DNA from: Phycisphaerales bacterium
Lineage (GTDB): Bacteria > Planctomycetota > Phycisphaerae > Phycisphaerales > JAGLTS01
Direction: 5' to 3'
NCBI GenBank assembly: GCA_023135165.1
Contig: JAGLTS010000005.1
Span: forward strand, 2,745 to 66,744
Length of the DNA: 64,000 bases
Shown here: piece after piece, positions 1 through 64,000 of the stretch
How positions within the stretch are numbered: the first letter of the stretch is position 1
How the letters are laid out: every line of letters begins with the position of its first letter
Made by a program: the position numbers and the translations under genes
Notes under the pieces: generated by a model
What the model saw: the letters and a program-made list of their open reading frames with translations, nothing else
The model's database searches: none
Told to the model about the DNA's origin: nothing

Positions 1-429
1 CCGGCTTCGGCTGAATGGTTAGGCCAGCACGCAGCACATGACGCTGTGCGCAGCTCAGCCCTTTGGAATGTGCAATGCACAACCAGCACCTACGATCGCG
101 ATTTCCTGGATGTTCTGGAAACCTGCGCTCAAGGAACCTCGCCGCTGTAGATGCTCGTCGTGCACACTTCCACAGACGCACATCCAGTTAATGCCCTTCA
201 TCCCCTTCTTTCGCCCCAAACTTGGTTACGCCCACACTCCCTTCCCCCAACCGATCTTCCCCTGGCGCCTCAACCCCGGCAGACTGCCAATCGACCTGTC
301 GCAATGGAATGAGTTGGACGCAGGATGGGAACTCTAGGCGCGGTGCCGCCGCAGACACAAGGCCGCAGTCAAACCCCGTTCTGGAACCCGCGAGCGAAGG
401 TCTTGGCAACTCGAAAAACAGCGTCCACA

Positions 430-696
430 TCACCGCTCGCTAGCTGCCACGGGAGTGGTTCGTGAAAACTGATGCTCTCGGGGCATCTTGTGATTCGTTC
501 GATCGGCTGCCGCCCTCGCGAGTGCTCGTCTGAGGTCATCCAAGCTGCTGCGCAAACCAGCCAAGACGTCCTCGCTACGCTTCGCCTCATGTTCATCCCG
601 GGCGCGTACAGCTTCTGACGTTCGTGCTTCTACCATTCTGGAATCCTCCGATGAACTCTCCACGTCTTTCTTGAGTAATCGTACTTCGTTTCTCAT
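430..696 (-). CDS. hypothetical small, highly charged (coiled-coil-like) protein
   Basis: 88 aa from ATG at 696 (track ORF 430..744 begins at a TTG). Co-directional with and just downstream of the 774..2108 gene. Sequence RLLKKDVESSSEDSRMVEARTSEAVRARDEHEAKRSEDVLAGLRSSLDDLRRALARAAA looks helical and charged. No family recognised; may be non-coding. Confidence 0.3.
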   Translation of the reverse strand: MRNEVRLLKKDVESSSEDSRMVEARTSEAVRARDEHEAKRSEDVLAGLRSSLDDLRRALARAAADRTNHKMPREHQFSRTTPVAASER

Positions 697-773
697 TGGC
701 CGCAAGTCCCTTTCCGCCACGAATCGGACACATGCCGAGGGCAATCAAACGCACCTTCCTCGCATCGGTGGGC

Positions 774-2108
774 TCAGATGAAGTGCAGGACAATTGAGAC
801 AAGACCCAAGAACACACCCAGGAGAGCCAGAAACGCGAGACTTATCGGACCATTTCGGTGCCACCACCGTATCCACGGTTCGGCACTGAAGAACTCTACC
901 CAGTATTCAATCTGATACCCGGTCCAGCGAAAATATTCCCGAACCTGCGGATCCGCCTGAACCTTGTCGAACATCTCCGTTTGTTCGTGTTCCGCCAGCT
1001 CCACAGGCGCATACAGGCCCTTCGCCCGGTCCACATACAGTGCGCCACCCGCACGACAGAGCGCGTCCAGTATCAAGGCCGAGTTCTCCTGCCGAATGTC
1101 AAGTGCGATCGTCATAGACTCTACTGGCTTTGGGTTGTCCTTCGACCATTCGCTCAACTGCTGCCAGACCCTTTGTGCCACAAGCCGGCTGTCGTCGGGC
1201 CAGTAGTTCCTTGTCCCGCTCCACCATTCAAGGGCCTGACGACCATCCGAGAAAGACTGCGCTTCAGTGCGCCAAACACACCCAAAACAGCTGTCCTGGA
1301 CGATCTTGAGCTCTTGGGGCAGGACAACAACAATACGATGCGTCTCTGCCCGAACAACCTCGTGGCCACTCGCTGAGACTAGCCTTAGCAAGCAAGTTGC
1401 CGAGTTGCACATCTCGGCCAATGACTGGCATTTCTGAAGGAGACTCTCGACATTGTAACGGTTCGTCCTAGGTCCGATGACGCTCAGTTGCTGCTTCCAC
1501 CGTGTGGGCTTTCGTGTCCACCGTGGCTCCAGCGGCAGCTTCTCCTGAAGACCAAGTAGCGATCGCGGCTTGATGATCAACCGCACCATAGACATCTGGC
1601 CTGCGGTAAGCCCATCGAGATGAACTTGGAAGATAGTCCCAACTCTTCGCATGACAGCGACCACAGCCTCATCGTTCGCCGCATCCGGAAGCTTAACCGC
1701 TGGCGTTGCAACTCTGGCTGACAGGCTTATCTCTAGTGGACCGAAGTGTTCCGTCGTGTCCCGAATCGTCGCCGTGAATACGTTCTCTGTCGCGTCAAAC
1801 TCGCAGCCGTAGCCCAAGGGCCTCTCGTATGCCACATCTGTGATGCCGTCCACACCAGGAATGTGGTCAGTCTTGATACACAGCCTGCCGTCCGCACCCA
1901 GCAGATCATGGGGAGAGATGCATGTGAGGGTAACCTCCTCGAGATCCTCGGTCGGAGTTATGAAGAGGTCGTAGACCTCTGTCACGCGCGTGTCCCCCTG
2001 ATCGTCGATGCGGGGGAAGAGATACTCTCCGAGGAGATCAACGGTGAACGCGTTCGGCTGCGACGTCAAGAGCGTCAGACACATCGACTGGATCCTCCAC
2101 TGGCCCAT
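774..2108 (-). CDS. hypothetical tail-anchored membrane protein (orphan, no family recognised)
   Basis: 444-aa ORF, the longest in any frame here. Single C-terminal hydrophobic helix ISLAFLALLGVFLGLVSIVLHFI. More likely start is ATG at 2084, preceded by GGAGGA 8 nt upstream. Lies in the lower-GC part of the window. Confidence 0.6.
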   Translation of the reverse strand: MGQWRIQSMCLTLLTSQPNAFTVDLLGEYLFPRIDDQGDTRVTEVYDLFITPTEDLEEVTLTCISPHDLLGADGRLCIKTDHIPGVDGITDVAYERPLGYGCEFDATENVFTATIRDTTEHFGPLEISLSARVATPAVKLPDAANDEAVVAVMRRVGTIFQVHLDGLTAGQMSMVRLIIKPRSLLGLQEKLPLEPRWTRKPTRWKQQLSVIGPRTNRYNVESLLQKCQSLAEMCNSATCLLRLVSASGHEVVRAETHRIVVVLPQELKIVQDSCFGCVWRTEAQSFSDGRQALEWWSGTRNYWPDDSRLVAQRVWQQLSEWSKDNPKPVESMTIALDIRQENSALILDALCRAGGALYVDRAKGLYAPVELAEHEQTEMFDKVQADPQVREYFRWTGYQIEYWVEFFSAEPWIRWWHRNGPISLAFLALLGVFLGLVSIVLHFI

Positions 2109-2897
2109 CTGTCCGGCCGGGCCCTCACCACAGATGATCGCATTCTCGGATCATCAGACCCCGACTTGCTGGAGAATCTAGTCTCTCGGTGTGGTCGATG
2201 CAACCCATCCGTTGCGCCTTTCTTTCGTCTCATGGCGAAAAACCTCCGCTTTTTGCAGAAACCGAAGTGGATCGGCCCCCGAATAACCTCGATGATCAGC
2301 CATGCACAGGCACAAGGACACAACTAGGCATAAAGACTCTGGCACACGGATCTCAGATGAGCTCGAAGAGCAACTCGACGAGCGCAGACGCGCCCTGTCC
2401 TTTGCTGCCAGCGCCAGAACGAGCAGCGGCTCGCGTCCCACGGGCACGCGCGGCCACGGCGAGCCGCCACGCAGGAAGTGACCGGCACGGCGGGGATGAG
2501 AGATGAGAGCGCGGTGCACTCACGCTGTAACGCGTCCCTTCTTGATGCGCCAACCTGGGCATTTGCTCTCATACCAATCGCAAGCTTGACTCGTGCGTGA
2601 GGCAGGGGCGAGGGAAGGCGATAAGCACATTGGGCGGCACGCATCACCGACTGCGGGCGCTGGTGTGACGACTGGGGGAATCCGGCCAGGATGGCCGGGC
2701 TATGTGGTTGTGCGGGCGGGCGCGTGTCGCTGTTTGGGGGTGCGCCGGACTCGCAGAGTCCGGCTTCTTGTGTTGCGGAGTCGGGGGCGGGGTGCGAGAT
2801 GCGCTGCGGGACAACGCCGCTTGCGCATTATGTAAGCGCTCCCCTTTGGGTCGCGGCTAAACTGAACGCGAAGCGGTTTGTGTTATCCGTGCGGGCG

Positions 2898-4184
2898 TCA
2901 GGCCATGTGCTTGATGATTGCGTCGCCGAACTGGCTGCATTTGAGCAGCGTCGCGCCCTCCATGAGACGCTCGAAATCGTATGTTACGGTCTTCGCGGTG
3001 ATCGCTCGCTCGATGCCTTGGATCACGAGGTCGGCGGCTTCGGTCCAACCCATGTAGCGGAACATCAGCTCGCCGGACAGGATCAGCGAGCCGGGGTTGA
3101 CCTTGTCCTGGCCTGCGTACTTGGGCGCTGTGCCGTGCGTCGCTTCGAAGATGGCGTGGCCGGTGTCGTAGTTGATGTTGGCGCCCGGCGCGATGCCGAT
3201 GCCGCCGACACATGCAGCGAGCGCATCGGAGATGTAGTCTCCGTTGAGATTCATCGTGGCGATGATGTCGTACTCAGCCGGCCTGGTGAGGATCTGCTGG
3301 AGGAAAGCGTCGGCGATGACATCCTTGATGAGGATGTCGTGCGGCACGATGTCGCCTGCATGAAGGCCCATCGCAGGCTTGGCGCCGGCGGCGGTGATCT
3401 TGGCGCCCTTCTTGATGATCTGCCACGGCCCACCCTCGAAGTCCACCGCGCCGAAGTGCTCACGGGCGGTCTGGTAGCCCCAATCACGGAAGCCACCCTC
3501 GGTGAACTTCATGATGTTGCCCTTGTGGACGAGCGTGATGCTCTTTCTGCCGTACTTGATCGCGTGGTCGATCGACGCTGCGACAAGGCGTTCGGTCCCC
3601 TCTTGTGAGATGGGCTTGATGCCGACACCCGTCGTCTCGGGGAATCTGACCTTCTTGAACATATCCGGGAAGTGCTCAGCGAAGAGGGCCAGGAACCGCT
3701 TGGCCTCGTCGGAGCCTCGCTCGAACTCGATGCCGGCGTAGATATCCTCGGAGTTCTCGCGGTAGATGACCATGTCGGTCAGCTCGGGGCGTTTCACCGG
3801 GCTTGGGACGCCTGCGAAGTGACGGACGGGACGGAGGCACACATACAGGTCAAGGATCTGCCGAAGTGCGACGTTCAGCGACCGGATGCCGCCGCCGACG
3901 GGCGTGGTGAGCGGGCCTTTGATTCCGACGAGGTAGGTGCGGAAAGCGTCGAGCGTCTCATCGGGCAGCCATGAGCCGACCGCGTTGTGCGACTTGTCGC
4001 CTGCGAGGACTTCCTTCCAGGCGATCTTGCGTTTCCCGCCATAGGCCTTTTCGACGGCTGCGTCGAAGACGCGCACGGAGGCGTTCCATATATCGGGGCC
4101 TGTGCCGTCGCCCTCGATGAAGGGGATGATCGGTTCGTCTGGGACATTCAGGCCTTGGTCGGTCATGCGGATCGTGTCAGCCAT
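2898..4184 (-). CDS. icd: NADP-dependent isocitrate dehydrogenase
   Basis: 428 aa. Motifs [51 protein letters not shown] and [17 protein letters not shown] are typical of the prokaryotic homodimeric Icd family. Confidence 0.95.
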
Positions 4185-4304
4185 CGCGCTTCGATCTCCA
4201 TACGCGGGGGGGGTTCCAGTCTCAATCGAATCGCCCAGTATAGCTCGTTGCGAACCGCACGGACTCGCCGCGCGTGTCGGTTTTCTCGGCGTCTGCGCGG
4301 ATTC

Positions 4305-4880
4305 TTACGATCGCTGCCGATAGAGCGCCGGATCGACGACGCGGCGCATAGCAGCGGTGTCGAGGTCGCCTCCCAGGAAGGCGTTGAGCTGGTCGATTTC
4401 CGGGCTGGGATCATGCATGAGGTCGTTGTAGCTCACCTGCAAAACGTGGAAGTTCTGCCTGTCCGCAAGGTACGCCTCGATCTTGCGGTACTGCGACTCG
4501 AAGACGGCGATGAGCTTCTCATCGGGCAGCTTCGCCCCTGCCTGACCGCGCCGGTCGAGCATGACACGCTGCGAGCGGACGACCTCAGCTAAGTCGCGCT
4601 TCACGAAGACGACGTGGTAGCTGCGGTCGGCGGGCAGATCGTACAGGAGCAGGTGCACCATTTTGACGACCTTGCCCGGTGCTTGATCGAGCCAGGATGG
4701 GTCCGTCTTGGTCTTCTTGACAGGCTCGAACTCGTAGTACCCCTTCGGGTTGTCATCGTCAGCGGCGCGGATGGCGTCGGCCAGCACCGGAATACCCCCC
4801 GCGTCAAGAAGTTGCATCATCAGCGACGTGCCGGAGCGAGGCAGGCCGGAGACGATGGTGATCGGGCCGGCGTTCTTCAT
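4305..4880 (-). CDS. sulfotransferase family protein
   Basis: 191 aa. N-terminal PAPS-binding-type loop IVSGLPRSGTSLMMQLL. 4-nt ATGA overlap with the upstream acylphosphatase gene. Confidence 0.7.
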   Translation of the reverse strand: MKNAGPITIVSGLPRSGTSLMMQLLDAGGIPVLADAIRAADDDNPKGYYEFEPVKKTKTDPSWLDQAPGKVVKMVHLLLYDLPADRSYHVVFVKRDLAEVVRSQRVMLDRRGQAGAKLPDEKLIAVFESQYRKIEAYLADRQNFHVLQVSYNDLMHDPSPEIDQLNAFLGGDLDTAAMRRVVDPALYRQRS

Positions 4881-5149
4881 CCGCGGATCTCGAATGTGGT
4901 GAACTCGCCCGTTGCGGGCTGATGCGTGATGTCGGCATCGGTGATGTTGCCGCGCATCTGGTCAGCGATCTCGTCGAGAAACGCCTGGAGTGCCCGATCC
5001 TCACCCTCAGCAACGAGCAGGACCGAGCCGTCCGCTTCGTTGCGGACCCACCCGGTGACGTCATGACCGCGTGAGATGGACTGCGTTGTAGCGCGGAAGA
5101 AGACGCCCTGAACCCTTCCGCTGTATCGAATCGTCGCGCGCGTGGCCAT
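4877..5149 (-). CDS. acyP: acylphosphatase
   Basis: 90 aa. Signature loop YSGRVQGVFFRATT, then GWVRNEADGSVLLVAEGE; typical length. Confidence 0.9.
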   Translation of the reverse strand: MATRATIRYSGRVQGVFFRATTQSISRGHDVTGWVRNEADGSVLLVAEGEDRALQAFLDEIADQMRGNITDADITHQPATGEFTTFEIRG

Positions 5150-5265
5150 GCCTGGATTAGAGCAGATTGCGCGAAGCCGGGCGAACGGGCGACATGGGGC
5201 TACCAGAGTCCGAGGCGCTGCAGTGCGCCGTCGAGGATGTCGCGCGAGATGTCCTCATCGCCGAG
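5021..5265. repeat. segmental duplication, copy A (5' half of acyP + intergenic + 3' end of upstream ORF)
   Basis: Near-identical by eye to 7931..8240, e.g. gtgagatggactgcgttgtagcgcggaagaagacgcc, cctggattagagcagattgc and taccagagtccgaggcgctgcagtgcgccgtcgaggatgtcgcgcgagatg in both. Copy B carries an extra ~65 bp. Confidence 0.85.
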
Positions 5266-5370
5266 CAGGCTTTTCTGGATGTGTTGGTGATGCGCTGCGA
5301 GCAGCGGGTCCGGCGCTTCGCCATAGACATGCTCGGTCTGGCGGTAGGCGTTGTCGAAATCGTCAGCCAT
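5200..5370 (-). CDS. hypothetical small protein whose C-terminus lies inside the duplicated segment
   Basis: 56 aa from ATG at 5370, with GGGAGA 6 nt upstream. The last ~20 aa (ISRDILDGALQRLGLW) match the C-terminus of the 8174..8587 lipoprotein. The longer track ORF (to 5424) would run into a 14-bp hairpin. Confidence 0.35.
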   Translation of the reverse strand: MADDFDNAYRQTEHVYGEAPDPLLAAHHQHIQKSLLGDEDISRDILDGALQRLGLW

Positions 5371-5418
5371 GCGTTTCTCCCAAGGGGGGTGGCAGAGGAT
5401 CATAGCGCTGCCGGCGCG

Positions 5419-5454
5419 CACCAACCGCCCGCGGTCGGGAGCGGGCGGTTGGTG
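5419..5454 (-). terminator. strong GC-rich hairpin downstream of the PEP-CTERM gene
   Basis: Perfect 14-bp stem CACCAACCGCCCGC / GCGGGCGGTTGGTG with an 8-nt loop, 27 nt past the stop of 5481..6212. No U-tract, so intrinsic-terminator function is inferred only. Confidence 0.55.
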
Positions 5455-5480
5455 TAGGAGACGGGGTCGGTAGTCAGCGT

Positions 5481-6212
5481 TCAGCGGCGGCGACGGCTCA
5501 CCAACGCGCCGAGGCCGAGTAGTGAGAGGGATGCTGGCGCGGGGACAGCGTTGATGAAGATGTTGTCCAGCCGAACGTCATAGTCCGAGTCGGAGAAGCC
5601 CCAGCCCGGCTTGAAGGTCGTGAAGGCGATCTCATCGTAACCGGCGAGGATGTCGGCGAAGGTTACGCCTGGGGGCAGGCACGGCTCGTAGGTGTTGGGA
5701 TCATAATCGCCGTCCCCGCCCCATCCAGCGGGCAGATCGGTGGAGGTGGGATCGTCGATCGTCACCGAGAACGTGGTCCAGTCGGCGTAGTTGTCGGCAT
5801 CAATCCAGGCAAACTCGTACCAGACGGAGGCCCAGGGATAGCCGCCCTGAGCGCTATCGAAGTCACGCAGTTCGACGAGGAAGGGCCGCGGCGTAGGAAG
5901 GCCAAAGGAACCCAGTTCGTGCACCTGGATGTCTAGGCCGAAGGTGACGGCGTCGTAGCCGGACAGATCCTGGACGAAGTCGGCGTTGGTGGAATTGGCG
6001 TAGGTGATGCCGAAGTCGTGGAAGACGGTGTGCATGTTGAAGTCGGGGTTGCCGCCGGTCTCTTCGATGACGGTGTAGCCGCCGTATCCCTGTGGGCCTT
6101 CCCAGCCCTGGGCGTCGTATCCGTCAAAAGTGACGATGGTTTCAGCAGAGGCAAGGGCGGTGAATCCCAGGCAGCCGGCGATCAGGGCGGTGTACTTGTA
6201 CTTGCGAAGCAT
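5481..6212 (-). CDS. PEP-CTERM sorting-domain secreted protein
   Basis: 243 aa. N-terminal signal peptide (ALIAGCLGFTALASA). C-terminal VPAPASLSLLGLGALVSRRRR, i.e. a PEP motif variant + TM helix + Arg cluster. Confidence 0.85.
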   Translation of the reverse strand: MLRKYKYTALIAGCLGFTALASAETIVTFDGYDAQGWEGPQGYGGYTVIEETGGNPDFNMHTVFHDFGITYANSTNADFVQDLSGYDAVTFGLDIQVHELGSFGLPTPRPFLVELRDFDSAQGGYPWASVWYEFAWIDADNYADWTTFSVTIDDPTSTDLPAGWGGDGDYDPNTYEPCLPPGVTFADILAGYDEIAFTTFKPGWGFSDSDYDVRLDNIFINAVPAPASLSLLGLGALVSRRRR

Positions 6213-6276
6213 GGTGTTTCTCCTCTGAGAATGTTGTGGGAGGTGTTGCGGGGGCTCGATTCGGTGGTATACTGTA

Positions 6277-6316
6277 CCAGAACACTGTTCAGAACTAGTT
6301 CAGAACTATTCTGAAC
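6277..6316. promoter_or_regulatory. candidate operator: repeated GTTCAGAAC half-sites including a perfect 19-bp palindrome
   Basis: CCAGAAC (6277-6283), GTTCAGAAC (6287-6295), GTTCAGAAC (6298-6306) and inverted TTCTGAAC (6309-6316). 6298-6316 reads GTTCAGAA-CTA-TTCTGAAC. Direct half-sites are spaced 11 bp apart. AT-rich island between divergent genes, 38 bp upstream of the ATG at 6354. Confidence 0.45.
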
Positions 6317-6353
6317 GGTAAACTCGGATCAGTCAAGCAAAATCGGCAAAAAC

Positions 6354-7742
6354 ATGACAGATTCCCCAACGGATTCGATTCATCCTCAGATACCCCGCGT
6401 GGTGGCGACTGCTAGGATGCCCGGCGTTATGACTGGGACGAGCGTGCAATCCGGCAGTGGCCCGCTCAGCACTGAGGAGTTCCAGATCGCCGATCGGGCC
6501 GCCCGCCGCATGCACGGCGAGCTGCGCTCACTTCTCGCCCACATGCCCGTCGAGGCACGCACCGCCAGTGGCCTGGCCCGGCACCTCCAACTCGACCGAA
6601 CCACTTGTCAACGAGCTGTTTCCGTTGCCCGCGAGCCTTCTCAGGGGCCCGAGATCATTAGTCGCCTGCCCGGCATCCCCGGCCTGCGCCAGATCGTCGC
6701 CGCCGCTCGGGATCTCCAAGGCGACCGGCCTTCCGACGATGTTCTGGCTTCCCTACAGGCTGCGATCGATGGGTACGAGCGTCTCATCCATCGGCTGGCC
6801 GGGAGCCAGACCAAACTAGTCGGTCGCCTCAGTGCCACCCCCCTGACCAGCGAGAGCGAGGCCTTCTTCGACACCGCTGCTTCTGTCGGTCGCTTCGATG
6901 CCTACACCCGGCAACTCTTCGAGTCCGCCGCCAAACTCACCGGTCGCTACTCGGAGGTCTGGGTAGCCATCTATGCCTACCGCCCGCACCCGAAGAACCG
7001 AGATCGCCTCATCGTCTCGCGGGCCTACGGCCTGGTCGGTCATCGAGCCCGCCCCGACGCCGTACCCCTGGTCATTCACAACTTCTCAACGCCCAACTGC
7101 GGTTCAAAGGCGCAGGCAACAGGTATCAGCGGCCTAGCGCGAGGCTTCGAACACCTTGATGAGCGGGCCATCGAATCCGGCAGCACTCCCGAAGTCGTTA
7201 TCCCCGAGTTCACATCGAGCCCCCTGCCCCTCATTTCCTCCAAGCAGCCAGGCGCCTTCCTGGTGCAGTCAGTGGATGCGGACGGCGAGAACTGTGGCAA
7301 GCCGTTCGATCTGATGCTGGCCAGCCGAGCCGTGACGCCACATCCGCGCACGCAGAGTCCAGCCGCAGAAGAGACCTGGGCTATGGTGAACTTCCCGGTG
7401 CGCCACTTACTCTTCGATGTGTACCTGCACCAGGATCTGGCCACGTGCAGTATCGCTGGTCTGGATGTGCACCTCTGGAGACCGGATTTTGCTACTTCCG
7501 TGGCCGATAGATGGCAGACTCGCTTCACTCGTACGCCCAAGCTCGTCATGCTGGGTCGTGGAATCGAAGACTCTGCCTCGTCTGTCTTTGCTCGCCACGC
7601 CGAATTGACGCGATTGCTTTTTGCCCAGACAGACGAGGATCCGCATTCCTACATTGGGCACCGCTGCGAGATAACGCACCCCATGTGGCGAACCGGATAC
7701 TGCATGACCTTTGACTTCGGCGCAGGCAACAGCGGCCACTGA
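6354..7742 (+). CDS. hypothetical protein, possible N-terminal helix-turn-helix regulator
   Basis: 462-aa ORF. The segment TASGLARHLQLDRTTCQRAVSVA resembles an HTH. The rest is not recognised. Divergent from the PEP-CTERM gene across the operator-like repeats. Confidence 0.6.
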   Translation: MTDSPTDSIHPQIPRVVATARMPGVMTGTSVQSGSGPLSTEEFQIADRAARRMHGELRSLLAHMPVEARTASGLARHLQLDRTTCQRAVSVAREPSQGPEIISRLPGIPGLRQIVAAARDLQGDRPSDDVLASLQAAIDGYERLIHRLAGSQTKLVGRLSATPLTSESEAFFDTAASVGRFDAYTRQLFESAAKLTGRYSEVWVAIYAYRPHPKNRDRLIVSRAYGLVGHRARPDAVPLVIHNFSTPNCGSKAQATGISGLARGFEHLDERAIESGSTPEVVIPEFTSSPLPLISSKQPGAFLVQSVDADGENCGKPFDLMLASRAVTPHPRTQSPAAEETWAMVNFPVRHLLFDVYLHQDLATCSIAGLDVHLWRPDFATSVADRWQTRFTRTPKLVMLGRGIEDSASSVFARHAELTRLLFAQTDEDPHSYIGHRCEITHPMWRTGYCMTFDFGAGNSGH

Positions 7743-7782
7743 CACCTTGGGGGACGTCCTTCTTGATGCGGAGCCGGCGCTT

Positions 7783-8059
7783 CTACGCGAAGCGGATATC
7801 GAAGGCATCGAACTCGCGCTCGGAGGGATCCTTCACGATCCTGCGATCTTGGATGTACTCGGACAAAGCCTCGTCGATGTTGTCGAGGAAAGCCTCAACT
7901 TCGCCTTCGTTGCCTTCCGCCACAAGCAGCACCGAGCCGTCCGGATCGTTGCGGACCCACCCGGTAACGTCGTGGCCGCGTGAGATGGACTGCGTTGTAG
8001 CGCGGAAGAAGACGCCTTTGGACCCTTCCGCTGTATCGAATCGTCGCGCGCGTAGCCAT
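7783..8059 (-). pseudogene. second acylphosphatase copy disrupted by a 1-nt insertion (or assembly error)
   Basis: ATG at 8059 encodes MATRATIRYSGRVQ as in acyP, then the frame shifts near 8017-8021 (copy A gacgccCTGAaccc versus copy B gacgccTTTGGaccc). The remainder GVFFRATTQSISRGHDVTGWVRNDPDGSVLLVAEG continues in the frame of track ORF 7783..8124. The catalytic VxGxVQGVxFR loop is split. Confidence 0.55.
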
Positions 8060-8240
8060 GCCTGGATTAGAGCAGATTGCACGAGACCGGGCGAACGGAT
8101 GAATGGGGACGGTGGGTCCGCCACGGGCGGATTTCGCTTCGCTCAAGGTTGTGGGGCTGTGGGGGTGTGGGGGTTACCAGAGTCCGAGGCGCTGCAGTGC
8201 GCCGTCGAGGATGTCGCGCGAGATGACCTCATCGCCGAGT
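7931..8240. repeat. segmental duplication, copy B
   Basis: Matches 5021..5265. Contains a ~65-bp insertion (about 8108-8172) with a GGCGGA/TCCGCC hairpin and GT-GGGGG repeats. Confidence 0.85.
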
Positions 8241-8587
8241 AAGCCTGTCTGAATGACGACGCGGCTTCCACCTTGGCACCTGGTGATCGTGATGCGGACG
8301 GTGCGGTCCGCGCTCTTGCCGGTGATCTTGGCTTCGCCTGCGGTGACGCGGTGTGACATAACAGCGTAGCCCATGGCGCGGATGGTCTCGGTGAAGGCTG
8401 CGGCGACCGTTGGGGGATCACGCCTGATCTCGGCTGCGAGCTGACCGGTGGCGAGGTAGGGCGCCTCGATGCCGGACCAGCCGTGGCGATCGCTGGAAAG
8501 CTCACATCCGATAAGGAGAGAGCCTGCGAGCAGGCAGGTGAACGCAAGATGAACGAGTCGGACCAGGTGCATGGGCGGTGCGGGCAT
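8174..8587 (-). CDS. putative lipoprotein
   Basis: 137 aa. Signal peptide with lipobox-like LLIGC (LAFTCLLAGSLLIGCELSS). Small globular remainder. C-terminus duplicated at 5200..5265. Confidence 0.65.
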   Translation of the reverse strand: MPAPPMHLVRLVHLAFTCLLAGSLLIGCELSSDRHGWSGIEAPYLATGQLAAEIRRDPPTVAAAFTETIRAMGYAVMSHRVTAGEAKITGKSADRTVRITITRCQGGSRVVIQTGLLGDEVISRDILDGALQRLGLW

Positions 8588-8599
8588 TCTACCGCAGCG

Positions 8600-9328
8600 T
8601 CACATCGGGCGCTCATCCCGGTCGGTGAGCCAGCGGCGCATGTCAAGGTCGGCAGGGTCCACGTGGATCGATGCATCGCGCAGCAGCGATGCAAGCTCCG
8701 GGTCGATGCGGATCTGCTCACCCGGCGGGAGGATGGGCTTGCTCGCAGGGGCGGGCGTGACAGGCGTGTCAGCGGGAACGTGCAGCGTCTCACCAAGACG
8801 GTCTGCAGGCGAGAGGCTGCGGCGACCGGCGCCTCCCGACTCGGCATCGCGCGGCGTGCCTTGGCCGAACTGCTCCATCCACCAGGCCACGCTGAACCGA
8901 TCGAGTGGGATATCGTGGACGAAGGGCGGATCTCGCTTCGGACGGTGCTTCTTGGCCCTTGCGTCAGCGGTGAGGCGGCGGAGGAAGACATCGCTCGGCA
9001 TCGACTTCGCCCGGCGTTTGCGAGCAGCCCTGCGAATCCGTCGATCCGAACTGACGATGAGCAGGCGTTTCGGTGCGGTGGACTCGGCGATGAGCGATTC
9101 GAGCACGCTATCAGCGTCCCGGCCCGCCCCGGCGTAGACGATGTCCACGCCGCTGATGCGCTCGCGACCCGTGGCGGTGATGCCATCACAGACGAGTGTC
9201 ACGCCGTCACGTGCGAATCGGCCGGCCCCGATCAGCCTGGCCAGCTCGGCCACATCCAGGTCCGCCAGCTCCGCAGCGGTGCCGACGGCGGCGTGGAGTA
9301 CGTTGTATGTATCAACCAGGACAGGCAT
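8600..9328 (-). CDS. NYN/YacP-like (PIN-fold) putative ribonuclease
   Basis: 242 aa. N-terminal MPVLVDTYNVLH ... LVCDG ... IVYAGAGRDADSVLESLI ... LLIVSSDRRIRRAARKRRA matches the YacP-like NYN domain pattern. Confidence 0.65.
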   Translation of the reverse strand: MPVLVDTYNVLHAAVGTAAELADLDVAELARLIGAGRFARDGVTLVCDGITATGRERISGVDIVYAGAGRDADSVLESLIAESTAPKRLLIVSSDRRIRRAARKRRAKSMPSDVFLRRLTADARAKKHRPKRDPPFVHDIPLDRFSVAWWMEQFGQGTPRDAESGGAGRRSLSPADRLGETLHVPADTPVTPAPASKPILPPGEQIRIDPELASLLRDASIHVDPADLDMRRWLTDRDERPM

Positions 9329-9461
9329 CGGCGGCTCTTGAATCGGTCCCTTTCGGTCGGGAGAATCCCGGCATGGGCGAAGCGATTCGCTTTTCGCTAT
9401 GATCCCTGCTCAAAACTCAGGCCCACTGTACACGATCAAGGACCAAACAGAAGAGGTACCA

Positions 9462-9674
9462 ATGTCGATCAGGATCAAGTCGCGCGGCGGTGAGTCCATC
9501 GAGCAGATGATGCGGCGCTTCAAGAAGCTGTGCGAGAAGGAAGGTCTCATCAAGGACATCAAGAAGCGCCAGTATTACGAAAAGCCGTCCGAGCGTGCCC
9601 GCCGCGCCGCGCGCAAGAACGCCAAACGCGTCGCCGCTGAACGGACCGGCAGACCTCGGCGCGTCAAGCACTGA
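9462..9674 (+). CDS. rpsU: 30S ribosomal protein S21
   Basis: 70 aa from the internal ATG. MSIRIKSRGGESIEQMMRRFKKLCEKEGLIKDIKKRQYYEKPSERARR is a typical S21. The track start at 9399 is an N-terminal over-extension. Confidence 0.9.
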   Translation: MSIRIKSRGGESIEQMMRRFKKLCEKEGLIKDIKKRQYYEKPSERARRAARKNAKRVAAERTGRPRRVKH

Positions 9675-9706
9675 CCGCTGCCGCTGCGCCGATACCCCGA
9701 CGGGTT

Positions 9707-9738
9707 GTCTCGCGGAATGCTCCGACTCGCCGCGAGAT
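9707..9738 (+). terminator. hairpin downstream of rpsU
   Basis: TCTCGCGG (9708-9715) pairs with CCGCGAGA (9730-9737) around a 14-nt loop. No clear U-tract. Confidence 0.3.
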
Positions 9739-9832
9739 ACCGCACCACAACCGACCTCGCGCCGTGCAATTCGGCGATGCCCCACCACCGGTGACATGAT
9801 CGGCTGCTAGATGCCCGACATGCCGGTTTCCG

Positions 9833-9850
9833 ACACACACACACACACAC
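9833..9850. repeat. (AC)9 dinucleotide microsatellite
   Basis: acacacacacacacacac, ending 7 nt before the first candidate start (GTG 9857) of the pyrophosphatase gene. Confidence 0.9.
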
Positions 9851-9856
9851 CACCCC

Positions 9857-12604
9857 GTGAGCATGAGGATTTCTGCCATGATCAGCGACCTCGCCTCTCA
9901 TCCATGTCTCGTTGCCGCCCAGGCTTTGCACCCGGCGTACTACATCGCGCCGATCGGCGCCGTCCTCGCCCTCATCATGGCTGTCTTCTTCTCCAAGAAG
10001 GTGATGCAGGAATCCGAGGGTGACAAGAACATGATCGAGATCGCCGACGCCGTCCGTCAGGGCGCGATGGCGTATCTCACAAGGCAGTACAAGGTCGTGT
10101 TCTTCGTCTTCATCGCGCTCGTCATCGTGCTCGGCATCATCAGCGTGGGGCTGGGATTGCAGCCGAAGATGTCGATGGTCGGCGTACCGATCGCCGGCTT
10201 GTTCTCAGGCCTGTGCGGCTGGTTCGGGATGAAGATGGCGACGAACGCCTCGGCGCGGACGACACACGCGGCGAAGCAGTCGCTCAACGCGGGTCTGGTC
10301 GTTGCGTTTCGTAGCGGCGCGGTGATGGGGCTGGTCGTCGTGGGATTCGCACTGCTCGACGTCAGCGCGTGGTTCTTCATCTTCAACATGTTCACCGAGT
10401 TCTCGCTGCCCATCCTCACGACGATCATGCTCAGCTACGGCATGGGCGCATCGACGCAGGCGCTCTTCGCCCGTGTCGGCGGCGGAATCTACACCAAGGC
10501 TGCGGATGTCGGAGCGGATCTCGTCGGCAAGGTCGAGGCGGGCATCCCCGAAGACGACCCGCGCAACCCGGCGACGATCGCGGACAACGTCGGCGACAAC
10601 GTCGGCGACGTGGCGGGCATGGGGGCGGACCTCTACGAATCGTACTACGGCTCCATCCTCGCCACGATGGCGCTCGGCGCTGCGGCGGCGACAGGCGTCG
10701 TTCGTATGGCCGGCGACACCTCGGAGACGGTGTTCACGATGGGCATGAAGCTCGTCGTCGGACCGCTCGCACTCGCGGGCATCGGCATCCTGCTCTCGCT
10801 TGTCGGCATCTTCTCCGTCAAGGCGAAGGAAGACGCGGGCTTTGCTGAACTGCTCAAGGGACTGCACAAGGGCGTCTACATCGCATCCGGACTGATCGTG
10901 CTTGTCGGGCTTGGACTCCTGTGGTGGATCTTCCACGGAACACCGGTCAACCCGTTCGGCATCTGGGGCTCGATCGTGGCAGGCCTCTCGGCTGGGCTTG
11001 TCATCGCACACGCGACCGAGTATTACACGTCGTATGAGTTCGCCCCCACCAAGCGCATCTCCGAGGCGGCGATCACCGGGCCTGCGACGGTCATCATCGG
11101 TGGCATCGCGGAAGGCATGAAGTCCACGTGGGCCAGCCTTCTCACCATCATCGTCGCCATCATCGCCGCCTTCAGTTTCGCGGGCGGAGGCGACAATTTC
11201 CTCATGGGACTCTACGGCGTGGGCATCGCTGCGGTCGGCATGCTCTCAACGCTCGGCATCACGCTCGCCACCGACGCCTACGGCCCGATCGCTGACAACG
11301 CGGGCGGCAACGCCGAGATGACCGGCCAGCCGCCAGAGGTTCGCCAACGCACCGACATGCTCGATGCGCTCGGCAACACCACCGCCGCGACGGGCAAGGG
11401 GTTCGCCATCGGGTCCGCAGCGCTGACGGCGCTCGCGCTCTTCGCCGCGTATGTACAGATCGTGCAGGTTCAACTCGTCAGCCAGGCGGAGCAGTACATC
11501 GAGAAGAACCCCGTCCATGTCAATGAAGCCACAGCCTTCTACACCGGGTACGGCAAGTTCGCCATCGTGCTTCCCGGCGATGAGGATGGGACGTACGTCG
11601 ACGCGGGCATGTGGATGAACGCGGACAAGGTGCCCGCCGCGGCGAGGGAGGGCATCGAGAAGGGCGACGAGATCACGATTCACCCGACCGAGGACGCAGC
11701 CGGCGAAGAGAGGCAAATCGACGCATGGTCCGCCGTCGTCCCCTACGGTGACGGCAAGACCGCCACGCTGCACATCTCCGCCAGCCGGAATGCATCGCTT
11801 CGTGATGTGCTCACGTTCTACAACGTCACCTTGATGAACCCGCTCGTACTCGGCGGGATGTTCTCCGGCGTGTTACTCGCGTTCCTCTTCTGTGCACTCA
11901 CCATGGATGCCGTCGGCCGAGCTGCCAACAAGATGATGGTCGAGGCACGGCGACAGTTCGGCAAGATGCGTGAGGGCTTCCGCAAGCAGGGTCTCAGCGA
12001 AGAGGACATCGCCAATCCGCAGAAGTGGCCTCACAGCGTCGAGCTTGACGGCCACAAGTACCCCGACTACGCCAACTGCGTCGCCATCTCCACCACCGCC
12101 GCACAGAAGGAGATGATCATCCCGGCCTGCCTGGCGATCATCGTGCCCATCGCGGTCGGCTTGGTGCTCGGCGTGCCCGGTGTGATGGGCCTGCTCGCGG
12201 GTGGGCTGACCTCCGGGTTCGCCCTCGCAATCTACATGGCCAATGCGGGCGGGGCGTGGGACAACGCCAAGAAGCTCATCGAGTCGCTCGGCACAACCAC
12301 CGCGCAGGATCTTGTGGACAGCACCGGTAACTTCAAGACCGTCCCGGAAGGGATCAAGACCGACCTGCTGCTCCGTGCTGAGGAGCTCATTGCCGACGGA
12401 CAAGGTGACACGATCATCTACGGCAAGGGCAGCGACAACCACAAGGCCACCGTCGTCGGCGACACCGTCGGCGATCCGTTCAAGGACACATCCGGCCCAT
12501 CGCTGAACATCCTCATCAAGCTCATCTCGATCGTGTCGGTCGTCTTCGCCGGTCTGATCGTCAAGTTCGGCGCCATCATCAGCGACCTCATCGGCCTGAG
12601 CTGA
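9857..12604 (+). CDS. hppA: membrane-bound ion-translocating pyrophosphatase (M-PPase), unusually long
   Basis: Motifs GGIYTKAADVGADLVGKVEAGIPEDDPRNPATIADNVGDNVGDVAGMGADLYESY, DALGNTTAATGKGFAIGSAALTAL and GDTVGDPFKDTSGPSLNILIKL. The Ala in GNTTAA fits the K+-dependent subfamily rule as I recall it. Start uncertain: GTG 9857, ATG 9863 or ATG 9878. Confidence 0.92.
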   Translation: MSMRISAMISDLASHPCLVAAQALHPAYYIAPIGAVLALIMAVFFSKKVMQESEGDKNMIEIADAVRQGAMAYLTRQYKVVFFVFIALVIVLGIISVGLGLQPKMSMVGVPIAGLFSGLCGWFGMKMATNASARTTHAAKQSLNAGLVVAFRSGAVMGLVVVGFALLDVSAWFFIFNMFTEFSLPILTTIMLSYGMGASTQALFARVGGGIYTKAADVGADLVGKVEAGIPEDDPRNPATIADNVGDNVGDVAGMGADLYESYYGSILATMALGAAAATGVVRMAGDTSETVFTMGMKLVVGPLALAGIGILLSLVGIFSVKAKEDAGFAELLKGLHKGVYIASGLIVLVGLGLLWWIFHGTPVNPFGIWGSIVAGLSAGLVIAHATEYYTSYEFAPTKRISEAAITGPATVIIGGIAEGMKSTWASLLTIIVAIIAAFSFAGGGDNFLMGLYGVGIAAVGMLSTLGITLATDAYGPIADNAGGNAEMTGQPPEVRQRTDMLDALGNTTAATGKGFAIGSAALTALALFAAYVQIVQVQLVSQAEQYIEKNPVHVNEATAFYTGYGKFAIVLPGDEDGTYVDAGMWMNADKVPAAAREGIEKGDEITIHPTEDAAGEERQIDAWSAVVPYGDGKTATLHISASRNASLRDVLTFYNVTLMNPLVLGGMFSGVLLAFLFCALTMDAVGRAANKMMVEARRQFGKMREGFRKQGLSEEDIANPQKWPHSVELDGHKYPDYANCVAISTTAAQKEMIIPACLAIIVPIAVGLVLGVPGVMGLLAGGLTSGFALAIYMANAGGAWDNAKKLIESLGTTTAQDLVDSTGNFKTVPEGIKTDLLLRAEELIADGQGDTIIYGKGSDNHKATVVGDTVGDPFKDTSGPSLNILIKLISIVSVVFAGLIVKFGAIISDLIGLS

Positions 12605-12632
12605 GCAGCCTGTATCTCAAGTCACTCACAAG

Positions 12633-12664
12633 AACCCAGGGAGAATCTTCCCTGGGTTTTTCTT
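12633..12664 (+). terminator. intrinsic terminator of hppA
   Basis: 9-bp stem ACCCAGGGA / TCCCTGGGT, 6-nt loop, followed by TTTTTCTT. Confidence 0.85.
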
Positions 12665-12677
12665 CGTCACCACAGTC

Positions 12678-12952
12678 GTGATGAGATTGCCCATCCGCAC
12701 GCCCACCACACACGAGAGCGCGCCATCTCATCACAGTCAGCACACTTGCCCGGAGAACCTCGCCTTGCCAGGCGAGGCTGTGACGTGCGCGCAGCGGAGG
12801 AAATCCTAACCGAGTTCGTCACACATGAGATTGCATCATCCCATCACAGCCCCGCGTGGCAACGCGGGGTTCGCTTCCTGTGAGCGCACTTGCCCGAAGA
12901 ACCCCGCCTCGCCAAGCGCGGTTGTGATGTGCGCGCAGCGGATCAAACCGAG
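12678..12952. repeat. intergenic repeat region with two ~70-nt direct repeats and embedded hairpins
   Basis: Core 1 (12739-12813) is agcacacttgcccggagaacctcgccttgccaggcgaggctgtgacgtgcgcgcagcggag. Core 2 (12884-12952) is agcgcacttgcccgaagaaccccgcctcgccaagcgcggttgtgatgtgcgcgcagcggat. Hairpins: CCTCGCC-N6-GGCGAGG (12758-12777), CCCCGCG-N6-CGCGGGG (12850-12869), and a 10-bp inverted repeat GTGATGAGAT/ATCTCATCAC (12678-12687 / 12725-12734). Confidence 0.7.
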
Positions 12953-12988
12953 ACGACGCGGTGACCTGTTCGGATTCCATTGTGCTGT

Positions 12989-13570
12989 TCACGTACCGCT
13001 GAAGAGGCCGGCGAAGCCCATGAAGGCGAGCGACAGGATGCCGGCGATGATCATGTTCAATGCGGTGCCCTTCACCATTGCGGGCACGTTCGACAGCTCG
13101 ACTTCCTCGCGTAGACCCGCCATGAGGACGAGCGCGAGCGTGAACCCGCCGCCCGCACCAACCGCGAAGACCAGCCCCTCGATCACCGAGTAGTCCGCCT
13201 TGGTCTGCGAAATCGCCAGGTACAGGATCGCGCAGTTGGTCGTGATGAGCGGCAGGAAGATGCCCAGCGCGCGGAAGAGCGCCGGGCTGAGCTTTTTGAT
13301 GACCATCTCGACGAACTGCACGGTGCTGGCGATGACGACGATGAAGCTGATGAGGCGCAGGTACGGCGCATATGGCAGGATGAAAGCGTTGAGGAACGAG
13401 ACGCACAACGACGTAATGACCATGACGAAGATCGTCGCCAGGCCGAGGCGGAATGCGGTCTTGAGCCTGCCGGACACGCCGAAGAACGGGCACAGGCCGA
13501 GGAAATAGTACAGCGTGAAGTTGTTGACGAGCATCGCGCTGATGAAGATCCAGACGAGGTTGCTGTTCAT
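12989..13570 (-). CDS. rnfA: Rnf electron transport complex subunit A
   Basis: 193 aa. LVNNFTLYYFLGLCPFFGVS, LGIFLPLITTNCAIL and LSLAFMGFAGL closely follow the RnfA/RsxA pattern. 4-nt overlap with rnfE. Confidence 0.9.
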   Translation of the reverse strand: MNSNLVWIFISAMLVNNFTLYYFLGLCPFFGVSGRLKTAFRLGLATIFVMVITSLCVSFLNAFILPYAPYLRLISFIVVIASTVQFVEMVIKKLSPALFRALGIFLPLITTNCAILYLAISQTKADYSVIEGLVFAVGAGGGFTLALVLMAGLREEVELSNVPAMVKGTALNMIIAGILSLAFMGFAGLFSGT

Positions 13571-14217
13571 GATGCAGCCTCCTCTGAAACGCGGGTTCGC
13601 CTTCTGATCTTTCGTTCACGGAGGAAGCCGAAGAAGAGCAGGATCACGCCGAGCATGATGAACCCACCGGGCGGAAGCACCATGATGACCCACGGCTCGA
13701 AGTGTTCGCCGAAGAGCAAGTGCCCAAAGAGCGAACCCGAGCCGAGGATCTCGCGCGTCGCGCCAAGGCACAGCAGCGCAAACGCAAAGCCCGCCGCCAT
13801 ACCGATCGCATCGGCGACGGCGAGGCGCACGCTGTTCCTGCTCGCAAATGCTTCCTGCCGGCCGAGTATCAGACAGTTCACGACGATCAGCGCGATGAAC
13901 GCACCGAGTTCCTTATGCACGCTCGGCACGGCCGCCTTGAGCGTGAAGTCCGCGACGGTCACGAACGTGGCGATGATGATGATGTACGTGCTGATGCGAA
14001 CCTGCTTGGGAATAAACGACCTTAGCAGCGACACGAGAAAGCTGGACCCGATGAGCACGAACGCCGTCGCCGCGCCCATCGCCACAGCGTTGATCGCGCT
14101 GTTCGTCACGGCAAGCATCGGACACATGCCGAGCACCTGGACGAAGACAGGATTCTCCTTCCAAATGCCCTTGGCGAACTCGCGGTAGAGCCGACCCGGA
14201 TCGGGAGGTGTGTTCAT
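13567..14217 (-). CDS. rnfE: Rnf complex subunit E
   Basis: 216 aa. NPVFVQVLGMCPMLAVTNSAINAVAMG is typical of RnfE/RsxE. 4-nt overlaps on both sides. Confidence 0.9.
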   Translation of the reverse strand: MNTPPDPGRLYREFAKGIWKENPVFVQVLGMCPMLAVTNSAINAVAMGAATAFVLIGSSFLVSLLRSFIPKQVRISTYIIIIATFVTVADFTLKAAVPSVHKELGAFIALIVVNCLILGRQEAFASRNSVRLAVADAIGMAAGFAFALLCLGATREILGSGSLFGHLLFGEHFEPWVIMVLPPGGFIMLGVILLFFGFLRERKIRRRTRVSEEAAS

Positions 14218-14927
14218 CGCTCACCTCCCTGCTGCTCTTGCTCGGGCGCATCCGGTTCAGCCGGCGGCGCGGGGGGTTCTTCACCCGGGGGGGGGAGATC
14301 AGGTAGCCACGCCCCGGTCACCGTGTTGATGATCTTCACAACCGCCAGCGATGAAATCGTCGCACCGGTGATCGCATCAACCTCGTTGTCCGCATCCCGG
14401 CCGTCCTTAACAACGACGATCGGCGGCTCGACGCTGAGCGCCTCGAAGTTCGCCTGGAATGCTGCGTCCTTATAGATCTTGTCGCCCAGCCCGGGCGTCT
14501 CCCGGCTCTCGAGGATCTCCAGGCCGATGACGCACCGGCGAACCGGGTCGTAGCCGTAGAGCAGGCGAATGATGTCCTGGAAGCCCGATCCCGCACCTTC
14601 GATGGCATAGCCGAGAAAATCGCCCGCATCGTCATACGCGCCGTACACCACGGGGTCGGTGACGGGTTCATCACCAGCGACGGGAACGAGCAGGCCGTCA
14701 CGCAGCGCGAGCTTGCGCATTCGCGTCGAGCCGGGCACGACCTTGAACACGGCGGCTTCGAGCGCCCGTGCGTTGTTGGCGTCGATGATCGGTTTGGTGA
14801 TCTGATACGCGCCGGCAATCGCAAAGCCAGACAGCAGCCCCGCGATGCCGAGCGTCAACACGAGGCGCAGGCTGCTCGGCTGGCTGGGTTGCTGCCCTGC
14901 TGAGATGGTGAGCTGGACCTCGGTCAT
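14214..14927 (-). CDS. rnfG: Rnf complex subunit G (FMN-binding)
   Basis: 237 aa. N-terminal TM helix and the FMN-attachment-type motif VDAITGATISS. Pro/Glu-rich C-terminal tail. Confidence 0.85.
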   Translation of the reverse strand: MTEVQLTISAGQQPSQPSSLRLVLTLGIAGLLSGFAIAGAYQITKPIIDANNARALEAAVFKVVPGSTRMRKLALRDGLLVPVAGDEPVTDPVVYGAYDDAGDFLGYAIEGAGSGFQDIIRLLYGYDPVRRCVIGLEILESRETPGLGDKIYKDAAFQANFEALSVEPPIVVVKDGRDADNEVDAITGATISSLAVVKIINTVTGAWLPDLPPPGEEPPAPPAEPDAPEQEQQGGER

Positions 14928-15961
14928 GCCACAGCCCTCCCCCGGCCGAAGGCGCGCGGCTGCGCGATGCGCTCGATCAGCGGCGTCGCGGCGTTCATCA
15001 GGAGGATCGCGTACATCACGCCTTCAGGCAGCCCGCCCCAGATTCGGATGAGCACGACAAGCAGCCCGATGCCCAGGCCGAAGATCCAAGCACCGCGCGG
15101 CGTGATCGGCGATGTCACCGGGTCGGTCGCCATGTACACCGCGCCGAAGAGCAGCCCGCCCGAGCAGAGCATCAGCCAGGGCGACGGGTACTCCGTGCGA
15201 TCGAAGAGCCAGACGATCGTCGAGAAGACGGCGACGGTGCCGAGGATCGAAACAGGGATGCGCCAGTCGAACGTTCGACGGATGGCGAGAATGACGCCGC
15301 AGATGATGATGACGATCGCGCACGTCTCGCCGAGCGAGCCCGCGGTGTTGCCCAGCAGCAGTTGCTCGACGCCGGTCGGGATGTTCTGGAACTTCATGAG
15401 TCCAAGCGGCGTCGCGGCGCTGATCGCATCGACAGCGTCGGCAGCGGGAGCGGGCGCCTGCATGAAGGGCAGCGCGAAGTTGCTGGGACGGATCGTGAGC
15501 AGCTCGGTAATCGCGCCCTGCTGCGTCCACGTCGTGATGGCGGTGGGAAAGGCCGCCTGGAGGAAGGCCCGACCGACGAGCGCCGGGTTGAAGATGTTTT
15601 GGCCGAGTCCGCCGAAGACGAGTTTGCCAAGCCCGACGCCGACCGCGCCGCCGAGGAACGCCATCCACAACGCGATGCCCGGCGGCAGACACAAGCCCAG
15701 GAGCACGCCGGTGAGAATCGTGCTGCCATCTGTGAGCGATCCGCCGCGCCGCCGATCCGGGCCGAACACCCATTCCGTGAGCGCCGCGCCCGCCGTCGCC
15801 GCGACGATGACGAGGATCGCGCTCAGCCCGAAGAAGTACACCGCGGCGAGCACGACCGGCACAAGCGCGATGAGCACATCCACCATGAGGCGAGGCGTTG
15901 TGATACCGCGGCGAAGAAACGGCGCCGATTGCAGAAGCAGTCGTGGATCGCGCCGCGTCAT
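14924..15961 (-). CDS. rnfD: Rnf complex subunit D
   Basis: 345 aa from ATG at 15961, which forms an ATGA overlap with the rnfC stop (15958-15960). Polytopic membrane protein with the RnfD/NqrB-like pattern. The track start at 16069 is an over-extension. Confidence 0.88.
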   Translation of the reverse strand: MTRRDPRLLLQSAPFLRRGITTPRLMVDVLIALVPVVLAAVYFFGLSAILVIVAATAGAALTEWVFGPDRRRGGSLTDGSTILTGVLLGLCLPPGIALWMAFLGGAVGVGLGKLVFGGLGQNIFNPALVGRAFLQAAFPTAITTWTQQGAITELLTIRPSNFALPFMQAPAPAADAVDAISAATPLGLMKFQNIPTGVEQLLLGNTAGSLGETCAIVIIICGVILAIRRTFDWRIPVSILGTVAVFSTIVWLFDRTEYPSPWLMLCSGGLLFGAVYMATDPVTSPITPRGAWIFGLGIGLLVVLIRIWGGLPEGVMYAILLMNAATPLIERIAQPRAFGRGRAVA

Positions 15962-17292
15962 GATTCTTTGGCCTTTCGCGCTCGCATCATCCCTTTCGCA
16001 GCACGGATCAAATGCACGATCGGCACGCCGGATGGGCATGTGTACGTGCACGCGCCACACTCGACGCAATCCATGATGTGCGCCTTCTCAAGCTCATCGT
16101 ACCGACCCGCACTCGCGAGCCTGGCCAAGCGCGAGGGATTCAGGAAGTTGCCGCATGCTTCAAGGCACTGCCCGCAACGCACGCAGGCGTACTCCGCTGT
16201 GTGGTTGATGACATCCTCGGTGAACGCGAGCAGCCCACTTGTTCCCTTGAGCACGGGCACATCGAGCGATGCGAGCGACGTACCCATCATCGGCCCGCCC
16301 ATCACGACCTGCCGCGCCTGCGTGTTCAGCCCGCACCGGCGAAGCACATCGCGCACCGGCGTGCCGATGGGGACGATCAGGTTGGCCGGCCGATCAACGC
16401 CGGGCCCGGCGACGGTCAGCGCCCGCTCGATGACGGGGATGCCCCGGTCGAAGTAGTCCGCCAGCGCCGCCATCGTGCCGACGTTGTTGACGACGATGTT
16501 CAGGTCCAGAGGCAGTTTGCCTGCGGGCACTTCCTCGCCCCAGACCGCCTTGATGAGCATCTTCTCCGCACCCTGGGGGTACTTCACCTTGAGGGGCACG
16601 ATGTCGATGCTGCCCCGATCACCGACAGCCCGCCGAAGGGCCTCGATCGACTCGGGTTTGTTCAGTTCGACGCCGATTGTGGATGAGTCCGCGCCGAGCG
16701 TTTCAGCGAGGATCTCGACGCCGCGGATGATCGCATCCGGCTGTTCGACCATGAGGCGGTGGTCGCAGGTGAGGTAAGGCTCGCATTCGCAGCCGTTGAC
16801 GAGCAGTCGTTCGCAGCGATTACCCTCGGGCAGCTTGTACTTCACGTGCGCCGGAAACGCCGCCCCGCCCATGCCGACGAGGCCGGCCTGTTGAACATGC
16901 GTGATGAACTCATCGAGCGTGAGGGATCGCCAGTCCACCGGCGACGCGGCCGACATGCGTTGTGTTGAAAACGCATCGGCTTGGATTTCGATGGACTGGG
17001 CCATCTGTCCGTTCGGGTGCCTGCGCATCGCGATGGCGGCGACGGTTCCGTCGACGGGGCTGTGCAGCGCCATGGAGACGAAGCCGCCCGGCTCCGCGAT
17101 CAGTTGTCCTCGCGTAACGGTTTCGCCGACGGCGACGACGGACTTGCACGGCGCGCCGAGATGTTGGCTGAGCGGCAGGATGTATCTGTCCACGAAGCCC
17201 ATGCGCTCAAGCGCGAGATCCTCGGTGCCTTCTTTGTGCTCTCGCGGGTGCACGCCGTGCCGGAATGTTCTGCCGAGCACGCCCGCGGTCAT
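15958..17292 (-). CDS. rnfC: Rnf complex subunit C (NADH-binding, 2x[4Fe-4S])
   Basis: 444 aa. GMGGAAFPAHVKY and CVRCGQCLEACGNFL ... CVECGACTYTCPSGVPI. 4-nt overlap with the upstream giant ORF. Confidence 0.9.
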   Translation of the reverse strand: MTAGVLGRTFRHGVHPREHKEGTEDLALERMGFVDRYILPLSQHLGAPCKSVVAVGETVTRGQLIAEPGGFVSMALHSPVDGTVAAIAMRRHPNGQMAQSIEIQADAFSTQRMSAASPVDWRSLTLDEFITHVQQAGLVGMGGAAFPAHVKYKLPEGNRCERLLVNGCECEPYLTCDHRLMVEQPDAIIRGVEILAETLGADSSTIGVELNKPESIEALRRAVGDRGSIDIVPLKVKYPQGAEKMLIKAVWGEEVPAGKLPLDLNIVVNNVGTMAALADYFDRGIPVIERALTVAGPGVDRPANLIVPIGTPVRDVLRRCGLNTQARQVVMGGPMMGTSLASLDVPVLKGTSGLLAFTEDVINHTAEYACVRCGQCLEACGNFLNPSRLARLASAGRYDELEKAHIMDCVECGACTYTCPSGVPIVHLIRAAKGMMRARKAKES

Positions 17293-20200
17293 TCGGCGCC
17301 ACCTTCGCCCTGCTGCGCGGCCACCGGCGCGTAACCGGCCAGCGCCATGAGGCCGCTCGTCACGCGTTGGGCGGCCTGGGCGTCGTACTGCGCACGAAGC
17401 TCGGCGAGTTTCGTCTCGTACTCGCGTTTGAGCGTGGTGATCTCATCCTCGTGCGCCTGCGCCACATCGCGCTGAGCTTGTTCTCGCACGGCTTCCGTGA
17501 ACGGAGTGACGACGCCCGCCAGTTCCTGAAGCGTGCGCCAGAACTCAAGACGCCGTTGCACATCGCGCGCAAGTGTCGGGGCGACGCGCAGCGACATCCG
17601 TTCACCCTCGCGATCGACCGTGATGACCGGCATCGTTGCGACGCGATCATGCACGCTGAGCGAGAGGTAGTCGGTGATCGGCATCGGGGCTGGGTCGTTT
17701 GTCGTCAGCGGACGAAGGTGATCCGAGAAACGCGCTTCGGTGACAGCCCAATGCGCGGGCGTGATCGCAGCGCCGGCGTCGGTGTGCCAGCGTGATGTGA
17801 CATCCGGGTTGGCGGAGAGATCCAGCCGAGCGCCGAACACGCCGTCAGCCGATGGATCGTAGGTGAATAACGGGAACGCGCGCGATGCGACGGCAAGCTC
17901 CGCTTGGGCGATCAAGCGCTCAGGGGCGAAACCGTGGCGCTCCGGGCTGGGCGCATGGATGTGAACGAGCGCCGGACCGGTGAAGGCAAGCGCCCCGAGA
18001 ACGCTCTCGGCGAAATGCGCGCCGTCGGCAGGCGACACCTGCGTCACGAACGCGGTGCGTGAGAGCAACGCGAGCAGGGCGATGTCGAACCTTTCATCGG
18101 ATGCGTATGCGCCGAGCGATTCGACGCGGAGCGCATCATCCGCGCCGCCGCCGATGTCGCTGAGCAGAACGATCTTGATCGGCAGGTCGGTGCTGAGCAG
18201 CCCGATGAGTTGTGACAGGTTCTGACCGGCCAGCGACCGGCTGTCGCCGATGATGAGCATGGGCGGGCAGAGGCTTCGCTCCTCAAACGTGAGGTCGGCA
18301 TATCGCAGGCGCTTGAGGCTGTCAGCCATGCGCGCGGCGCTGTGCGGATCATCCAGTTCAACCTCAGCCCATCGCATGAGTCGCACGCCCGCGATCGCCT
18401 GTTCGAGTTGACCTTCGATCAGACCTCGCGCCAGTTCGCCCGCATCGCCGCCTGCGTCGATGACCACCGGGCTGAAGAACGGGTTGTGAGGGAAGACGCC
18501 CGCCCACGCAGCGACCGAGCCTGAGGCGATTGTGATGCCCGTTCGCGCCCGCCCAGCGCCGGTCGGACCTTGCGTAAGTTGCCAATGCAGGTCGGCCAGG
18601 CCTCGCGCTACTTCCACCAGGCGCGCCAGGCGATCACCATCCACGCGACCGGCTGTGACCGCATCGCCGACGGCGCCGGAGAGCGCCGCGAGATCCACTT
18701 CGCGTTTACCGAGTGATTCAAGCCCACCCGCCAAGGCGTCCAGATCATGCTCGGGAAGCGCGCCCGCAAGCACATCGTGGATGCGATCAGCAAGCTGTTT
18801 CTGCAGCGCTTCGATCCGCTGAAGATGCTCTTGCAGGCGAGGTTGAAGGTGATACTCGGCAGCAGCCATCACATGACGAAGGGCCAGGCGTGCGCCCGAG
18901 CAGGCTTCCGAGCCGTCGCCCGACGCCATCGCGAGCAGGCAGTGGCGCGAGAGCAGCATGGCGGCGAGCGGGCCGACATCGCGGTGCGTGCGAACGCGCT
19001 CGATCGTCGTGCCCGGCGTGTCGGGCAGGCGTTGCCAAAGACTCCACAGACGGCGCTGCATGTGCACAAGCTCGGGCGTCTTCGTGGCAGCACGCAGGCC
19101 TCGCCCCTTGCACGCATCAATGGCAGCGGTCGCGTTCTTGCACGCATCGGGATTGACGAGTAGCGAGAACAGTTCGCCCGTGCCGCGCGAGGCTCGCTCC
19201 GGCTCATCGAAGAAGATCGGCGTCCTCACCACGGGCAACTCGCCGACTTCATTGACGACCGCATCAAGCGCCGGCGCCAGCGTCGCCTTGCGAGGATCAA
19301 CACCGTCCTCTTTGTCCATCAGCGAATCGAATGCAGCGCGGAAAAGCTCGCCGGCTGTGGTCGGCGCGTCGGGGTACGCAGCGAGGATCCTGTTCACACG
19401 CCCAGCGATCTTGCCCGCGATGCTCCCAAGCACATCGACGGGCTTGCCCCTCTCGGACGCCATCGTGATGCCTGCATCAAGAAGCGCGCGGGCGGAGATG
19501 ACGAGCGGCGCGATCGAGCCGTCCGGGCAACTCGTCCATGACCGGCCATCGCCATCGCACGACTGCGGATCGAAGACCGGCAGCATCGCACTCGCATCGC
19601 TCACATCGCGGAACGTCGAGGAAAGGGGCGGAACCGCGCCGGCGGCAAGACACGGGTCGGCTGTGAGCTGGTCCACCTTGCCATCGCGGTAGAGCACGCC
19701 GACCTGATCCCAGAACCGGGGCAGCGATGCGACCGGCATGTCCGAATCGGTCAACTCGCGGACGGCGGGCGGTGCGGATGCCTCGCGCAGCCGGTCGTCA
19801 GCGGGCGGCAAAGGCATGTCGCCGGCTTCCACGCGCGTGATGGACTCGAAGGCAAGGTCGATCACATCGAGACGCCGATCACGCTCGGATTGTGACAGTT
19901 CCGCGAGCGCTTCTTCACGATTCGAGCGGATCTTGGCGGTGGTGATGCTTCCGGGCGCACGCATCGCGCCGTTGACCAGTGAGACAAGCCCTCCGAGCAG
20001 CGCTTCGTTGATATGCGACGCATCGCAATCGGCTGAGATCTGAACGATGTGGATGGCGACTCGACCGTTTGCAGCGTCGTCGCGGAGTTTCGCGGGCAGC
20101 GTGGGCCAAAGCTCATCCGAAGCCTTGTCGCTGACAAGAAGGACCGCGCCGCCATCCACCAGGCGCTGCGTTACCTCCATGCGCGGGTGAATGGCATCGG

Positions 20201-21914
20201 CTGCGATCACCGCGATGTTCACGGGCACGTCATCACCCGGATCAAGCAGCGGTGAGTCGGCGCAGGTGAACGTATCCGCGCACGGGTCGCCGAAACGTTG
20301 CCAAGTCAGGGCGGGACGACTGCGGAGATGACAACCGAGCACGCCCGCGATCATCGACGCGGCCTCGCCTGCGAATGTCTCATGCTCGCCGCCGGCTGCA
20401 CGATGGACTGCGACGGTGACAGCACCGTTCGGCCGAACATCCGGCGGCTGCTCGTCGCTGCGAAGGCCCAGCTCGCCGAGCCTGCCATCAGCGCGGCGCA
20501 GCGCGTCGATCACAGCCTGCTGTTTCGGATAGTCGCTGTGGTCGCGGATAAAGTTCAGGCCGAGGTGGATGCGGTCACGGTCCGGGTTCTTCAGCGCGTC
20601 GACGAGGGCGATGAGGTCAGCGGCGCGAAGCGGCAAGCCACCCATGCCGAAGGGGACGCTCACAAGCCTTGTGCGGGTTTCCCGCGCATGCAACGCGGCG
20701 CGCAGCTCGCGCATGAGCGGCGCATCACCGGCGAGCGGCGCGTCAAGACGTTCCAGAACCGCAACGACGCCGGTGCGACTCAACCGCTCGGCGATGATCG
20801 CACAGGGGAAGGGTCGCAGGCGCCTGACGCCGAGTACGCCCACTTGGGCACTGCCCTGCTCGCGCAACGAGTCGGCGACGGCGATCGCGGTTTCGACAGC
20901 CGATCCTTGCGCAACCAGAATGGTCTGTGCATCATCGAGCGCGTGTTCGAGAACCGGGCCGTAGCGCCGACCGGTCTGCTGGGCGAACTCATCGAATGCC
21001 TCGGACAAGAAGCGCTGAACGTGATCGGCGAAGTACACGCGCTGACTCGCCGCGCCAAGCGCCCAGGCCTCCGGGCCTTGCAACGGGCCGAGCATCATCG
21101 GGCGCTGCAGGTCATACATCCGAGGCACACGACGGCGCGTGTCGCCCAGAAGCATTCGCTGTGCATCGGTCGGCGGCTCGATGCGATCGGACGGCTGACC
21201 GAGGAATGACCGCAACAGCGTTTCGTCAGGCAACAGGACATCCTGCGCAGCGGTCGCCGTCTGCTCGCCATCCATTGCGACGATGCCGGGCACGAGGGCG
21301 CGTTCTGCGACGCGACGTGCGATGAGCGCGAAGTCCACCGCTTCCTGCACGCTCGTTGCGAAGAGTTGGAAGCAGCCGAAGTCCGCGACGGCGTGGTACG
21401 CCTCATGGCCGGTGCCGATCGCCTGTGCATGGCCGGGTTGCGCGCGGCAGGCCAGGTGCACGACGAGCGGGATGTGCGATCCCGCGGCTCGCCCGAGCAG
21501 GTCGCTGCCGGTCGTGATGTCGGGACCGGAGAGAAAGCACGCGGTGCGCCGGCCGGACATCGCCATGCCGAGCGCCGTCGCCAGTGCGGCGCGGGGGTCA
21601 TCGGCGCTCGCGCTGGTGAGCGGCCTGCCAAACTCGTTGACATCACGTCTCGCCTGCTGCTTGGCCCACGCCCGAGCGCCGACGGCTGCGGGGTACGTCG
21701 CGCCGAGGGCAGCGGATTCGCTGATCCGCGCTTCGGTGAAGGCAACCGCTGAAAGACCATCCAATACGACAGCCCGGCCGGCAGCGGCGAACTGGTCATC
21801 CGGCAGGCCTTGCAGGAGCCGACGAAGCAGTCGCAGTGATGAAGCGGCGAAACTAGTCAAGGTTCGCTCCCGTGACAGAGGCGGATGCGCGCGGACTGAA
21901 TTGGCTGAACTCAA
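17289..21914 (-). CDS. full-length pyruvate:ferredoxin oxidoreductase (PFOR/NifJ) homologue with degenerate cofactor sites plus C-terminal coiled coil
   Basis: Track ORF is 1541 aa and starts at a TTG overlapping rnfB by 62 nt. An alternative TTG at 21860 (about 1523 aa) overlaps only the rnfB stop. Collinear with PFOR domains I, II, III, V and VI (details in findings). The Fe-S Cys ligands and the GDG..NN ThDP motif are substituted. Confidence 0.8.
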   Translation of the reverse strand: MSSANSVRAHPPLSRERTLTSFAASSLRLLRRLLQGLPDDQFAAAGRAVVLDGLSAVAFTEARISESAALGATYPAAVGARAWAKQQARRDVNEFGRPLTSASADDPRAALATALGMAMSGRRTACFLSGPDITTGSDLLGRAAGSHIPLVVHLACRAQPGHAQAIGTGHEAYHAVADFGCFQLFATSVQEAVDFALIARRVAERALVPGIVAMDGEQTATAAQDVLLPDETLLRSFLGQPSDRIEPPTDAQRMLLGDTRRRVPRMYDLQRPMMLGPLQGPEAWALGAASQRVYFADHVQRFLSEAFDEFAQQTGRRYGPVLEHALDDAQTILVAQGSAVETAIAVADSLREQGSAQVGVLGVRRLRPFPCAIIAERLSRTGVVAVLERLDAPLAGDAPLMRELRAALHARETRTRLVSVPFGMGGLPLRAADLIALVDALKNPDRDRIHLGLNFIRDHSDYPKQQAVIDALRRADGRLGELGLRSDEQPPDVRPNGAVTVAVHRAAGGEHETFAGEAASMIAGVLGCHLRSRPALTWQRFGDPCADTFTCADSPLLDPGDDVPVNIAVIAADAIHPRMEVTQRLVDGGAVLLVSDKASDELWPTLPAKLRDDAANGRVAIHIVQISADCDASHINEALLGGLVSLVNGAMRAPGSITTAKIRSNREEALAELSQSERDRRLDVIDLAFESITRVEAGDMPLPPADDRLREASAPPAVRELTDSDMPVASLPRFWDQVGVLYRDGKVDQLTADPCLAAGAVPPLSSTFRDVSDASAMLPVFDPQSCDGDGRSWTSCPDGSIAPLVISARALLDAGITMASERGKPVDVLGSIAGKIAGRVNRILAAYPDAPTTAGELFRAAFDSLMDKEDGVDPRKATLAPALDAVVNEVGELPVVRTPIFFDEPERASRGTGELFSLLVNPDACKNATAAIDACKGRGLRAATKTPELVHMQRRLWSLWQRLPDTPGTTIERVRTHRDVGPLAAMLLSRHCLLAMASGDGSEACSGARLALRHVMAAAEYHLQPRLQEHLQRIEALQKQLADRIHDVLAGALPEHDLDALAGGLESLGKREVDLAALSGAVGDAVTAGRVDGDRLARLVEVARGLADLHWQLTQGPTGAGRARTGITIASGSVAAWAGVFPHNPFFSPVVIDAGGDAGELARGLIEGQLEQAIAGVRLMRWAEVELDDPHSAARMADSLKRLRYADLTFEERSLCPPMLIIGDSRSLAGQNLSQLIGLLSTDLPIKIVLLSDIGGGADDALRVESLGAYASDERFDIALLALLSRTAFVTQVSPADGAHFAESVLGALAFTGPALVHIHAPSPERHGFAPERLIAQAELAVASRAFPLFTYDPSADGVFGARLDLSANPDVTSRWHTDAGAAITPAHWAVTEARFSDHLRPLTTNDPAPMPITDYLSLSVHDRVATMPVITVDREGERMSLRVAPTLARDVQRRLEFWRTLQELAGVVTPFTEAVREQAQRDVAQAHEDEITTLKREYETKLAELRAQYDAQAAQRVTSGLMALAGYAPVAAQQGEGGAE

Positions 21915-22704
21915 CCCACTGGATCGCGCCGGTCGGACAACGATACGTCGCTTCCGGCGCAGCTGGCCCGCCCGCTGCGTAGTCCACGACAGGCAGGTTG
22001 TCCTTCATCTGAATCAACCCCGGCGCCGCATCTTGAGCACATCGGCTGCATCCGTCACACGCGACGCGGCAGATCGCACGGGCCTGCTCACCTTCGAGCG
22101 GGATCTTGCACTGCACGATCAGGCAATGCGAGATCGGCAAGCATTCGAAGAGGTCGCGCGGACAGGCGTCAACACAGTCCCCGCATGCGGTGCATTTGTC
22201 AGGTTCAACGACGGGCAGCCTCTCATCGTTCATGTGGATGGCGTCGAACGTGCACGCGACCATGCAATCGTCGAGGCCGAGGCAGCCCCACGCGCATCCC
22301 TTGCCGCCGCCTCCAATCATGTGCGCCGCCAGACATGTCTTGAAGCCCTCGTACTCGGCGATCTGCCGGGCCTGGCTCAAACCGCCCGCACAATGCAGAC
22401 GCGCCACGCGTTTCTCCTGCTTGCCTGCATCCACGCCGAGGAACGCCGCGATGTATTCGATCCCCTCCGGACTGGAGACGGTGCACGCGCTCGGCGCGTG
22501 CGCGCCGTCGATGACCGTCTCAGCGAAGGCGCGACAGCCCGCCTCGCCACACGCGCCGCAGTTCGAGCCGGGCAACATCTCTTCGATGATGTCGATCCGT
22601 GGATCCTCCTCGACCCGCAGGAAACGGTTCGCCACCGCCAGACCGATCCCGAAGAATACCCCCAGCCCGGTCATGATCGCTGTGGCCAGGAGCAGGGTGA
22701 GCAC
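21853..22704 (-). CDS. rnfB: Rnf complex subunit B (polyferredoxin)
   Basis: 283 aa. N-terminal TM helix, CGACGEAGCRAFAE cluster motif, then several CxxCxxCxxxCP-type motifs (CTACGDCVDACP and others). Confidence 0.88.
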   Translation of the reverse strand: MLTLLLATAIMTGLGVFFGIGLAVANRFLRVEEDPRIDIIEEMLPGSNCGACGEAGCRAFAETVIDGAHAPSACTVSSPEGIEYIAAFLGVDAGKQEKRVARLHCAGGLSQARQIAEYEGFKTCLAAHMIGGGGKGCAWGCLGLDDCMVACTFDAIHMNDERLPVVEPDKCTACGDCVDACPRDLFECLPISHCLIVQCKIPLEGEQARAICRVACDGCSRCAQDAAPGLIQMKDNLPVVDYAAGGPAAPEATYRCPTGAIQWVEFSQFSPRASASVTGANLD

Positions 22705-22748
22705 GATGGGTCCTTTGGTTCACTCGCGTGCGGAGCACGTAGCGGAGG

Positions 22749-25367
22749 TCAGTTAAACGGCTTGGCTCGGGCGATAAGCTCGTCCAGCTTCGGCTCATCG
22801 GGGTTGAGCGGCTTGCCTGGATGGATACATCGGCTGGGACATTTCTCCGCTGCCCGGACGATCTGGTCGAACGTGCCCGCCCGTGCGTCGCCGATGACCG
22901 CCTGCTTGCTCGCGTTGTAGACGAAGACCTGCGGGTTGATATCCATGCAGTCGTTGCAGGTCGTGCAGAGGATGCTGGTGATCCACGGCTCGTCCGGGCC
23001 GTCATCGTCATCCGTTTCGGATTCGGCAGGCGCTTGAGCCTGCTCAGCGTCGTCGGCCTGCGCCTGGGCAGCATCAGGAGAAGCCGGGGCGATCCCCGGG
23101 GCGCCGTACGCCCCGGCCAGCGGCGCGAGCTGATTCACATCGACGCCCAGCAGCGACTGCGCCAGACGCTCCATGACCTCACTCGCCGCTTCGCTTCGCA
23201 CCGTTTCGATCTCGGCTGCGTGCGCCTCCTCAAGCTGTTGGCGCTGAGCTTCCGCCTCCGCCGTGAGGCGTTCCCTCTCCTGCTCAACGGCGGCGCGAAC
23301 ATACTCGCTACGCACACCCGCCAGTTCCTGAAGCGTGCGCCAGTACCTGAGGCGGTCGCGACAGGCAAACGCTAGGCGGCGTGTAATGACGAGGCGGTGG
23401 AGTTGCCCATCACCATCGATCGCCCAGACGTACGGAACTCGCGACAGCGCTTCGTCGGCCGGCAGCGCGAGGTACGCATCAACTGTGATGAACTCGTCGC
23501 CGCAACATGCCGGAGGGATGACGCGGTAGTGATCTCGATAGCGAGGTTCGGCAAGACCGAAGTCAGCGAAGGTGAAGGCAACCGTCATGACCTGCTCTTC
23601 ACCGGCCGGGGTGCGGCAGGGGAGGTCGTAGACGGGCCAGTCCTCGTCCGCTTGGGGGTTGCCTGAGAAATCCAGCCGGCGTGCCCAGGAGGTGCCCGCT
23701 TCGGGGTTGTAGTGGAAGAACGGATGCGCCCGGCCTTCGATGGCGGCTCCGCCGTGGAGGTACGTGCCGAGCGGCGGGTGCTCACCATCCATGAGCAGTC
23801 CAGATGCGGCGACATGCAACGATGTGCGCGTCGCGTCAAGGCTTCGCAGGAAGCCGTCGAGCAGGTGTTCCGGGCGAGCAGCGGAGGATTGATTCACCAG
23901 GGCTTCGCGATGGCTGACGCCCATGTAACCAAGCTCGAAACGGTAGCCCAGCAGCGGATCACCTTCCGATGGGAGTCCGACGTTCATCGCGGCACGAACC
24001 GACACGATCACGTCAATCGGCCGGGCGGAAAGGAGGACTCTTGACAGGCAGAGCATGCCTGAGCCTCCCATGTGCTCGACCGATTCAGTCGCCAGGATGG
24101 GCGGCAGGCTGAGCAGTTCCTCACGCGAGAAGGCTTCCCAGTCGAACGCTTCGAGCAGCGGGTCGTGACGAAGCGGCTCGTAGGCGTTTGCGAGTTCCAG
24201 CTCCGCGACGCGCATCGCGCCGAAGAGCCTCGCATAGTGCTCCGCCACCCGATCAAACACCTCCGCCGCCGCGGCGCAGGCCGCCTCGTCGCCTGCTTGC
24301 CTCCACTCAACGTCGTCCGCAGAACTCTCTGCCGGGGTCCGTTCATGGTGAACCACGATGAGCAGGCTCTGATCCTCGCGCGCCAGGAACTTCTCGAAAA
24401 GCCCGATGCCGTTCACGACGCGCCGGCGACGGTCCGGGTCCATCGGCATGACGCCGCGCGATGGGCCGAGCACGTGCGCCAGCGCCGCGGGATCGACGTG
24501 CGATGCGCCGGCTGTCCCGACCATTCGCAGCATGACACCGACCTGGCGCCCCTCGGGGGTCTTGCCCAACTCGATGAGGAGCAAATCGTGGAGCTTGGTG
24601 CGAAGGTCACTCACCTTGTCGCGCAGCGCAGCACGGCGTGGGATCGCGCGGTGCCGGGCAGCGTGCAGGAACAGGTGCAGGGGTGCGTGCATGCCAAGGG
24701 CGAGTAGCCGCCCTCCCCGGGGCATTGCATCCTGGAGCCTCGCTAGGTCATCACGCAGTTGCCCGGCGCCTTCCTCGCTGAGGGCCAGCTCATCGACGGT
24801 GCTTTGCCCCGCCTGATCGATCGCCTCCGAGGCGCTGACGGGCGCATCGACGCTCCTGATCGCTTCCCGCACGTGTCTTTCGAGCCGGTGGAGGTTGTCC
24901 TTGAGGATGCGGGCATCCTCCGATTCCGGCGCCATGCGATCGACGACTTCACTGAGCAAATCGGACAGGGGAATGAACAGCCGATCGTCCTCCACCGAAT
25001 CCAGCGGCCGAAGAAAAAGCGGGTACTCATGCCGAACAGCACCGGCATCGCGAAAAGGATGCAGCAGAGCCGGGATGCAATCATCACCTGGCGTCCGGAG
25101 CGCACCGGCTTCACCCGGATCACCTCGATGGAACCGCCGAATGGCGTGGAGGCATTCGGCGACCTGCTTTTCCGAGACATCCGCGGGAGGCGTGGGCAGG
25201 ACGGGCAGGACGCTCCGCACGCCGGCTCGCTCGGCACGATCTCGCATCGTGTCGGCCCAGTCCGAGAGCGTGTCATCAGGCCCCTCAGCCGGCGGGATCA
25301 TCTCGCCCTGGACGAGTTCGCCGGCTGCATCGCTGGCCGTCGCCGTGCTTTCGTCAGTGTTCTGCAT
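22749..25367 (-). CDS. large hypothetical protein: unknown N-terminal half + degenerate PFOR-domain-VI-like core + coiled coil + C-terminal single-cluster ferredoxin domain
   Basis: 872 aa. ATG at 25367 follows AGGAA, 9 nt after the korB stop. HPFFHYNPEAGTSWARRLDFSGNPQADEDWP resembles the PFOR C-terminal region. YWRTLQELAGV is shared with the 1541-aa ORF. The C-terminus ILCTTCNDCMDINPQVF ... AAEKCPSRCIHPG is ferredoxin-like. Confidence 0.75.
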   Translation of the reverse strand: MQNTDESTATASDAAGELVQGEMIPPAEGPDDTLSDWADTMRDRAERAGVRSVLPVLPTPPADVSEKQVAECLHAIRRFHRGDPGEAGALRTPGDDCIPALLHPFRDAGAVRHEYPLFLRPLDSVEDDRLFIPLSDLLSEVVDRMAPESEDARILKDNLHRLERHVREAIRSVDAPVSASEAIDQAGQSTVDELALSEEGAGQLRDDLARLQDAMPRGGRLLALGMHAPLHLFLHAARHRAIPRRAALRDKVSDLRTKLHDLLLIELGKTPEGRQVGVMLRMVGTAGASHVDPAALAHVLGPSRGVMPMDPDRRRRVVNGIGLFEKFLAREDQSLLIVVHHERTPAESSADDVEWRQAGDEAACAAAAEVFDRVAEHYARLFGAMRVAELELANAYEPLRHDPLLEAFDWEAFSREELLSLPPILATESVEHMGGSGMLCLSRVLLSARPIDVIVSVRAAMNVGLPSEGDPLLGYRFELGYMGVSHREALVNQSSAARPEHLLDGFLRSLDATRTSLHVAASGLLMDGEHPPLGTYLHGGAAIEGRAHPFFHYNPEAGTSWARRLDFSGNPQADEDWPVYDLPCRTPAGEEQVMTVAFTFADFGLAEPRYRDHYRVIPPACCGDEFITVDAYLALPADEALSRVPYVWAIDGDGQLHRLVITRRLAFACRDRLRYWRTLQELAGVRSEYVRAAVEQERERLTAEAEAQRQQLEEAHAAEIETVRSEAASEVMERLAQSLLGVDVNQLAPLAGAYGAPGIAPASPDAAQAQADDAEQAQAPAESETDDDDGPDEPWITSILCTTCNDCMDINPQVFVYNASKQAVIGDARAGTFDQIVRAAEKCPSRCIHPGKPLNPDEPKLDELIARAKPFN

Positions 25368-25376
25368 GGTTTCCTA

Positions 25377-26330
25377 TCAGATCGCGAAACGATCGAGTTC
25401 CCGATTGAGCCCGGCGATTCTCTCCTCGGTCGTCATCTCCATCCCGATTGTCGTGACCTGTTCGTACCTGGGCCGACTCTCATTCTGGAAGAAGATGCCG
25501 ATGGGGAGCAAATCCTCCCGGCCGGCGAGGGCGACGGCCTCGTTGTGATTCAGCGGGTCGTGCGCCATCTGATGCTCGTACATCCCCGCCACCGCAGGAT
25601 CCAGTTGGATGCCGTTCTCGTGATTGAGCAGAAGGATCGTCGACGGGTCCTGCTGCATCGCCTCGTAGATCTTCGCGGTGTACTGCGGACAACGCTGGTG
25701 GATGTGGACGAAGCTGAATCCCTTGTGCTTGAACGCGGCATCGAGCGTCGCATGCAGGTGAACGGGGTTCCAATCGACGGTCTTGGCGACAAATGAAACA
25801 TTGGTGAAGCCGAGCGTGGCGAGCGTGGGGTTGAGCGGGGGCAACCACGCGCCGAAGGGGTGGGTGTTGGTCCGCTGACCGGGCCTGCTCGTCGGAGAGG
25901 TTTGCGCCTTGGTCAGGCCGTAGATGTTGTTGTCGAACAGCATCACGGTCATGTCCATGTTGTAGCGTACGGCGTGCAGCCAGTGCCCGGCGCCGATGGA
26001 GCAGCAGTCGCCGTCTCCGGTGGCGACCCACACATGCAGATCCGGGCGTCGCGCCTTGACGCCACAGGCCACGGGAAGCGCCCTCCCGTGCAGGCCGTGA
26101 AACCCGTAGGTCTTCATGTAGTGCGGGAATCGACTCGAACAGCCGATGCCGGAGACGATGATTGTCTTCTCAGGCAGAAGTTGCTCGTCGCGGCAGATCC
26201 GCTGCACGGCGGCGAGGACGGCATGATCCCCACAACCGGGGCACCACCGCGCGATCGCGCCCTCGTAGTCCTCAAGCGTGAAGTAACGGGGGAGAACATC
26301 CAACGACCAGTCTTTTTTTAGCCCGAACAT
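25377..26330 (-). CDS. korB: 2-oxoacid (2-oxoglutarate):ferredoxin oxidoreductase beta subunit
   Basis: 317 aa. WCPGCGDH, GIGCSSRF, and an intact ThDP motif GDGDCCSIGAGHWLHAVRYNMDMTVMLFDNNIYGLT. Confidence 0.88.
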   Translation of the reverse strand: MFGLKKDWSLDVLPRYFTLEDYEGAIARWCPGCGDHAVLAAVQRICRDEQLLPEKTIIVSGIGCSSRFPHYMKTYGFHGLHGRALPVACGVKARRPDLHVWVATGDGDCCSIGAGHWLHAVRYNMDMTVMLFDNNIYGLTKAQTSPTSRPGQRTNTHPFGAWLPPLNPTLATLGFTNVSFVAKTVDWNPVHLHATLDAAFKHKGFSFVHIHQRCPQYTAKIYEAMQQDPSTILLLNHENGIQLDPAVAGMYEHQMAHDPLNHNEAVALAGREDLLPIGIFFQNESRPRYEQVTTIGMEMTTEERIAGLNRELDRFAI

Positions 26331-28270
26331 GATTCGCTCCCCATCGCAGCTTCGACCGGCTGCGGCTCGTTCCCAGTGAGGCCCATACCGTGCAGCCGAT
26401 CCATGATGACTTCATGGATCTGCCCCGGCCGCAAGGGTAGGCCCTGGCAGATGGACCAGTAGTCAATGTCGCGCCTCGTCCTGCCTCGCAACATCAGGGC
26501 GAGATGCGGCGGCCGACCGGGCTGCGTCTCCATCATCAGCCCGTGCTGCGGGTCGCTGTAGTTCAGCTCAATCGTCATCACCTTGTCGAACCGCATGAAG
26601 ATGTCGCGCAGGCCCGGTTCGAGAGGCCAAAGGAAGCGTATGTGCAGCGAAGAGACGCGATACCCGTCCGCACGCGCCCGATCGACCGCCTCCTCGATTG
26701 AGCCGAGCGTCGAGCCCCAGCCGACGACGATCAGATCGCCTTCGTCGTCCCCGTGGATCTTCGGCGGCTTGAGCGTGGCCCGCAGTGCGGCGAGCTTGCG
26801 GCTGCGCATCTCCAGGCCCTTGATGTTCGATGCGGGGTCGTAGGCGACTTTGCTCTGACCGGTGTGCGCCAGGCCCGTCAGGACGTACTCGCCGCCGCGC
26901 TGACCTGGGATCGGCCGGGGCGAAAGACCCGTCTCTTCATCCCAGTCGTACGGCGGGACGCCCTGCTTCCACGGCGACTGATCGACCGGCGGCGCGAGCC
27001 ATTCCTCGCACGGCTCGGGCCTGGGAATCGGCTGAACGCCCGTCGCCAACCCGGCGTCGGTCAGCACGATGACCGGCGTGCGGAAGGCCTCGGCAATCGT
27101 CCGTGCGGTGATGATCAGATGGAAGCACTCCTCGATCGTGGCGGCGGCGATGATCGGTTTGGGCGAATCCCCCGGCGAGCCGTACATCGCTGCCATGAGG
27201 TCGCCCTGCTCGGGCTTGGTGGGCAGGCCGGTCGAAGGGCCGCCACGCTGCACATCCACGATGACCAACGGAATCTCTCCCATGACTGCCAGACCGATGA
27301 ACTCCATCTTCAGCGCCAACCCCGGGCCGGAAGTGATCGTGCATGCCGTCTTCCCCGCGTAGGAGCAGCCGATCGCGAATCCGACAGCGGCGATCTCATC
27401 CTCCGCCTGGTGGACGAACCCGCCCACGCTCTGAATGGATGCCGCCAAGTAGTGCGAAGCGCTCGTGGCGGGCGTGATGGGGTACATCGACACCATCTCG
27501 ATGCCCGCAGCCATGACGCCCAGGCCGACCGCCTGGTTCCCGTTCATCACGAGCAGTTCGTGATCCACATCCATGCAAGGAACGTTGAAGCAGTACGTGA
27601 GACGCTCACGCGCGAACTCGACGCCCGCCTGCATGAGCTTCTGATTCAACGAAATGACCTGCTCGCCCTTCTTGCTGAAGATCGCAGCGATCTCCCCCAG
27701 CGTCATCTCAACATCGCGCTGATAAATCCAGCAGAGCATGCCGAGCACGAACATGTTTTTGCCGAGTTTCGGGTTCTCGGTGTGCGCCAGACATGCCTCT
27801 TCCATCGCCAGTTCATGGACGACGAAACCGCGGTCATGGAAATCCGCGACGCCATCCGCGTACGCCTGACGTATCTGTGGCGATGGATCGTTCGCCCACT
27901 TGTTCTCAAGCAAGACGACCGTGCCTTCGTGGTAGGCGCCCTGCCCGATTCGGCCGTAGAGCACCTGCTCGTTGAAGGCGACGACAAGGTCGGCTGCATC
28001 ACCCATGTTGGTGATTTCGTGATCGCCGAGTCGGATGCGGATGCCGCTGGCCCCGTCGCGGGATCGGGAAGGCGGCTTGATTTCAGCGGGAATGATCTCA
28101 ACGGTCCACGCGCCGTTTCCCATCTTGGCGCTGACGGTGCCGAACGTGACACCGCACTTCTGCGCGCCCTCGCCGGAGTCGCTGACAATCTCGACGATGT
28201 GTTCGTGAACCATCGTCGAGTGTTCATCGCGCGGTGCGCCGGGGTGCGAGTTACCGTCTTGTTTGGCCAT
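26318..28270 (-). CDS. korA: 2-oxoacid (2-oxoglutarate):ferredoxin oxidoreductase alpha subunit (gamma-alpha fusion type)
   Basis: About 650 aa from ATG at 28270 (GGAGAG 7 nt upstream; the track start at 28285 is a TTG). SDSGEGAQKCG gamma-type N-terminus and the pyrimidine-binding region YPITPATSASHYL. Confidence 0.88.
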   Translation of the reverse strand: MAKQDGNSHPGAPRDEHSTMVHEHIVEIVSDSGEGAQKCGVTFGTVSAKMGNGAWTVEIIPAEIKPPSRSRDGASGIRIRLGDHEITNMGDAADLVVAFNEQVLYGRIGQGAYHEGTVVLLENKWANDPSPQIRQAYADGVADFHDRGFVVHELAMEEACLAHTENPKLGKNMFVLGMLCWIYQRDVEMTLGEIAAIFSKKGEQVISLNQKLMQAGVEFARERLTYCFNVPCMDVDHELLVMNGNQAVGLGVMAAGIEMVSMYPITPATSASHYLAASIQSVGGFVHQAEDEIAAVGFAIGCSYAGKTACTITSGPGLALKMEFIGLAVMGEIPLVIVDVQRGGPSTGLPTKPEQGDLMAAMYGSPGDSPKPIIAAATIEECFHLIITARTIAEAFRTPVIVLTDAGLATGVQPIPRPEPCEEWLAPPVDQSPWKQGVPPYDWDEETGLSPRPIPGQRGGEYVLTGLAHTGQSKVAYDPASNIKGLEMRSRKLAALRATLKPPKIHGDDEGDLIVVGWGSTLGSIEEAVDRARADGYRVSSLHIRFLWPLEPGLRDIFMRFDKVMTIELNYSDPQHGLMMETQPGRPPHLALMLRGRTRRDIDYWSICQGLPLRPGQIHEVIMDRLHGMGLTGNEPQPVEAAMGSESCSG

Positions 28271-28631
28271 TGGAACGCTCTCCAAGTGAGAAGAGACACG
28301 GGTCGATTCGCCTTGCGCTGGTTTCAGAACCGCATACCAGCCGCTGGATGAGAATCGGCCAATAACTCAGTTGTCGTGAGCTTGTCCGGGCAGGCGCCTC
28401 GACAAAGGAGCGGAGCTTGAACAGACACATCACGCCGCCTCGATCGCCCGGTTTCGCGGCGCCTCGGAGCGAGCGACAAACGAGCGTTGTACTTCAACCG
28501 CAGCACGCCCGCCAGTGGTTAGACGTAAGGGAAGACACACAAATGTGAAGAGCGCCAATCGGCGGACGACGCATACGGCACAGCCGCATCCTGAATGGAA
28601 CGGCTGACGTGCCTGTGTTATCAGCCCTTGG

Positions 28632-29123
28632 TCAGTCCTCCTCGGAACGCGGATCGACAACAGGCTGTTCATCCGCCGGCACCACGGTGTTCGGCGACGG
28701 CACAGCATCGTCAGATTGGGCTGTATCCGTAGCATCTCCGGTCGGTGATCGGCCAGGAAGCGTCAGGACCGTGATGACGATGGAGATGATGACAATCACC
28801 GCGGCGGCGATCGTCGCTCCCTTCGACACCCAATGCGGATCGACCCGACGAACGGGAGCCGGCTGGACTGGATCGGCAGGCTCGTCCGGCGCCTGTTCCA
28901 GCTCGGGTCGTGCCTGATCCGCTGCTTGCTCCGCCTGAATCGCCGAGGCGAATGGCTCGACCTCGCGCAGCGGCGTGAAGTCATCCTCACCGTCCCGGCG
29001 ACAGCCCGTCGCCCCCGTGAGCCGACCATCCTTCCACCGCGCGAGCACTTCCTGCTCGGTCAGCGGACCGGACTCCTCGCCATCGGTCGATCTGACGAAC
29101 CACACGGCCTCTGTCTCGCTCAT
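28632..29123 (-). CDS. GYF_2 (DUF4339)-domain membrane protein
   Basis: 163 aa from ATG at 29123 (GGGAG upstream). WFVRSTDGEESGPLTEQEVLARWKDGRL is GYF_2-like. One TM helix (ATIAAAVIVIISIVITVL). Confidence 0.65.
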   Translation of the reverse strand: MSETEAVWFVRSTDGEESGPLTEQEVLARWKDGRLTGATGCRRDGEDDFTPLREVEPFASAIQAEQAADQARPELEQAPDEPADPVQPAPVRRVDPHWVSKGATIAAAVIVIISIVITVLTLPGRSPTGDATDTAQSDDAVPSPNTVVPADEQPVVDPRSEED

Positions 29124-29292
29124 GAGTCGGCTCCCATGCTCTCCGGAATACACATCCATCTTACACGAGTTGCACGACCTGATCGCCTCCCGAACCCGGC
29201 CCGGCACGGCTGAGGTCCATGCACAACTCCGCAGCACGGCTCGCCGGCATGTGTATCATGCACGGACCCGCCCGTTCGGTTCGTCAGCCGAG

Positions 29293-29323
29293 GTTGGGGG
29301 GTGTTGGGGGTTGTTGGGGGTTG
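29293..29323. repeat. 3 x ~10-bp tandem GTTGGGGG repeat inside a GTCAGC/GCTGAC inverted repeat
   Basis: ggttggggggtgttgggggttgttgggggttg, flanked by GTCAGC (29283-29288) and GCTGAC (29323-29328). Lies in the divergent intergenic region, ~20 nt upstream of the GGAGGA RBS of the 29345 gene. Confidence 0.8.
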
Positions 29324-29344
29324 CTGACGCGGAGGATTCGATCC

Positions 29345-30631
29345 ATGAGACGTTCGTGCCTATATCGCCTGTTTGCTCTGCTCGCCGTCTGCACGCTCGC
29401 CGCTCCATCGCTGCGGGCGGATGTGTCGGTCGGGGACACACCGGAGTACTCGTACACCGACATGAACGGTGAAGAGATCACGAGCGAAGATCTGCGCGGC
29501 CGGTTTGTGTTCGTCCTCTTCTGGGTCTCGCGGGATGAGGATTGCATCACCGCCCTGGTGGCGCTCTGGGTACTGATAGAGATGCCGGAGAGCGGGGAGC
29601 AGTCCGGCTTCATCGCCGATCTGAGGGCCAGGATTCTCGTCATCGCGGCGGACGGGCTCCGCCAGGATCGGAATGTGCGACGAGGTCTCCAGGCGGCGGA
29701 GTTCACCGGCTCGGTCCTCTACGACCGTGAAGGAAGCGGCGCGGAGATGGCGAACACATGGGGCATCAGCTCGGTCCCGACGCTCTACCTCATCGCGCCG
29801 AACGGCAGTGTGCTCTACCGATACGAGGGCACGGCCCAAGACATCTTCATGGGCATGCGTGAGATCAACGCCGACTCACTCCTGTCGGACTACCCGCCGC
29901 TGACCAGCGACGAGCGCGCGGCAGCGGAGTCGGCGCTGGCCAGCGCCGAGTCGCTGCTCGACGCGGGTGAGCCGGAGAAGGCGGTTTCGGCGATCCGGGG
30001 CTTCCATCGGCATGCAGCGGACTACTTCGAGGAGATCGGCGACCGGTATCGCGCCATCGCTGAGCAGCTCGATCCGCTGGGGCAGGCGGAACTGGATGAT
30101 GTGCGAGCGCTTGTTAAACAGGCGGGATACGACGAATCGGCGCGACGACAGGCGACGGCAGCATTGCAACGGCTGGCCCGCAAGTATGCCGGGCTGCCGA
30201 TCGGCCAGGCGATTGAGGATGACATTCATCGCATGGAGCACAGCGACCTGCTCGCACGGCGGGAGGCCGGCCGAGCGTACGAAGCTCGCGTGAACCGCGC
30301 TCTGGCGCGTGCCGAGGCCCTGATCGCTGCCGGTCGGCGCATCGACGCGCATCGCAAGCTCAGCTTCATTCTGGATCGCTTCCCATCCGCGAACAGCACT
30401 CGCCGGGCCAAGCACATCCTCGATGATCTGGAAGCCGACCCCGGCTTCATCGCCGAGCGCCAGGCCCGACGCATCCGTCTGGCGTGTGAGAAGCTCCTGA
30501 GCGAAACCGAGAATCTGCTTGACGCTGGTGACGCAGCCGGGGCCGAGGCGAAACTGCTCGAAATCATCGAGCAGTATCCCGACAGTGACTACGCAGCCAC
30601 CGCCCGCGAGAAACTCGACGAACTCGACTGA
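29345..30631 (+). CDS. secreted thioredoxin-fold (TlpA-like, CXXC-less) protein fused to TPR-like helical repeats
   Basis: 428 aa from ATG at 29345. Signal peptide LFALLAVCTLAAPSLRA. The Trx-like region LRGRFVFVLFWVSRDEDC lacks the WCxxC motif. The C-terminal EAKLLEIIEQYPDSDYAATAREKLDEL is a YbgF/TPR-like repeat. Confidence 0.65.
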   Translation: MRRSCLYRLFALLAVCTLAAPSLRADVSVGDTPEYSYTDMNGEEITSEDLRGRFVFVLFWVSRDEDCITALVALWVLIEMPESGEQSGFIADLRARILVIAADGLRQDRNVRRGLQAAEFTGSVLYDREGSGAEMANTWGISSVPTLYLIAPNGSVLYRYEGTAQDIFMGMREINADSLLSDYPPLTSDERAAAESALASAESLLDAGEPEKAVSAIRGFHRHAADYFEEIGDRYRAIAEQLDPLGQAELDDVRALVKQAGYDESARRQATAALQRLARKYAGLPIGQAIEDDIHRMEHSDLLARREAGRAYEARVNRALARAEALIAAGRRIDAHRKLSFILDRFPSANSTRRAKHILDDLEADPGFIAERQARRIRLACEKLLSETENLLDAGDAAGAEAKLLEIIEQYPDSDYAATAREKLDELD

Positions 30632-30680
30632 TTCCGACCGCGATCAACAGGCGCGGCATCACACCGGTGCAGCGATCACG

Positions 30681-31421
30681 TCAGTTGCTTCCGGTCGGCG
30701 GGAAGCGGATCTCGTTGCCGTCGTCGGTGTAGAAGACGACGCCGCTGATCGTCATCGCCAGCCCGCCGCTCTGGTCAGGTTCCATCTCAAGGACCGCGTA
30801 ACCGGTCCCTTGCGAGAACTGAACCATGGCCGGAGTGAGAACCACCTGGGTGCCCGGCTGCTGTCCGAACATCGCCAGCCCGGCGCGCTGCCTTGCCTGG
30901 TCGGTCAGGTCGATGCCGCAACTGTAGTAGTCGCCGTACTCGCCATTCAGCTCTTGACCGAATGCGATGATCTGCTCGTCGGTGACGTTTGCGCGCACGT
31001 TCGGCGAGAGCACCTGACGGGCACCGGCCACATCACCTGACATGGCGGCCTGGATGAACTGCCCACCCGTCTCGTACATGCCCCGCATCACAAGCCAGCC
31101 GAACCAGATAACGAGGCACCACCCGATCGTGATGAGCAGGCCCAGGATGATCCCAGCCGCGGCGATGCCCTTGCCCTTGCGCCGGCCCCTCGACGCACCG
31201 ATCGTCAGGAAAGCGACGATCCCAAGGAAGATGCCGATCACCTGCAGAACGATCGGACAACAGAAGATGAGCGAGCAGACAACCGAGGCGATGGCGAGCT
31301 TGCTCGTGCGGGGCGGCCCCTGAACCGCGTCGAGCGGCGCGGCGTCGGGCTGCCAAGGCTCGAACGGAACATCTTGCTGGTAGGGGTTCTTGCTCATGCC
31401 GGGCATGATACGGCGTCGCAC
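30681..31421 (-). CDS. DUF4190-like membrane protein
   Basis: Two TM helices (LAIASVVCSLIFCCPIVLQVIGIFLGIVAFL, AAAGIILGLLITIGWCLVIWF) followed by a soluble domain. Start ambiguous: ATG at 31421, 31406 or 31397. Confidence 0.6.
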   Translation of the reverse strand: MRRRIMPGMSKNPYQQDVPFEPWQPDAAPLDAVQGPPRTSKLAIASVVCSLIFCCPIVLQVIGIFLGIVAFLTIGASRGRRKGKGIAAAGIILGLLITIGWCLVIWFGWLVMRGMYETGGQFIQAAMSGDVAGARQVLSPNVRANVTDEQIIAFGQELNGEYGDYYSCGIDLTDQARQRAGLAMFGQQPGTQVVLTPAMVQFSQGTGYAVLEMEPDQSGGLAMTISGVVFYTDDGNEIRFPPTGSN

Positions 31422-31560
31422 GGCATGGCGTCAGCCTCACATGGGACACGACGAGCATCGTCCGGCCGCATCGACCCGGCGGCTCAGTTGTCAGCGGCTC
31501 ACCATTGACTTGGGGATCTGCTGCGCGTACGTTGATGGTATCGAGCCGGTGCTCGATGTC

Positions 31561-31644
31561 GGCCGTGTGCCAGAGTGGACTAATGGGGCGGATTGCAAAT
31601 CCGCTGGGCTTTGCCCGTCGTGGGTTCGAATCCCACCGCGGCCT
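31561..31644 (+). tRNA. tRNA-Cys (anticodon GCA) with a long, class-II-like variable arm
   Basis: Manual cloverleaf. Acceptor GGCCGTG/CGCGGCC. D-arm CCA(G)..(A)TGG with GG in the loop. Anticodon stem GCGGA/TCCGC with loop TTGCAAA. 15-nt variable region TGGGCTTTGCCCGTC (GGGC/GCCC stem). T-arm GTGGG-TTCGAAT-CCCAC. Discriminator T. No encoded CCA. Confidence 0.8.
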
Positions 31645-31680
31645 TTCCGATGCTCGATTCGGGGGATAGACCCTGAGCGG

Positions 31681-33936
31681 ATGCTCGTTCGCTATGCCAT
31701 CTTGACGCGCTGGGCGCACTTCGCCACACGTCGACCGAGGATGATCGTCGTCTGCTCGCTGCTCCTCGCCGTCGCCGCGATGGCGGTCACAGCCAACCGG
31801 CTTGAGTTCCATACGGATCGGTCGGATCTGATCGATCCCGGGCTGAACTGGCAGAAGCGATACGCAGCATACAAGACGACGTTCCCGCACTGGGATGATC
31901 TGATCGTCGTTGTCGATGCCTCGCAGGACGGGGCGGAGGTGTTCGCGGATCGGCTGGCGAATCGGCTGCGCAGCGATGCGCTTGTGGCGTCGGTAAACAA
32001 CGGGTTCGCGACCGCAGAGAGCCCGCCGGGGCTGCTGCTGAGTCAGCCGACTGAGGTGATCGAGACACTTGTCGCGGATGGCGGCGCCGGGCTGACCGAT
32101 GCGCAGCACACCGAATGGCAACACCTGCGAACCGCGACCGGCCGATACATCCTGCTCAAGGTCGACGGCGCCGCCGCACGGACCGACGAGGCGCTCCTTG
32201 AGGCCGTGCGCGATCACCTGACGGCGGTGCGCAGCGATCCGGCGATTGCGCACATCGAGGCAGGCGTGACGGGCGTGCCTGCGATGGAGATGGATGAGAG
32301 CGCCCAGTCGATTCGCGATTCGACGTTCGCCTCTGTCGCGGCGCTGCTGCTGATCGCGCTCCTTGCGGCTGTCGTGTATCGCGGCGTCACCGTGCCGATC
32401 CTGGCGGTCGTCTCGCTTCTCGTGGGCGTGGCGTGGTCATTTGGATACCTGACGATCGTCGTCGGGCACCTGCAGCTCCTGTCGGTCGTCTTCGCGGTGA
32501 TCCTGCTCGGCCTGGGCATCGACACAGCGATTCACCTCATCGCAAGACTGGAACTGATCCACCCGGACCACGATCACCTCGGGCCTGCCGTCGAACAGGT
32601 CTTCCGCGGCATCGGGCCGGGCGTGCTGACGGGGACGCTGACGACAGCTGCCGCGTTCGTCGCCACGGGCCTGACGGACTTCCGAGGCATCGCTGAGATG
32701 GGTCTGATCGCAGCGGGAGGCGTGATCCTCTGCGCCATCGCCGTGATGTCGGTGTTTCCAGCGCTCCTGCAACTGATGCCGCATCCCGAGCGCCGTCTTC
32801 GCGCGCGGCGAGGCGGCGAAGCCCGGCCGTTCATGCGGGGCAAGCTCTCGATCCTGACCAGCCATGCACGCACGACGGTGATCGTCGCCGCGATCGTGTT
32901 CGCCGGGCTGGGATACGCAGCGACGACCGTGCGCTACGACCCGGATGTGCTGAAGCTGCAGCCGGATGGGCTTGAATCAGTCGTGTGGGAACGGCGGCTG
33001 CTCGATGATGATGCGCGTTCATTCTGGCATGCTGTGGTCATCGCGGGCAACGTGGACCAGGCGCGTCGGCTGACGGGAAGTCTCACAGCGCTTCCCGAGG
33101 TGGACCACGTAGGCGGCGCGGGTGTGCTCTTCCCCGAGGAGGCGCAGGCAAAACGCGACCTGCTCGCCGCGCTGCCCGCCCCGCTGCACCTGCTGGCGAG
33201 CGCACCGCTTCCGACGCCCGAGGATCTGCCCGCTTCGCTGCGCGATGAGTTTGTCGCAACGGATGGGTCGCTTCTGCTGCGCGCATATCCGACGCAAGGC
33301 GAAGGCAGCATGTTGTCACCGGAGCAGCTCGACCCGTTCGTCAAAGCGGTGCTCGACGCTGCGCCGCAGGCCACGGGCCCGGCTGTGCAGATCTACGAAT
33401 CGACGCGGATCATCACACGCTCGTACCTATTCGCGGCGATCTACGCAGCGGGCGCGATTCTGATCCTGCTGGTCATCGACTTCCGATCGGCATGGGATGC
33501 GCTGACCGCGATGCTGCCCGTCTGCCTCGGCTTTGTCGGGACGTTCGGCATCATGGCTTTGACCGATACGCCGCTGAATTTCGCCAACGTGATGGTGATG
33601 CCTTTGATCCTCGGACTTGGTGTCGATGCGGGCGTTCACGCGGTGCATCGTTGGCTGATGCAGCCGGACGACCGGCCGCGCGGCCTAGCGGGGGGCACGG
33701 GGCGGGCCGTCACGCTCACGACGATCACGACGGCGATCGGTTTCGCATGCATGATGACCGCACAGCACCGGGGCATTCAGTCGCTCGGCTTTGTCATGGT
33801 CATCGCGCTCGTGTTGACGTGGTGTGCGACGGTGTTTGTGTTGCCGAGCGTGTTGGCGCTTCGGCCCGACCCGCGCAACCGTCCCGGCCGGCGCTGGCAG
33901 GTCGCTCATCCGCCGAAGTCGCCGGAGCTGTCATGA
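31681..33936 (+). CDS. MMPL/RND-superfamily (HpnN-like) transporter
   Basis: 751 aa from ATG at 31681; the track ORF from 31390 reads through the tRNA. Two 6-TM bundles with large periplasmic loops, including FASVAALLLIALLAAVVY ... LGLGIDTAIHL and PLILGLGVDAGVHAVHR. Confidence 0.8.
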   Translation: MLVRYAILTRWAHFATRRPRMIVVCSLLLAVAAMAVTANRLEFHTDRSDLIDPGLNWQKRYAAYKTTFPHWDDLIVVVDASQDGAEVFADRLANRLRSDALVASVNNGFATAESPPGLLLSQPTEVIETLVADGGAGLTDAQHTEWQHLRTATGRYILLKVDGAAARTDEALLEAVRDHLTAVRSDPAIAHIEAGVTGVPAMEMDESAQSIRDSTFASVAALLLIALLAAVVYRGVTVPILAVVSLLVGVAWSFGYLTIVVGHLQLLSVVFAVILLGLGIDTAIHLIARLELIHPDHDHLGPAVEQVFRGIGPGVLTGTLTTAAAFVATGLTDFRGIAEMGLIAAGGVILCAIAVMSVFPALLQLMPHPERRLRARRGGEARPFMRGKLSILTSHARTTVIVAAIVFAGLGYAATTVRYDPDVLKLQPDGLESVVWERRLLDDDARSFWHAVVIAGNVDQARRLTGSLTALPEVDHVGGAGVLFPEEAQAKRDLLAALPAPLHLLASAPLPTPEDLPASLRDEFVATDGSLLLRAYPTQGEGSMLSPEQLDPFVKAVLDAAPQATGPAVQIYESTRIITRSYLFAAIYAAGAILILLVIDFRSAWDALTAMLPVCLGFVGTFGIMALTDTPLNFANVMVMPLILGLGVDAGVHAVHRWLMQPDDRPRGLAGGTGRAVTLTTITTAIGFACMMTAQHRGIQSLGFVMVIALVLTWCATVFVLPSVLALRPDPRNRPGRRWQVAHPPKSPELS

Positions 33937-34500
33937 TCGTTCCGCCTGGCGCTCCTGCTTGCGGACACGGCGGCGCTCGCGGAAAAAGGCTTTGAGCTGC
34001 GCGGAGGCGTGCCGAGCCATGAGGCCGCCGATGGGCGTGATGCGGTGGTTGAGCCTCTGGTCTTCGCAAAGCCTGTACAGCGACGCGACCGCCCCCGCCT
34101 TGGGGTCGTGCGCGCCGTAGACGAGCCTGCCGAGCCGGGCGTTGACGATGGCGCCTGCACACATGATGCACGGCTCAAGCGTGACGACGAGCGTGCATTC
34201 GGTCAGTCGCCAGTCGCCGATGCGCTTGGCGGCGGCGGCGATCACCGTTATCTCGGCGTGACCGGCCGGGTCGCGCCTCGCCTCGCGCGTGTTGTGCGCC
34301 TCGGCGAGGATCTCCGCATCGTCACCATCGCCCCGGTAAACAACCGCACCGACGGGCACCTCGCCCTCGTCCGCTGCCTTCTGAGCAAGACGCAAGGCGG
34401 TCCGCATCATGCGACGGTCGGTCACGGTGGCCGTCCGGCGCTCCCCGTTGCGTGCCCGCAGCGCGAGCCGCAGCGCGCGATGCCTGCGGAGGCGCATCAT
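33931..34500 (-). CDS. tadA: tRNA adenosine(34) deaminase
   Basis: Motifs HAEITVI and TLEPCIMCAGAI (CMP/dCMP deaminase zinc site). The ATG at 34500 forms an ATGA overlap with the tatC stop. Confidence 0.88.
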   Translation of the reverse strand: MMRLRRHRALRLALRARNGERRTATVTDRRMMRTALRLAQKAADEGEVPVGAVVYRGDGDDAEILAEAHNTREARRDPAGHAEITVIAAAAKRIGDWRLTECTLVVTLEPCIMCAGAIVNARLGRLVYGAHDPKAGAVASLYRLCEDQRLNHRITPIGGLMARHASAQLKAFFRERRRVRKQERQAERS

Positions 34501-35474
34501 GTCACATCCTTGCCATCGTCACTGTCCCGACCGCCGAACCCTTCCGCCACGCGGGAGGCGGGCAGCACACGCATCAGAAGGATGCCCAACTCGTAGAGCA
34601 GGTACAAAGGCCCGGCCAGCGCCAGCATCGACCACGGATCAGCAGGCGTCAGGATCGCCCCCGCCACGGCGCAGCCGAAGACGGCGTACCGGCGAATCCG
34701 CGCCAGGTCGTCAGGCTCGACCATTCCGCTCCACCCGAGCAAGAGCATGATGACCGGGAGCTGAAACGCGATCGGAAACACCAGCGACAGCACCAGAACC
34801 ATGTTGATGTACTTGTGAAGCTGGATCTGCTGCGCCAGCAACGTCTTGGCCGAAAACGGCGCGATGAGCACACGGCCGGACTTGACGATCCGCAACTGGT
34901 TCTCGGGAACCTTGAACCAGATCTGACCTTCGACCGGGTTTGTCGGATCGACGCCGACGACCGGTATTTGTGGGAAGACATCCGTGTTGGGCGTCACCTC
35001 GACGACTCGCTCGGGCGGCTCGAACTTGCTGCCGAAGCCGATGAGGAAGTTCATGCTGACGGGGATCAGCACGGTGTAGAGGAAGATCAGCCCCGCCGCG
35101 ACGAGCACCACGGACATCGGGACGAGCACATAGGCGAAGCGTCGTTCGCGTGCGTAGAGTCCTGGCGCGACGAACGCCCATGTCTGGTACACGATGACCG
35201 GTGAAGTGATGACCAAGCCGAGGATGATCGACACCTTCATCCAGATGACGAATGCCTCGGTCGGGCTGAGCACCTGCATCTGGTTGGGCAGGTCGTGGGC
35301 CTCCAGGACGCGCCTGCACGGTTCCCAGAGCCATTCGATGAGCGGCTCGCCGAAGAAGAACCCGACGATGATGAAAGGAATCGGCGCGATGAGGCAGATG
35401 ATGAGCCTGCGACGCAATTCCTCAAGGTGGTCGCCGAACGACATGGCATGGTGCTTGAGGCTCATATGCTTCAT
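34497..35474 (-). CDS. tatC: twin-arginine translocase subunit TatC (with an extra loop insertion)
   Basis: MSFGDHLEELRRRLI and SPTEAFVIWMKVSIILGLVITSPVIVYQTWAFVAPGLY are typical of TatC. At 325 aa it is long, owing to a ~60-aa insert (PPERVVEVTPNTDVFPQIPVVGVDPTNPVEGQIWFKVPENQL...). Confidence 0.88.
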   Translation of the reverse strand: MKHMSLKHHAMSFGDHLEELRRRLIICLIAPIPFIIVGFFFGEPLIEWLWEPCRRVLEAHDLPNQMQVLSPTEAFVIWMKVSIILGLVITSPVIVYQTWAFVAPGLYARERRFAYVLVPMSVVLVAAGLIFLYTVLIPVSMNFLIGFGSKFEPPERVVEVTPNTDVFPQIPVVGVDPTNPVEGQIWFKVPENQLRIVKSGRVLIAPFSAKTLLAQQIQLHKYINMVLVLSLVFPIAFQLPVIMLLLGWSGMVEPDDLARIRRYAVFGCAVAGAILTPADPWSMLALAGPLYLLYELGILLMRVLPASRVAEGFGGRDSDDGKDVT

Positions 35475-35665
35475 ACGGGTCGGTCTACTTCCATAAGGTC
35501 GGCAGCGCCGCGGCCACGCGGGGTGGTCCGAAAACGCGGCGCCGGGTCGCCTGCATCGAACGGATCAGTGGGTTCCAAGGAGGAATCCCGCCATGCATGA
35601 TGACGGCAGGAAAGAAGTTGAGCAATTCGTGACTGGAGCCGGGGTGAACGGCGTCTGGAGAAGCA

Positions 35666-36271
35666 ATGGACATGGACCCTGCTGAGCCGAGAATCGGCCA
35701 CGCGGAGAACCCGGTGCAGGCCGCGCAAGGCGGGGACCCGGAGGCTTTGACGCTGGTGTGGCATGAACACCGGCGATGGCTGGCGGCGGTGCTCACAGCG
35801 CATCGTCCGCGGGGCGTCGAGGTGGCGGACCTGCTCCAGGAGGTGGCGATGACACTTGTGGCGAAGATAGGCACACTGGAAGACCCGGAGGCGATTCGGC
35901 CCTGGCTTCGGCGGGTCGCCGTCAACATCGCGCGGACCGCAGCGAGGCGCGATCGGCCGACGCTCCGACTGGTGGGACAAGAGGGTGAGGCGGTGGAGGC
36001 TCCCGACATGGGCGACCAGGCTGAGCGGTCGGAACTGTACAGGGAGGTCTTGCAGCACATGGCGGAGCTGCCCGTGGACTATCGTGAACCGCTCATGTTG
36101 CGTGCGGTGAAGGGGATGAGCTACCGCTGCATCGCGGATGTGTTGGGTGTGCCAATCACGACGGTCGAGACGCGGATCGCACGTGCCCGCCGAATGCTCA
36201 GAGAGCAGCTCAGCGAGTCGCTCCCGGCAAACGTCGTCGGCACGGTGACATCAACGGGAGCCCAGCCATGA
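35666..36271 (+). CDS. ECF (group 4) sigma-70 family RNA polymerase sigma factor
   Basis: 201 aa. Region 2-like DLLQEVAMTLV ... IRPWLRRVAVNIA. Region 4 HTH LMLRAVKGMSYRCIADVLGVPITTVETRIARARRMLREQL. GGAG RBS. Confidence 0.85.
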   Translation: MDMDPAEPRIGHAENPVQAAQGGDPEALTLVWHEHRRWLAAVLTAHRPRGVEVADLLQEVAMTLVAKIGTLEDPEAIRPWLRRVAVNIARTAARRDRPTLRLVGQEGEAVEAPDMGDQAERSELYREVLQHMAELPVDYREPLMLRAVKGMSYRCIADVLGVPITTVETRIARARRMLREQLSESLPANVVGTVTSTGAQP

Positions 36272-36948
36272 CCAACCCACACGACACCCAGGACCCCCAG
36301 GACCCCGGAGCTACGCGCGAACAGGATGAAGCGGCGCAGCGGTCGCTGGCCATCGACATCCTGATCTGCCGAATCGTCGATCATGAAGCGGCCGAGCAGG
36401 ATTGGGCGATGTTCCGAAGCGCTGCGGCGGCGGATGGATCGCTCTGGCGGTCGCTGGCGGAAGCCCAGGCGGCGCAGCGGGTGGTCGAGAAGACGCTGGA
36501 GCCTGTGCTGACGGCGGCGGATGCGCTCGAACTGCCTGCGGAGGCGTTCGCTGCGCACGGGCAGCAGGCGAGCGCCGCGATCCGCTGGCCGAGCTGGGGA
36601 GGCTGGGCGGCAGCGGCGGCGGTCGCGCTCGCGTGGTGGATCAATGGGCAGGCGCCGACCCAACCCCAGGTCAACGGTAACAGCCCCGCGCAGCAGGCGA
36701 GGTTCGTCGCCAGCCCTGCGGATGTGCTCGGCAGCTACCTTCAGTTCGACCACGTGGTCGGCCAAGGTGAACCGCAAGTCCTCAACACCTTGGAGACCGA
36801 GACCGGTACGGACGTCCTGATGCTTCGGCCGATCTACGAGCGCATCCACCTGGGACCACGGTACGAAACATACGTCGATGAGGAAGGCAGGCTTCTCCTG
36901 CGGCGCATCCCCACGACGACGGATGGGTTTATTGAGAACGCGCTGTGA
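36268..36948 (+). CDS. putative anti-sigma factor (single-pass membrane protein)
   Basis: 4-nt overlap with the sigma gene. One central TM helix (WGGWAAAAAVALAWWI). The role is assigned from position only. Confidence 0.5.
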   Translation: MTNPHDTQDPQDPGATREQDEAAQRSLAIDILICRIVDHEAAEQDWAMFRSAAAADGSLWRSLAEAQAAQRVVEKTLEPVLTAADALELPAEAFAAHGQQASAAIRWPSWGGWAAAAAVALAWWINGQAPTQPQVNGNSPAQQARFVASPADVLGSYLQFDHVVGQGEPQVLNTLETETGTDVLMLRPIYERIHLGPRYETYVDEEGRLLLRRIPTTTDGFIENAL

Positions 36949-37019
36949 TGAGAATCGCAATGCACGTTGTCTTTTTTTCTGTACGCACCAATCACACCGT
37001 TTTTTGCGAGGTTTGAACC

Positions 37020-38021
37020 ATGAGAAACATGACAAGGATGCTCGTTGCCGGAATCGCCATTCCAGCGATACTCATCGCCGGGTCGGCATCCGCGGATGAC
37101 ACCGACACGACCACCGTCGAGAGCACAAGCACCGTCACCATCAAGATAGACGGTGACGAAACCGAGATCTGGGTCGACGGCGAGAAGGTCGAAGCCCCCG
37201 AACTCAAGGCGAAGCTTCTCCAGAAGCACATGCACGGCGCCGCTGGCAGCCGCGTCATGATCGGCGAGCCGGGCGAGCACATGACGCTGGCGCTGAAGCT
37301 GGCGGGCGAGGCTGACTATGAACCCCCGCGCGTGATGGTTGGCGTCATCATGGATGACGAGATCGACCCGGCCCTGGCGAGCCAGTTGCGCCTCGACCCG
37401 AAGGCTGCGTTCATCATCAACATCGTCCACGAAGGCTCGCCGGCAGACAAGGCGGGGCTTCAGGTCTACGACATCGTCACCGCCGTGCAGGGCGCCAGCC
37501 CGGCGAGCACGGGGCTTCTGTCCAAGACGCTCAAGGGCATGGACCCGGGCGATGCGCTGACGCTGAAGCTCATCCGAAGCGGCGAGCCGACCGTCGCTGT
37601 GGTCATGCTCGAAGCATGGGACCCGGACGTCATGGGTCAAGCTGAACTCTCCAAGATGATCCAGAGGGAGATGACGCTCGGGTCTGCAGGCGAGGCTCAG
37701 CGCGAGTTCCTGATCAAGCGGATCGAGGGCATGATGGATATGCCACAGGCCGTCTGGATCGAGAAACTCGAAGCGCTCGACGACCTCGACATTGACCTCG
37801 ACATTGAGGGGATCGAGGAAGCGATCAAGCATCTCCAGCACGCCCACGGCGACATGGACATCCGGATCATGACGCCCCAGCATCTCCCGCATCCAGGGAA
37901 GATTGACCTGGAGGAGCGCACCGAGAAGCTCGCAGCCCGCCTGGATGATCTCGAAAAGAAGCTGGACAAGAAGCTCTCGCGCATCGAGAAGCTGCTGCGG
38001 AAGCTCGTAGAGGACGAGTAA
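37020..38021 (+). CDS. secreted PDZ-domain protein with charged helical C-terminus
   Basis: 333 aa. Signal peptide. PDZ-like VGVIMDD ... IINIVHEGSPADKAGLQVYDIVTAVQG ... GDALTLKLIRSGE. Coiled-coil-like tail. Confidence 0.7.
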   Translation: MRNMTRMLVAGIAIPAILIAGSASADDTDTTTVESTSTVTIKIDGDETEIWVDGEKVEAPELKAKLLQKHMHGAAGSRVMIGEPGEHMTLALKLAGEADYEPPRVMVGVIMDDEIDPALASQLRLDPKAAFIINIVHEGSPADKAGLQVYDIVTAVQGASPASTGLLSKTLKGMDPGDALTLKLIRSGEPTVAVVMLEAWDPDVMGQAELSKMIQREMTLGSAGEAQREFLIKRIEGMMDMPQAVWIEKLEALDDLDIDLDIEGIEEAIKHLQHAHGDMDIRIMTPQHLPHPGKIDLEERTEKLAARLDDLEKKLDKKLSRIEKLLRKLVEDE

Positions 38022-38050
38022 CACACAACACACCGTTCCGCATCCGCACG

Positions 38051-38080
38051 AAGACCCAGGGGCTCAGATCCCTGGGTCTT
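38051..38080 (+). terminator. hairpin downstream of the PDZ gene
   Basis: 11-bp stem AAGACCCAGGG / CCCTGGGTCTT with an 8-nt loop. Weak or absent U-tract. Confidence 0.5.
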
Positions 38081-38146
38081 CTCATGCGCTGATCGCTACA
38101 CTGGGTGCGGATCAACGTGTGAATCCACACACGCCAGGAGGTCAAC

Positions 38147-38683
38147 ATGACGAAGCTCGCACCCGGCAGGAAAGCCCCGCCGTTTGAGTTGAAAGATCAG
38201 GATGGCAACGCGGTGTCGCTCGAATCACTGCTCGCATCAGGCAAGGGTGCAGCCGTGCTCTGGCTGTGCAACCACTGCCCATACGTCGTCGCATACATGG
38301 GCAGGCTCGTCGCGCTGGATGCGGAGTTCCCGGACATCCGGTTCGTCGGCATCAACTCGAATGATCCGCGGACATACCCCGAAGATGCCCCCGACAAGAT
38401 GCCCGCCTTCGCCCGGGAACACGGCGCAGAGTTCCCGTACCTCTTCGATGAGACGCAAGATGTCGCGCGGGCGTATGGCGTCGAACGCACGCCGGAGATC
38501 TTCCTGCTCGGGCCCGACGGCGTGTGCGTCTACGAAGGCGGTGTCGATGACAACTGGAACGATCCGAACCACGTGACCGATCGGCCTCTCCGCGATGCCT
38601 TGGCGGCGCTCTCGGCAGGCAAGCCGATCGAGCGCCCTCAGACGTTCGCCACCGGCTGCTCGATCAAGTGGAAGAACGCCTGA
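38147..38683 (+). CDS. thioredoxin-fold (redoxin/AhpC-TSA-like) protein
   Basis: 178 aa. [17 protein letters not shown], followed by the CxxC motif in [10 protein letters not shown]. Confidence 0.75.
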
Positions 38684-38771
38684 CCCACCCCCACGACACC
38701 ACGACGTTGAGCGCGGCGAAATCCGCTCCGGCGGACCCCCACTTCCAACACACGCGAGGAGATCGCTCACG

Positions 38772-41459
<2,688 letters not shown>

Positions 41460-41467
41460 CATGACAA

Positions 41468-41526
41468 CCTCGCATTTCCACGCGAGGCTATGAGCACACA
41501 TAACAGCCTCGCCTGGAAAGGCGAGG
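41468..41526. repeat. two REP-like hairpins related to the 12.7-kb repeats
   Basis: CCTCGC-N8-GCGAGG (41468-41487) and CCTCGCC-TGGAAA-GGCGAGG (41507-41526), preceded by agcacaca. The stem sequence matches the hairpin at 12758-12777. Lies between convergent genes. Confidence 0.65.
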
Positions 41527-41541
41527 TTCAGCTTCGACGCA

Positions 41542-42126
41542 CTACCATTGTGCAACTTGCTCGCGGATCTTGTGTCGATTCAGCCATACCAACGTGAACA
41601 CGGGTAGCGCCAAGTTCAACACGACCGAAAGAACGACGATAAACACGCCGAAGAGTTGCACGATCCCGTCCACGATCGCCTGCTGTTGAGCGCTCATGCC
41701 CATCTCGGCGACGATCGCGCCCATCATGTCGCGCATCATGATGTACTGCCAGACGGCGCCGAGCAACACCTGGATGAGCGCAATCACAGCCCACACGAGC
41801 AGCACCATTCGACCGGCCGATCGTCGCCGCAGGAGTAGAATCCCGCCCCACAACCCGATCAATGAAATCACAGCCGTGACGGCAGCCATCGCGTAGTAGG
41901 TGGGCGACTTGAGCATCTCCGCCATCGCGTCGCCGCCCGGACCCTCCCGCAGTAGATCCGTCGGGTACATAAACACCACCATCGCCCCGACGATGCCTTC
42001 GAACAGCCCCAGCGCGCCGAACGCGATGAGGATGATGCCGACAACGGTCGGCCAGATCGGTCGCTTCTTCACAGTCATCGAGGGCGGGAGCGTGGTCGGC
42101 GGCGCGTCGGCGTGCATGTCTACCAC
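41542..42126 (-). CDS. hypothetical 4-TM membrane protein (paralogue 1)
   Basis: 194 aa. Four hydrophobic helices. C-terminus WLNRHKIREQVAQW parallels that of the adjacent gene. Start is GTG 42126 or ATG 42117. Confidence 0.6.
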   Translation of the reverse strand: MVDMHADAPPTTLPPSMTVKKRPIWPTVVGIILIAFGALGLFEGIVGAMVVFMYPTDLLREGPGGDAMAEMLKSPTYYAMAAVTAVISLIGLWGGILLLRRRSAGRMVLLVWAVIALIQVLLGAVWQYIMMRDMMGAIVAEMGMSAQQQAIVDGIVQLFGVFIVVLSVVLNLALPVFTLVWLNRHKIREQVAQW

Positions 42127-42779
42127 TCCGCGGTTTCGCGACGAATCTTACCTCGCATGAACCAGATCAGGAGGAAGAGCGGATATGGAAGCGTATACGC
42201 AACACCGATCAACACACCGATCCACGGGTTAACCTCCGCGCCTATCTTCATCATCCCTGTACCAGGAAGATCCGGATTCTCAGCGATGTAGACGCGCATG
42301 GCCTCTGCGTTTCTTCCGGCGACTCCATAGGCGACATAGGCTGACACGACGAGGAGCAGGATCTTCAACACAGCCCAGAACATCGAGAAGAACCGCGCGT
42401 TTCGGCTCCGCTTGACAAGCATGATCCCGGAGATCAGCAGCACGAGAGCCCATACGGCATTCGCGCCGCCGACCGCGAAATACGCAGCGTCATACACGCC
42501 GGTGCTGTCCACCATCGGCACATTCTGTGCGTCGGGGTTGTTGGCCAGGAGTTGCGGGACCACGGTGGCCGCCGCTCCGCCTCCGATGTTGCAGCAACCC
42601 CAGTACAGCACGCCGATCGAGCCGAACACGATGCTCAAAACGCCGACCACCTTCGGCCACTTCGACGGCAACTCCGTCATCACCGACGTCGTCGCGGCAG
42701 GCGAGTCAGGCGTCACGGGGGTCATCGGCGGAAGATCAGGAGTCGGAGCTTGATCTGGTTGATCTGGTTGATCGGCCAT
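42120..42779 (-). CDS. hypothetical 4-TM membrane protein (paralogue 2)
   Basis: 219 aa from ATG at 42779 (GAGAGG upstream). N-terminal DQPDQPDQ is encoded by a short 9-bp tandem repeat. C-terminus WFMRGKIRRETAEW. Confidence 0.6.
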   Translation of the reverse strand: MADQPDQPDQAPTPDLPPMTPVTPDSPAATTSVMTELPSKWPKVVGVLSIVFGSIGVLYWGCCNIGGGAAATVVPQLLANNPDAQNVPMVDSTGVYDAAYFAVGGANAVWALVLLISGIMLVKRSRNARFFSMFWAVLKILLLVVSAYVAYGVAGRNAEAMRVYIAENPDLPGTGMMKIGAEVNPWIGVLIGVAYTLPYPLFLLIWFMRGKIRRETAEW

Positions 42780-42830
42780 CGCAATACACCTCTCGCAATA
42801 GGTCATACATCCACGACGCGCGGCCGTGGC

Positions 42831-43823
42831 TTAGAATTGACCGAGGAATCGCACATCGTTCTCGAAGAGCAGCCGCATGTCCGGGATGCCGTACCTGCCC
42901 ATCGCGATGCGCTCGATCCCCAGGCCGAATGCATACCCAGTCCATTCTTCGGGATCGTAGCCGACGAATTCAAAGACGTTCGGGTCCACCATGCCGCAGC
43001 CGCCCAGCTCAACCCATTGCATTTCACCCTTGATGGGCATCTTCATGTCCATCTCGGCGCTCGGCTCGGTGAACGGGAAGAAGCTCGGCCGGAGGCGAAT
43101 CTCAGACTCAGGCCCGAAGTACGCCTTGGCGAACTGGAACAGTGCGGTCTTCAGATCCGCCATCGTCACGTTGTGATCGACGTACAGCCCTTCGATCTGG
43201 TGAAACATGAACGAGTGCGTCGCATCGACCTCATCGGGGCGATACACGCGGCCCGGCGCGACGATCTTGATCGGCGGCTGGGTCTTCTCCATCACCCGGA
43301 TCTGCACGGTCGAGGTCTGCGACCGCAGCAACGTGTTGCGATCGACGTAGAAGTTGTCCAACGGGTCACGCGCGGGATGCTCGGGCGGGATGTTGAGCTT
43401 GATGAAGTTGTGATCCTCATCTTCGACTTCAGGCCCTTCCGCCACGTCGAAGCCCATGCGCGCGAAGACCTCGATGATGTCCTGTGCGGTGCGTGTGATG
43501 ATGTGCGATCGGCCGAGCGGCGAAGGCTCACCTGGAATCGTGACGTCGAGCATCGGCCCGGTCGTCACTGCCGCGCCCCCGCCGCCGAGCCCCGCCTGCC
43601 GCGCCTTGAACGCCGCATCGAGGGCCGACTTGACCTCGTTCATCGTCTTGCCGACAAGCGGTTTCTGGTCGACGGGCACATCCTTCATACCGGCCATCGC
43701 GCCCTTGAGTTTGCCCTTGGTCCCAAGGTATGCGACGCGCCACGCCTCCAGGGCGTCATCCGAGTCCACCGATTCGAGCGCCGTCAGGCCGTCGGCCTTG
43801 ATCTGTTCCAGAGTCTCAAGCAT
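42831..43823 (-). CDS. pheS: phenylalanine--tRNA ligase alpha subunit
   Basis: 330 aa. Class II motifs FPFTEPSAEMD and GCGMVDPNVF ... AFGLGIERIAM. Confidence 0.93.
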   Translation of the reverse strand: MLETLEQIKADGLTALESVDSDDALEAWRVAYLGTKGKLKGAMAGMKDVPVDQKPLVGKTMNEVKSALDAAFKARQAGLGGGGAAVTTGPMLDVTIPGEPSPLGRSHIITRTAQDIIEVFARMGFDVAEGPEVEDEDHNFIKLNIPPEHPARDPLDNFYVDRNTLLRSQTSTVQIRVMEKTQPPIKIVAPGRVYRPDEVDATHSFMFHQIEGLYVDHNVTMADLKTALFQFAKAYFGPESEIRLRPSFFPFTEPSAEMDMKMPIKGEMQWVELGGCGMVDPNVFEFVGYDPEEWTGYAFGLGIERIAMGRYGIPDMRLLFENDVRFLGQF

Positions 43824-43892
43824 GGCGAACAGTGTACCGCGTCGGCCGCCTTCTGTTCGCCGACGGCCCGCGAGTTGACGGGATCGCCGCGA

Positions 43893-44885
43893 CTACGCAA
43901 GCTCGGGGAACGTGTCACATACGACCTGCACGAGTGCCTTCACCTGCTCGACCGAGCTCTTCATAAGCGTCTGTTCCTCTTCGTTCAACTCGACCTCGAC
44001 GACCTTCTCGACGCCGCCGCCTCCCAGAACGCATGGGACGCCGACGAAGTACCCGCCGACGTTGTACTTCTGCTCACAGTAGACGGCGCAGGGCAGGATG
44101 CGTTTCTTGTCGCGAATGATGGCCTCCGCCATCTGGACGGTGCCCGCCGCCGGTGCGTAGAACGCGCTTGAGCCCATCAGGCCGACGATCTCGCCGCCGC
44201 CGACCTTCGCCCGCTCGACGCACGCCTGGATCTTCTCGTCACTGAGGAGTTGCTGTACGGGAATCCCGTGCACGGATGTGTAGCGAGGCAGGGGCACCAT
44301 GTCGTCGCCGTGCCCGCCCATCAGTAATGCCTGCACATCCTCCACCGAGCAGCCAAGCTCCATCGCGATGAACGCCCGGTACCTGGCGGTGTCTAGGCAG
44401 CCCGCCTGCCCCATGATGCGATGCGTGGGAAAGCCGGTCACCTTCCAGCACGTATACACCATCGCGTCCAACGGGTTGCTCACCACGATGACAATCGCGT
44501 TCGGCGCATACTTCTTGATGTTCTCGCTGACTGATTTGACGATCTTGACGTTCACCGAGATGAGGTCGTCACGGCTCATGCCGGGCTTGCGCGGCATGCC
44601 CGCGGTGAGAATGACCACGTCGCAGTCGGCGATGTCCTTGTAGTCAGCCGTCCCGGTGATTCTCGCATCGAATCGCTTGATTGTGGCGGCGGCAACCAGG
44701 TCGAGCGCCTTGCCCTTCGCCACGCCTTCACGCTCGGGCGTATCCACGAGAACGACATCGCCGAGTTCCATGGCAGCAACGCGGTGCGCACACGTCGCAC
44801 CGACCATACCGGCACCGATCACCGCAATCTTGTGTCGCCTCCTCATCGGGTCAACTCCTGATTTTGTTGTGGGCTTCTCATCCAT
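43893..44885 (-). CDS. mdh: malate dehydrogenase (LDH-like family)
   Basis: KIAVIGAGMVGATCA, and TAGMPRKPGMSRDDL with the MDH-type Arg. Start is ATG 44885 or 44846. Confidence 0.9.
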   Translation of the reverse strand: MDEKPTTKSGVDPMRRRHKIAVIGAGMVGATCAHRVAAMELGDVVLVDTPEREGVAKGKALDLVAAATIKRFDARITGTADYKDIADCDVVILTAGMPRKPGMSRDDLISVNVKIVKSVSENIKKYAPNAIVIVVSNPLDAMVYTCWKVTGFPTHRIMGQAGCLDTARYRAFIAMELGCSVEDVQALLMGGHGDDMVPLPRYTSVHGIPVQQLLSDEKIQACVERAKVGGGEIVGLMGSSAFYAPAAGTVQMAEAIIRDKKRILPCAVYCEQKYNVGGYFVGVPCVLGGGGVEKVVEVELNEEEQTLMKSSVEQVKALVQVVCDTFPELA

Positions 44886-45048
44886 CGCTGCCGCACATCG
44901 TAGCGACAGTTTGCCGCGACTGACCCGGCGGATTCAGCAAGTCGACCGGTTCCGCGTTGCTCCATGACCCGCACGCAGCAACGGATACTGATGTCCCCAG
45001 GAGAATCAACAGCACGCACATGGCGATCGCCGGCACTCAACAGCTCCC

Positions 45049-47709
45049 CTACCTCGTACTGCTGCGGTTCGTGATCGCTAGCGCTGCCGACGAATCGCGC
45101 ATCGGCAGCTTGCGCCGAATGACGCCGTCGTACCTGTATAGCGCGCCCGCAATCGCAGGGGCGGTCGGCACCAGACCGATCTCGCCCACACCCCGGGCGC
45201 CGAACGGGCAGTCCGGGTCCGCCGTCTCGATGAAGTGAAGCTCCATCTCAGGCATCTGGTCCGCTCGCAACACACCGCAGTCCTTGATCCCCTTCGCCTG
45301 GATGATCCCGCCGTCCACCGGGAAGTCCTCCGTCAGTGCGTAACCGATCCCCATGTGCAAGGCGCCGTAGATCTGGCCGCGAAGCTGCGTCGGGTTGATG
45401 ACGCGACCGACATCGTGAGCTGCGATCATCTTCACGAGCGTGCCCGCATCGTCGAGAATCGCGACTTGCGTGGCGTAGCCGTAGGTGATGTGCGTCTTCG
45501 GCCCGCCGGGCTTGTTCATGTCCGTCCCGAGCGGGCTTGTGTCATCACAAATCCACTCGCCGTGGAACACCCGGCCGATCAGATCGGCAAGCGTTCGCCC
45601 GGCGTCGAGTTCAGCGCGCAGCGCCCGGCCCGCCGCGGTGACCGCATGACCGGCCAGCACCGTCGCTCGACTCGCCGTCGTCTGCCCACAATCAAGCCGC
45701 TGGGAGGTATCCGTCGAAACGGTGAACGCATCGGCGGACAGCCCCGTCGCCTCGACCGCGAACTGGATGCACACCGTGAACAGCCCCTGCCCCATCTCGG
45801 TGAAGCCCGTCCGGATGTGCACCGTGCGATCATCCTCGACCGTCAGCGCAGCCCGACCGATGTCCGCCATACCGTTGCCGATGCCGACGTTCTTGATCCC
45901 GCATGCGATGCCTGCGTACTTCGCGTTTTTGTACTGGCCCTTGACCGCTTCGAGCGTCCTTCGCAAACCAAATGGCTTGCTCAGCACCTGACCGGTGGCG
46001 AACGCATCGCCCATCTCAAGGATGTTGCGGTCGCGGATATCGTAGCCGTCGATGCCGACCTTCTCCGCAAGGCGGTCGAGGATCCCTTCGATGGCGAATG
46101 CCGCTTGATTCGCGCCGAAGCCTCGCATCGCGCCGCATGGCGGGTTGTTCGTGTACACCGCCAGCGCTTCCATGTCGATGCTCGGCACACGGTACGGCCC
46201 GGTGCAATGGCCGCCCGCTCGCTCGACGACCTTCGCGCCGACGGATGCGTACGCGCCTTTGTCGCCGATGATTCGCACCTTGACGGCTAGGAGCTTGCCA
46301 TCCGCATCACAGCCGACCTTGTATGCCATCTCGATCGGATGTCGCTTCGGATGGATGCAGAAGCTCTCGGCGCGCGTGAGCGTGATCTTGACGGGTCTGC
46401 CCAAGAGATGCGCCATGAGTGCGGTCTGGCCTTGGATGGAGAGGTCTTCCTTCCCGCCGAACGCCCCGCCGTTGCTGACCAGTTCGACATGCACGCGCGA
46501 TGTGTCCACGCCGAGGATCGACGCGATCTGTCGTCGGTCGTCGAACACGCCCTGGCCTTGTGTGTAGACGTGCAGCCGATCATCCTGGGGAACCGCGAGA
46601 CATGACTCCGGCTCAAGGAACAAGTGCTCGATGCGCTGCGTGCGGTACGTGTCCTCGATGATGTGAGCGGACGAAACGAACGCCTGTTCGACATCGCCGC
46701 GCTTCAGTACGGATCGGCTGAGCAGGTTCGTTGTGCGCTCGGGATGGACGAGCGGCGCGCCTTCACGGAGCGCCTCGTGTGGGTCGGTGACGGGTGTCAG
46801 CACGTCGTACTCGATGTCGATGAGCGCCGCGGCACGACGAGCGATCTGCACCGTGTCGGCCGCAACCGCTGCGATAACATCACCGGTGCAATGCGTTACC
46901 TCGCCTTGGGCGATAAAGATCGGCCAGTCGCGCTCGATCAACCCGACGTACCGATCACCGGGCACATCGGCGGCGGTGAACACGCGATGAACGCCCGGCA
47001 GCGCCGTCGCCCGGTTCGTATCAACGCGCTTCACCACCGCCCGCGGATGATCGGAAAGCCGAAGCGCGCCAAACAACATGCCCGCCACGCGCATGTCATC
47101 AACGAACGGTCGCACGCCCAGCACCGCCTCCCGCCCCCGATACCTCGGCACGCTCACCCCCACACCCCCACGCTCGGCAACAGCGTCCGTCCCCGTCTCC
47201 CCTCTGAAAACGGTATCCGACACCGTTTTCTGGGACGAGGCGTAGCGCTCGATGCTGTCGATGATCTGCTTGTATCCCGTACAGCGACACAGGTGCGGCC
47301 GAAGCGCCTTCGTGATCTCCGTCCGGCTGGGGCTTGGGGTCTTCTCGACAAGCACCACGGCCCGCATCGCGATCCCCGGTGTGCAGTACCCGCATTGCAC
47401 GCCGCCCGCCTCGACGAAGCTCTCCGCGAGCTGCTCCCGCTGCGCCTCCTCCAACCCTTCCAACGTCGTGATCGACTTGCCCTCTACGCGATGCGGTTTC
47501 ATCGCGCACGACAACACCGGCTTGCCATCAACGAGCACCGTGCAGCACCCACATTGGGCTTGCGGCTGACAGCCGTTCTTGGGTGATGTGATGCCGAGGC
47601 GGTCGCGCAGAATATCCAGCAGCGTCAGGTCGCCATCGTCGATCTCGATCTCGACGGGCGATCCGTTGACGGTGCATGACAGTGTGTACGGGGTCTGGGT
47701 GCGTGTCAT
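45049..47709 (-). CDS. molybdopterin-dependent hydroxylase with fused N-terminal 2x[2Fe-2S] domain (XdhD / aldehyde oxidoreductase-like)
   Basis: 886 aa from ATG at 47709. CQPQAQCGCCTVLVDG, GVQCGYCTPG and LCRCTGY ferredoxin-like motifs, followed by a xanthine-dehydrogenase-family Moco domain (GGAFGGKED, MRGFG). Confidence 0.85.
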   Translation of the reverse strand: MTRTQTPYTLSCTVNGSPVEIEIDDGDLTLLDILRDRLGITSPKNGCQPQAQCGCCTVLVDGKPVLSCAMKPHRVEGKSITTLEGLEEAQREQLAESFVEAGGVQCGYCTPGIAMRAVVLVEKTPSPSRTEITKALRPHLCRCTGYKQIIDSIERYASSQKTVSDTVFRGETGTDAVAERGGVGVSVPRYRGREAVLGVRPFVDDMRVAGMLFGALRLSDHPRAVVKRVDTNRATALPGVHRVFTAADVPGDRYVGLIERDWPIFIAQGEVTHCTGDVIAAVAADTVQIARRAAALIDIEYDVLTPVTDPHEALREGAPLVHPERTTNLLSRSVLKRGDVEQAFVSSAHIIEDTYRTQRIEHLFLEPESCLAVPQDDRLHVYTQGQGVFDDRRQIASILGVDTSRVHVELVSNGGAFGGKEDLSIQGQTALMAHLLGRPVKITLTRAESFCIHPKRHPIEMAYKVGCDADGKLLAVKVRIIGDKGAYASVGAKVVERAGGHCTGPYRVPSIDMEALAVYTNNPPCGAMRGFGANQAAFAIEGILDRLAEKVGIDGYDIRDRNILEMGDAFATGQVLSKPFGLRRTLEAVKGQYKNAKYAGIACGIKNVGIGNGMADIGRAALTVEDDRTVHIRTGFTEMGQGLFTVCIQFAVEATGLSADAFTVSTDTSQRLDCGQTTASRATVLAGHAVTAAGRALRAELDAGRTLADLIGRVFHGEWICDDTSPLGTDMNKPGGPKTHITYGYATQVAILDDAGTLVKMIAAHDVGRVINPTQLRGQIYGALHMGIGYALTEDFPVDGGIIQAKGIKDCGVLRADQMPEMELHFIETADPDCPFGARGVGEIGLVPTAPAIAGALYRYDGVIRRKLPMRDSSAALAITNRSSTR

Positions 47710-47791
47710 CACCGGTAGTGTCGCCCCGCCGCCCCGCCGCGACAAGCCCGCCGTTTCGCCGACGCGCTCGCCGTGGTACAACAGCCCCCCC

Positions 47792-49132
47792 ATGACGACA
47801 CGCACGAAACAGCGCCAGCCGGCAAATCCGTACTTGCAGCGAGCCCGGACCTACGAGAAGGCGATGGTCCGGTTCCTGCGTGACCTGATCGCTATTCCCT
47901 CGGAATCAGCGGAGGAAGGCGAGGTCATCGCGCGGATTCGCCGGGAGATGGAGGCGACCGGTGCGTTTGACCGCATCTGGACCGACAAGATGGGCAACCT
48001 CCTCGGCATGGTCGGTCGGCCGGGCAAGGGCAAAATGCTCCTCGCCATCGACGCCCACGTCGACACCGTCGGCATCGGCGACCGGGCGGAGTGGAAGCAC
48101 GATCCCTACCGGGGCAAGGTCGAGGCGGGCAAGGTCTGGGGCAGAGGCGCGGGCGACCAGGAGGGGGCGATCCCGGCGATGGTCTACGCAGCCAAGATCA
48201 TGCGCGATCTGGATCTCGACCTCTCCGAGTACTGCGTGCTGATGACCTTCACCGTCATGGAGGAGGACTGCGACGGCCTGTGCTGGCAGTACATCATCAA
48301 CGAGGATGGCATTCGCCCCGATGCGGTCGTCATTACCGACTCGACGAACTGCTGCATCCTGCGCGGACATCGCGGACGCATGGAGATCGGCGTCACGTGC
48401 ACCGGCCGATCCTGCCACGGCTCGATGCCGGACAAGGGCGTCAACGCGGTGTACAAGATCGCCAAGATCGTCAATGAGATTGAAAAGCTGAACACTCGAC
48501 TGCGAAGCGATCCGTTCCTCGGCAAGGGCACGATCACGGTCAGCTTCATCGACTGCAAGACGCCCAGCCTGTGTGCCGTGCCGGGGCAGGCGTTCATTCA
48601 CCTGGATCGCAGGCTCACGCTCGGTGAGACGAAGGCGTCGGCTGTGGCGGAGGTGAAGGATGCGGTGAAACGAGCAGGCGTGAAGGCGAAGGTGCAGGTG
48701 CTCCGCTACGCCCGCCCGAGTTACACGGGGCTGACCTACGAGACGGAGAAGTACTTCCCGACATGGTGCGAGCCGGAGGATGCGCTGCAAGTCCGTGCTG
48801 CGATCAAGGCGCATCGGGAAGCGCTCGGCCGACAGCCGACCGTGCATCGCTGGACGTTCAGCACCAACGCCGTCGCCATCGCGGGCATGCACGGCATCCC
48901 ATGCGTCGGGTTCGGCCCGGCGCCGGAGAACGTCGCGCACACGGTGAACGACTCGGTTCCGATCAAGCACATGGTGAACTGCGCCGCGTTCTACGCACGA
49001 TTCGGCCAGGCGTACTGCGATCTCGCCGCCGGCCGAGAGCACCGCACGCCGATGAGCTTCAAGCGAAAGCACCCCACTGTTGAGCCTCGCCCCAAAGGGA
49101 AGCGCGATGCGCGAAAGAAGGATGGCCCATGA
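47792..49132 (+). CDS. ygeY: YgeY-type M20 family peptidase/hydrolase
   Basis: 446 aa from ATG at 47792. LRDLIAIPSESAEE, IDAHVDTVG, WGRGAGDQEGA and MEEDCDGLCW resemble the YgeY subfamily as I recall it. Confidence 0.8.
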   Translation: MTTRTKQRQPANPYLQRARTYEKAMVRFLRDLIAIPSESAEEGEVIARIRREMEATGAFDRIWTDKMGNLLGMVGRPGKGKMLLAIDAHVDTVGIGDRAEWKHDPYRGKVEAGKVWGRGAGDQEGAIPAMVYAAKIMRDLDLDLSEYCVLMTFTVMEEDCDGLCWQYIINEDGIRPDAVVITDSTNCCILRGHRGRMEIGVTCTGRSCHGSMPDKGVNAVYKIAKIVNEIEKLNTRLRSDPFLGKGTITVSFIDCKTPSLCAVPGQAFIHLDRRLTLGETKASAVAEVKDAVKRAGVKAKVQVLRYARPSYTGLTYETEKYFPTWCEPEDALQVRAAIKAHREALGRQPTVHRWTFSTNAVAIAGMHGIPCVGFGPAPENVAHTVNDSVPIKHMVNCAAFYARFGQAYCDLAAGREHRTPMSFKRKHPTVEPRPKGKRDARKKDGP

Positions 49133-50163
49133 CAAGCCTCAAAGGCAGGGACTACATCGAAACACAGGATCTCGCGCTCAACGAGCTGAGTCTGCTGCTT
49201 GACACGACTGCCGAGCTGAAGGAGAAGTTCCACCGCGGGGAACCGACGCTGCTGCTTCCTCATCAGACGGCGTACCTGCTGTTCTTCGACAAATCCACGC
49301 GCACGCGCAACGCATTCGAAGCGGGGATGACACAACTTGGCGGGCACGCGCACTTCCTGGATGTCGCACTCACGCAAATCAGCCACGGCGAAACCGCCGC
49401 CGACACGGGGCGCATCCTCGGCGCGATGGGGCACGGCATCTGTGTCCGCCACGACTTGGTCCTCGGCGAAGGCAATCGTTACATGCGCGAGATGGCGGAG
49501 GCGACCGATGTCCCCATCATCAACATGCAATGCGATGTGGACCACCCGACGCAGACGCTCGCGGACATCTTCACGATGCGGGAGCGTTTCGGGAAGGATG
49601 TGAGCGGCCTGAAGATCGCCGTGACGTGGGCCTATGCACCGTCCTACGCCAAGCCGCTCAGCGTGCCGCAGGGGCTGATCACACTGATGACGCGCTTCGG
49701 CATGCACGTGACGCTCGCCCATCCGCCAGGCTACGATCTCATCGGCCGAACGCTTGACGATGCGAAGAACAACGCGCGTGCAACGGGCGGGTCGTTCGAG
49801 ATCGTTGACGACATGGATGCTGCGTTCGCAGGCGCGGACATCGTCTATCCCAAGAGTTGGGGCGTGCATGAACTGATGCTCGAAAGGCAGCTTGCGACGA
49901 CCCAGGCTGCGATCGACGAGAACCAGCGGGCCTGTCTTGCCATGAACGATAAGCACAAAGGCTGGATCTGCGATGAGCGCCGCATGGCCCTGGCGAAGAA
50001 GGAGGCGGTCTACATGCACTGCCTCCCCGCTGACCGGGGCTATGAGGTCACGGATGCGGTCATCGACGGCCCGCAGTCGATCGTCTTCCAGGAGGCGGAG
50101 AACAGGCTCCACACCGCCAAGGCGATCATGGCCTGCACCATGCGCGAGCGACCGTTTGTGTAA
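49129..50163 (+). CDS. ygeW: YgeW-type knotted carbamoyltransferase
   Basis: 344 aa. STRTR, DHPTQTLAD, and the long block IAVTWAYAPSYAKPLSVPQGLITLMTRFGMHVTLAHPPGYDL closely follow E. coli YgeW as I recall it. 4-nt overlap with ygeY. Confidence 0.85.
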   Translation: MTSLKGRDYIETQDLALNELSLLLDTTAELKEKFHRGEPTLLLPHQTAYLLFFDKSTRTRNAFEAGMTQLGGHAHFLDVALTQISHGETAADTGRILGAMGHGICVRHDLVLGEGNRYMREMAEATDVPIINMQCDVDHPTQTLADIFTMRERFGKDVSGLKIAVTWAYAPSYAKPLSVPQGLITLMTRFGMHVTLAHPPGYDLIGRTLDDAKNNARATGGSFEIVDDMDAAFAGADIVYPKSWGVHELMLERQLATTQAAIDENQRACLAMNDKHKGWICDERRMALAKKEAVYMHCLPADRGYEVTDAVIDGPQSIVFQEAENRLHTAKAIMACTMRERPFV

Positions 50164-50256
50164 CTACCGCAGCGCACATCGTTGATCCGCACGCTGGAAT
50201 AGCCGATACAAGCACGTTTCCCCCCATCGTGGGTGTTACATTGAGGTGATTCACTC

Positions 50257-51219
50257 ATGAGTGATACGGACAAGACCATGGTTGTCGCGCTCGGCGGCAA
50301 TGCGATCAGCGACCCGAGCGAGGAAGGCAACATCAACCAGCAGTTCGAGCGCAGTCGGCACACCGCGCGCGTGCTCTGCGATGCGGTCCAGCGCGGATAC
50401 CGCCTCATCATCACGCATGGGAACGGCCCGCAGGTCGGCAACGTGCTCCGCCGCGCGGAGATCGCATCCGGCGAGTTGTATATGATCCCGCTTGAGATCT
50501 GCGTCGCCGACACGCAGGCGGGCATGGGCTATATGATCGGCCAGTGCATCACCAATGAACTCATGGCGCGCGGCATCGAGAAGCAGATCACGACCGTCGT
50601 CACATCCGTGCTCGTTGACCGCGACGATCCCGCGTTCGCCAATCCGACCAAGCCGATCGGTTCGCGCGTGAGCGAGGCGCAGGCGGAGCAGCATCGCGCT
50701 GAGGATGGCTGGACGATGGTGCAGGTTGATGATGATCTGTATCGGCGCGTCGTCGCATCACCTCCGCCGGTGGAGATCCTGGAACTGCCGGTCATACGCA
50801 GGCTCATCGACGCGGGCGATCTGGTCATCGCCTGCGGCGGCGGCGGGATACCCGTCATCCTCAACGACGAGCGTCATTATCGAGGTGCCGCAGCGGTCAT
50901 CGACAAGGATCGCACATCCGCACTGCTCGCCAGGGAACTCGACGCGGATATCCTTGTGATTCTCACATCGGTTGATCGTGTGTATATCAACTTCGGCAAG
51001 CCCGATGAGCGAGGACTCGACTGCCTCACGGTCGGCGAGGCAAAGGACCTTCTGGATGCCGGTCAGTTCCCGGAAGGCTCGATGGGGCCGAAGATCCAAT
51101 CTGCGATCGACTTCGTGACACAGTCGAGCAAGGCGGATGCCGCGGTCATCATCGCGCAGCTCGACAAACTCACCGAGGCGCTCGATGGAACCAGCGGTAC
51201 GCGCATCACGCGCGGGTAG
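50257..51219 (+). CDS. arcC: carbamate kinase
   Basis: 320 aa. VVALGGNAI, ITHGNGPQVG, ACGGGGIPV and AVIDKD. Confidence 0.9.
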   Translation: MSDTDKTMVVALGGNAISDPSEEGNINQQFERSRHTARVLCDAVQRGYRLIITHGNGPQVGNVLRRAEIASGELYMIPLEICVADTQAGMGYMIGQCITNELMARGIEKQITTVVTSVLVDRDDPAFANPTKPIGSRVSEAQAEQHRAEDGWTMVQVDDDLYRRVVASPPPVEILELPVIRRLIDAGDLVIACGGGGIPVILNDERHYRGAAAVIDKDRTSALLARELDADILVILTSVDRVYINFGKPDERGLDCLTVGEAKDLLDAGQFPEGSMGPKIQSAIDFVTQSSKADAAVIIAQLDKLTEALDGTSGTRITRG

Positions 51220-51266
51220 CCTGGCGCGCACAACCGTGCTGCGAAGTCGAAGGCGGATTGCTGCGT

Positions 51267-51956
51267 TCATCGCTCCCAGCCGCATTCCGCGCACCCTTGT
51301 TCGCGACTTCCACGCAGGTCATAGCCACAATTGGGGCAGCAGCCGCGGCGTCGGCGAGATCTGCGTCGGAGCATGTGCCAAGTCGCGTGCAGAGCACACA
51401 CGATTGACCCGTAGAAGAGCGCATTGACGGCCGTCCCCACCAGCATCGGCCGAAGCGGAATGCAGCTCACAGCGCTGCCGCGAACGGAGGATGGAGCCCA
51501 CAGCCAGGACGGACGCGGAATCGCGTCCTCGTAAATCAAGCGCTGCTTGTAGCTACGAACTGCGCCGGCAAGAGAGCGCGCCGGCCAACCAACCTCCGTG
51601 ATGCTCACGACGTCGACCGCGGCACGGACGGACTCGTCGTAGGTGGCATCGGCTTCGGTAAAGCTAAAGCTGGCAATCGCGCTCACGCGGATCTGAGTGC
51701 GGAGCGTCGTTCGCCATACGAAGGCTGCGTAGCACCCGACCTCATCGTCAAAGAGCGGCTTGCGATCTCCCCATATCTCGGCAGCCCTGGAGTTGAGTCC
51801 CCAAGGCAAGGCGGTCATCTCGTCTGACGGTGGTGCCCAGAGCGAGCAGGCGGTCGCGACCATCACGTTGATCGCGAGACCACAGACCAGGTAGATCAAG
51901 CCGCAGAGCACCACTCGTCTGATGGATGAAGCTGTGAAACGCATCGAACGGTTCAT
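51267..51956 (-). CDS. hypothetical membrane protein with C-terminal CxxC...CxxC zinc-ribbon
   Basis: N- and C-terminal TM helices, then RRRSRRRRGCCPNCGYDLRGSREQGCAECGW. Candidate starts are ATG 51956/51944, or GTG 51992 overlapping the ssnA stop. Confidence 0.55.
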   Translation of the reverse strand: MNRSMRFTASSIRRVVLCGLIYLVCGLAINVMVATACSLWAPPSDEMTALPWGLNSRAAEIWGDRKPLFDDEVGCYAAFVWRTTLRTQIRVSAIASFSFTEADATYDESVRAAVDVVSITEVGWPARSLAGAVRSYKQRLIYEDAIPRPSWLWAPSSVRGSAVSCIPLRPMLVGTAVNALFYGSIVCALHATWHMLRRRSRRRRGCCPNCGYDLRGSREQGCAECGWER

Positions 51957-51988
51957 CCCAAGATCACCGGCAAGCGTTGCAACCCTCT

Positions 51989-53329
51989 TCACTCACACGC
52001 GATCGTCGCCATGCGGTCGTAGAGCAATTGCGCCTGTCGCTGCGCATCACGGAGCGTCTCGGCCTCATCACATGACACAGCCTTGCCGTCGCGCAGCCGC
52101 CAGTGACCGTCGATCATCACATCCCGCACATGCTGAGCGCCCATTGCGAAGATGACGTGGCCGGCGAGGTTCGTCTCGTCCATCGGCGTCGCGGGACGGT
52201 ACGAGGTGAGGACCAGATCCGCTGCTGCACCGACATCCAATACGCCCAGCGTCACACCCAGGCGCGTTGACGCCGCCCGCGCAGCGCGGCTGAGCAATCG
52301 CAGGCACACATCAGGCGTGATGCCAAGATGTGCATCCCGACTCTTGAAAAACGCTGTCTGCGCTTCGGTCCACATATCACCGTCGATACCATCCGTGCCG
52401 AGCATTACAGGCAGCGTGTACTTGGCAACGGGTGAGTATCCCACGCCGTTCTTCATATTCGAGCGCGGGTTGTGCGCCACGACCAGCGCATCGGCTCGTT
52501 CATTCAGCGAGGCGATGTCACTATCCGGAAAGTACGTGCCGTGCACAATGATCGTGCCGGGCACATCGAGCAGACCGGATCGCTCGAATCGCTCCAGCAA
52601 CCCGCAGTCGACGTTCGCGCGCGTGAGTCGCTCATCGACGGGATCTTCGGCGGCGTGAATGTGCATCGGCGCGCCGAGGCGTTGCGCGAGATCGACGCAT
52701 GCCGCAAGCGACTCCTCACCCAGAGTGAAGCTCGCGTGCGCGCCGACCATCCCCGCGAAGCATCCGTCGCTTCTCGTTTCACATGCGTTGATGTAGCGAT
52801 CGTTCTCCCGCAGGCCGTGCGCTGCCCCATCCAACCCGTTGCGATCAGTGACCTCGTAACACAGCACGCCTCGGCAGCCGACCCGCGCGATCCCTCGCTC
52901 AAGCGCATCGAGGCTCCCGTCGATCGCGTTCGGCGAAGCATGGTGGTCGATCAGCGTCGTCGTCCCGCATCGCAAGGCGCTCAGCGCCCCGATTAACCCG
53001 CTGCACTGGACACTCTCCATCGTGTGCGCGCGGTCCAGTCGCCACCAGACGTAGCGCAGATTCTCATGGAAGTTCGTCGCCGTCCGCGGCGGCGCGGGCA
53101 TCCCGGCGGCGAGCGCCGAGTACAGGTGTGTGTGCCCGTTCACCAAGCCCGGCATGAGCACCGCGCCGTCGCACTGAATGACCTCATCGCCCGGCTCGGC
53201 TGTGATGTCATCACCGATCGCTGTGATGCATCCGTTCTCCTGCCTGAGATCCCCTATCCTCGCACGTGGGGGTTCGAACTGAACGAGCAGCGCGCTGCGA
53301 AATACCGTTCCCATACCTTTGCTCCACAC
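51989..53329 (-). CDS. ssnA: SsnA-type amidohydrolase (chlorohydrolase/deaminase family)
   Basis: 446 aa. Metal-binding GLVNGHTHLYS, then TTLIDHHASP ... MHIHAAED. Confidence 0.8.
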   Translation of the reverse strand: MWSKGMGTVFRSALLVQFEPPRARIGDLRQENGCITAIGDDITAEPGDEVIQCDGAVLMPGLVNGHTHLYSALAAGMPAPPRTATNFHENLRYVWWRLDRAHTMESVQCSGLIGALSALRCGTTTLIDHHASPNAIDGSLDALERGIARVGCRGVLCYEVTDRNGLDGAAHGLRENDRYINACETRSDGCFAGMVGAHASFTLGEESLAACVDLAQRLGAPMHIHAAEDPVDERLTRANVDCGLLERFERSGLLDVPGTIIVHGTYFPDSDIASLNERADALVVAHNPRSNMKNGVGYSPVAKYTLPVMLGTDGIDGDMWTEAQTAFFKSRDAHLGITPDVCLRLLSRAARAASTRLGVTLGVLDVGAAADLVLTSYRPATPMDETNLAGHVIFAMGAQHVRDVMIDGHWRLRDGKAVSCDEAETLRDAQRQAQLLYDRMATIACE

Positions 53330-53335
53330 GCCGAA

Positions 53336-54787
53336 TCACAGAAGATCAAGCACACCCGTCTCGCGGTTAAATGATTCGATCAGTCGATCCCATTCTTCAA
53401 CCTGGTTGAATGTACGCACCCAGAAGTCCGGGTCCCAGAGTTCACGCAGCGCCTCGACGGTCTTCCCCTGCTGCTCAATCCACGTAAAATACTTGAAGTT
53501 GTGCAGTGCCTTACGATCGAAGTATGTCAGCTCACGCATGTGATCCATGACGACGCCGTCAATGTACCGAGCTTGATCGGCGATCGCCCGCTCGGTCGTG
53601 TACGGCCCTCGCTCGTCACTGAGGTCGCGCAGTCTGCTTTCATAGAGATCCGCGGAATCGGTCAGGCACGTGAAGATCACATCCCGGCTGCCGAACTCGT
53701 GATACTGCGCCGTCTTGATCGCCGTGATGAGGTTGCAGATGCTCGAAATCCCGAGCAGCGGCAACTGCGCGACAAAATCGCCGGTCAGCGTACGCATCAG
53801 GTATTCGTGCCCAACAGGTTCGTTGAACAAACGCAATAGCGACATGCACTGTTCATCGTCGATCGCGCACACCATGTCCGTGTTGCGCACATTGTGTATC
53901 CACGGCACATGCTTGTCGCCGATGCCTTCGATGCGATGGCCGCCGAAGCCGAACTGGTACAGTGTCGGGCATTGCAGCGCCTCGGAAACAACGACTCTCA
54001 TCAGCGGGTGTTTCGTTCTCAGGAAGTCCCCCGCCGCCACCGTTCCCGCGCTGCCCGTGGCGGAGACGTATGCCGCGAGTTGATGCCCTTCGCCGAGGCG
54101 CTCGAAGATCTCCTGGATTATCGAGCCTGTCATGTGGTAATGCCACACCGCGTTCCCGAACTCATCAAACTGATTGAAAATCACGCAATCGGGACGTGTC
54201 TTACGGATCTCCCAGCACTTGTCGTAGACCTCCTTGACGTTCGACTCGCAGCCGGGCGTGGCGATGACCTCCGCGCCGATGCTCTCCAACCAGTCGAACC
54301 GTTCCCGGCTCATCTCCTCGGGCAAGATCGCAACGGCTGTGCAATCAAGCAGCGCCGAATCAAACGCACCGCCCCGACAGTAGTTACCTGTGCTCGGCCA
54401 GACCGCCTTGTTGACCGTTGGATCGAACTGACCTGTCACGAGGCGCGGCACGAGGCAGCCGAACGCGGCGCCGACCTTGTGCGAACCGGTGGGAAAGTAT
54501 TTGCCGACGAGTCCAATGATCCTGGCCTCCACACCGGTGAGTTCCGGCGGGAATTCGATCCACGTCCCGTCGCCGAACAGCCCGCCGTGCTCGACCGGCT
54601 CGTTTTTCCATGTGATTCGGAAGAGGTCGATGGGGTCGATCTCCCACAGGCCGACCTCTTTCAAGCGGCTCTTGACCTTCTCCGGCACGAGGTGCGGATC
54701 GCGCTGCTGGGCGAACGTCGGAATCAGGATGCGCCGCTCCCTGCAGCGCTGAATCGTGCGAGCCAAGACCTCTTCGTTTATCTGCAC
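53336..54787 (-). CDS. fold-type II PLP-dependent enzyme (cysteine synthase/TrpB-like superfamily), function unknown
   Basis: 483 aa from GTG at 54787 (GGAG 8 nt upstream; the track start at 54838 overlaps the upstream gene). PLP-lysine motif FPTGSHKVGAAF, and SATGSAGT. Confidence 0.7.
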   Translation of the reverse strand: MQINEEVLARTIQRCRERRILIPTFAQQRDPHLVPEKVKSRLKEVGLWEIDPIDLFRITWKNEPVEHGGLFGDGTWIEFPPELTGVEARIIGLVGKYFPTGSHKVGAAFGCLVPRLVTGQFDPTVNKAVWPSTGNYCRGGAFDSALLDCTAVAILPEEMSRERFDWLESIGAEVIATPGCESNVKEVYDKCWEIRKTRPDCVIFNQFDEFGNAVWHYHMTGSIIQEIFERLGEGHQLAAYVSATGSAGTVAAGDFLRTKHPLMRVVVSEALQCPTLYQFGFGGHRIEGIGDKHVPWIHNVRNTDMVCAIDDEQCMSLLRLFNEPVGHEYLMRTLTGDFVAQLPLLGISSICNLITAIKTAQYHEFGSRDVIFTCLTDSADLYESRLRDLSDERGPYTTERAIADQARYIDGVVMDHMRELTYFDRKALHNFKYFTWIEQQGKTVEALRELWDPDFWVRTFNQVEEWDRLIESFNRETGVLDLL

Positions 54788-54791
54788 AGCT

Positions 54792-56039
54792 TCACTCCGT
54801 TCTCGCCCCCGACCGGTCAATCGCGTCGGTGAGCGCATCCATAGTCGGCTCGATGCGGATCGGTTCGCCCCCTGCCGCGATCGCCGAGCGCGTGTCCTTC
54901 AGGCCGCTCCCCGTGATGAGCGCCAAGACACGATCCGTTGCTTGGATCGTTCCGCCGTTCACCGCGTGAGCCATCCCGGCGACCGCCGCCGCCGCTGCGG
55001 GTTCCGCGAACACGCCGTGCCGACCCGCGGTGCGCATTGCTTCGAGAATCTGATCATCCGTGACGCCCACGATGGCGCCGTTTGATTCCTTGAGTGCCCG
55101 GACCGCCTTGCGCCAGTTGCGCGGCGCCTGCACGTTGATACTGTCAGCCACGGTCGTCCGATCGTTCGCGGCAGGCAGCTCGCCGTGCTCCAGCGCATGG
55201 GCGATCGGCGCGACGGCTGTCCCCTGCACGCCGAGCAGTCTCGGCAGCCGACCGATCACGCCGATGTTGTGCATCTCCACAAGCCCCTTCCAGATCCCGG
55301 CGATCGTGCAGCCATCCCCCATGCTCACGACAACCCAGTCCGGCACGCCGCCGAACGCAAGGCACTGCTCCGCGATCTCCAACCCACCCGTCTTCTTCCC
55401 TTCGACGAGCACGGGGTTGATCGCACAGTTGCGGTTGTACCAGCCGAACCGCTCACATGCTGATGAACACAGACGGTACGCCTCGTCGTATGACCCCTTT
55501 ACAGCAAGCACCGTCGCGCCGTACACGAGCAGTTGCGCAAGCTTCGGCTCCGGCGCCGTCTCCGGCACGAAGATCACCGCGCGCAGCCCCGCCAGCGCTG
55601 CAAACCCAGCCAAGCTCGTCGCTGCGTTTCCCGTCGATGCGCAGGCGACGGTCGTCGCGCCGCGTTGCAGCGCATCGGCCACGCCCACCGAACTGGCACG
55701 GTCCTTGAACGAGGCTGTCAGCCCCCGGCTTTCATCCTTGAGCAAGAGTTGCTCAATGCCCAACTCACCGGCCAGTCGCTTGGCATTGATGATCGGCGTC
55801 CACCCGACCTGCCAATGATGGGGAATCGCACCCTCATCCAGCGGCAAAAGCTCGTGATAACGCCAATGCGAGTGCGCCCGACCCTCCAGTGGATCATCGC
55901 GCCATGCTCGGTGGACGGCATCCAGGTCGTAGAGAATGTCCAGAATCCCGTCGTCAGGCCCGCAATCGGGGCACGCCATCGTCACTTCGCCCGGCTCGAA
56001 CGATCGGCCGCACGACACGCACGCCAAATTGACGATCAT
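54792..56039 (-). CDS. threonine-synthase-like PLP enzyme with N-terminal Cys4 ribbon
   Basis: 415 aa from ATG at 56039. CVSCGRSF ... CPDCG ribbon. PLP motif TASFKDRAS. ASTGNAA and ITGSGLKD. Confidence 0.75.
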   Translation of the reverse strand: MIVNLACVSCGRSFEPGEVTMACPDCGPDDGILDILYDLDAVHRAWRDDPLEGRAHSHWRYHELLPLDEGAIPHHWQVGWTPIINAKRLAGELGIEQLLLKDESRGLTASFKDRASSVGVADALQRGATTVACASTGNAATSLAGFAALAGLRAVIFVPETAPEPKLAQLLVYGATVLAVKGSYDEAYRLCSSACERFGWYNRNCAINPVLVEGKKTGGLEIAEQCLAFGGVPDWVVVSMGDGCTIAGIWKGLVEMHNIGVIGRLPRLLGVQGTAVAPIAHALEHGELPAANDRTTVADSINVQAPRNWRKAVRALKESNGAIVGVTDDQILEAMRTAGRHGVFAEPAAAAAVAGMAHAVNGGTIQATDRVLALITGSGLKDTRSAIAAGGEPIRIEPTMDALTDAIDRSGARTE

Positions 56040-56178
56040 GGATGACACGAATACACCTCGGGTCGCCACTGTATCGCACGCGGACCGCTGGGACTACCGT
56101 TGCGCCTGTCCGACACGTCGTCGTTGTCCCCAGCCCCCATCGGCACTACGCTCACGGAACCGCGAACGGACCATACCC

Positions 56179-58176
56179 ATGACCGACCTCGTCTGCGCGC
56201 CATTCCTCGACCTGATCGACCGGATGCGCCTGGAACACAGGACGCAGCGGTCCATCTTCGACTTGCCCCGGCGGAAGTGGTACGCGCCGGCGTGTGATGC
56301 GGATGATCCGGATCTGTCGGTGACTTCTCATGGCAAACGCGCGGGTACGCCGGTCGGGCCTGCTGCGGGACCTCACACGCAGATGGCGCAGAACCTCATC
56401 CTCGGCTACCTCGCCGGGGCGCGCATCTTCGAACTCAAGACGGTCCAGATCAACGATCAACTCACGATCCCACGCCCGTGCATCGACGCTGCCAACGTCT
56501 GTTACAACGTCGAGTGGTCGCAAGAGCTGCGCATCGCCGACTCGCTGAGCCAGTATGTGCAAGCCGCGATGCTCATCCACATGCTCCGCGCCGCGCCGCA
56601 GGTGTTCGACAGCCCGTTCGGCGACCTCGACATGGCAGACCCGATCGGCGATGTCGTGTTCGATATGTCCGTTGGCTACGACCTGGCGGGCATTCAATTG
56701 GACGTCATGCGCCGGTTCATGGCGGGCATGGCGGATGCGCGCGATACGATCGACCGCCTGCGCACGCTCATCCCGGACAGGCTCGCTGCGCTGCGCGATC
56801 TGGACTACCCAGCGCATATCAGCACGAGCGTCACGCTCTCAACGTTTCATGGGTGTCCGCCCGACGAAATCGAGCGCATCTGCGAGTTCCTTCTGACCGA
56901 CATGAATGTCGATGTCGTCGTCAAAATGAATCCGCCGATGCTGGGTCAGGACGAGCTTGAGCATCTTCTGCACGACGTGCTGGGCTACGAGCAGATCACG
57001 GTGAATCCCGAAGCGTACGCGACGGGCTTGCGGTTTGACGAAGCGGTCGAGTTATGCAGCCGGGTCACGACGTTGGCGTCTTCACGCGGTAGGAGCTTCG
57101 GCGTGAAGTTCTGTAACACGCTCGAAGTACTCAATCATTGTGATGTGTTTGGTGCTGATTGCCGTGTGATGTATCTGTCCGGCCCACCGTTGCACGTGAT
57201 CGCGCTGGCGCTCGCTGATCGTTTTCGACGCGCGATCGGACATGAGCTACCGATGTCGTTCTCCGCAGGCGTGGATCGGCGCAACTTCTGCGACACAGTG
57301 GCGTGCGGTTTCCTGCCCGTGACGGTCTGCACGGACTTGCTCAAACCCGGCGGCTACGGCAGGTTGCCCGCCTACCTGCACGCGCTGCGCGATGCGATGA
57401 CAGCACTCGGCGCATCCACGCTCGATCAGTACATCCTCGATGCACACGGTCAACGAGAAGCCGCGAACGGCGATCCCACAACCGCGGCTGCGCTGAACCT
57501 GTCGATCATTACCAAAGAGACCCGCAACGACGAACGGTATCACGCCCGGCGCAACAACAAGGCACCGCAGCGCGTCGACTCGCATCTCACCATCTTCGAT
57601 TGCATCACATGCGAGAAGTGCATCCCCGCCTGCCCGAATGATGCGAACTTCATCTACGAAACACCGCGCGTCGATCTGACATACCGCGATGTCGAGGTGC
57701 GCCCCGACGGGTCGATCGCCCAAGTCGGTGACGAAAAGCACTTCCATATCGAGCAGCGGAAGCAGATCGCCAACTTCGCCGACTTCTGCAATGAGTGCGG
57801 CAACTGTGACACGTTCTGCCCCGAGCACGGCGGCCCGTTCATGCAAAAGCCAAACTTCTTTGGCAGCCGAGCATCACTTGATGCAAGCCCGCGCGACGGC
57901 TTCCTCCTCGATACCGCTGACGGTTCACCCACGCTCATTGCCCGCATCGACGGCAACACGTACCAGTTCGACGGCATACGTTACAGCGATGATATCGTCA
58001 CGGTCATCGTGGAGAATGATCGGTTCACGCGCCTATCCCCCGGCGCCACGGCGCCCAGCGCCCCCCACCGCATCGACATGGAACGCTATCACACGATGGC
58101 AACGCTTCTTCGCAGGATCACCGACCCGTCGCGCATCCACCAAGTCAACACCCGCCTTCACGCTGCGCACGTGTAG
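56179..58176 (+). CDS. YgfK-like oxidoreductase lacking the central GltD-like flavin/NAD(P)H module (DPD-like barrel + 2x[4Fe-4S])
   Basis: 665 aa from ATG at 56179; the track start at 55936 overlaps the divergent gene. TPVGPAAGPHTQMAQN, ELKTVQI, MSVGYDL, TLSTFHGCPPDEIE and TDLLKPGGY match my memory of E. coli YgfK. C-terminal CITCEKCIPACP and FCNECGNCDTFCP. Confidence 0.7.
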   Translation: MTDLVCAPFLDLIDRMRLEHRTQRSIFDLPRRKWYAPACDADDPDLSVTSHGKRAGTPVGPAAGPHTQMAQNLILGYLAGARIFELKTVQINDQLTIPRPCIDAANVCYNVEWSQELRIADSLSQYVQAAMLIHMLRAAPQVFDSPFGDLDMADPIGDVVFDMSVGYDLAGIQLDVMRRFMAGMADARDTIDRLRTLIPDRLAALRDLDYPAHISTSVTLSTFHGCPPDEIERICEFLLTDMNVDVVVKMNPPMLGQDELEHLLHDVLGYEQITVNPEAYATGLRFDEAVELCSRVTTLASSRGRSFGVKFCNTLEVLNHCDVFGADCRVMYLSGPPLHVIALALADRFRRAIGHELPMSFSAGVDRRNFCDTVACGFLPVTVCTDLLKPGGYGRLPAYLHALRDAMTALGASTLDQYILDAHGQREAANGDPTTAAALNLSIITKETRNDERYHARRNNKAPQRVDSHLTIFDCITCEKCIPACPNDANFIYETPRVDLTYRDVEVRPDGSIAQVGDEKHFHIEQRKQIANFADFCNECGNCDTFCPEHGGPFMQKPNFFGSRASLDASPRDGFLLDTADGSPTLIARIDGNTYQFDGIRYSDDIVTVIVENDRFTRLSPGATAPSAPHRIDMERYHTMATLLRRITDPSRIHQVNTRLHAAHV

Positions 58177-58314
58177 CCGCGACGCGCAGCGGAGCGCTTT
58201 GCGGGCGCACCCCCGCCGCCAAGTCGAACATCAGGCTAAGACAGTGCGACACAACTCCTGACGAGATGGTGAAGCGTCAAGATCGCCGGCGAACATGTCG
58301 CTATGGGTCCGCGA

Positions 58315-60384
58315 TCACGTCGGCTGTGTGCTGGAAGATCCACTGCTCGTGTCGACGGGCGTTGAGAGCATCGCGGATGCGGCGCGGCGGGTCGGTTGTT
58401 CCGCAGCGCCCATTTGCCGCTCACCGACGCTCTCGGCGAAGTCTTCGCCGAAACGGATCAGCCTGAACGAGTTGGCGAGCACGAAGATGTCGCCTACGAA
58501 GTGGTATGCGACCGCCCACCAGATGTGCAGTTTGCCCGTCGCTGCGAGCGTCAGGCCGAGCACAGCGATCATCACCGCGGCGATCATGTTCTGTGCAACG
58601 ACCGATCGCGTCTTTCGCGCCAGTCGAATCAGGAACGGCACGCGGGCGAGGTCGTCGTTCATGAGCGCGACGCCCGCTGAGTTCGTCGCGATGTCCGAGC
58701 CTGAAAGCCCCATCGCCACACCCACATCCGCCGCTGCGAGGCTCGGCCCGTCATTGATCCCATCGCCGACCATCAGCACGCGCTGACCCCGCTCGGTCAT
58801 CACGCGAATCTGCTCGTGCTTCTCTTCGGGCAGGCATTCCGCTTCGATGTGATCGGTGCCGACCGCCCGGCCGACACGCTTGGCCACGGCGAATCGGTCG
58901 CCTGTGAAGAGCGACAGATGCCGAACGCCGAGTTCGCGCAGGCGCGTCACGACGCCCACCGCGTTGCTGCGAAGCTTGTCTTCCAAACCAACCGCGCCGA
59001 GGTATCGACCGTTTCGCATCACGTGGACGCCGGTCATGCCCTCGATTTTCGACTCGACCGCATCGTGCGCTTCCTTTGATTCGGGCTGCAGTTCGAGCAG
59101 CCACGTCGCGCGCCCGACGAGAATCTCGCCATCCGCGACCTTCGTGCGGACGCCCCGGCCGTGCACTTCTTCGTACGAGTCGCTCGCGCTGGGCGTGATC
59201 TTGGCGGATGCCGCGGTCTGAAGGATGGACTTGGCGAGCGGGTGATTGGAATGCTGTTCGCCGGTCGCGGCGGCTGCGAGAAGTTCAGCCCCACCGACGC
59301 CCGGAGCCGGTGCGAGCTTGGCCACCGCGAAGTGACCGGTCGTCATCGTGCCTGTCTTGTCGAAGACGACCGTATCGACCGTCGCCGCCGCTTCGAGCGT
59401 GGCGGTCTGCTTGATCATGATGCCGAGCCGGGCCGCAGCGGCGAAGGCTGCCACCATCGCTGTGGGCGAAGCGAGCAAGAGCGCGCCCGGGCACGTCACG
59501 ACGAGCACACTGATCGCTTTCTCCGTCGCTCGCATCTGGTCGGCCGACACCGACTTATCCGAGAAGAACCAGACAAGCCCGGCAACCATGAGCGCGACGT
59601 AGACGTAGTACCCAGCCACAAGCTCCACGATCTGCTGGCGCGGCGTCCTCGCCGATTCCGCCTCACGAATAAGCGACTCGACCTTGCCGATCGTCGTATC
59701 GCCTGCCACGGCGGTCACGCGAATGTCGATGGCGCCTGTCAGGTTTGTTGTTCCGGCGTAGACCGGATCGCCGGCCCACGCCTCGGCGGGCACCGCTTCG
59801 CCGGTCAGCGACGCTTGGTTGATCGTCGAATGGCCATCCACGACCTCGCCGTCCACCGGCAGGTTCTCGCCGGGGCGGACTCGCACGATCTGCCCGACGA
59901 CGACCTCATCGAGCGGCGCCTCTCGCTCTTGGCCCGCTTCCGTCACAATGCGTGCGATGTTGGGTGTCAGACCGACGAGTTCCTGGATCGCCTTGTTGGC
60001 TCCCCACGCAGTACGGCGCAGGACCAGATCCGCGACGAGCAGGACGAATGCGAGGAAACCTGCTGTCGTGTATTCACCCGAGGCCATCGCCGCCCCGACC
60101 GCGATGGCGGCGAGCGTGGAACTGGAAGGCCGACCCCTCATGATCTCCGCGAACATTGCCTTGAGGAGCGGCCAGGCGAGCAGCAGCGCGCCGAGGACGG
60201 CGGGAAGCGTGGCAACATCTTCGGAAAAGGTGAAAAGCTGCGTGACGACGGACACGGCAACGAGGATGCCGCCGATCAGCGCGAAGATGAGCAGCCTCTC
60301 GATACTCGTGTTCGTGCCGTGATGCGAGCAGCAGACGATGCCCTGCTCTTCTTGACCGTCGATGCGGTGTGCATGGTCTGCCAT
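58315..60384 (-). CDS. P1B-type heavy-metal-translocating ATPase (CPG variant, His/Cys-rich N-terminus)
   Basis: DKTGTMT, SLTGEAVP, GDGINDGP and TM motif VVTCPGALLLASP. No ferredoxin-fold GMxCxxC domain; instead HAHRIDGQEEQGIVCCSHHG. Start is ATG 60384 (GGGAG upstream) or the upstream track start at 60468. Confidence 0.85.
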   Translation of the reverse strand: MADHAHRIDGQEEQGIVCCSHHGTNTSIERLLIFALIGGILVAVSVVTQLFTFSEDVATLPAVLGALLLAWPLLKAMFAEIMRGRPSSSTLAAIAVGAAMASGEYTTAGFLAFVLLVADLVLRRTAWGANKAIQELVGLTPNIARIVTEAGQEREAPLDEVVVGQIVRVRPGENLPVDGEVVDGHSTINQASLTGEAVPAEAWAGDPVYAGTTNLTGAIDIRVTAVAGDTTIGKVESLIREAESARTPRQQIVELVAGYYVYVALMVAGLVWFFSDKSVSADQMRATEKAISVLVVTCPGALLLASPTAMVAAFAAAARLGIMIKQTATLEAAATVDTVVFDKTGTMTTGHFAVAKLAPAPGVGGAELLAAAATGEQHSNHPLAKSILQTAASAKITPSASDSYEEVHGRGVRTKVADGEILVGRATWLLELQPESKEAHDAVESKIEGMTGVHVMRNGRYLGAVGLEDKLRSNAVGVVTRLRELGVRHLSLFTGDRFAVAKRVGRAVGTDHIEAECLPEEKHEQIRVMTERGQRVLMVGDGINDGPSLAAADVGVAMGLSGSDIATNSAGVALMNDDLARVPFLIRLARKTRSVVAQNMIAAVMIAVLGLTLAATGKLHIWWAVAYHFVGDIFVLANSFRLIRFGEDFAESVGERQMGAAEQPTRRAASAMLSTPVDTSSGSSSTQPT

Positions 60385-60628
60385 GTGTGCTGAAACTCCC
60401 TCGTGCGTCGGTCGCTCCGGCCGGCTCGGCATCTGTTGACCGGCCAGCCTCCCGTGTGCGCGGTTCACGGAGCAACGGTTCCATCAACCCCGCGGATGGC
60501 GCTCACGTCACCACGCATCGTAGCAGGCCGACCCGCCCCGGCCCAATTCGAGCCTGCCGACCAACGCTCTTCGCCCGCGTGGGGTAGCCTATGCATTGTC
60601 CCCGTTCACCTGCCGTCAGGAGACCGCC

Positions 60629-61672
60629 ATGGACGACACGCGCGTGACACTCATCGGGACCGGGCAGATGGGCCTGGTCCTCGCCACGATCCTCACGGGC
60701 AAAGAGAAACCGCCCGCCGTCCGCCTCTGGGGCAGGGACCGATCCACCGTCGAGGCGCTCATCCAGACAAGAGAATCCACGCGCCACCTGCCCGGGTTGC
60801 TGATTCCCGAGTCGGTCCAGCTCGTTGCTGACGATGAGCAGGCGCTGCGCGATGCGGACCTGATCATCTCATGCGTGCCGACCCAGCACCTGCGCGAAGT
60901 GTGGGACAGGCTCAAGACGGTTACGCCGCCGCTCATCCCGATCGCCACCGTATCCAAGGGCATCGAGAACGGGACGCTGCTTCGTCCCACGCAGGTCATC
61001 GCCGACGCGCTGCAGGGTAAGTCGGGGCCGGATCAACCCGACGGCCCGGCGCGACCGCTCGCGACATTGACCGGCCCGACCGTTGCCAACGAGTTGGCCC
61101 GCTGCCTGCCCGCAACGATCATCGCCGCATCCGACACGCCGGAGTTCGCATCGCGCCTGCAAACCCTGCTCACGACAAGCTGGTTCCGCGTCTACACCAA
61201 CAGCGATCTACTCGGCGCGGAACTTGCCGGGGCGACCAAGAACGTCATCGCGATCGCAGCAGGCGTGATCGACGGCCTGCAGGCGGGCGACAACGCCAAA
61301 TCCGCCCTGCTCTCACGCGGCCTGGCGGAGATCACACGGCTCGGCGTCGCGATGGGCGGCCGCATGGAGACGTTCTTCGGCATCGCGGGCGTCGGCGACC
61401 TCGCCACGACATGCTTCAGCCCGCACGGCAGAAACCGAACCTGCGGCGAGGCGCTCGGCAAGGGCGTCACGCTCGAACAGTACCTGGAGGAGACGCACTC
61501 GGTCGTTGAGGGCGTCCCAACGACCAAGTCCGTCATGGAGCTGGCTCGGCGATACAACGTTGAGATGCCGATCACCGAAGCGGTGCATGCCGTGCTGTAC
61601 GAAGGGCTTGACCCGATCGACGGCATCACCAGGCTGATGACGCGCCAGCCCAAGCCGGAGCGCATCGGGTAA
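60629..61672 (+). CDS. gpsA: NAD(P)H-dependent glycerol-3-phosphate dehydrogenase
   Basis: 347 aa from ATG at 60629. IGTGQMG, GPTVANE, GATKNVIAIAAG and GVGDLATTC. Confidence 0.9.
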   Translation: MDDTRVTLIGTGQMGLVLATILTGKEKPPAVRLWGRDRSTVEALIQTRESTRHLPGLLIPESVQLVADDEQALRDADLIISCVPTQHLREVWDRLKTVTPPLIPIATVSKGIENGTLLRPTQVIADALQGKSGPDQPDGPARPLATLTGPTVANELARCLPATIIAASDTPEFASRLQTLLTTSWFRVYTNSDLLGAELAGATKNVIAIAAGVIDGLQAGDNAKSALLSRGLAEITRLGVAMGGRMETFFGIAGVGDLATTCFSPHGRNRTCGEALGKGVTLEQYLEETHSVVEGVPTTKSVMELARRYNVEMPITEAVHAVLYEGLDPIDGITRLMTRQPKPERIG

Positions 61673-61970
61673 CCGACCCTCACGGCCCGATGGGAAAAGG
61701 CAGCGTGGTTGAGGCTCGCCATGACCTTATCCGGTCACTCGCAATCCCCCCCATCATGTCCAGTCTGGGCAACTCGGCGCGTCGGCGTCAACCGGCAACC
61801 CCGGCTGGCCGATGACTGTGACACCGGATCGACGATCGGCAAGAGGCAGCTTGTAACCGATTGAGAGCATGTCACCGTCGTCGCCATGAGTGTTCCAGCA
61901 CGTCCGCCCCGCTGACGTGTGTGAGATCCTGACTGAACATGCACACTGCGCCAAAGCACTGGAGTGGCCG

Positions 61971-64000
61971 GTGAGGAGCATCGCGACGAAGTTCTTGTTG
62001 CCCGTCAGCGCATTCGTAGCGCTGTTCTCCGCGATCATCTTCTTCCACACCTACTCCGACACCAGGAAACGCGTCAACGAGCTCGTGGAACAGCAGAACG
62101 CGCTTGCTCTTGAGTTCGATCTGGCCATCCGTTCATACGTGGCGGATGAGATCAGGCCGGCCATGGAGGAGCGCGTCGGGCCTGACGAGTTCATCCCCGA
62201 AACCATGTCGACATCCTTCGTGGCTCGAAGCATCTTCGAGAGAGTCCGCGAGAAGTTCCCCGATCACATCATCAAGTTCTCGTCGGACGACCCGCGGAAC
62301 CCAGCCAACCAGGCGAGTCCCGACGAACTGAAGATGATCGCGTTCTTCAACGAGAACCCGGATGTCAACAGGTGGACGGGTGCTGTTGATCTCAACGGAG
62401 AGCAGCACCTTGCGATCTTCAGCGCGCGACGAATGAGGCAGAAGTGCCTTCGCTGCCACGGTGATCCCGAAGACGCTCCCGCATCGCTGCTGGCTCGGTA
62501 TGGCGCGACCGCCGGGTTCCATCGGCCTGTGGGAGAGGTGATCGCGCTGGACACCGTCGCAATTCCGATGGCCGAGGCGCAAGCCGCCATCACGTCGCAG
62601 ATCGTGAAGAGCTGCAGCTACGTGGCCGGCGCGCTCGCTCTGCTCTTTGTCTCGATCTTCGTTCTATTCCGCCGGGTCGTGTCGCGACGACTCGCTGCGA
62701 TCGCCGGCCACTTCCGGCAACTTGCCCTTGCGCCAGACGATAGCTCGCTCACGCCGATCACAGTGACGAGCCGAGACGAGATCGGCGACCTGGCCGGCAG
62801 CTTCAACATGCTGGTGGAGAGGCAACGAGCCGCACGCGCCTTGCTTGAGCAGCAAGTCGCCGAGCGCACAGCCGATCTTGCCGCGGTCAATCAGCAGCTC
62901 GAGGACCGACAGCACGAGTTGCAGGAGGCGCGACGCAGCGCCGAGACCGCAAACCATGCCAAGAGTGCGTTCCTCGCCAACATGAGCCACGAGATCCGCA
63001 CGCCGATGACGGCCATCCTCGGCTACGCGGATCTCCTTCGGCAGGCAGCCGATCAGGAGGACGCCCTCGCAGCACATCTCGATTCGATCGAGACGATTCA
63101 TCGCAACGGCGCGCACCTGCTCAGCATCATCAACGACATCCTCGACGTCTCGAAACTCGAGGCAGGCAAGATGGTCGTCGAGCAAATCGACTGCTCGCCT
63201 CACCAGACTGCTGCGGACGTCATCTCACTCATGCACGTCCGTGCCGCGGAGAAGGGCCTCTCCCTCGACTTCGAGACCATCGGCCCCATCCCATCCACGA
63301 TCATCAGCGACCCGACCCGCCTGCGACAGATCCTGGTCAACCTCGTCGGCAACGCGATCAAGTTCACCGAGACCGGCGGCGTGCGACTGCTCCTCAAGCT
63401 TCGCGATCCCCCCGATGCGGAGAAACCCCATGTCGGCTTCGAAGTCATCGACACCGGAATCGGTATGACCGAAGAGCAAGCCGCGAACCTCTTCGAACCG
63501 TTCACGCAGGGCGACAGTTCGACCGTCCGCAAGTTCGGCGGAACCGGACTCGGGCTGGCCATCTCCAAGCGTTTGGCGGAACTGCTCGGCGGCAGCATCA
63601 CGGTCACGAGCGAGAAGGACTGCGGCACCACGTTCGCCGCCGTCGTCGCGACCGGGCCGTTACAGGGTGTCGAGATGATCACACAGGCCGAGCGGGCTGT
63701 GCGCCAGCAGCACAAGACACCGGCATCCCGGCCGGTGGACACCTCGCGTTCGCTCGACGGCTTCCGCATCCTGCTCGCTGAGGATGGACCGGACAACCAA
63801 CGTCTGATCACCTTCCACCTCAGGAAGGCAGGCGCGGTCGTGACCGCAGCGGAGAACGGACAGGTCGCCTACGTCAAGGCGACCGAAGCATGGAAGGCGG
63901 GCGATCCGTTCGACGTGATCCTCATGGACATGCAGATGCCGGTGATGGACGGCTATCAGGCCACACTGAAGCTGCGCAAGGATGGCTATGCAGGCCCGGT
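61971..64000 (+). CDS. hybrid sensor histidine kinase, partial (runs off window): TM - DUF3365-like CxxCH sensor - TM - HAMP - HisKA - HATPase - receiver
   Basis: Not in the ORF track because no stop falls in the window. GTG at 61971 follows GGAGTGG. My translation gives [28 protein letters not shown] (HAMP), [13 protein letters not shown] (H-box), [25 protein letters not shown], then [11 protein letters not shown] ... [12 protein letters not shown] (receiver). Confidence 0.85.

Follow-up and report, generated by a model that had tools for sequence, protein, structure and literature searches.

A ten-gene unit in a 64,000-nt stretch of Phycisphaerales DNA (the window) joins genes for a 2-oxoacid:ferredoxin oxidoreductase (KorAB), two large proteins descended from pyruvate:ferredoxin oxidoreductase (PFOR), here called the giant and p872, and all six Rnf subunits. 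On balance, we read the ten genes as one conserved transcription unit that encodes a composite redox machine.

The ten ORFs (rnfA-rnfE-rnfG-rnfD-rnfC-giant-rnfB-p872-korB-korA) are all on the minus strand, and every coordinate given in the original prediction proved correct (Table 1). Packing is tight throughout, with overlaps of 4-13 nt or gaps of no more than 44 nt. Five junctions are 4-nt overlaps (rnfE/rnfA, rnfG/rnfE, rnfD/rnfG, rnfC/rnfD and giant/rnfC), korA and korB overlap by 13 nt, korB and p872 are separated by a 9-nt spacer (TAGGAAACC) with AGGAA within it, and 44 nt lie between p872 and rnfB. The first 8 nt of the giant lie within rnfB if translation begins at a TTG, or the first 62 nt in the longest ORF (1541 aa). 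The TTG at 21860 is the most likely start, as it is preceded 6 nt upstream by GGGAG, gives the 1523-aa product of the public annotation (P0001) and fits the family N-terminal consensus MxSF. The longest rnfD ORF extends to 16069; its Pfam match begins at residue 47, consistent with the ATG at 15961. Within the unit, the frequency of promoter-like and terminator-like sites did not exceed that of shuffled sequence, in agreement with the predicted single unit. The sigma-70 consensus was not found in the leader upstream of korA (28286-28631) of this planctomycete host. At the opposite end, a terminator-like site (12639-12651) lies inside an inverted repeat, and this hairpin (12621-12670) is likely to act as a terminator in both directions and to close the unit on its 3′ side. 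The icd, aconitase, mdh-type and ion-pumping pyrophosphatase genes said to be nearby were all located in the window.

Table 1. Features of the ten-gene unit and its surroundings (window positions)
Feature	Positions	Strand	Description
Presumed promoter and 5′ leader	28286..28631	-	~350 nt non-coding, 5′ of korA; no coding-like ORF
korA	26318..28285	-	Alpha subunit, gamma domain fused to alpha; exact start uncertain
korB	25377..26330	-	ThDP- and [4Fe-4S]-binding beta subunit; TPP_enzyme_C, PFO_beta_C
p872 (872 aa)	22749..25367	-	Domain-V remnant, domain VI, family-specific C-terminal extension, ferredoxin
p872 long helix	23145..23306	-	Residues 688-741 (54 residues), after conserved WRTLQELAG; DSSP on model
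p872 linker (tether)	23001..23144	-	Residues 742-789, ~48 residues, pLDDT <50
p872 single-cluster ferredoxin	22752..23000	-	Residues 790-872; C801-x2-C804-x2-C807 ... C843-P, plus C847
rnfB	21853..22704	-	N-terminal transmembrane helix, FeS domain, ferredoxin-like repeats; PF04060 and Fer4 families
giant	17289..21914	-	PFOR domains I-VI and C-terminal extension; POR_N, PFOR_II
Giant domains I and II	20625..21608	-	Residues 103-430; Pfam
Giant domain-V ferredoxin remnant	19110..19559	-	Residues 786-935
Giant degenerate diphosphate-binding motif	18129..18248	-	Residues 1223-1262; aligned with P0161, P0162, 6cin
rnfC	15958..17292	-	NADH/FMN-binding subunit; RnfC_N, Complex1_51K, SLBB
rnfD	14924..15961	-	Membrane subunit; PF03116, 1.2e-107
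rnfG	14214..14927	-	FMN-binding subunit; FMN_bind; flavinylation motif TGAT at residue 187
rnfE	13567..14217	-	Membrane subunit; PF02508
rnfA	12989..13570	-	Membrane subunit; PF02508
Inverted repeat	12621..12670		Between convergent rnfA and H+-PPase genes
icd	2898-4184		Neighbour gene
H+-PPase	9857-12604		Neighbour gene
Aconitase	38595-41459		Neighbour gene
mdh/ldh-family gene	43893-44885		Neighbour gene

The NCBIfam cut-offs are exceeded by RnfC (501.8 against 245.95, TIGR01945), RnfD (313.9 against 207, TIGR01946), RnfE (242.6 against 184, NF009070) and RnfB (70.3 against 68.7, TIGR01944; long RnfB models match too). RnfA falls slightly below its cut-off (222.9 against 229.3, TIGR01943) and RnfG below its own (85.9 against 102, TIGR01947), each with a clear Pfam match. 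RnfC carries two [4Fe-4S] motifs of the form CxxCxxCxxxC. RnfB keeps ~20 cysteines in all clades and, judged by its sequence, is the membrane-anchored polyferredoxin subunit. As assigned by these matches, RnfCDGEA and RnfB constitute a complete ion-translocating ferredoxin:NAD+ oxidoreductase.

KorA matches POR, POR_N and PFOR_II in Pfam and scores 500 against TIGR03710 (cut-off 482.75); its best solved relative is the alpha subunit of the Magnetococcus marinus OGOR (6n2n_A, E 4.6e-85, residues 29-588). KorB scores under the TIGR02177 cut-off (235 against 261.9). Its ThDP motif, GDGD...DNN, is intact as predicted, four cluster cysteines are present, and the motifs WCPGCG, GIGCS, GDGD...DNN and RCP match equivalent positions in 5b46_B and 6n2n_B (E 2e-49); KorB is apparently catalytically intact. 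KorAB is a two-subunit 2-oxoacid:ferredoxin oxidoreductase with one [4Fe-4S] cluster and without a ferredoxin domain of its own, and its substrate is most likely 2-oxoglutarate. Since KorB has a single cluster, an external ferredoxin is required.

The proposed PFOR ancestry of both large ORFs was borne out. The giant family profile aligns with a PFOR of known structure (6cin) at E 1.7e-58 with collinear domains, and a model of giant residues 441-1541 (pTM 0.80) retrieved PFOR with Foldseek at E 8e-25, with TM 0.64 for the beta subunit and TM 0.69 to PorC for domain III (gamma), whose fold is kept. The score against TIGR02176 is 115, where the cut-off is 911. Motif losses were read from an alignment with two intact long PFORs (P0161 and P0162). 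Going from these to the giant family, YPITPST becomes ASFPA; GDGACTGCGEK, GDGAEAGSGAK; STGCSS, APGSVA; GGDG...YSNTGGQ, VGxx...SDLDLGL; and YTPCQ, HAPSP. At the ThDP-activating site, EGEH of active relatives is EGPR or ESAR in the family; in the window's giant, Pro107 replaces the activating Glu and is followed by the family-invariant Arg108. The diphosphate-binding region of this giant reads IGDSRS...LSDIGGG, compared with GGDG...DTQVYSNTGGQ in active enzymes. Throughout the family, the Glu that activates ThDP is gone, as are the GDG...N diphosphate motif and the cysteines of the proximal [4Fe-4S] cluster, and the expectation that the PFOR-derived proteins are non-catalytic agrees with this replacement of catalytic ligands. 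On alignment and modelling grounds, the giant is a dead PFOR that has retained its fold. The domain-V CxxCxxCxxxC motifs vary: among giants from the analysed loci, 70 retain both and 10, of the Phycisphaerales type, retain none, with only the first and last Cys of each left in the window's clade. The original prediction offered the giant as a scaffold or an electron wire; as the giant of this clade lacks cluster ligands, it could be a scaffold there, and the wire is ruled out.

Residues 88-735 of p872 align with giant residues 773-1536 (hhalign probability 100, E 2.6e-46; BLASTP 6e-26), which identifies p872, at the sequence level, as a paralogue of the C-terminal half of the giant. The best Foldseek matches of its AF2 model (pLDDT 80.4) are PFOR 6cin and PorB 9bt4_C. 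Domains I-IV are absent in the window's lineage; some genomes carry longer versions in the same slot (1300-1565 aa) with PFOR domain II and a C-terminal ferredoxin. The p872 family shows neither a GDG motif nor conserved cysteines beyond the ferredoxin domain. Both proteins appear by homology to be paralogous descendants of a long-form PFOR, each having lost ThDP chemistry. The tethered ferredoxin foreseen in the original prediction is present: it lies C-terminal of a linker rich in Ala, Pro, Glu and Asp that is predicted to be disordered, and it matches Pfam Fer4_13 (28.8, cut-off 24.5). Its cysteines are invariant across 24 sequences, and all p872 orthologues from the loci have at least one CxxCxxC. 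Orthologue linkers, where scored, are low-complexity and acidic, with 108-126 aa between WRTLQELAG and the ferredoxin. The long helix preceding the linker, a candidate coiled coil or spacer in the model, has a counterpart in the C-terminal helix of the giant (residues 1471-1525; model and hhalign).

Of 185,579 species genomes, 262 encode a relative of the giant, and these 262 span several phyla. The gene order is shared by Phycisphaerales, many sulfur-oxidising Gammaproteobacteria, Acidobacteriota, Myxococcota and Eisenbacteria. Homologues of both proteins usually occur with kor and rnf genes, as anticipated: korA-korB-p872-rnfB lies upstream of the giant at 48 of 56 evaluable loci and rnfCDGEA downstream at 41 of 56. 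The exact ten-gene order is found at 31 of 45 loci, several others differing by insertions only, and independent gene calls recovered this arrangement in Ca. Thiodiazotropha, a complete Phycisphaerales chromosome and one further genome. Because this order recurs in dozens of genomes and several phyla, it is not due to chance. The most persistent pair is rnfB-giant. An active long PFOR lies inside the cluster at L081 and another beside a second rnfB at L022, which suggests that RnfB was already a partner of the long-PFOR lineage. The synteny has exceptions: in Beggiatoaceae, Kentron and Thiosymbion, the giant stands by itself or has rnfB as its sole companion.

Building on the observed gene content, synteny, PFOR descent, lost catalytic ligands and tethered ferredoxin, we infer a physical complex, its electron path, its substrate and its direction as follows. 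A Kor-ferredoxin-Rnf module on pseudo-PFOR scaffolds would probably, with considerable room for doubt, act as a reversible, ion-coupled 2-oxoacid:NAD+ oxidoreductase. A giant:p872 heterodimer would replace the ancestral PFOR homodimer, pairing through the common domain-VI-like cores and the C-terminal helices, and both proteins would bind RnfB and serve as a cytoplasmic docking platform. The [4Fe-4S] ferredoxin of p872, on its flexible arm of ~48 residues, may carry electrons one at a time between the cluster of KorB and those of RnfB; in most lineages, the two retained domain-V clusters of the giant may also join in electron transfer. The net reaction would be 2-oxoglutarate + CoA + NAD+ ↔ succinyl-CoA + CO2 + NADH, coupled to Na+/H+ translocation without a free ferredoxin pool. 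Direction would depend on the organism, with energy-conserving oxidation plausible in anaerobic Phycisphaerales and gradient-driven reductive carboxylation plausible in sulfur-oxidising autotrophs.

The genes might instead be co-regulated parts of one pathway without a supercomplex. In that case p872 would be a large ferredoxin reserved for KorAB and Rnf and diffusing from one to the other, and the giant would act separately. We regard this as a serious though clearly less probable reading. Pathway partners that do not bind one another often share operons, several lineages with broken synteny still retain the genes, and in four tubeworm symbiont loci (L050, L051, L053 and L055) korAB-p872-rnfB-giant is present with no rnfCDGEA within 10 kb. 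A diffusing ferredoxin, however, would need neither a body of 800 residues nor a flexible linker that is conserved. The PFOR-derived genes alternate with rnfB and rnfC instead of being tacked on at one end, rnfB and the giant overlap with either start, and the rnfB-giant and giant-p872 pairs survive dispersal of the other genes (at L016, giant and p872 are adjacent without kor or rnf). A giant with a separate role could, for example, help KorAB or Rnf to assemble, stabilise them, protect them from oxygen or regulate them. A rather unlikely possibility is that the giants are still enzymes or ligand binders, with a new activity that dispenses with canonical ThDP or cluster ligands. The kept gamma fold speaks for it, as do residues invariant across phyla at the former active-site loops (R108, H170, H174, G999, D1000, E1003, H1320, P1322, S1323, P1324, H1327, G1328 and F1329); the conserved motifs GGDGAE.GSG, HAPSP.RHGF and GTGHEAYH could reflect ligand binding or a new activity in place of a purely structural role. 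For example, the gamma-like domain III might bind CoA or succinyl-CoA, substrate might be channelled to or from KorAB, or 2-oxoacids or CoA esters might be sensed allosterically. Yet every residue with a known part in ThDP/Mg2+ binding, in ThDP activation or in holding the proximal cluster is substituted family-wide, p872 of the window's lineage has lost domains I-IV, and the pseudo-PFOR pair evolves faster (median identity ~42%) than the catalytic subunits (58-76%).

We give a low probability to the view that the PFOR-derived pair and RnfB form an adaptor of general use that brings electrons into Rnf or some other NAD(H)-linked partner, KorAB being one of several clients, whose adjacency is regulatory in cause. 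Beggiatoaceae, Thiosymbion and Thiorhodococcus minor have the rnfB-giant pair but lack korAB next to it, and many Gammaproteobacteria have genes for a NuoF-like protein and a fumarate-reductase-like flavoprotein immediately upstream of korA. The active long PFORs near rnfB copies at L022 and L081 also fit this view. Against a general adaptor, korAB stands immediately upstream of p872 at 48 of the 56 loci, only 9 nt away in the window. That the large ORFs are decaying, functionless PFOR relics, as the vanished catalytic motifs might imply, is effectively refuted by the conservation data. Both reading frames run unbroken, for 1523 and for 872 codons, and their GC3 of 0.75 resembles that of neighbouring genes; the giant is conserved over its full length at 38-59% identity in the 262 species genomes; invariant residues are many and both models are confident. 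A p872 search at E<=1e-30 returned 1324 clusters (50% identity), a count that takes in giants and long PFORs too.

Taken together, these data support the original interpretation overall. Rnf operons carrying additional genes are known in other systems, and the premise that canonical rnf operons hold only the six subunits was too strict. The view that the architecture is not a described system held up: full-text literature searches turned up no account of the module and returned piecemeal mentions only, such as a 'PFOR-like' gene and dimeric korAB whose expression changes together in Endoriftia (PMC11636981). Set beside these, the operon looks like an undescribed module that hard-wires a TCA-cycle enzyme and an ion pump together.

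The ten minus-strand ORFs, in the order korA, korB, p872 (an 872-aa ORF), rnfB, the giant (a PFOR-derived ORF of some 1,500 codons), rnfC, rnfD, rnfG, rnfE and rnfA, form a closely packed unit, and an ORF table reproduced every coordinate of the original prediction. ATGA-type overlaps of 4 nt join rnfE/rnfA, rnfG/rnfE, rnfD/rnfG, rnfC/rnfD and giant/rnfC, the korA/korB overlap is 13 nt, and korB is followed by a 9-nt spacer (TAGGAAACC) before p872. The widest gap within the unit, between p872 and rnfB, is 44 nt. The longest ORF of the giant begins at a TTG codon; a TTG further downstream, preceded by GGGAG and overlapping the end of rnfB by 8 nt, is favored rather by the N-terminal consensus of the family (MxSF...) and by the public annotation. 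The public copy of the protein (P0001) has 1523 aa and is 100% identical to the giant of the window. Matches to sigma-70 promoters and intrinsic terminators inside the unit occurred at the frequency found in shuffled sequence; such scans are uninformative for a planctomycete, and they gave no evidence that the unit is split.

Positions of the features discussed. Window features are counted along the whole stretch; L-numbers denote loci fetched from other genomes.
Source	Feature	Positions	Strand
Window	Ten-gene unit, korA to rnfA	28285-12989	-
Window	p872	22749-25367	-
Window	Giant, longest ORF (1541 aa, TTG start at 21914)	17289-21914	-
Window	Giant, probable TTG start	21860	-
Window	Inverted repeat after rnfA, 22-nt arms	12621-12670	
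Window	68-nt direct repeat, two copies	12736-12803 and 12880-12947	
Window	31-nt inverted repeat	12842-12872 / 12899-12929	
Window	tRNA gene	31561-31644	+
Window	MMPL-family gene, longest ORF	31390-33936	
Window	918-aa xanthine-dehydrogenase-family molybdoenzyme	45049-47805	-
Window	746-aa protein with 4Fe-4S dicluster matches	55936-58176	+
L003	Flavoprotein/NuoF-like region upstream of korA	470-3349	
L022 (Pseudomonadales)	Intact long PFOR	21672-26880	
L081 (Eisenbacteria)	Intact long PFOR	3967-9063	
L085	P0161, long PFOR	10001-14434	
L086 (Thiomargarita-related contig)	704-aa RnfD/NqrB-NuoF-like fusion	10632-12746	
L088	1368-aa long p872	2293-6399	

Upstream of korA lie ~350 nt of non-coding DNA. 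At the other end, the inverted repeat that follows rnfA is shared with a convergent H+-PPase gene and looks like a bidirectional terminator common to both genes. The same intergenic region contains a 68-nt direct repeat, whose copies are 84% identical and 144 nt apart, accompanied by a second inverted repeat; the 22-mer core of the direct repeat occurs at two places only in the window, against 0.03 expected by chance. At Rfam gathering thresholds the window yielded one tRNA only (54.9 bits), and no RNA family was found in the korA leader or the repeat-bearing intergenic region. Since the longest ORF of an MMPL-family gene contains this tRNA gene in its 5′ portion, the MMPL-family gene must begin further downstream. 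As originally noted, icd, the H+-PPase gene, an aconitase gene and an mdh/ldh-family gene are close by. Elsewhere in the window are a molybdoenzyme with fused 2Fe-2S domains and a protein whose only matches, all weak, are to 4Fe-4S dicluster domains.

Both large proteins had been predicted to derive from PFOR, and recognizing this relationship required profile-profile and fold comparison beyond Pfam and NCBIfam. For the giant, Pfam matches were confined to PFOR domains I and II, and neither database matched anything in its C-terminal 1100 residues. A profile of 15 giant-family members was collinear with the full-length Moorella PFOR (6cin; overall E 1.7e-58), with domains I/II aligning to residues 4-350, domains III-V to 480-735 and domain VI to 948-1106. 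When an AlphaFold model of giant residues 441-1541 (pLDDT 80, pTM 0.80) was searched with Foldseek, it matched PFOR (E 8e-25) as well as stand-alone gamma and beta subunits (TM 0.69 and 0.64, respectively). Descent from PFOR was thus borne out by domain order and by fold.

The nearest catalytically intact relatives of the giant are "long" PFORs of ~1480 aa (P0161 and P0162), which match it in its insertions and over part of the C-terminal extension. Alignment with these enzymes revealed that the substrate Thr loop, YPITPST in the long PFORs, is ASFPA in the whole giant family, and that EGEH, which includes the ThDP-activating Glu, has become EGPR, all 15 sequences of the family alignment carrying that Arg; the giant of the window has Pro107-Arg108 where active enzymes carry Glu-His. 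The proximal-cluster cysteines are gone in all aligned family members (GDGACTGCGEK to GDGAEAGSGAK, STGCSS to APGSVA, YTPCQ to HAPSP), and the diphosphate/Mg motif GGDG...DTQVYSNTGGQ reads VGxx...SDLDLGL in the family and IGDSRS...LSDIGGG in the window. Against TIGR02176 the giant scored 115, where the cut-off is 911. Judged by these residues, the giant is a PFOR-derived pseudoenzyme and not a PFOR enzyme.

The domain-V clusters follow a different pattern. In the window, only C786/C796 and C925/C935 are left of two CxxCxxCxxxC motifs. Among 81 giant-like ORFs in the fetched loci, 70, all pseudo-PFORs, have the motif pair intact, and 10 of the Phycisphaerales type keep neither motif, only the first and last Cys of each remaining; an active long PFOR makes up the count, and another active copy fell below the cut-off of that scan. 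The giant could hold two clusters in most lineages and none in that of the window. Because the Phycisphaerales clade has lost all giant clusters yet keeps the protein and the operon, the indispensable role of the giant is deduced to be structural. The idea that the RnfB of Phycisphaerales gained clusters to offset this loss was ruled out, as RnfB has ~20 Cys in all clades.

The public annotation of p872 is "ferredoxin" only, and Pfam and NCBIfam searches returned Fer4_13, a spurious match to MobP3 (E 0.0028) and nothing else. Residues 88-735 aligned with giant residues 773-1536 (hhalign, probability 100, E 2.6e-46), and the top structural matches of a p872 model (pLDDT 80.4, pTM 0.71) were PFOR and PorB, in agreement with the descent originally proposed. 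Neither a GDG motif nor any conserved Cys is found in this body. On this evidence p872 is a truncated second pseudo-PFOR and a paralogue of the giant. PFOR is an obligate homodimer, and since the giant and p872 are paralogues of such an enzyme, we propose that they form a heterodimer.

In the p872 model, a WRTLQELAG motif shared with the giant is followed by a 54-residue helix (residues 688-741) and then by an Ala-, Pro-, Glu- and Asp-rich segment with pLDDT <50 (residues 742-789). The C-terminal 83 residues are a ferredoxin (Fer4_13 score 28.8 vs. a cut-off of 24.5), folded in the model (pLDDT 71-91), in which C801, C804, C807 and C843-P844 are invariant. The tethered ferredoxin of the original prediction can thus be identified as a Fer4_13 domain behind a linker that is disordered in the model. 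At least one CxxCxxC is kept in every p872 orthologue from the loci, and the 20 scorable orthologues all conserve the linker composition, a motif-to-ferredoxin spacing of 108-126 aa and a tail of 72-74 aa. An exhaustive profile search with p872 returned 1324 clusters at 50% identity (E<=1e-30), a count that includes giants and long PFORs. Some matches are forms of 1300-1565 aa with an N-terminal PFOR domain II and a C-terminal ferredoxin; at least a dozen long p872 forms were present among the top 150 representatives. One of these, in locus L088, occupies the X position in korB-X-rnfB-giant-rnfC, and the giant there has only 1278 aa.

The remaining proteins of the unit have the features of working enzymes. 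KorA passed the TIGR03710 cut-off (500 vs. 482.75), and its best solved relative is the OGOR of Magnetococcus marinus (MmOGOR; 6n2n_A, E 4.6e-85), to which it aligned over nearly its full length. KorB also aligned with MmOGOR nearly full-length (6n2n, E 2e-49) and keeps GDGD...DNN and, as judged against 5b46_B and 6n2n_B, the four cluster cysteines in WCPGCG, GIGCS and RCP. Its TIGR02177 score (235) is below the cut-off of 261.9, and it resembles the broad-specificity Sulfolobus OFOR equally well as OGOR. With its cofactor ligands kept, KorAB looks functional. Because OFORs of the two-subunit class contain a single cluster and lack a ferredoxin domain, KorAB needs an external ferredoxin.

All six Rnf subunits are encoded together, each with a Pfam match. 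NCBIfam scores were above the cut-off for RnfC (501.8 vs. 246), RnfD (313.9 vs. 207), RnfE (228.9 vs. 213.4) and RnfB (70.3 vs. 68.7), and just under it for RnfA (222.9 vs. 229.3) and RnfG (85.9 vs. 102). RnfC has a Complex1_51K (FMN/NADH) domain and two CxxCxxCxxxC motifs, RnfG has the covalent-FMN motif TGAT at residue 187, and RnfD, by eye, has SAAT in place of the usual SGAT. RnfB, with a hydrophobic N-terminus, PF04060 and 22 Cys, is of the long polyferredoxin form. The Rnf complex is complete and looks functional, as a predicted ferredoxin:NAD+ oxidoreductase.

The distribution of the arrangement was surveyed in one genome per species. A relative of the giant is encoded in 262 species genomes; 80 loci were fetched, and their ORFs were assigned by best match to the ten proteins of the window and ordered by stop coordinate. 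Homologues of both large proteins lie mostly beside rnf and kor genes: korA-korB-p872-rnfB is immediately upstream of the giant in 48 of the 56 loci with enough flank, and rnfC-D-G-E-A immediately downstream in 41 of 56. All ten genes stand in exactly this order in 31/45 loci, several more deviating by insertions alone, and the layout was confirmed by independent gene calls in 3 genomes. Carriers include Phycisphaerales, Sedimenticolaceae, Chromatiaceae, Ca. Thiodiazotropha, Woeseiaceae and Thiohalomonadaceae, as well as Acidobacteriota, Myxococcota and Eisenbacteria. Median identity to the window proteins across loci is 58-76% for Rnf and Kor subunits and ~42% for both PFOR-derived proteins, which suggests that the whole module spread horizontally and that the scaffolds are under looser constraint.

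Partial versions indicate which genes travel together. Four tubeworm endosymbiont loci (L050, L051, L053 and L055) have korA-korB-p872-rnfB-giant, with no rnfCDGEA within 10 kb downstream of the giant, and the rnfB-like gene therefore travels with the PFOR-derived genes and not with the Rnf core. In Beggiatoaceae, Kentron and Thiosymbion the giant is alone or with rnfB, and rnfB-giant is the most persistent gene pair. Thiorhodococcus minor DSM 11518 has the order rnfB-giant-rnfDGEA. Catalytically intact long PFORs were found inside the cluster between p872 and rnfB (L081), and beside a second rnfB copy just after rnfA (L022). Both have GDG...YSNTGGQ, TGCS/TGCT and the two ferredoxin motifs, and they suggest that the long-PFOR lineage worked with RnfB before degenerating. 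The subfamily of P0161 (L085), apparently active, has an insertion of ~130 residues between the two domain-V cluster motifs in addition to the C-terminal extension; the P0161 gene adjoins hydrogenase maturation genes, FeoAB and an ADP-forming acetyl-CoA synthetase-like gene.

Many gammaproteobacterial carriers have, directly upstream of korA, a fumarate-reductase/L-aspartate-oxidase-like flavoprotein gene (exemplified by L003; best NCBIfam match TfrA, below cut-off). A NuoF-like NADH-binding protein is encoded upstream of korA in L021, L023, L025, L026, L029, L050-L053, L061, L063, L064 and L077, and precedes the five-gene part in L050, L051 and L053. The pair, which the window lacks, makes a twelve-gene cluster in many Gammaproteobacteria and gives a hint of a reductive TCA branch, from C4 to C5, in those organisms. 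An unusual fusion of an RnfD/NqrB-family membrane domain with NuoF-like Complex1_51K/NADH_4Fe-4S domains is encoded in L086, followed by a 2Fe-2S/4Fe-4S protein.

Pieces of the module have been mentioned before. For Kentron and other symbionts, PFOR (in multiple copies), Kor and Rnf appear as separate entries (Seah et al. 2019, PMC6593406), and the Escarpia symbiont has a dimeric korAB apart from its rTCA cluster (Rubin-Blum et al. 2019, PMC6315080). In Ca. Endoriftia persephone, a "PFOR-like" gene and dimeric korAB(3) go down together under sulfide limitation, with the function marked unknown (Mitchell et al. 2024, PMC11636981). The latter two studies (PMC6315080, PMC11636981) treat the genes as enzyme isoforms of unknown direction, and pseudoenzyme nature, tethered ferredoxin and the link to rnf are absent from them. 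The Endoriftia and Escarpia genes are probably the same as those of the window, tubeworm-symbiont loci carrying the five-gene unit. The module as such was nowhere described in the full-text literature covered, where subscription journals are thinly represented; it yielded piecemeal mentions only. The architecture and both pseudoenzyme families appear undescribed; the parts (Rnf, OFOR, the PFOR fold) are of known kinds.

Public names for P0003, P0006, P0011, P0096, P0111 and other giants, Ca. Kentrum copies included, are "pyruvate-ferredoxin/flavodoxin oxidoreductase" or "Pyruvate:ferredoxin oxidoreductase". The aligned giants, including the Kentrum copy P0111, are without ThDP and proximal-cluster ligands; the Kentron copy (L089) is solitary in its contig. 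Giants of ~1500 aa are thus labeled as an enzyme though they are without every residue needed for ThDP catalysis, and for this reason the "PFOR copies" counted in symbiont genomes (e.g., Kentron, PMC6593406) may include a non-enzyme.

On the sequence side, any account of function must accommodate a packed unit, synteny across phyla, an intact OFOR in need of a ferredoxin, a complete ferredoxin-using Rnf, two PFOR-derived proteins without catalytic ligands, and a tethered ferredoxin. We envisage that the giant and p872 would pair, bind RnfB and position KorAB, and that the tethered p872 ferredoxin would shuttle electrons between the KorB cluster and RnfB, assisted in most lineages by the domain-V clusters of the giant. 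The outcome would be an ion-coupled 2-oxoacid:NAD+ oxidoreductase without free ferredoxin. In its full form, which we advance tentatively and at somewhat less than an even chance, this proposal holds that the ten genes encode a previously unrecognized supercomplex, an ion-pumping or ion-driven 2-oxoglutarate:NAD+ oxidoreductase, in which a pseudo-PFOR heterodimer and a swinging-arm ferredoxin would hard-wire Rnf to an OFOR, keeping low-potential electrons out of any soluble ferredoxin pool. Run backwards in sulfur-oxidizing autotrophs and symbionts, it would be a membrane-potential-driven 2-oxoglutarate synthase operating under microoxic conditions. For anaerobic Phycisphaerales, oxidation with energy conservation is as plausible as the reductive C4-to-C5 branch in Gammaproteobacteria.

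Tight packing would also suit shared regulation of the ten genes without a physical complex, a reading that we consider unlikely beside a conserved, tethered ferredoxin. That the giants keep ligand binding or have gained a new catalytic role would likewise fit their conservation; set against the family-wide loss of ThDP and cluster ligands, this seems improbable. The persistence of the rnfB-giant pair could be read as the mark of a general Rnf-input adaptor of which KorAB is not a specific client, and with kor genes upstream of most giants we give this very little credence. Decay of the large ORFs into pseudogenes was ruled out by their conservation. Nothing found on genomic neighborhood, internal promoters and terminators, PFOR relationship or prior description contradicted the original interpretation.

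If true, an Rnf that brings along a dehydrogenase module and a tethered ferredoxin of its own would handle low-potential electrons in a new way, and would bear on how microaerobic autotrophs supply reduced ferredoxin for reductive carboxylation without loss to oxygen. The module is present in tubeworm and lucinid symbionts, Ca. Thiosymbion, Sedimenticolaceae, Woeseiaceae, giant sulfur bacteria and marine Phycisphaerae, and conclusions on carbon fixation and nitrogen assimilation in these carriers are affected by which way their 2-oxoglutarate conversion runs and how it is coupled. Two large uncharacterized families are traced to one enzyme ancestor, with intermediates surviving in genomes, and would be a clear case of an enzyme turned scaffold. 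The arrangement occurs widely and in prominent chemosynthetic bacteria, its recognition sets a common annotation right, and the hypothesis that it yields is specific and directly testable.

Canonical Rnf draws electrons from free ferredoxin. Like the Rnf of Acetobacterium woodii, Clostridium tetanomorphum and Azotobacter vinelandii, that of the window has six subunits with the expected domains; the rnfCDGEA core order resembles clostridial-type operons, and the long RnfB and the flavinylation motif of RnfG are also as in Rnf. In contrast to canonical operons, rnfB is shifted upstream and parted from rnfC by a 4.6-kb pseudo-PFOR gene, and, in addition to an OFOR, the unit encodes a second PFOR-derived protein, the one bearing the tethered ferredoxin. 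There is precedent for lineage-specific accessory redox genes in or beside rnf operons: the Methanosarcina acetivorans cluster includes a multihaem cytochrome c gene, and in Desulfovibrio dhcA lies upstream of rnf. Those extra genes encode small periplasmic or membrane cytochromes, whereas in the window the accessories are two PFOR-derived proteins, cytoplasmic and of 870 and 1520 aa, together with a whole 2-oxoacid oxidoreductase.

The components can be compared in the same way. The giant shares the fold and collinear domains I-VI of PFOR (Desulfovibrio africanus, 1b0p; Moorella thermoacetica, 6cin), but has lost the ThDP-activating Glu, GDG...N and four proximal-cluster Cys family-wide, and the domain-V clusters in the clade of the window. 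KorAB, in contrast, is like MmOGOR (6n2n) in both its near-full-length alignment and its retained cofactor ligands. A KorAB that serves a single ferredoxin and a single consumer has a precedent in the KorAB-ferredoxin-benzoyl-CoA-reductase cluster of Thauera aromatica; in the window, a pseudo-PFOR body of 800 residues carries the ferredoxin as a fused domain, and Rnf would be the consumer. Finally, the E2 components of 2-oxoacid dehydrogenase complexes carry lipoyl swinging arms on Ala/Pro-rich linkers. p872 is similar in placing a small carrier on a disordered Ala/Pro/acidic linker attached to a large scaffold, again in a 2-oxoacid system, although the two have no sequence relationship, and the carrier in p872 is a [4Fe-4S] ferredoxin that would convey only electrons and no acyl groups.

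Follow-up and report, generated by a model that had tools for sequence, protein, structure and literature searches.

The closest characterized relatives of the protein described here are the homodimeric PFOR/NifJ enzymes (1B0P, 6CIN, TIGR02176), which are built from the domains I-II-III-V-VI-VII. In the Solemya velum symbiont, a gene located between rnfB2 and rnfC2 was reported as 'PFOR' (Dmytrenko et al. 2014, PMC4287430), and in Endoriftia a 'PFOR-like' gene and the dimeric korAB change expression together (Mitchell et al. 2024, PMC11636981). Judging by their position, both are apparently gammaproteobacterial members of the family described below; four tubeworm-symbiont loci (L031, L033, L034, and L070) were included in our comparison. 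In tubeworm symbionts and Thioflavicoccus, Hdr-Flx is encoded with korABCD (Rubin-Blum et al. 2019), an interleaving of OGOR genes with electron-transfer-complex genes that suggests direct electron delivery. The locus analyzed here, in a stretch of 64,000 nucleotides from a Phycisphaerales bacterium (the window), resembles this arrangement but differs in its partner, which is Rnf, in its OGOR, which is a two-subunit KorAB, and in its linking proteins, which appear to be PFOR-derived pseudoenzymes.

All of the features described below are on the minus strand. The PFOR-like pseudoenzyme gene, hereafter PFL, lies in an intact reading frame with a maximal extent of 17289-21914, as stated in a preliminary description. 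The start codon placed there at 21914 was replaced by a TTG at 21860, which is the most likely start because it is preceded by GGGAG, the resulting 1523-aa product is 100% identical to database protein P0001, and the N-terminus (MTSF..LRLLRRL) agrees with the family consensus. PFL thus probably spans 17289-21860 (1523 aa plus stop). Its TTG overlaps the rnfB stop codon (TAG, 21853-21855) by 8 nt, and an ATGA at 17289-17292 contains both the stop codon of PFL and the start codon of rnfC (4-nt overlap); together with the conserved synteny, these junctions fit the earlier suggestion that PFL is co-produced with Rnf subunits.

The collinearity with PFOR that had been proposed by eye was borne out by Pfam (POR_N and PFOR_II), by profile comparison, and by predicted structures. 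Three collinear segments of the family profile matched the PFORs of M. thermoacetica (6CIN) and D. africanus (1B0P), with an E of ~1e-37 for domains I/II. AlphaFold models, predicted as two separate halves, reached pLDDT values of 89 and 87, and the best PDB matches of both in Foldseek were PFORs: the N-terminal half matched with an E of 4e-44 and a TMq of 0.71-0.75 over ~700-750 columns, and the C-terminal half with an E of 7e-15, followed by OFOR beta subunits. PFL therefore shares with homodimeric PFOR both the domain order, I-II-III-V-VI(-VII), and the fold of each half (TMq up to 0.75 for the N-terminal one). The match to the NCBIfam PFOR family TIGR02176 was limited to residues 50-453 and scored 115.1 bits, versus a cutoff of 911.35, and the Pfam search of PFL gave no match to TPP_enzyme_C or POR (PF01558).

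From the N-terminus, PFL was characterized by a PYR-type domain I (residues ~30-255, 21096-21773; Pfam POR_N, HMMER alignment to 1b0p/7plm, ligand table, and fold match), a domain II (residues ~256-450, 20511-21095; Pfam PFOR_II with an E of 1e-12, profile, and fold match), and a domain III-like region (residues ~470-700, 19761-20453). The last of these keeps its fold without matching PF01558, for which a match is present in the intact relative; profile segment 565-831 aligned with residues 480-729 of M. thermoacetica PFOR, and the Foldseek alignment with 1b0p had a TMq of 0.75 over 750 columns. Then come the former ferredoxin domain V (residues ~759-930, 19071-19586; motif counts, alignment, and secondary structure), with a predicted fold of pLDDT >90, and a degenerate PP-type domain VI (residues ~936-1340, 17841-19055; profile, fold match, ligand table, and alignment with the intact relative), which contains CSGA (987-990), SGS (1113-1115), GDS (1205-1207), a deleted Mg loop, and PSPERHGF (1303-1310). 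The domain VII-like tail (17292-17840) holds the family motif WRTLQELAG (17514-17540) and a C-terminal helix of ~55 residues (1453-1507, 17340-17504). Of the additions to the PFOR layout named previously, the C-terminal coiled coil is likely, corresponding to this helix, whereas the single ~100-aa helical insertion proved to be two, neither of which is found in homodimeric PFOR: one of ~100 aa inside the ferredoxin domain (residues 790-890) and one of ~108 aa in domain VI (residues 989-1096, 18573-18896).

An intact relative, PFOR-L, fills the same slot, between rnfB and rnfC, in Gemmatimonadota and other phyla, and its gene normally lies within an rnf operon. These uncharacterized proteins of ~1680 aa, labeled '2-oxoacid:acceptor oxidoreductase family protein' (e.g., P0312 and P0265), were found in Gemmatimonadota, Acidobacteriota, Myxococcota, Eisenbacteria, and others. 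PFOR-L and PFL aligned in one end-to-end BLASTP HSP (31% identity, residues 28-1505) and have both helical insertions and the C-terminal coiled coil in common; in three loci (L085, L088, and L090), PFOR-L sits between rnfB and rnfC of the korAB-...-rnf module. Unlike PFL, all of the best 120 PFOR-L hits keep every cofactor ligand (both ferredoxin motifs, CxGC, TGCSS, GGDG, and NTGGQ), and 117 of them carry a C-terminal ferredoxin. This ferredoxin, which in PFOR-L hangs on a linker, is absent from PFL and present in X (described below).

The ligand assignments of PFL were checked by end-to-end residue alignment with intact PFOR-L and tabulated over 120 homologs, 40 belonging to the Phycisphaerae clade and 80 from outside it. 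Each previously listed substitution was verified in this way, and no conserved Cys had been mis-registered. Ferredoxin motif 1 indeed reads C-DG-D-GR-S-WTS-CP (CDGDGRSWTSCP, 19524-19559) and motif 2 reads C-KN-A-TA-A-IDA-CK (CKNATAAIDACK, 19107-19142). The domain thus retains only C1, C4, C5, and C8, with CxxDxxSxxxC and CxxAxxAxxxC in place of the two CxxCxxCxxxC motifs of a two-[4Fe-4S] ferredoxin. No clade member (0 of 40) had a complete motif; both motifs were present in 80 of the 80 other homologs. The replacement of CxGC by CSGA and of TGCSS by SGSVA was likewise seen against PFOR-L. The proximal-cluster ligands of D. africanus PFOR, C812, C815, C840, and C1071, correspond to C987, A990, S1115, and S1305 in PFL, where PSP aligns with TPC of PFOR-L; across the family these sites are occupied by G/A, A/E, S/T/A, and S, respectively, which does not amount to a proximal [4Fe-4S] site.

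The ThDP motif had been described as replaced. The Mg loop DTQVYSNTGGQ is deleted, but GDG is lost only in part, with the Asp kept (GGDG to IGDS); this Asp was present in 39 of the 40 Phycisphaerae-clade proteins, and the full GDG in 24. The ThDP-activating Glu (E64 in D. africanus) corresponds to Pro89, and among the residues listed for this site in the 120 homologs, mostly Pro, Ala, or Gly, Glu and Asp were absent. PFL therefore has neither the activating Glu nor the GDG...N/T Mg-binding motif of a ThDP site. Of two further D. africanus residues, T31 corresponds to Tyr56 and R114 to Arg139, the latter being unchanged and invariant in the clade. With the GDG Asp and Arg139 retained, a residual ligand-binding site is conceivable. 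The absence of the activating Glu, the Mg loop, and the proximal cluster, all characteristic of homodimeric PFOR, together with a bit score of 115 where the cutoff is 911, strongly indicates that PFL is non-catalytic. Clear PFOR homology combined with the loss of residues essential for catalysis makes its status as a pseudoenzyme well supported.

The gene retains its full length in each of the 36 full-length members of the PFL clade, and the same holds for 80 homologs that are more distant. The C-terminal half alone, used as a query, retrieved 602 cluster representatives (50% identity) with E ≤ 1e-30. In the clade lacking the ferredoxin Cys, the two halves of the former ferredoxin domain were 63% and 52% identical, compared with 51% for the whole protein. 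Values of pN (0.29-0.38) were lower than those of pS (0.57-0.76), and dN was well below dS, which was saturated. Intact frames, sequence, and context show that the gene is under purifying selection; no domain showed relaxation, and these data, with the kept position in the rnf operon, support the earlier view of a repurposed rather than a decaying gene. The Cys-less clade received 100% bootstrap support and its sister is a Cys-bearing planctomycete protein, so the loss of both ferredoxin-domain clusters appears to be derived and to have occurred once, in the Phycisphaerae lineage that contains the window. The ThDP and proximal-cluster ligands were lost anciently and throughout the family, in sulfur-oxidizing Gammaproteobacteria and Planctomycetota alike. 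PFL marks the degenerate extreme of a series, and in other phyla the same slot is filled by the intact form. The ligand losses, the paralog X described below, and the intact PFOR-L series go beyond the two symbiont studies, in which the gene was treated as a functional or possible PFOR; the gammaproteobacterial proteins differ from the window PFL in keeping both ferredoxin-domain clusters.

The ten-gene module korA-korB-X-rnfB-PFL-rnfCDGEA is conserved across phyla, and PFL is not an insertion peculiar to the window genome. korA (26318-28285, start codon uncertain) encodes an OFOR alpha subunit with a fused domain III (POR, POR_N, and PFOR_II), and korB (25377-26330) an intact OFOR beta subunit with CPGCGD, GIGCSS, GDGD, and RCP. 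The product of rnfB (21853-22704) is a 283-aa protein of the polyferredoxin type with 20 invariant Cys. The rnfC-rnfA block (12989-17292) consists of rnfC (15958-17292), rnfD (14924-16069, start uncertain), rnfG (14214-14927), rnfE (13567-14217), and rnfA (12989-13570). X (22749-25367) encodes an 872-aa, half-length paralog of PFL and PFOR-L without domains I-III. Residues ~94-745 of X are homologous to PFL 739-1523 (BLASTP 6e-26; hhalign probability 100%, E 2e-45), and X is 34% identical to the PFOR-L C-terminus. Its tail ends in a single-[4Fe-4S] ferredoxin (~22818-22985), joined to the rest of the protein by an acidic linker that is not conserved. The ferredoxin matches D. africanus ferredoxin I (E 1e-6), and its Cys 801, 804, 807, and 847 are conserved in both clades.

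rnfB was directly upstream of PFL in 65 of the 71 testable loci and rnfC directly downstream in 51 of 70; X was found upstream in 54 of 61 and korB in 45 of 54. PFL thus lies within the rnf operon, overlaps core genes, and keeps its order across taxa, as would be expected of an Rnf accessory subunit. korAB or X was not near PFL in the Thiosymbion, Thiomargarita, Thiotrichaceae, and Thiorhodococcus loci, nor were rnf genes in a few lineages. In tubeworm symbionts, a NuoF-like gene replaces rnfCDGEA beside the module, which indicates that the partner set is not fixed. A link to the TCA cycle was seen in sucCD, which adjoins the module or lies within it in loci of tubeworm symbionts and of the Sedimenticola type, and in icd, acn, and mdh, present within the window.

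Since the cofactor residues are lost yet the rnfB-rnfC slot is strictly conserved in many bacteria, PFL is probably a non-catalytic scaffold between 2-oxoglutarate oxidoreductase and Rnf. We therefore lean, by a narrow measure of confidence, toward PFL being a catalytically dead PFOR-L descendant that serves, with X, as a structural docking subunit linking KorAB to Rnf. Paralogy and synteny suggest how this might work. PFL would pair with X by way of their coiled-coil helices and homologous domain VI/VII modules, like the ancestral PFOR homodimer, and the pair would keep KorAB beside RnfB/RnfC. KorAB, a two-subunit OFOR without a ferredoxin domain of its own, is the one 2-oxoacid enzyme that the module retains intact. 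Electrons would pass between the KorB cluster and the RnfB polyferredoxin via the linker-attached ferredoxin of X and, in most other lineages, also via the two remaining PFL clusters. In this inferred supercomplex mechanism, the 2-oxoglutarate/succinyl-CoA reaction would be coupled to NAD(H) and an ion gradient without free ferredoxin.

Alternatively, rather than forming an electron-transfer scaffold, a non-catalytic PFL could have a regulatory or sensing role, with a remnant substrate, CoA, or diphosphate pocket gating Rnf or Kor, or could be an assembly or stability factor, and we give this perhaps one chance in a few. It would account for the kept GDG Asp, for the invariant Arg139, whose D. 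africanus equivalent is the substrate-carboxylate ligand, and for the new, strongly conserved motifs at the lost sites (GPRGA, PSPERHGF, and WRTLQELAG..TPFT). Moreover, the Phycisphaerae clade lost every PFL cluster while the other Fe-S sites of the module (KorB ligands, the 20 RnfB Cys, and the ferredoxin Cys of X) all remained intact, so PFL cannot itself carry electrons in that lineage. Outside the clade, however, all eight ferredoxin-domain Cys are kept, suggesting that PFL relays electrons in most lineages; the family-wide loss of the activating Glu and the Mg loop makes a ThDP-type pocket unlikely, and no recognizable regulatory domain was found in PFL.

We consider it improbable that PFL forms the inactive half of a heterodimer with one active site, its active partner being a PFOR-L encoded at another locus of the genome, so that pyruvate oxidation would still belong to the module's function. 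The two proteins align end to end and are encoded side by side in L046 and L089 and a few genes apart in L087, but no PFOR-L was found less than 10 kb away from PFL, either in the window or in any other locus from Gammaproteobacteria and Planctomycetota, two groups also absent among the named best PFOR-L hits. In clusters without PFOR-L, the slot beside korB is filled by X, which lacks domains I-III.

A working 2-oxoacid:ferredoxin oxidoreductase with unconventional cofactor binding is far less credible still. E. coli glyoxylate carboligase is a ThDP enzyme that is active without the activating Glu, and the clade members have GDG or GDS at the motif position. Public annotation also assumes activity, JGI labeling homologs 'pyruvate-ferredoxin/flavodoxin oxidoreductase', as did Dmytrenko et al. 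(2014, PMC4287430) in taking the gene between rnfB2 and rnfC2 for PFOR. Against this stand the replaced proximal-cluster Cys set, the deleted Mg-ligand loop, the Glu to Pro exchange, the low TIGR02176 score, the missing Pfam matches, and, in the Phycisphaerae lineage, the lack of any Fe-S cluster as electron exit. Finally, although many catalytic residues are lost and the source is a metagenome-assembled genome, a pseudogene or assembly artifact has a negligible chance given the uninterrupted 1523-codon frame, hundreds of full-length orthologs in several phyla, and overlapping gene junctions, and a decaying pseudogene is refuted by these orthologs, the even conservation across domains, the 602 representatives, and the synteny.

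Within the docking-subunit reading, we tentatively suggest a more specific history: PFL and X may together represent a degenerate PFOR-L homodimer, now a scaffold with a flexible-linker ferredoxin that assembles KorAB onto Rnf, the intact PFOR-L clusters of other phyla being the ancestral, Rnf-docked PFOR form of this machinery. If true, the module would encode a membrane-bound, ion-gradient-coupled NADH:2-oxoglutarate oxidoreductase/synthase supercomplex that needs no soluble ferredoxin.

The PFOR-like gene of the window, here called PFL, lies on the minus strand between rnfB and rnfC. An open reading frame had been placed at 17289..21914 (-) in the preliminary description; this frame exists, but translation more likely begins at a TTG (21860) that follows GGGAG, probably giving a gene at 17289-21860 that encodes 1523 aa. 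From this start, the N-terminus reads MTSF..LRLLRRL, in agreement with the family consensus; PFL and rnfB then overlap by 8 nt at the rnfB stop codon, and an ATGA is common to the PFL stop and the rnfC start. Residues are numbered here on the 1523-aa protein (+18 for the earlier 1541-codon frame). The product was identical (100%) to P0001, a database protein from a metagenome-assembled genome of Phycisphaerales (Planctomycetota). The N-terminal residues 1-20 (window 21801-21860), ahead of domain I, are conserved, basic, and amphipathic (consensus MxSFxxxxLRLxRRL). A helix is predicted here at low confidence, which could act as a docking peptide or contact the membrane.

On the same strand were found, upstream, korA (26318-28285) and korB (25377-26330), which encode the two-subunit OFOR KorAB, the gene of the 872-aa protein X (22749-25367), and rnfB (21853-22704), as well as, downstream, rnfC, D, G, E, and A (12989-17292). 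A membrane H+-pyrophosphatase gene (9857-12604) lies directly past rnfA on the opposite (+) strand. This gene and those for isocitrate dehydrogenase (icd; 2898-4184, -), aconitase (acn; 38595-41459, +), and malate dehydrogenase (mdh; 43893-44885, -) are all within the 64-kb window carrying the kor-rnf module. We also observed a 918-aa fused molybdoenzyme of the xanthine-dehydrogenase/aldehyde-oxidase type, with 2Fe-2S and MoCo-binding domains (45049-47805, -), and a 746-aa protein whose sole matches were 4Fe-4S dicluster domains (55936-58176, +).

That PFL is a full-length PFOR homologue, as first proposed by eye, was confirmed by collinear profile segments and by PFOR fold matches for both halves. 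Pfam recognized only POR_N and PFOR_II, and the NCBIfam PFOR model scored 115 bits versus a cutoff of 911. A 38-member PFL-family profile gave three collinear segments of match, covering domains I-II, III-V, and the end of VI, with the PFORs of M. thermoacetica and D. africanus. The protein was modelled by AlphaFold as two separate halves, residues 1-760 (pLDDT 89, pTM 0.91) and 741-1523 (pLDDT 87, pTM 0.85). The best PDB matches of the N-terminal half were PFORs (E 4e-44, TMq 0.71-0.75, about 700-750 columns), as were those of the C-terminal half (E 7e-15), followed by OFOR beta subunits. In the C-terminal model, the ferredoxin domain is split in two by a helical insertion of ~100 aa, domain VI contains another insertion of ~108 aa, and the C-terminal helix has ~55 residues.

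An intact reference for the cofactor ligands emerged when an unusual 1669-aa gene at the Eisenbacteria locus L046 was followed up. Its product is one of many intact proteins of ~1680 aa, a family here called PFOR-L that retains all cofactor ligands. PFL aligned with PFOR-L end to end in one BLASTP HSP (31% identity, residues 28-1505 of PFL versus 17-1530); the insertions and coiled coil are therefore common to both. Checked residue by residue against PFOR-L, the ligand losses reported in the preliminary description were real and their register correct. The substrate Thr (D. africanus T31) stands in ITPS in PFOR-L versus TYPA in PFL, and the ThDP-activating Glu (D. africanus E64) in PEGEH versus ADDPR (Pro89). 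Ferredoxin motif 1 reads CTGCGQCWTQCP in PFOR-L and CDGDGRSWTSCP in PFL, and motif 2 reads CKGCNLCVEVCP and CKNATAAIDACK, respectively. The proximal-cluster Cys 1 and 2 (SCMGCGEK), Cys 3 (STGCSSVWG), and Cys 4 (TPCQAEHG) of PFOR-L correspond to EACSGARL, ASGSVAAWA, and APSPERHG in PFL; the Mg motif VGGDG is replaced by IIGDS, and the Mg loop (DTQVYSNTGGQ) is deleted. Of the ligand-type residues, Arg139 (D. africanus R114) and the GDG Asp alone are left. Against PDB PFOR sequences alone, the alignment took in domains I and II, part of III-V, and the last stretch of VI, but not the proximal-cluster region, whose register was settled by the intact PFOR-L alignment. Alignments made with HMMER to PFORs and OFOR beta subunits of solved structure concurred wherever they extended. 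An insertion-trimmed profile gave a sub-threshold match (score -2.9) in the correct register (ATGCSS versus APGSVA), and hhalign of KorB with the PFL family gave a weak one (E 0.02) in the same register.

A ligand survey of 120 PFL homologues separated old from recent losses. All 120 lacked the Mg loop, the proximal-cluster Cys, and the ThDP-activating Glu, and no intact member was found among the best 150 representatives. All eight ferredoxin-domain Cys were kept in 80 out of the 120 homologues, mostly from gammaproteobacterial sulfur oxidisers and a few from Planctomycetota, versus a complete motif in none of the 40 proteins of the Phycisphaerae-type clade, which includes the PFL of the window. 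This Cys-less clade still has C1, C4, and C5 in 36-37 proteins out of 40 and C8 in 22; the window protein retains residues 768, 778, 907, and 917 (window 19107-19559). Two Cys at each former site are too few for a [4Fe-4S] cluster. The Asp of GDG was present in 39 of its 40 proteins and the full GDG in 24 (residues 1205-1207 of the window protein, 18241-18249), and the cluster-bearing clade mostly shows G-N/S-D at these positions. Different remnants of the ancestral enzyme have been kept in the two clades.

Bootstrap trees were built on Poisson distances. In the full-length NJ tree, the Cys-less clade was recovered in 100% of replicates, and P0042, a Cys-bearing planctomycete protein, was its sister, also in 100%. 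In a tree of the C-terminal half rooted with X, the clade was monophyletic in 74% of replicates, and in 73% it was nested among Cys-bearing sequences. Loss of the ferredoxin-domain clusters is therefore most simply explained as a single derived event.

Intact orthologues, even domain conservation, and conserved synteny bore out the earlier view that PFL was repurposed and is not decaying. The reading frame was intact in all 36 full-length members of the clade and in 80 other homologues, and a search with the C-terminal half alone against 1.84 billion cluster representatives returned 602 at E<=1e-30. Within the Cys-less clade, mean identity was 63% and 52% in the two halves of the former ferredoxin domain versus 51% over the whole protein. 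Non-synonymous differences were well below synonymous ones in the dN/dS check suggested beforehand, although the ratios (0.07-0.42) are only qualitative because synonymous sites are saturated among the available Phycisphaerae genes (pS 0.57-0.76).

Synteny was assessed in the best 80 species-level loci of a genome scan that matched 393 candidate stretches. PFL was directly preceded by rnfB in 65 out of 71 testable loci and directly followed by rnfC in 51 out of 70; X was found upstream in 54 out of 61 and korB in 45 out of 54. An rnfB-PFL pair is also carried by Thiorhodococcus mannitoliphagus DSM 18266 (L050). KorB is intact, with three Cys in its N-terminal region, the GDGD motif, and a fourth Cys all kept; RnfB has 20 invariant Cys, and the ferredoxin Cys of X are kept in both clades. 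Cluster loss in the Phycisphaerae-lineage module was confined to PFL's own clusters. Gene neighbourhoods link the module to the TCA cycle at the succinyl-CoA/2-oxoglutarate step. Some loci of the Sedimenticola type have sucCD inserted between PFL and rnfC, whereas the tubeworm symbionts have sucCD after PFL and a NuoF-like gene ahead of korA; the window itself adds icd, acn, and mdh.

In L016, sucC-sucD (14714-17188) separates PFL from rnfC, and three further loci (L018, L068, and L075) showed a PFL-rnfC gap of similar size. In tubeworm-symbiont loci, we observed a fragment of a fumarate-reductase-type flavoprotein and the NuoF-like gene ahead of the module (L033:21-2808), and sucC-sucD after it (L033:14702-16870), in place of rnfCDGEA.

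X is a half-length paralogue of PFL: its residues ~94-745 matched PFL 739-1523 by BLASTP (6e-26) and by hhalign (probability 100%, E 2e-45, 625 columns), over a stretch that runs from the ferredoxin-domain helical insert through degenerate domain VI and domain VII to the WRTLQELAG motif and the long helix. Its C-terminal part consists of a non-conserved acidic linker and a single-cluster ferredoxin like D. africanus ferredoxin I. X resembles the PFOR-L C-terminus (34% identity with the ferredoxin included, E 6e-85) more closely than it resembles PFL. The PFOR-L family is large and apparently uncharacterized, being annotated publicly only as '2-oxoacid:acceptor oxidoreductase family protein'. 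Its members (~1650-1720 aa) combine two helical insertions with a coiled coil at the C-terminus and a fused domain like ferredoxin I; genes were located at L046:4057-9066 (+), L085:10001-15046, L088:8001-13040, and L090:8001-13094, and in several genomes between rnfB and rnfC.

Overall, three cluster types were observed: korA-korB-miniX(~335 aa)-rnfB-intact PFOR-L-rnfCDGEA-apbE (type A; the Gemmatimonadota locus L085, plus L088 and L090); korA-korB-X'(~810 aa, no ferredoxin)-intact PFOR-L-rnfB-dead PFL-rnfC (type B; the Eisenbacteria locus L046, plus L089 and, in part, L087); and korA-korB-X(with ferredoxin)-rnfB-dead PFL-rnfCDGEA (type C; the window, Gammaproteobacteria, and Planctomycetota, among them Phycisphaerales CP070772.1). 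Between rnfB and rnfC, therefore, lies a gene for a PFOR-type protein, catalytically competent in some phyla but dead in others. The miniX proteins (334-340 aa), encoded in the korB-rnfB gap (L085:8135-9148, L088:6118-7140, and L090:6144-7148), had no Pfam match; hhalign of the L085 protein, the one compared, with X (probability 76%, E 2e-5) suggests that miniX looks like a much reduced relative of X. Moreover, a 1473-aa PFL encoded beside an intact PFOR-L (L089:14278-18699), with no Pfam family among precomputed assignments, keeps both ferredoxin-domain Cys motifs; PFL degeneration therefore differs between lineages.

PFL is very probably a maintained protein and not a working PFOR, and we lean slightly towards a scaffold and relay mechanism involving X. 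PFOR forms a homodimer, and PFL and X would represent, following duplication, the two degenerate halves of such a dimer; X has kept just those parts that pairing is expected to need, namely domains VI/VII and the coiled coil, along with the mobile ferredoxin. The PFL:X pair would dock KorAB, which is without a ferredoxin domain of its own, to RnfB/RnfC; electrons would pass via the ferredoxin of X and, in most lineages, the two PFL clusters may also join the path. Rival explanations are that PFL has a ligand-sensing or assembly role; that it is the inactive partner of a PFOR-L encoded elsewhere; or that residual catalysis is retained. A pseudogene or assembly artefact was ruled out by the intact orthologues, the even conservation across domains, and the kept synteny.

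'PFOR' genes between rnfB2 and rnfC2 have been reported in the Solemya velum symbiont, with pyruvate inferred as electron donor (Dmytrenko et al. 2014; PMC4287430), and expression of a 'PFOR-like' gene of Endoriftia drops with that of the dimeric korAB under limiting sulfide (Mitchell et al. 2024; PMC11636981). In the literature searched, these two papers included, whose coverage was incomplete, we found no description of the PFL cofactor loss, the paralogue X, or PFOR-L, and a 2025 review of Rnf/Nqr does not mention a PFOR-type subunit. Public names for the PFL family are 'hypothetical protein', '4Fe-4S binding protein', and 'pyruvate-ferredoxin/flavodoxin oxidoreductase'.

We class PFL as an OFOR-superfamily pseudoenzyme recruited as an Rnf-operon subunit. 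The family is routinely annotated as PFOR, and metabolic reconstructions of sulfur oxidisers, chemosynthetic symbionts among them, have included it as a pyruvate synthase/oxidase; if PFL is dead, these carbon-flow models have one PFOR too many. The module bears on how ferredoxin-dependent 2-oxoacid enzymes of microaerobic and aerobic bacteria acquire low-potential electrons or get rid of them. An operon conserved across phyla, joining an OFOR, Rnf, and two PFOR-derived adaptors, one with a linker-attached ferredoxin, suggests a hard-wired Kor-Rnf coupling. The series from intact PFOR-L only, through intact and dead, to dead only is a natural example of the passage from an enzyme homodimer to a pseudoenzyme scaffold.

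Follow-up and report, generated by a model that had tools for sequence, protein, structure and literature searches.

The stretch of DNA analysed here (the window: 64,000 nt of contig JAGLTS010000005.1, assembly GCA_023135165.1, from a Phycisphaerales bacterium) carries an operon of ten genes, all on the reverse strand, in the order korA-korB-T872-rnfB-pseudoPFOR-rnfCDGEA. T872 is our name for the gene at 22749-25367 and its 872-aa product, a PFOR-derived body with a tethered ferredoxin, and P1541 for the neighbouring 1541-aa pseudo-PFOR. Genes for isocitrate dehydrogenase and aconitase are present in the same window.

Genes of the kor-rnf operon

The korA gene (26318-28285) encodes the alpha subunit of a 2-oxoacid:acceptor oxidoreductase, with the gamma and alpha domains fused (Pfam POR, POR_N and PFOR_II; TIGR03710, 500 bits, cutoff 482.75), and korB (25377-26330) encodes the beta subunit. 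KorB contains CPGC, GDGD...DNNIYG and four Cys, and with both the TPP motif and the four Cys in place it is, judging by these motifs, catalytically intact. T872 begins with an ATG 9 nt past the korB stop codon and is followed by rnfB (21853-22704), which encodes an RnfB of the long multi-cluster type with an N-terminal transmembrane helix, so that the position of T872 between the KorAB genes and rnfB, as described in an earlier note on this DNA, is borne out by domain annotation. Enzymes of the KorAB type, to which the neighbouring KorAB belongs with its sequence intact, contain a single cluster, lack a ferredoxin domain of their own and work with small ferredoxins; here, in contrast, the ferredoxin that presumably partners KorAB forms part of a large scaffold protein, the gene for which lies directly downstream.

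Beyond the P1541 gene (17289-21914; the database copy of the protein starts 18 codons later), the operon continues with rnfC (15958-17292), rnfD (14924-16069), rnfG (14214-14927), rnfE (13567-14217) and rnfA (12989-13570), a block that spans 12989-17292. All six canonical Rnf subunits (6/6) are thus encoded separately from T872, in which no Rnf domain of Pfam or NCBIfam was detected. The subunits are the same as in the known Rnf complex (RnfABCDGE, in which RnfB is the entry module for ferredoxin), whereas the operon differs from known Rnf operons in that two PFOR-derived genes are interleaved, one before rnfB and the other between rnfB and rnfC, and korAB stands at the head. An ORF of 266 aa (12819-13619, reverse strand) was considered as rnfA and rejected, having no Pfam match and being an alternative frame of the true rnfA; its tblastn matches are found because the DNA of rnfA is conserved.

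The PFOR-derived body of T872 and its paralogue P1541

The sole Pfam domain of T872 is Fer4_13 (residues 800-849; 28.8 bits, gathering cutoff 24.5), and when the PDB was searched by sequence, using the protein or the profile of its orthologues as the query, only the ferredoxin was matched and no PFOR. The assignment of the remaining protein to PFOR was reached by way of the paralogue P1541, of a long PFOR as intermediate and of a search by fold. BLASTP aligns residues 385-758 of T872 with residues 1180-1539 of P1541 (E = 7e-26, 26% identity), and profile-profile alignment with hhalign relates residues 95-742 to residues 758-1525 (E = 5e-53, 629 columns). The earlier note, all quoted peptides of which are found in T872 or in ORFs of the window, had recognised a tail paralogous to the 1541-aa ORF; this is correct and understates the case, the homology covering nearly the whole protein. 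The same note regarded the N-terminal ~400 aa as unrecognisable, which does not hold: the hhalign alignment starts at residue ~95, so the N-terminal half is paralogous as well, and T872 represents the C-terminal half of a PFOR-like protein, made up of a remnant of domain V, then domain VI, the extension and the helix. The similarity to PFOR itself, for which statistical support had been sought, is significant: T872 matches P0041, a genuine long PFOR with the TPP motif, at E = 3e-42 in BLASTP, and a Foldseek search with the monomeric AlphaFold model of T872 returned as its top matches PFOR 6cin (E = 6e-5), PorB 9bt4_C and the oxalate oxidoreductase beta subunit (TM-target 0.43-0.47). T872 thus has the PP-domain fold that defines domain VI, or the beta subunit, of the OFOR/PFOR enzymes.

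Residues 1-94 (25086-25367) form a variable, partly disordered tail that contains a conserved RRFH motif, is 3-246 aa long in relatives, shows 38% gaps in an alignment of 83 sequences and has pLDDT values below 50 over residues 1-32. Residues 95-384 (24216-25085) comprise the remnant of PFOR domain V and the helical N-terminal part of domain VI, corresponding to P1541 residues 758-1155 (hhalign) and giving a weak, collinear BLASTP match to residues 995-1047 of P0041; they contain no cluster Cys, with LGMHAPLHL in the place of the PFOR proximal-cluster motif GDGxCxGCGE. The domain VI core, or TPP-binding PP fold (residues 385-560; 23688-24215; BLASTP and Foldseek), has a majority-residue frequency of 0.70 and ends with the PFOR-type motif EGRAHPFFHYNPEAG. 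It is followed by a beta-rich C-terminal extension common to the long-PFOR clade (residues 561-686; 23310-23687), ending in WRTLQELAG, and by a single long helix (residues 687-741; 23145-23309), supported by hhalign, the model and the alignment, which is paralogous to the C-terminal helix of P1541 (hhalign) and exactly 55 residues long in 83/83 relatives.

The absence of the GDG motif from the domain VI-like region, also pointed out previously, is clear from the comparison with P0041, which reads GGDG...YSNTGGQ where T872 reads TESV...AAMNVGLP. The TPP/Mg2+ motif GDG-X(24-27)-N is thereby missing, with GDG replaced by ESV, the YSNTGGQ loop lost and the segment shortened; its Asp position is occupied by Ser, Thr or Ala in 67 of the 83 relatives, and Pfam TPP_enzyme_C was not detected in T872. 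Neither at CxGC nor at the later positions does T872 have any of the four Cys that bind the proximal [4Fe-4S] cluster of domain VI, C669 being the only conserved Cys of the body. Domain I, the PYR domain with the catalytic Glu, is absent, as the start of the protein corresponds to P1541 residue ~758, and so, by hhalign, is the CoA-binding domain III. With neither a TPP motif nor proximal-cluster Cys, and lacking domain I, T872 is classified as a pseudoenzyme, a non-catalytic, N-terminally truncated paralogue predicted to bind neither TPP nor the proximal cluster. Compared to PFOR (D. africanus 1B0P, M. thermoacetica 6CIN) and the OFOR beta subunits (PorB 9BT4_C, oxalate oxidoreductase beta 5EXD), it retains the core fold and the motif (A/G)xPxFxY(N/D)P at the end of domain VI, but lacks the TPP/Mg motif, the proximal [4Fe-4S] ligands and domains I-III, and adds the beta-rich extension, the 55-residue helix, a linker and a C-terminal ferredoxin.

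P1541, in which domains I and II are recognisable from Pfam/NCBIfam and alignments, has lost the catalytic Glu (replaced by Pro, EGEH to DDPR), the TPP motif and the proximal-cluster Cys, as well as, in its clade, the Cys of the domain-V clusters. A TPP motif and a proximal cluster are hence missing from both of these proteins of the operon, each of which ends in WRTLQELAG and a long helix, the half of P1541 paralogous to T872 (residues 758-1525) being encoded at 17340-19643; yet P1541 retains domains I-III and carries no ferredoxin at its end, and T872 shows the reverse. The two domain-V clusters, never present in T872, persist in the gammaproteobacterial versions of P1541. At the locus L087, a full-length 1355-aa paralogue bearing a ferredoxin occupies the same operon position; we read it as the ancestral form, which makes the two pseudo-PFORs a duplicated pair; PFORs are dimers. 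Relatives of 1300-1565 aa were considered as KorA/KorB fusions, an interpretation rejected on the basis of Pfam, which identifies them as full-length pseudo-PFORs with degenerate POR_N and PFOR_II. Proteins of the P1541 type in Thiomargarita, Thiodiazotropha and Chromatiaceae are annotated as “4Fe-4S binding protein” or “pyruvate-ferredoxin/flavodoxin oxidoreductase”.

The domain VI fold of T872 and its many conserved residues would also be expected of an active thiamine-dependent oxidoreductase subunit, that is, a divergent beta subunit paired with domain I of P1541. We find this hardly credible, given the replaced Mg/TPP motif with its shortened loop, the missing proximal-cluster Cys and the loss of the catalytic Glu from the would-be partner; moreover, the conserved motifs of T872 are those common to genuine PFORs and are therefore considered structural.

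The two paralogous genes share an identical 27-nt string, as had been noticed before, which encodes WRTLQELAG (preceded by Tyr or Phe) and is found at two sites only, 17515-17541 and 23317-23343, against an expectation of 0 from shuffled sequences. An assembly artefact, the suspicion raised earlier, does not account for it: apart from it the two genes share ~26% identity, and orthologues of either one, distinct from those of the other, occur in more than 50 genomes. The string is real and probably reflects codon coincidence or micro-conversion. That it results from recent gene conversion or is a functional nucleotide element, and not a coincidence of codons, seems unlikely, although the longest exact string common to the paralogues in ~50 other genomes is 11-16 nt (median 13) and the chance of all eight degenerate codons agreeing, given the identical peptide, is ~1e-3, with the rare Leu codon CTT included. 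Just outside the string the identity drops to ~35%, both flanks being at the background level (9-17/30 nt); the string coincides exactly with the most conserved shared peptide, and so short a conversion tract without flanking homology would be atypical.

The tethered ferredoxin domain

The helix of T872 is followed by a disordered linker rich in Ala, Glu and Pro (residues 742-789; 23001-23144; pLDDT < 50), which comprises ~48 residues, varies in sequence and in length (36-62 aa in relatives) and is the least conserved segment of the protein (majority-residue frequency 0.38). The mono-cluster ferredoxin domain (Fer4_13; residues 790-851; 22815-23000) and the C-terminal tail KPLNPDEPxLDELIxRAKPFN (residues 852-872 with the stop codon; 22749-22814) are the most conserved; the tail has a majority-residue frequency of 0.74, with P853, P856, E858, L864 and A868 invariant among 22 orthologues, and is a possible docking peptide. 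The CxxCxxC...CP pattern reported earlier coincides with the Fer4_13 match. Its four predicted ligands, C801, C804, C807 and C843, are indeed conserved, being invariant in 22/22 orthologues found by word search and retained in 133 of the 134 ferredoxin-bearing cluster representatives from an unbiased profile search; in loci L007-L086 the conservation partly reflects ascertainment, because the scan patterns contained these Cys. C847 was rejected as a fifth ligand because it is replaced by Ile, Ala or Val in many relatives. The domain is accordingly predicted to hold one [4Fe-4S] cluster.

The best PDB relative of the domain is D. africanus ferredoxin I (1FXR/1DAX; profile E = 1.6e-5), which has the same CxxCxxC...C(P) pattern, length and CPxxCIH motif. 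Mono-cluster ferredoxins of this type serve as substrates of OFORs. Unlike the free, diffusible ferredoxin I, the T872 domain is fused to a carrier of ~790 residues and followed by the conserved 21-residue tail. An analogy, and no more than that, may be drawn with the lipoyl domains of 2-oxoacid dehydrogenase E2, which likewise combine a small cofactor domain, a flexible Ala/Pro/Glu-rich linker and a structural core in 2-oxoacid oxidation; the two are non-homologous, the cofactor of T872 is a predicted Fe-S cluster instead of lipoate, and its movement between sites is hypothetical.

About 11 of the 147 representative relatives lack the ferredoxin and have a different, acidic C-terminal tail, which implies a role of the body independent of the ferredoxin. 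Together with the tendency of pseudoenzymes to turn into regulators and the presence of hemerythrin genes just upstream of the operon at two loci (L003 and L087), this could be taken to indicate that the ferredoxin senses redox state or oxygen, or acts as an assembly or protection factor, thereby regulating or stabilising KorAB or Rnf instead of carrying electrons in turnover, with the body binding a metabolite such as CoA or acyl-CoA. We consider this improbable: the domain shares the mono-cluster type of D. africanus ferredoxin I, the long flexible tether fits shuttling better than sensing, and T872 has no CoA-binding domain III.

Distribution, gene order and proposed role

A search restricted to a word-indexed protein database returned Planctomycetota alone; the notion of a family limited to this phylum was rejected when a genome scan and a profile search found it in Gammaproteobacteria. 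The T872 family extends beyond Phycisphaerae to 467 GTDB species (profile search), mainly sulfur-oxidising Gammaproteobacteria, including symbionts of tubeworms, lucinids and nematodes and giant sulfur bacteria. It is therefore widespread and not peculiar to the source genome, a spread that the earlier note had underestimated. In the genome scan, T872 shows 40-57% identity to 80 loci over residues ~50-872, with full-length similarity to orthologues flanked by korB and rnfB.

Synteny was counted over 82 loci of Planctomycetota and Gammaproteobacteria, the denominators being the loci with enough flanking sequence. KorB is encoded immediately upstream of T872 in 59/73 loci and within 3.5 kb in five more (64/73), RnfB immediately downstream in 57/73, a pseudo-PFOR downstream in 49/59 and RnfC in 44/58. 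The order korA-korB-T872-rnfB-pseudoPFOR-rnfCDGEA is largely conserved across the two phyla; T872 does not adjoin korB or rnfB in ~12-22% of the loci with enough flank, and the cluster is split in Beggiatoaceae and Thiorhodococcus. An 858-aa neighbour in loci without korB (L016; its 855-aa counterpart is in L023) was tested as a relative of T872 and rejected (hhalign probability 0.1%).

In Endoriftia, KorA(3), KorB(3) and an adjacent “PFOR-like ferredoxin” have consecutive locus tags, and their expression drops jointly when sulfide is limiting (PMC11636981, supplement); this gene following korAB (WP_006475426.1) is presumably the T872 orthologue. The label in that transcriptome table is the one mention that full-text searches of the literature brought up, and they gave no functional description; the words “PFOR”, “oxoglutarate”, “accessory” and “additional subunit” are absent from the text of a 2025 review of Rnf and Nqr.

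As T872 sits in a conserved Kor-Rnf operon, it is probably a private electron shuttle of KorAB and Rnf. On balance we favour, with some reserve, a tethered ferredoxin acting between an intact KorAB and Rnf on a non-catalytic PFOR-derived scaffold; the built-in carrier between KorAB and RnfB proposed in the earlier note is consistent with the synteny in two phyla and the co-regulation with korAB in Endoriftia, and T872, to which Rnf is tied by gene linkage, may be an accessory subunit of the complex. The rigid 55-residue helix and the ~48-residue flexible linker would hold the ferredoxin out from the body of T872, and the two pseudo-PFOR bodies would serve as a scaffold keeping donor and acceptor within arm's reach. 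Electrons may then follow a reversible path, 2-oxoglutarate <-> KorB cluster <-> tethered ferredoxin <-> RnfB <-> Rnf <-> NAD(H), to which ion translocation would be coupled. Freely diffusing ferredoxins could do this job for KorAB and Rnf just as well.

No gene is linked to T872 more tightly than korB (64/73 loci within 3.5 kb), and this linkage persists where rnfB and P1541 have moved off (the Thiorhodococcus and Thiomargarita/Parabeggiatoa loci), and the documented co-regulation is with korAB. These facts would also suit a private ferredoxin subunit of KorAB only, which functionally replaces the delta or domain-V ferredoxin module absent from two-subunit OGORs and passes electrons to any acceptor, with Rnf co-transcribed merely as a ferredoxin recycler and no Kor-Rnf assembly. 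We rate this as rather unlikely, as it leaves unexplained both the second pseudo-PFOR found between rnfB and rnfC in most genomes and the homologous terminal helix kept by both paralogues.

A bolder extension of the favoured shuttle between KorAB and Rnf, which we put forward tentatively and with more doubt than belief, is that the products of all ten genes make up a single machine in the membrane, which works as an ion-translocating 2-oxoglutarate:NAD+ oxidoreductase. A heterodimer of the two PFOR-derived pseudoenzymes would bolt KorAB onto Rnf, and the tethered ferredoxin would carry every electron with no free pool. If this is true, the 2-oxoglutarate step of the TCA cycle would pump ions in the forward direction, and in reverse the membrane potential would directly drive CO2 fixation by OGOR in sulfur-oxidising symbionts.

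In bacteria, the low-potential electrons of ferredoxin are exchanged with NADH and the membrane potential mainly through Rnf, and the wiring of ferredoxin-dependent enzymes to this complex is usually left to the diffusion of free ferredoxin. The operon suggests a hard-wired solution made from recycled PFOR parts, namely two pseudoenzymes and a leashed ferredoxin. If correct, this would explain genes annotated just as “ferredoxin”, “hypothetical” or “pyruvate-flavodoxin oxidoreductase”, amend metabolic reconstructions that score the 1500-aa protein as a working PFOR, and offer a testable mechanism for the supply of low-potential electrons to OGOR, or their removal from it, in organisms for which it is disputed which way the TCA cycle runs.

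T872 and the kor-rnf operon

T872 (22749-25367, minus strand; 872 aa) lies in a run of ten co-directional genes separated by small gaps or overlapping, with 9 nt between korB and T872 and 44 nt between T872 and rnfB. The run, all on the minus strand, comprises korA (26318-28285), korB (25377-26330), T872, rnfB (21853-22704), the gene of the paralogue P1541 (17289-21914; 1541 aa), then rnfC, rnfD, rnfG and rnfE, and finally rnfA (12989-13570). KorB is intact (CPGC, GDGD...DNNIYG and four Cys), and KorAB is the sole intact 2-oxoacid enzyme of the operon. A 915-aa H+/Na+-translocating membrane pyrophosphatase (9857-12604, plus strand) converges on the end of the operon, so that a second ion pump adjoins Rnf. 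Isocitrate dehydrogenase (2898-4184, minus strand) and aconitase (38595-41459, plus strand) are both encoded within 25 kb of korAB; thus, the TCA-cycle genes that lead to 2-oxoglutarate are loosely clustered with the operon. A 266-aa ORF (12819-13619, minus strand) that overlaps rnfA in another frame was rejected as a gene, the real rnfA being the 193-aa frame. Despite having no Pfam match, this ORF yields tblastn matches of 40-56% in other genomes, which shows that an alternative frame may look conserved when it lies in a conserved GC-rich membrane gene.

The database entry identical to T872 is named "ferredoxin [Phycisphaerales bacterium]", and the only Pfam match in the protein is the single-cluster ferredoxin Fer4_13 (residues 800-849; 28.8 bits, cutoff 24.5). 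The paralogy with P1541 proposed in the earlier note was borne out by BLASTP (E=7e-26, 26% identity, residues 385-758 against 1180-1539) and by profile-profile comparison of alignments of 22 T872 orthologues and 16 P1541 relatives, in which T872 residues 95-742 match P1541 residues 758-1525 over 629 columns (E=5e-53). Nearly the entire T872 is therefore a copy of the C-terminal half of P1541, and the N-terminal ~400 residues, previously described as unrecognisable, are placed from residue 95 onwards. The link to PFOR, first noticed as a resemblance to domain VI, rests on three lines of evidence. T872 matches P0041 (E=3e-42; 335 residues at 32% identity), which is 1477 aa long, has every PFOR domain as well as a Pfam TPP_enzyme_C match and is encoded outside any rnf context; in P1541, POR_N and PFOR_II are recognised, and its matches include solved PFORs and oxalate oxidoreductase; and the best PDB matches of the AlphaFold model of T872 (pLDDT 79.7, pTM 0.71) are M. 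thermoacetica PFOR, M. acetivorans PorB and the oxalate oxidoreductase beta subunit. On sequence alone, the T872 orthologue profile reached no PFOR in the PDB.

Active-site motifs and the tethered ferredoxin

Judged by its motifs, T872 is a pseudoenzyme. The GGDG...DTQVYSNTGGQ of P0041 is replaced by TESV...VRAAMNVGLP, in agreement with the reported absence of a GDG motif, and directly past it a gap of about 18 residues in the pairwise alignment shortens T872. The position of the Mg-binding Asp is Ser, Thr or Ala in 67 of 83 relatives; the proximal-cluster ligands (the GDGxCxGCGE motif and the Cys at later positions) are all absent from T872, as is domain I. P1541 is itself a pseudoenzyme. In it and its entire family, EGEH has become DDPR, with loss of the catalytic Glu, and neither the TPP motif nor the Cys of the proximal cluster is left. 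The two domain-V clusters are kept in gammaproteobacterial family members, whereas in the Phycisphaerae clade of the window these eight Cys are lost too (CDGDGRSWTSCPD, CKNATAAIDAC). Annotations and metabolic models that list P1541 among the pyruvate oxidoreductases are probably mistaken.

Beyond WRTLQELAG, the T872 model continues as a single long helix (688-741) and then a stretch of disorder (742-789; pLDDT <50), which leads to a compact ferredoxin domain and a short terminal helix. The nearest solved relative of the ferredoxin is D. africanus ferredoxin I. The helix has a constant length of 55 residues across the 83 relatives, and the Ala/Glu/Pro-rich linker varies from 36 to 62 residues with the lowest conservation (0.38), the highest being that of the ferredoxin (0.76) and of the 21-residue tail KPLNPDEPxLDELIxRAKPFN (0.74). 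The ferredoxin Cys, whose conservation the earlier note proposed to check, are kept: C801, C804, C807 and C843 never vary among the orthologues collected by a search independent of those Cys, and an exhaustive profile search found all four in 133 of 134 ferredoxin-bearing representatives. C847 is often Ile, Ala or Val and hence not a ligand. In about 11 of 147 representatives (P0236, P0237, P0240, P0243, P0252, P0264, P0284, P0291, P0294, P0306 and P0309), the ferredoxin is absent and the C-terminal end is a different, acidic amphipathic tail. In these proteins, the linker leads to a short terminal motif (e.g. ANELMKLIDPEDL, AEKLLELIDPDRLEE) that resembles the LDELIxRA tail past the T872 ferredoxin; the two may represent a shared docking peptide. 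For the genomic surroundings of these proteins, a single short contig was inspected (L089, for P0240).

The identical 27-nt string noted in the T872 and P1541 genes occurs at exactly two sites in the window (17515-17541 and 23317-23343), with none expected by chance, and is not an assembly artefact. It spans exactly a nine-residue peptide common to both proteins, and identity is at background on either side. Among the paralogue pairs of about 50 other genomes, the longest identical run is 11-16 bases; the chance that all eight synonymous choices match is about 1e-3. Its origin is probably either coincidence or micro-conversion, and nothing suggests a function.

Distribution and history of the family

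A scan of one genome per GTDB species revealed 467 T872 relatives, a family far wider than the first protein search implied. The best 80 loci belong to Phycisphaerales, other Planctomycetota and many sulfur-oxidising Gammaproteobacteria (Thiodiazotropha, Thiomargarita, Parabeggiatoa, Sedimenticola, Thiosymbion, Achromatium, Woeseiaceae, Thiohalomonadaceae, Chromatiaceae, and Escarpia and Lamellibrachia symbionts), and a neighbour-joining tree sets the Planctomycetota clade apart from the gammaproteobacterial one. Two loci labelled 'uncultured Enterobacterales' (L026, L027; co-assembly bins) have the full operon and fall in the Planctomycetota clade, the label probably being a binning or taxonomy error.

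Neighbours were scored by tblastn with the proteins of the window, counting loci with enough flank. KorB is directly upstream of T872 in 59/73 loci (within 3.5 kb in 5 more) and RnfB directly downstream in 57/73; the pseudo-PFOR and RnfC follow downstream in 49/59 and 44/58, respectively. This order breaks down mainly in Beggiatoaceae and Thiorhodococcus, whose clusters are split, usually with korAB still beside T872. At L002 (12553-12619; Planctomycetota-type), no rnfB separates T872 from the pseudo-PFOR, and rnfCDGEA follow. A hemerythrin-domain gene directly precedes korA at two distant loci (L003 6677-7075, L087 6154-6624), and ApbE, the flavin transferase for Rnf, is likewise upstream in L087; these genes may reflect control of the operon by oxygen or redox state. 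Just upstream of korA, at positions of about 5-6.5 kb in their loci, tubeworm symbionts, Sedimenticola and Thiohalomonadaceae (L066, L075, L076, L083, L036, L045, L054, L079) have a gene whose FMN-binding domain is distantly (26%) similar to RnfC/Nuo51.

Full-length versions of 1300-1565 aa (L087 10001-14068, P0251, P0258, P0262 and P0225, among others) have the same ferredoxin tail preceded by degenerate POR_N and PFOR_II domains, occupy the T872 slot and probably represent the ancestral state. Since L087 has a 1355-aa ferredoxin-bearing pseudo-PFOR in this slot and a second one of 1402 aa alongside, the family likely arose from a full-length pair formed by duplication, one copy later losing domains I-III.

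Expression and proposed role

Three consecutive locus tags of the Riftia symbiont (RS16060, RS16065, RS16070) belong to KorA(3), KorB(3) and a "PFOR-like ferredoxin", all of which are well expressed and fall jointly upon sulfide limitation (log2 -2.6, -2.6 and -1.9; PMC11636981). From its position and the synteny in four tubeworm symbionts (L066, L075, L076, L083), we infer that this ferredoxin is the T872 orthologue. The literature found assigns no function to the family, and a 2025 Rnf/Nqr review does not contain the terms PFOR, oxoglutarate, accessory or additional subunit.

Two-subunit OGORs have a single cluster and need an external small ferredoxin, and the ferredoxin entry point of Rnf is RnfB. 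By analogy, KorAB would be a single-cluster enzyme dependent on such a ferredoxin, and the mono-cluster ferredoxin encoded between kor and rnfB would swing between KorAB and RnfB on an arm formed by an ~80 Å helix and an ~48-residue flexible linker, an arrangement that fits a swinging carrier. On balance, we lean towards reading T872 as a Kor-to-Rnf carrier; a true stable Kor-Rnf supercomplex appears less likely than not. Both pseudo-PFOR bodies descend from a dimeric enzyme and have a terminal helix in common; they could plausibly serve as scaffolds. The direction of electron flow is not readable from sequence: oxidative use would fit this Phycisphaerales genome, with isocitrate dehydrogenase and aconitase in the window, and reverse, gradient-driven use is attractive for autotrophic sulfur oxidisers.

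The finding is real and its initial interpretation essentially right. T872 is not unique to this genome and belongs to a widespread, unnamed family noticed once in passing. New here are the assignment of all its domains, the recognition of both giants as pseudoenzymes, their likely origin as a duplicated pair, the swinging-arm anatomy, and a kor-T872-rnfB-pseudoPFOR-rnfCDGEA operon that is conserved across phyla. Built from known kinds of components (OFOR, ferredoxin and Rnf) and with a role so far inferred, the T872 system holds solid interest for bioenergetics and for the physiology of symbionts.
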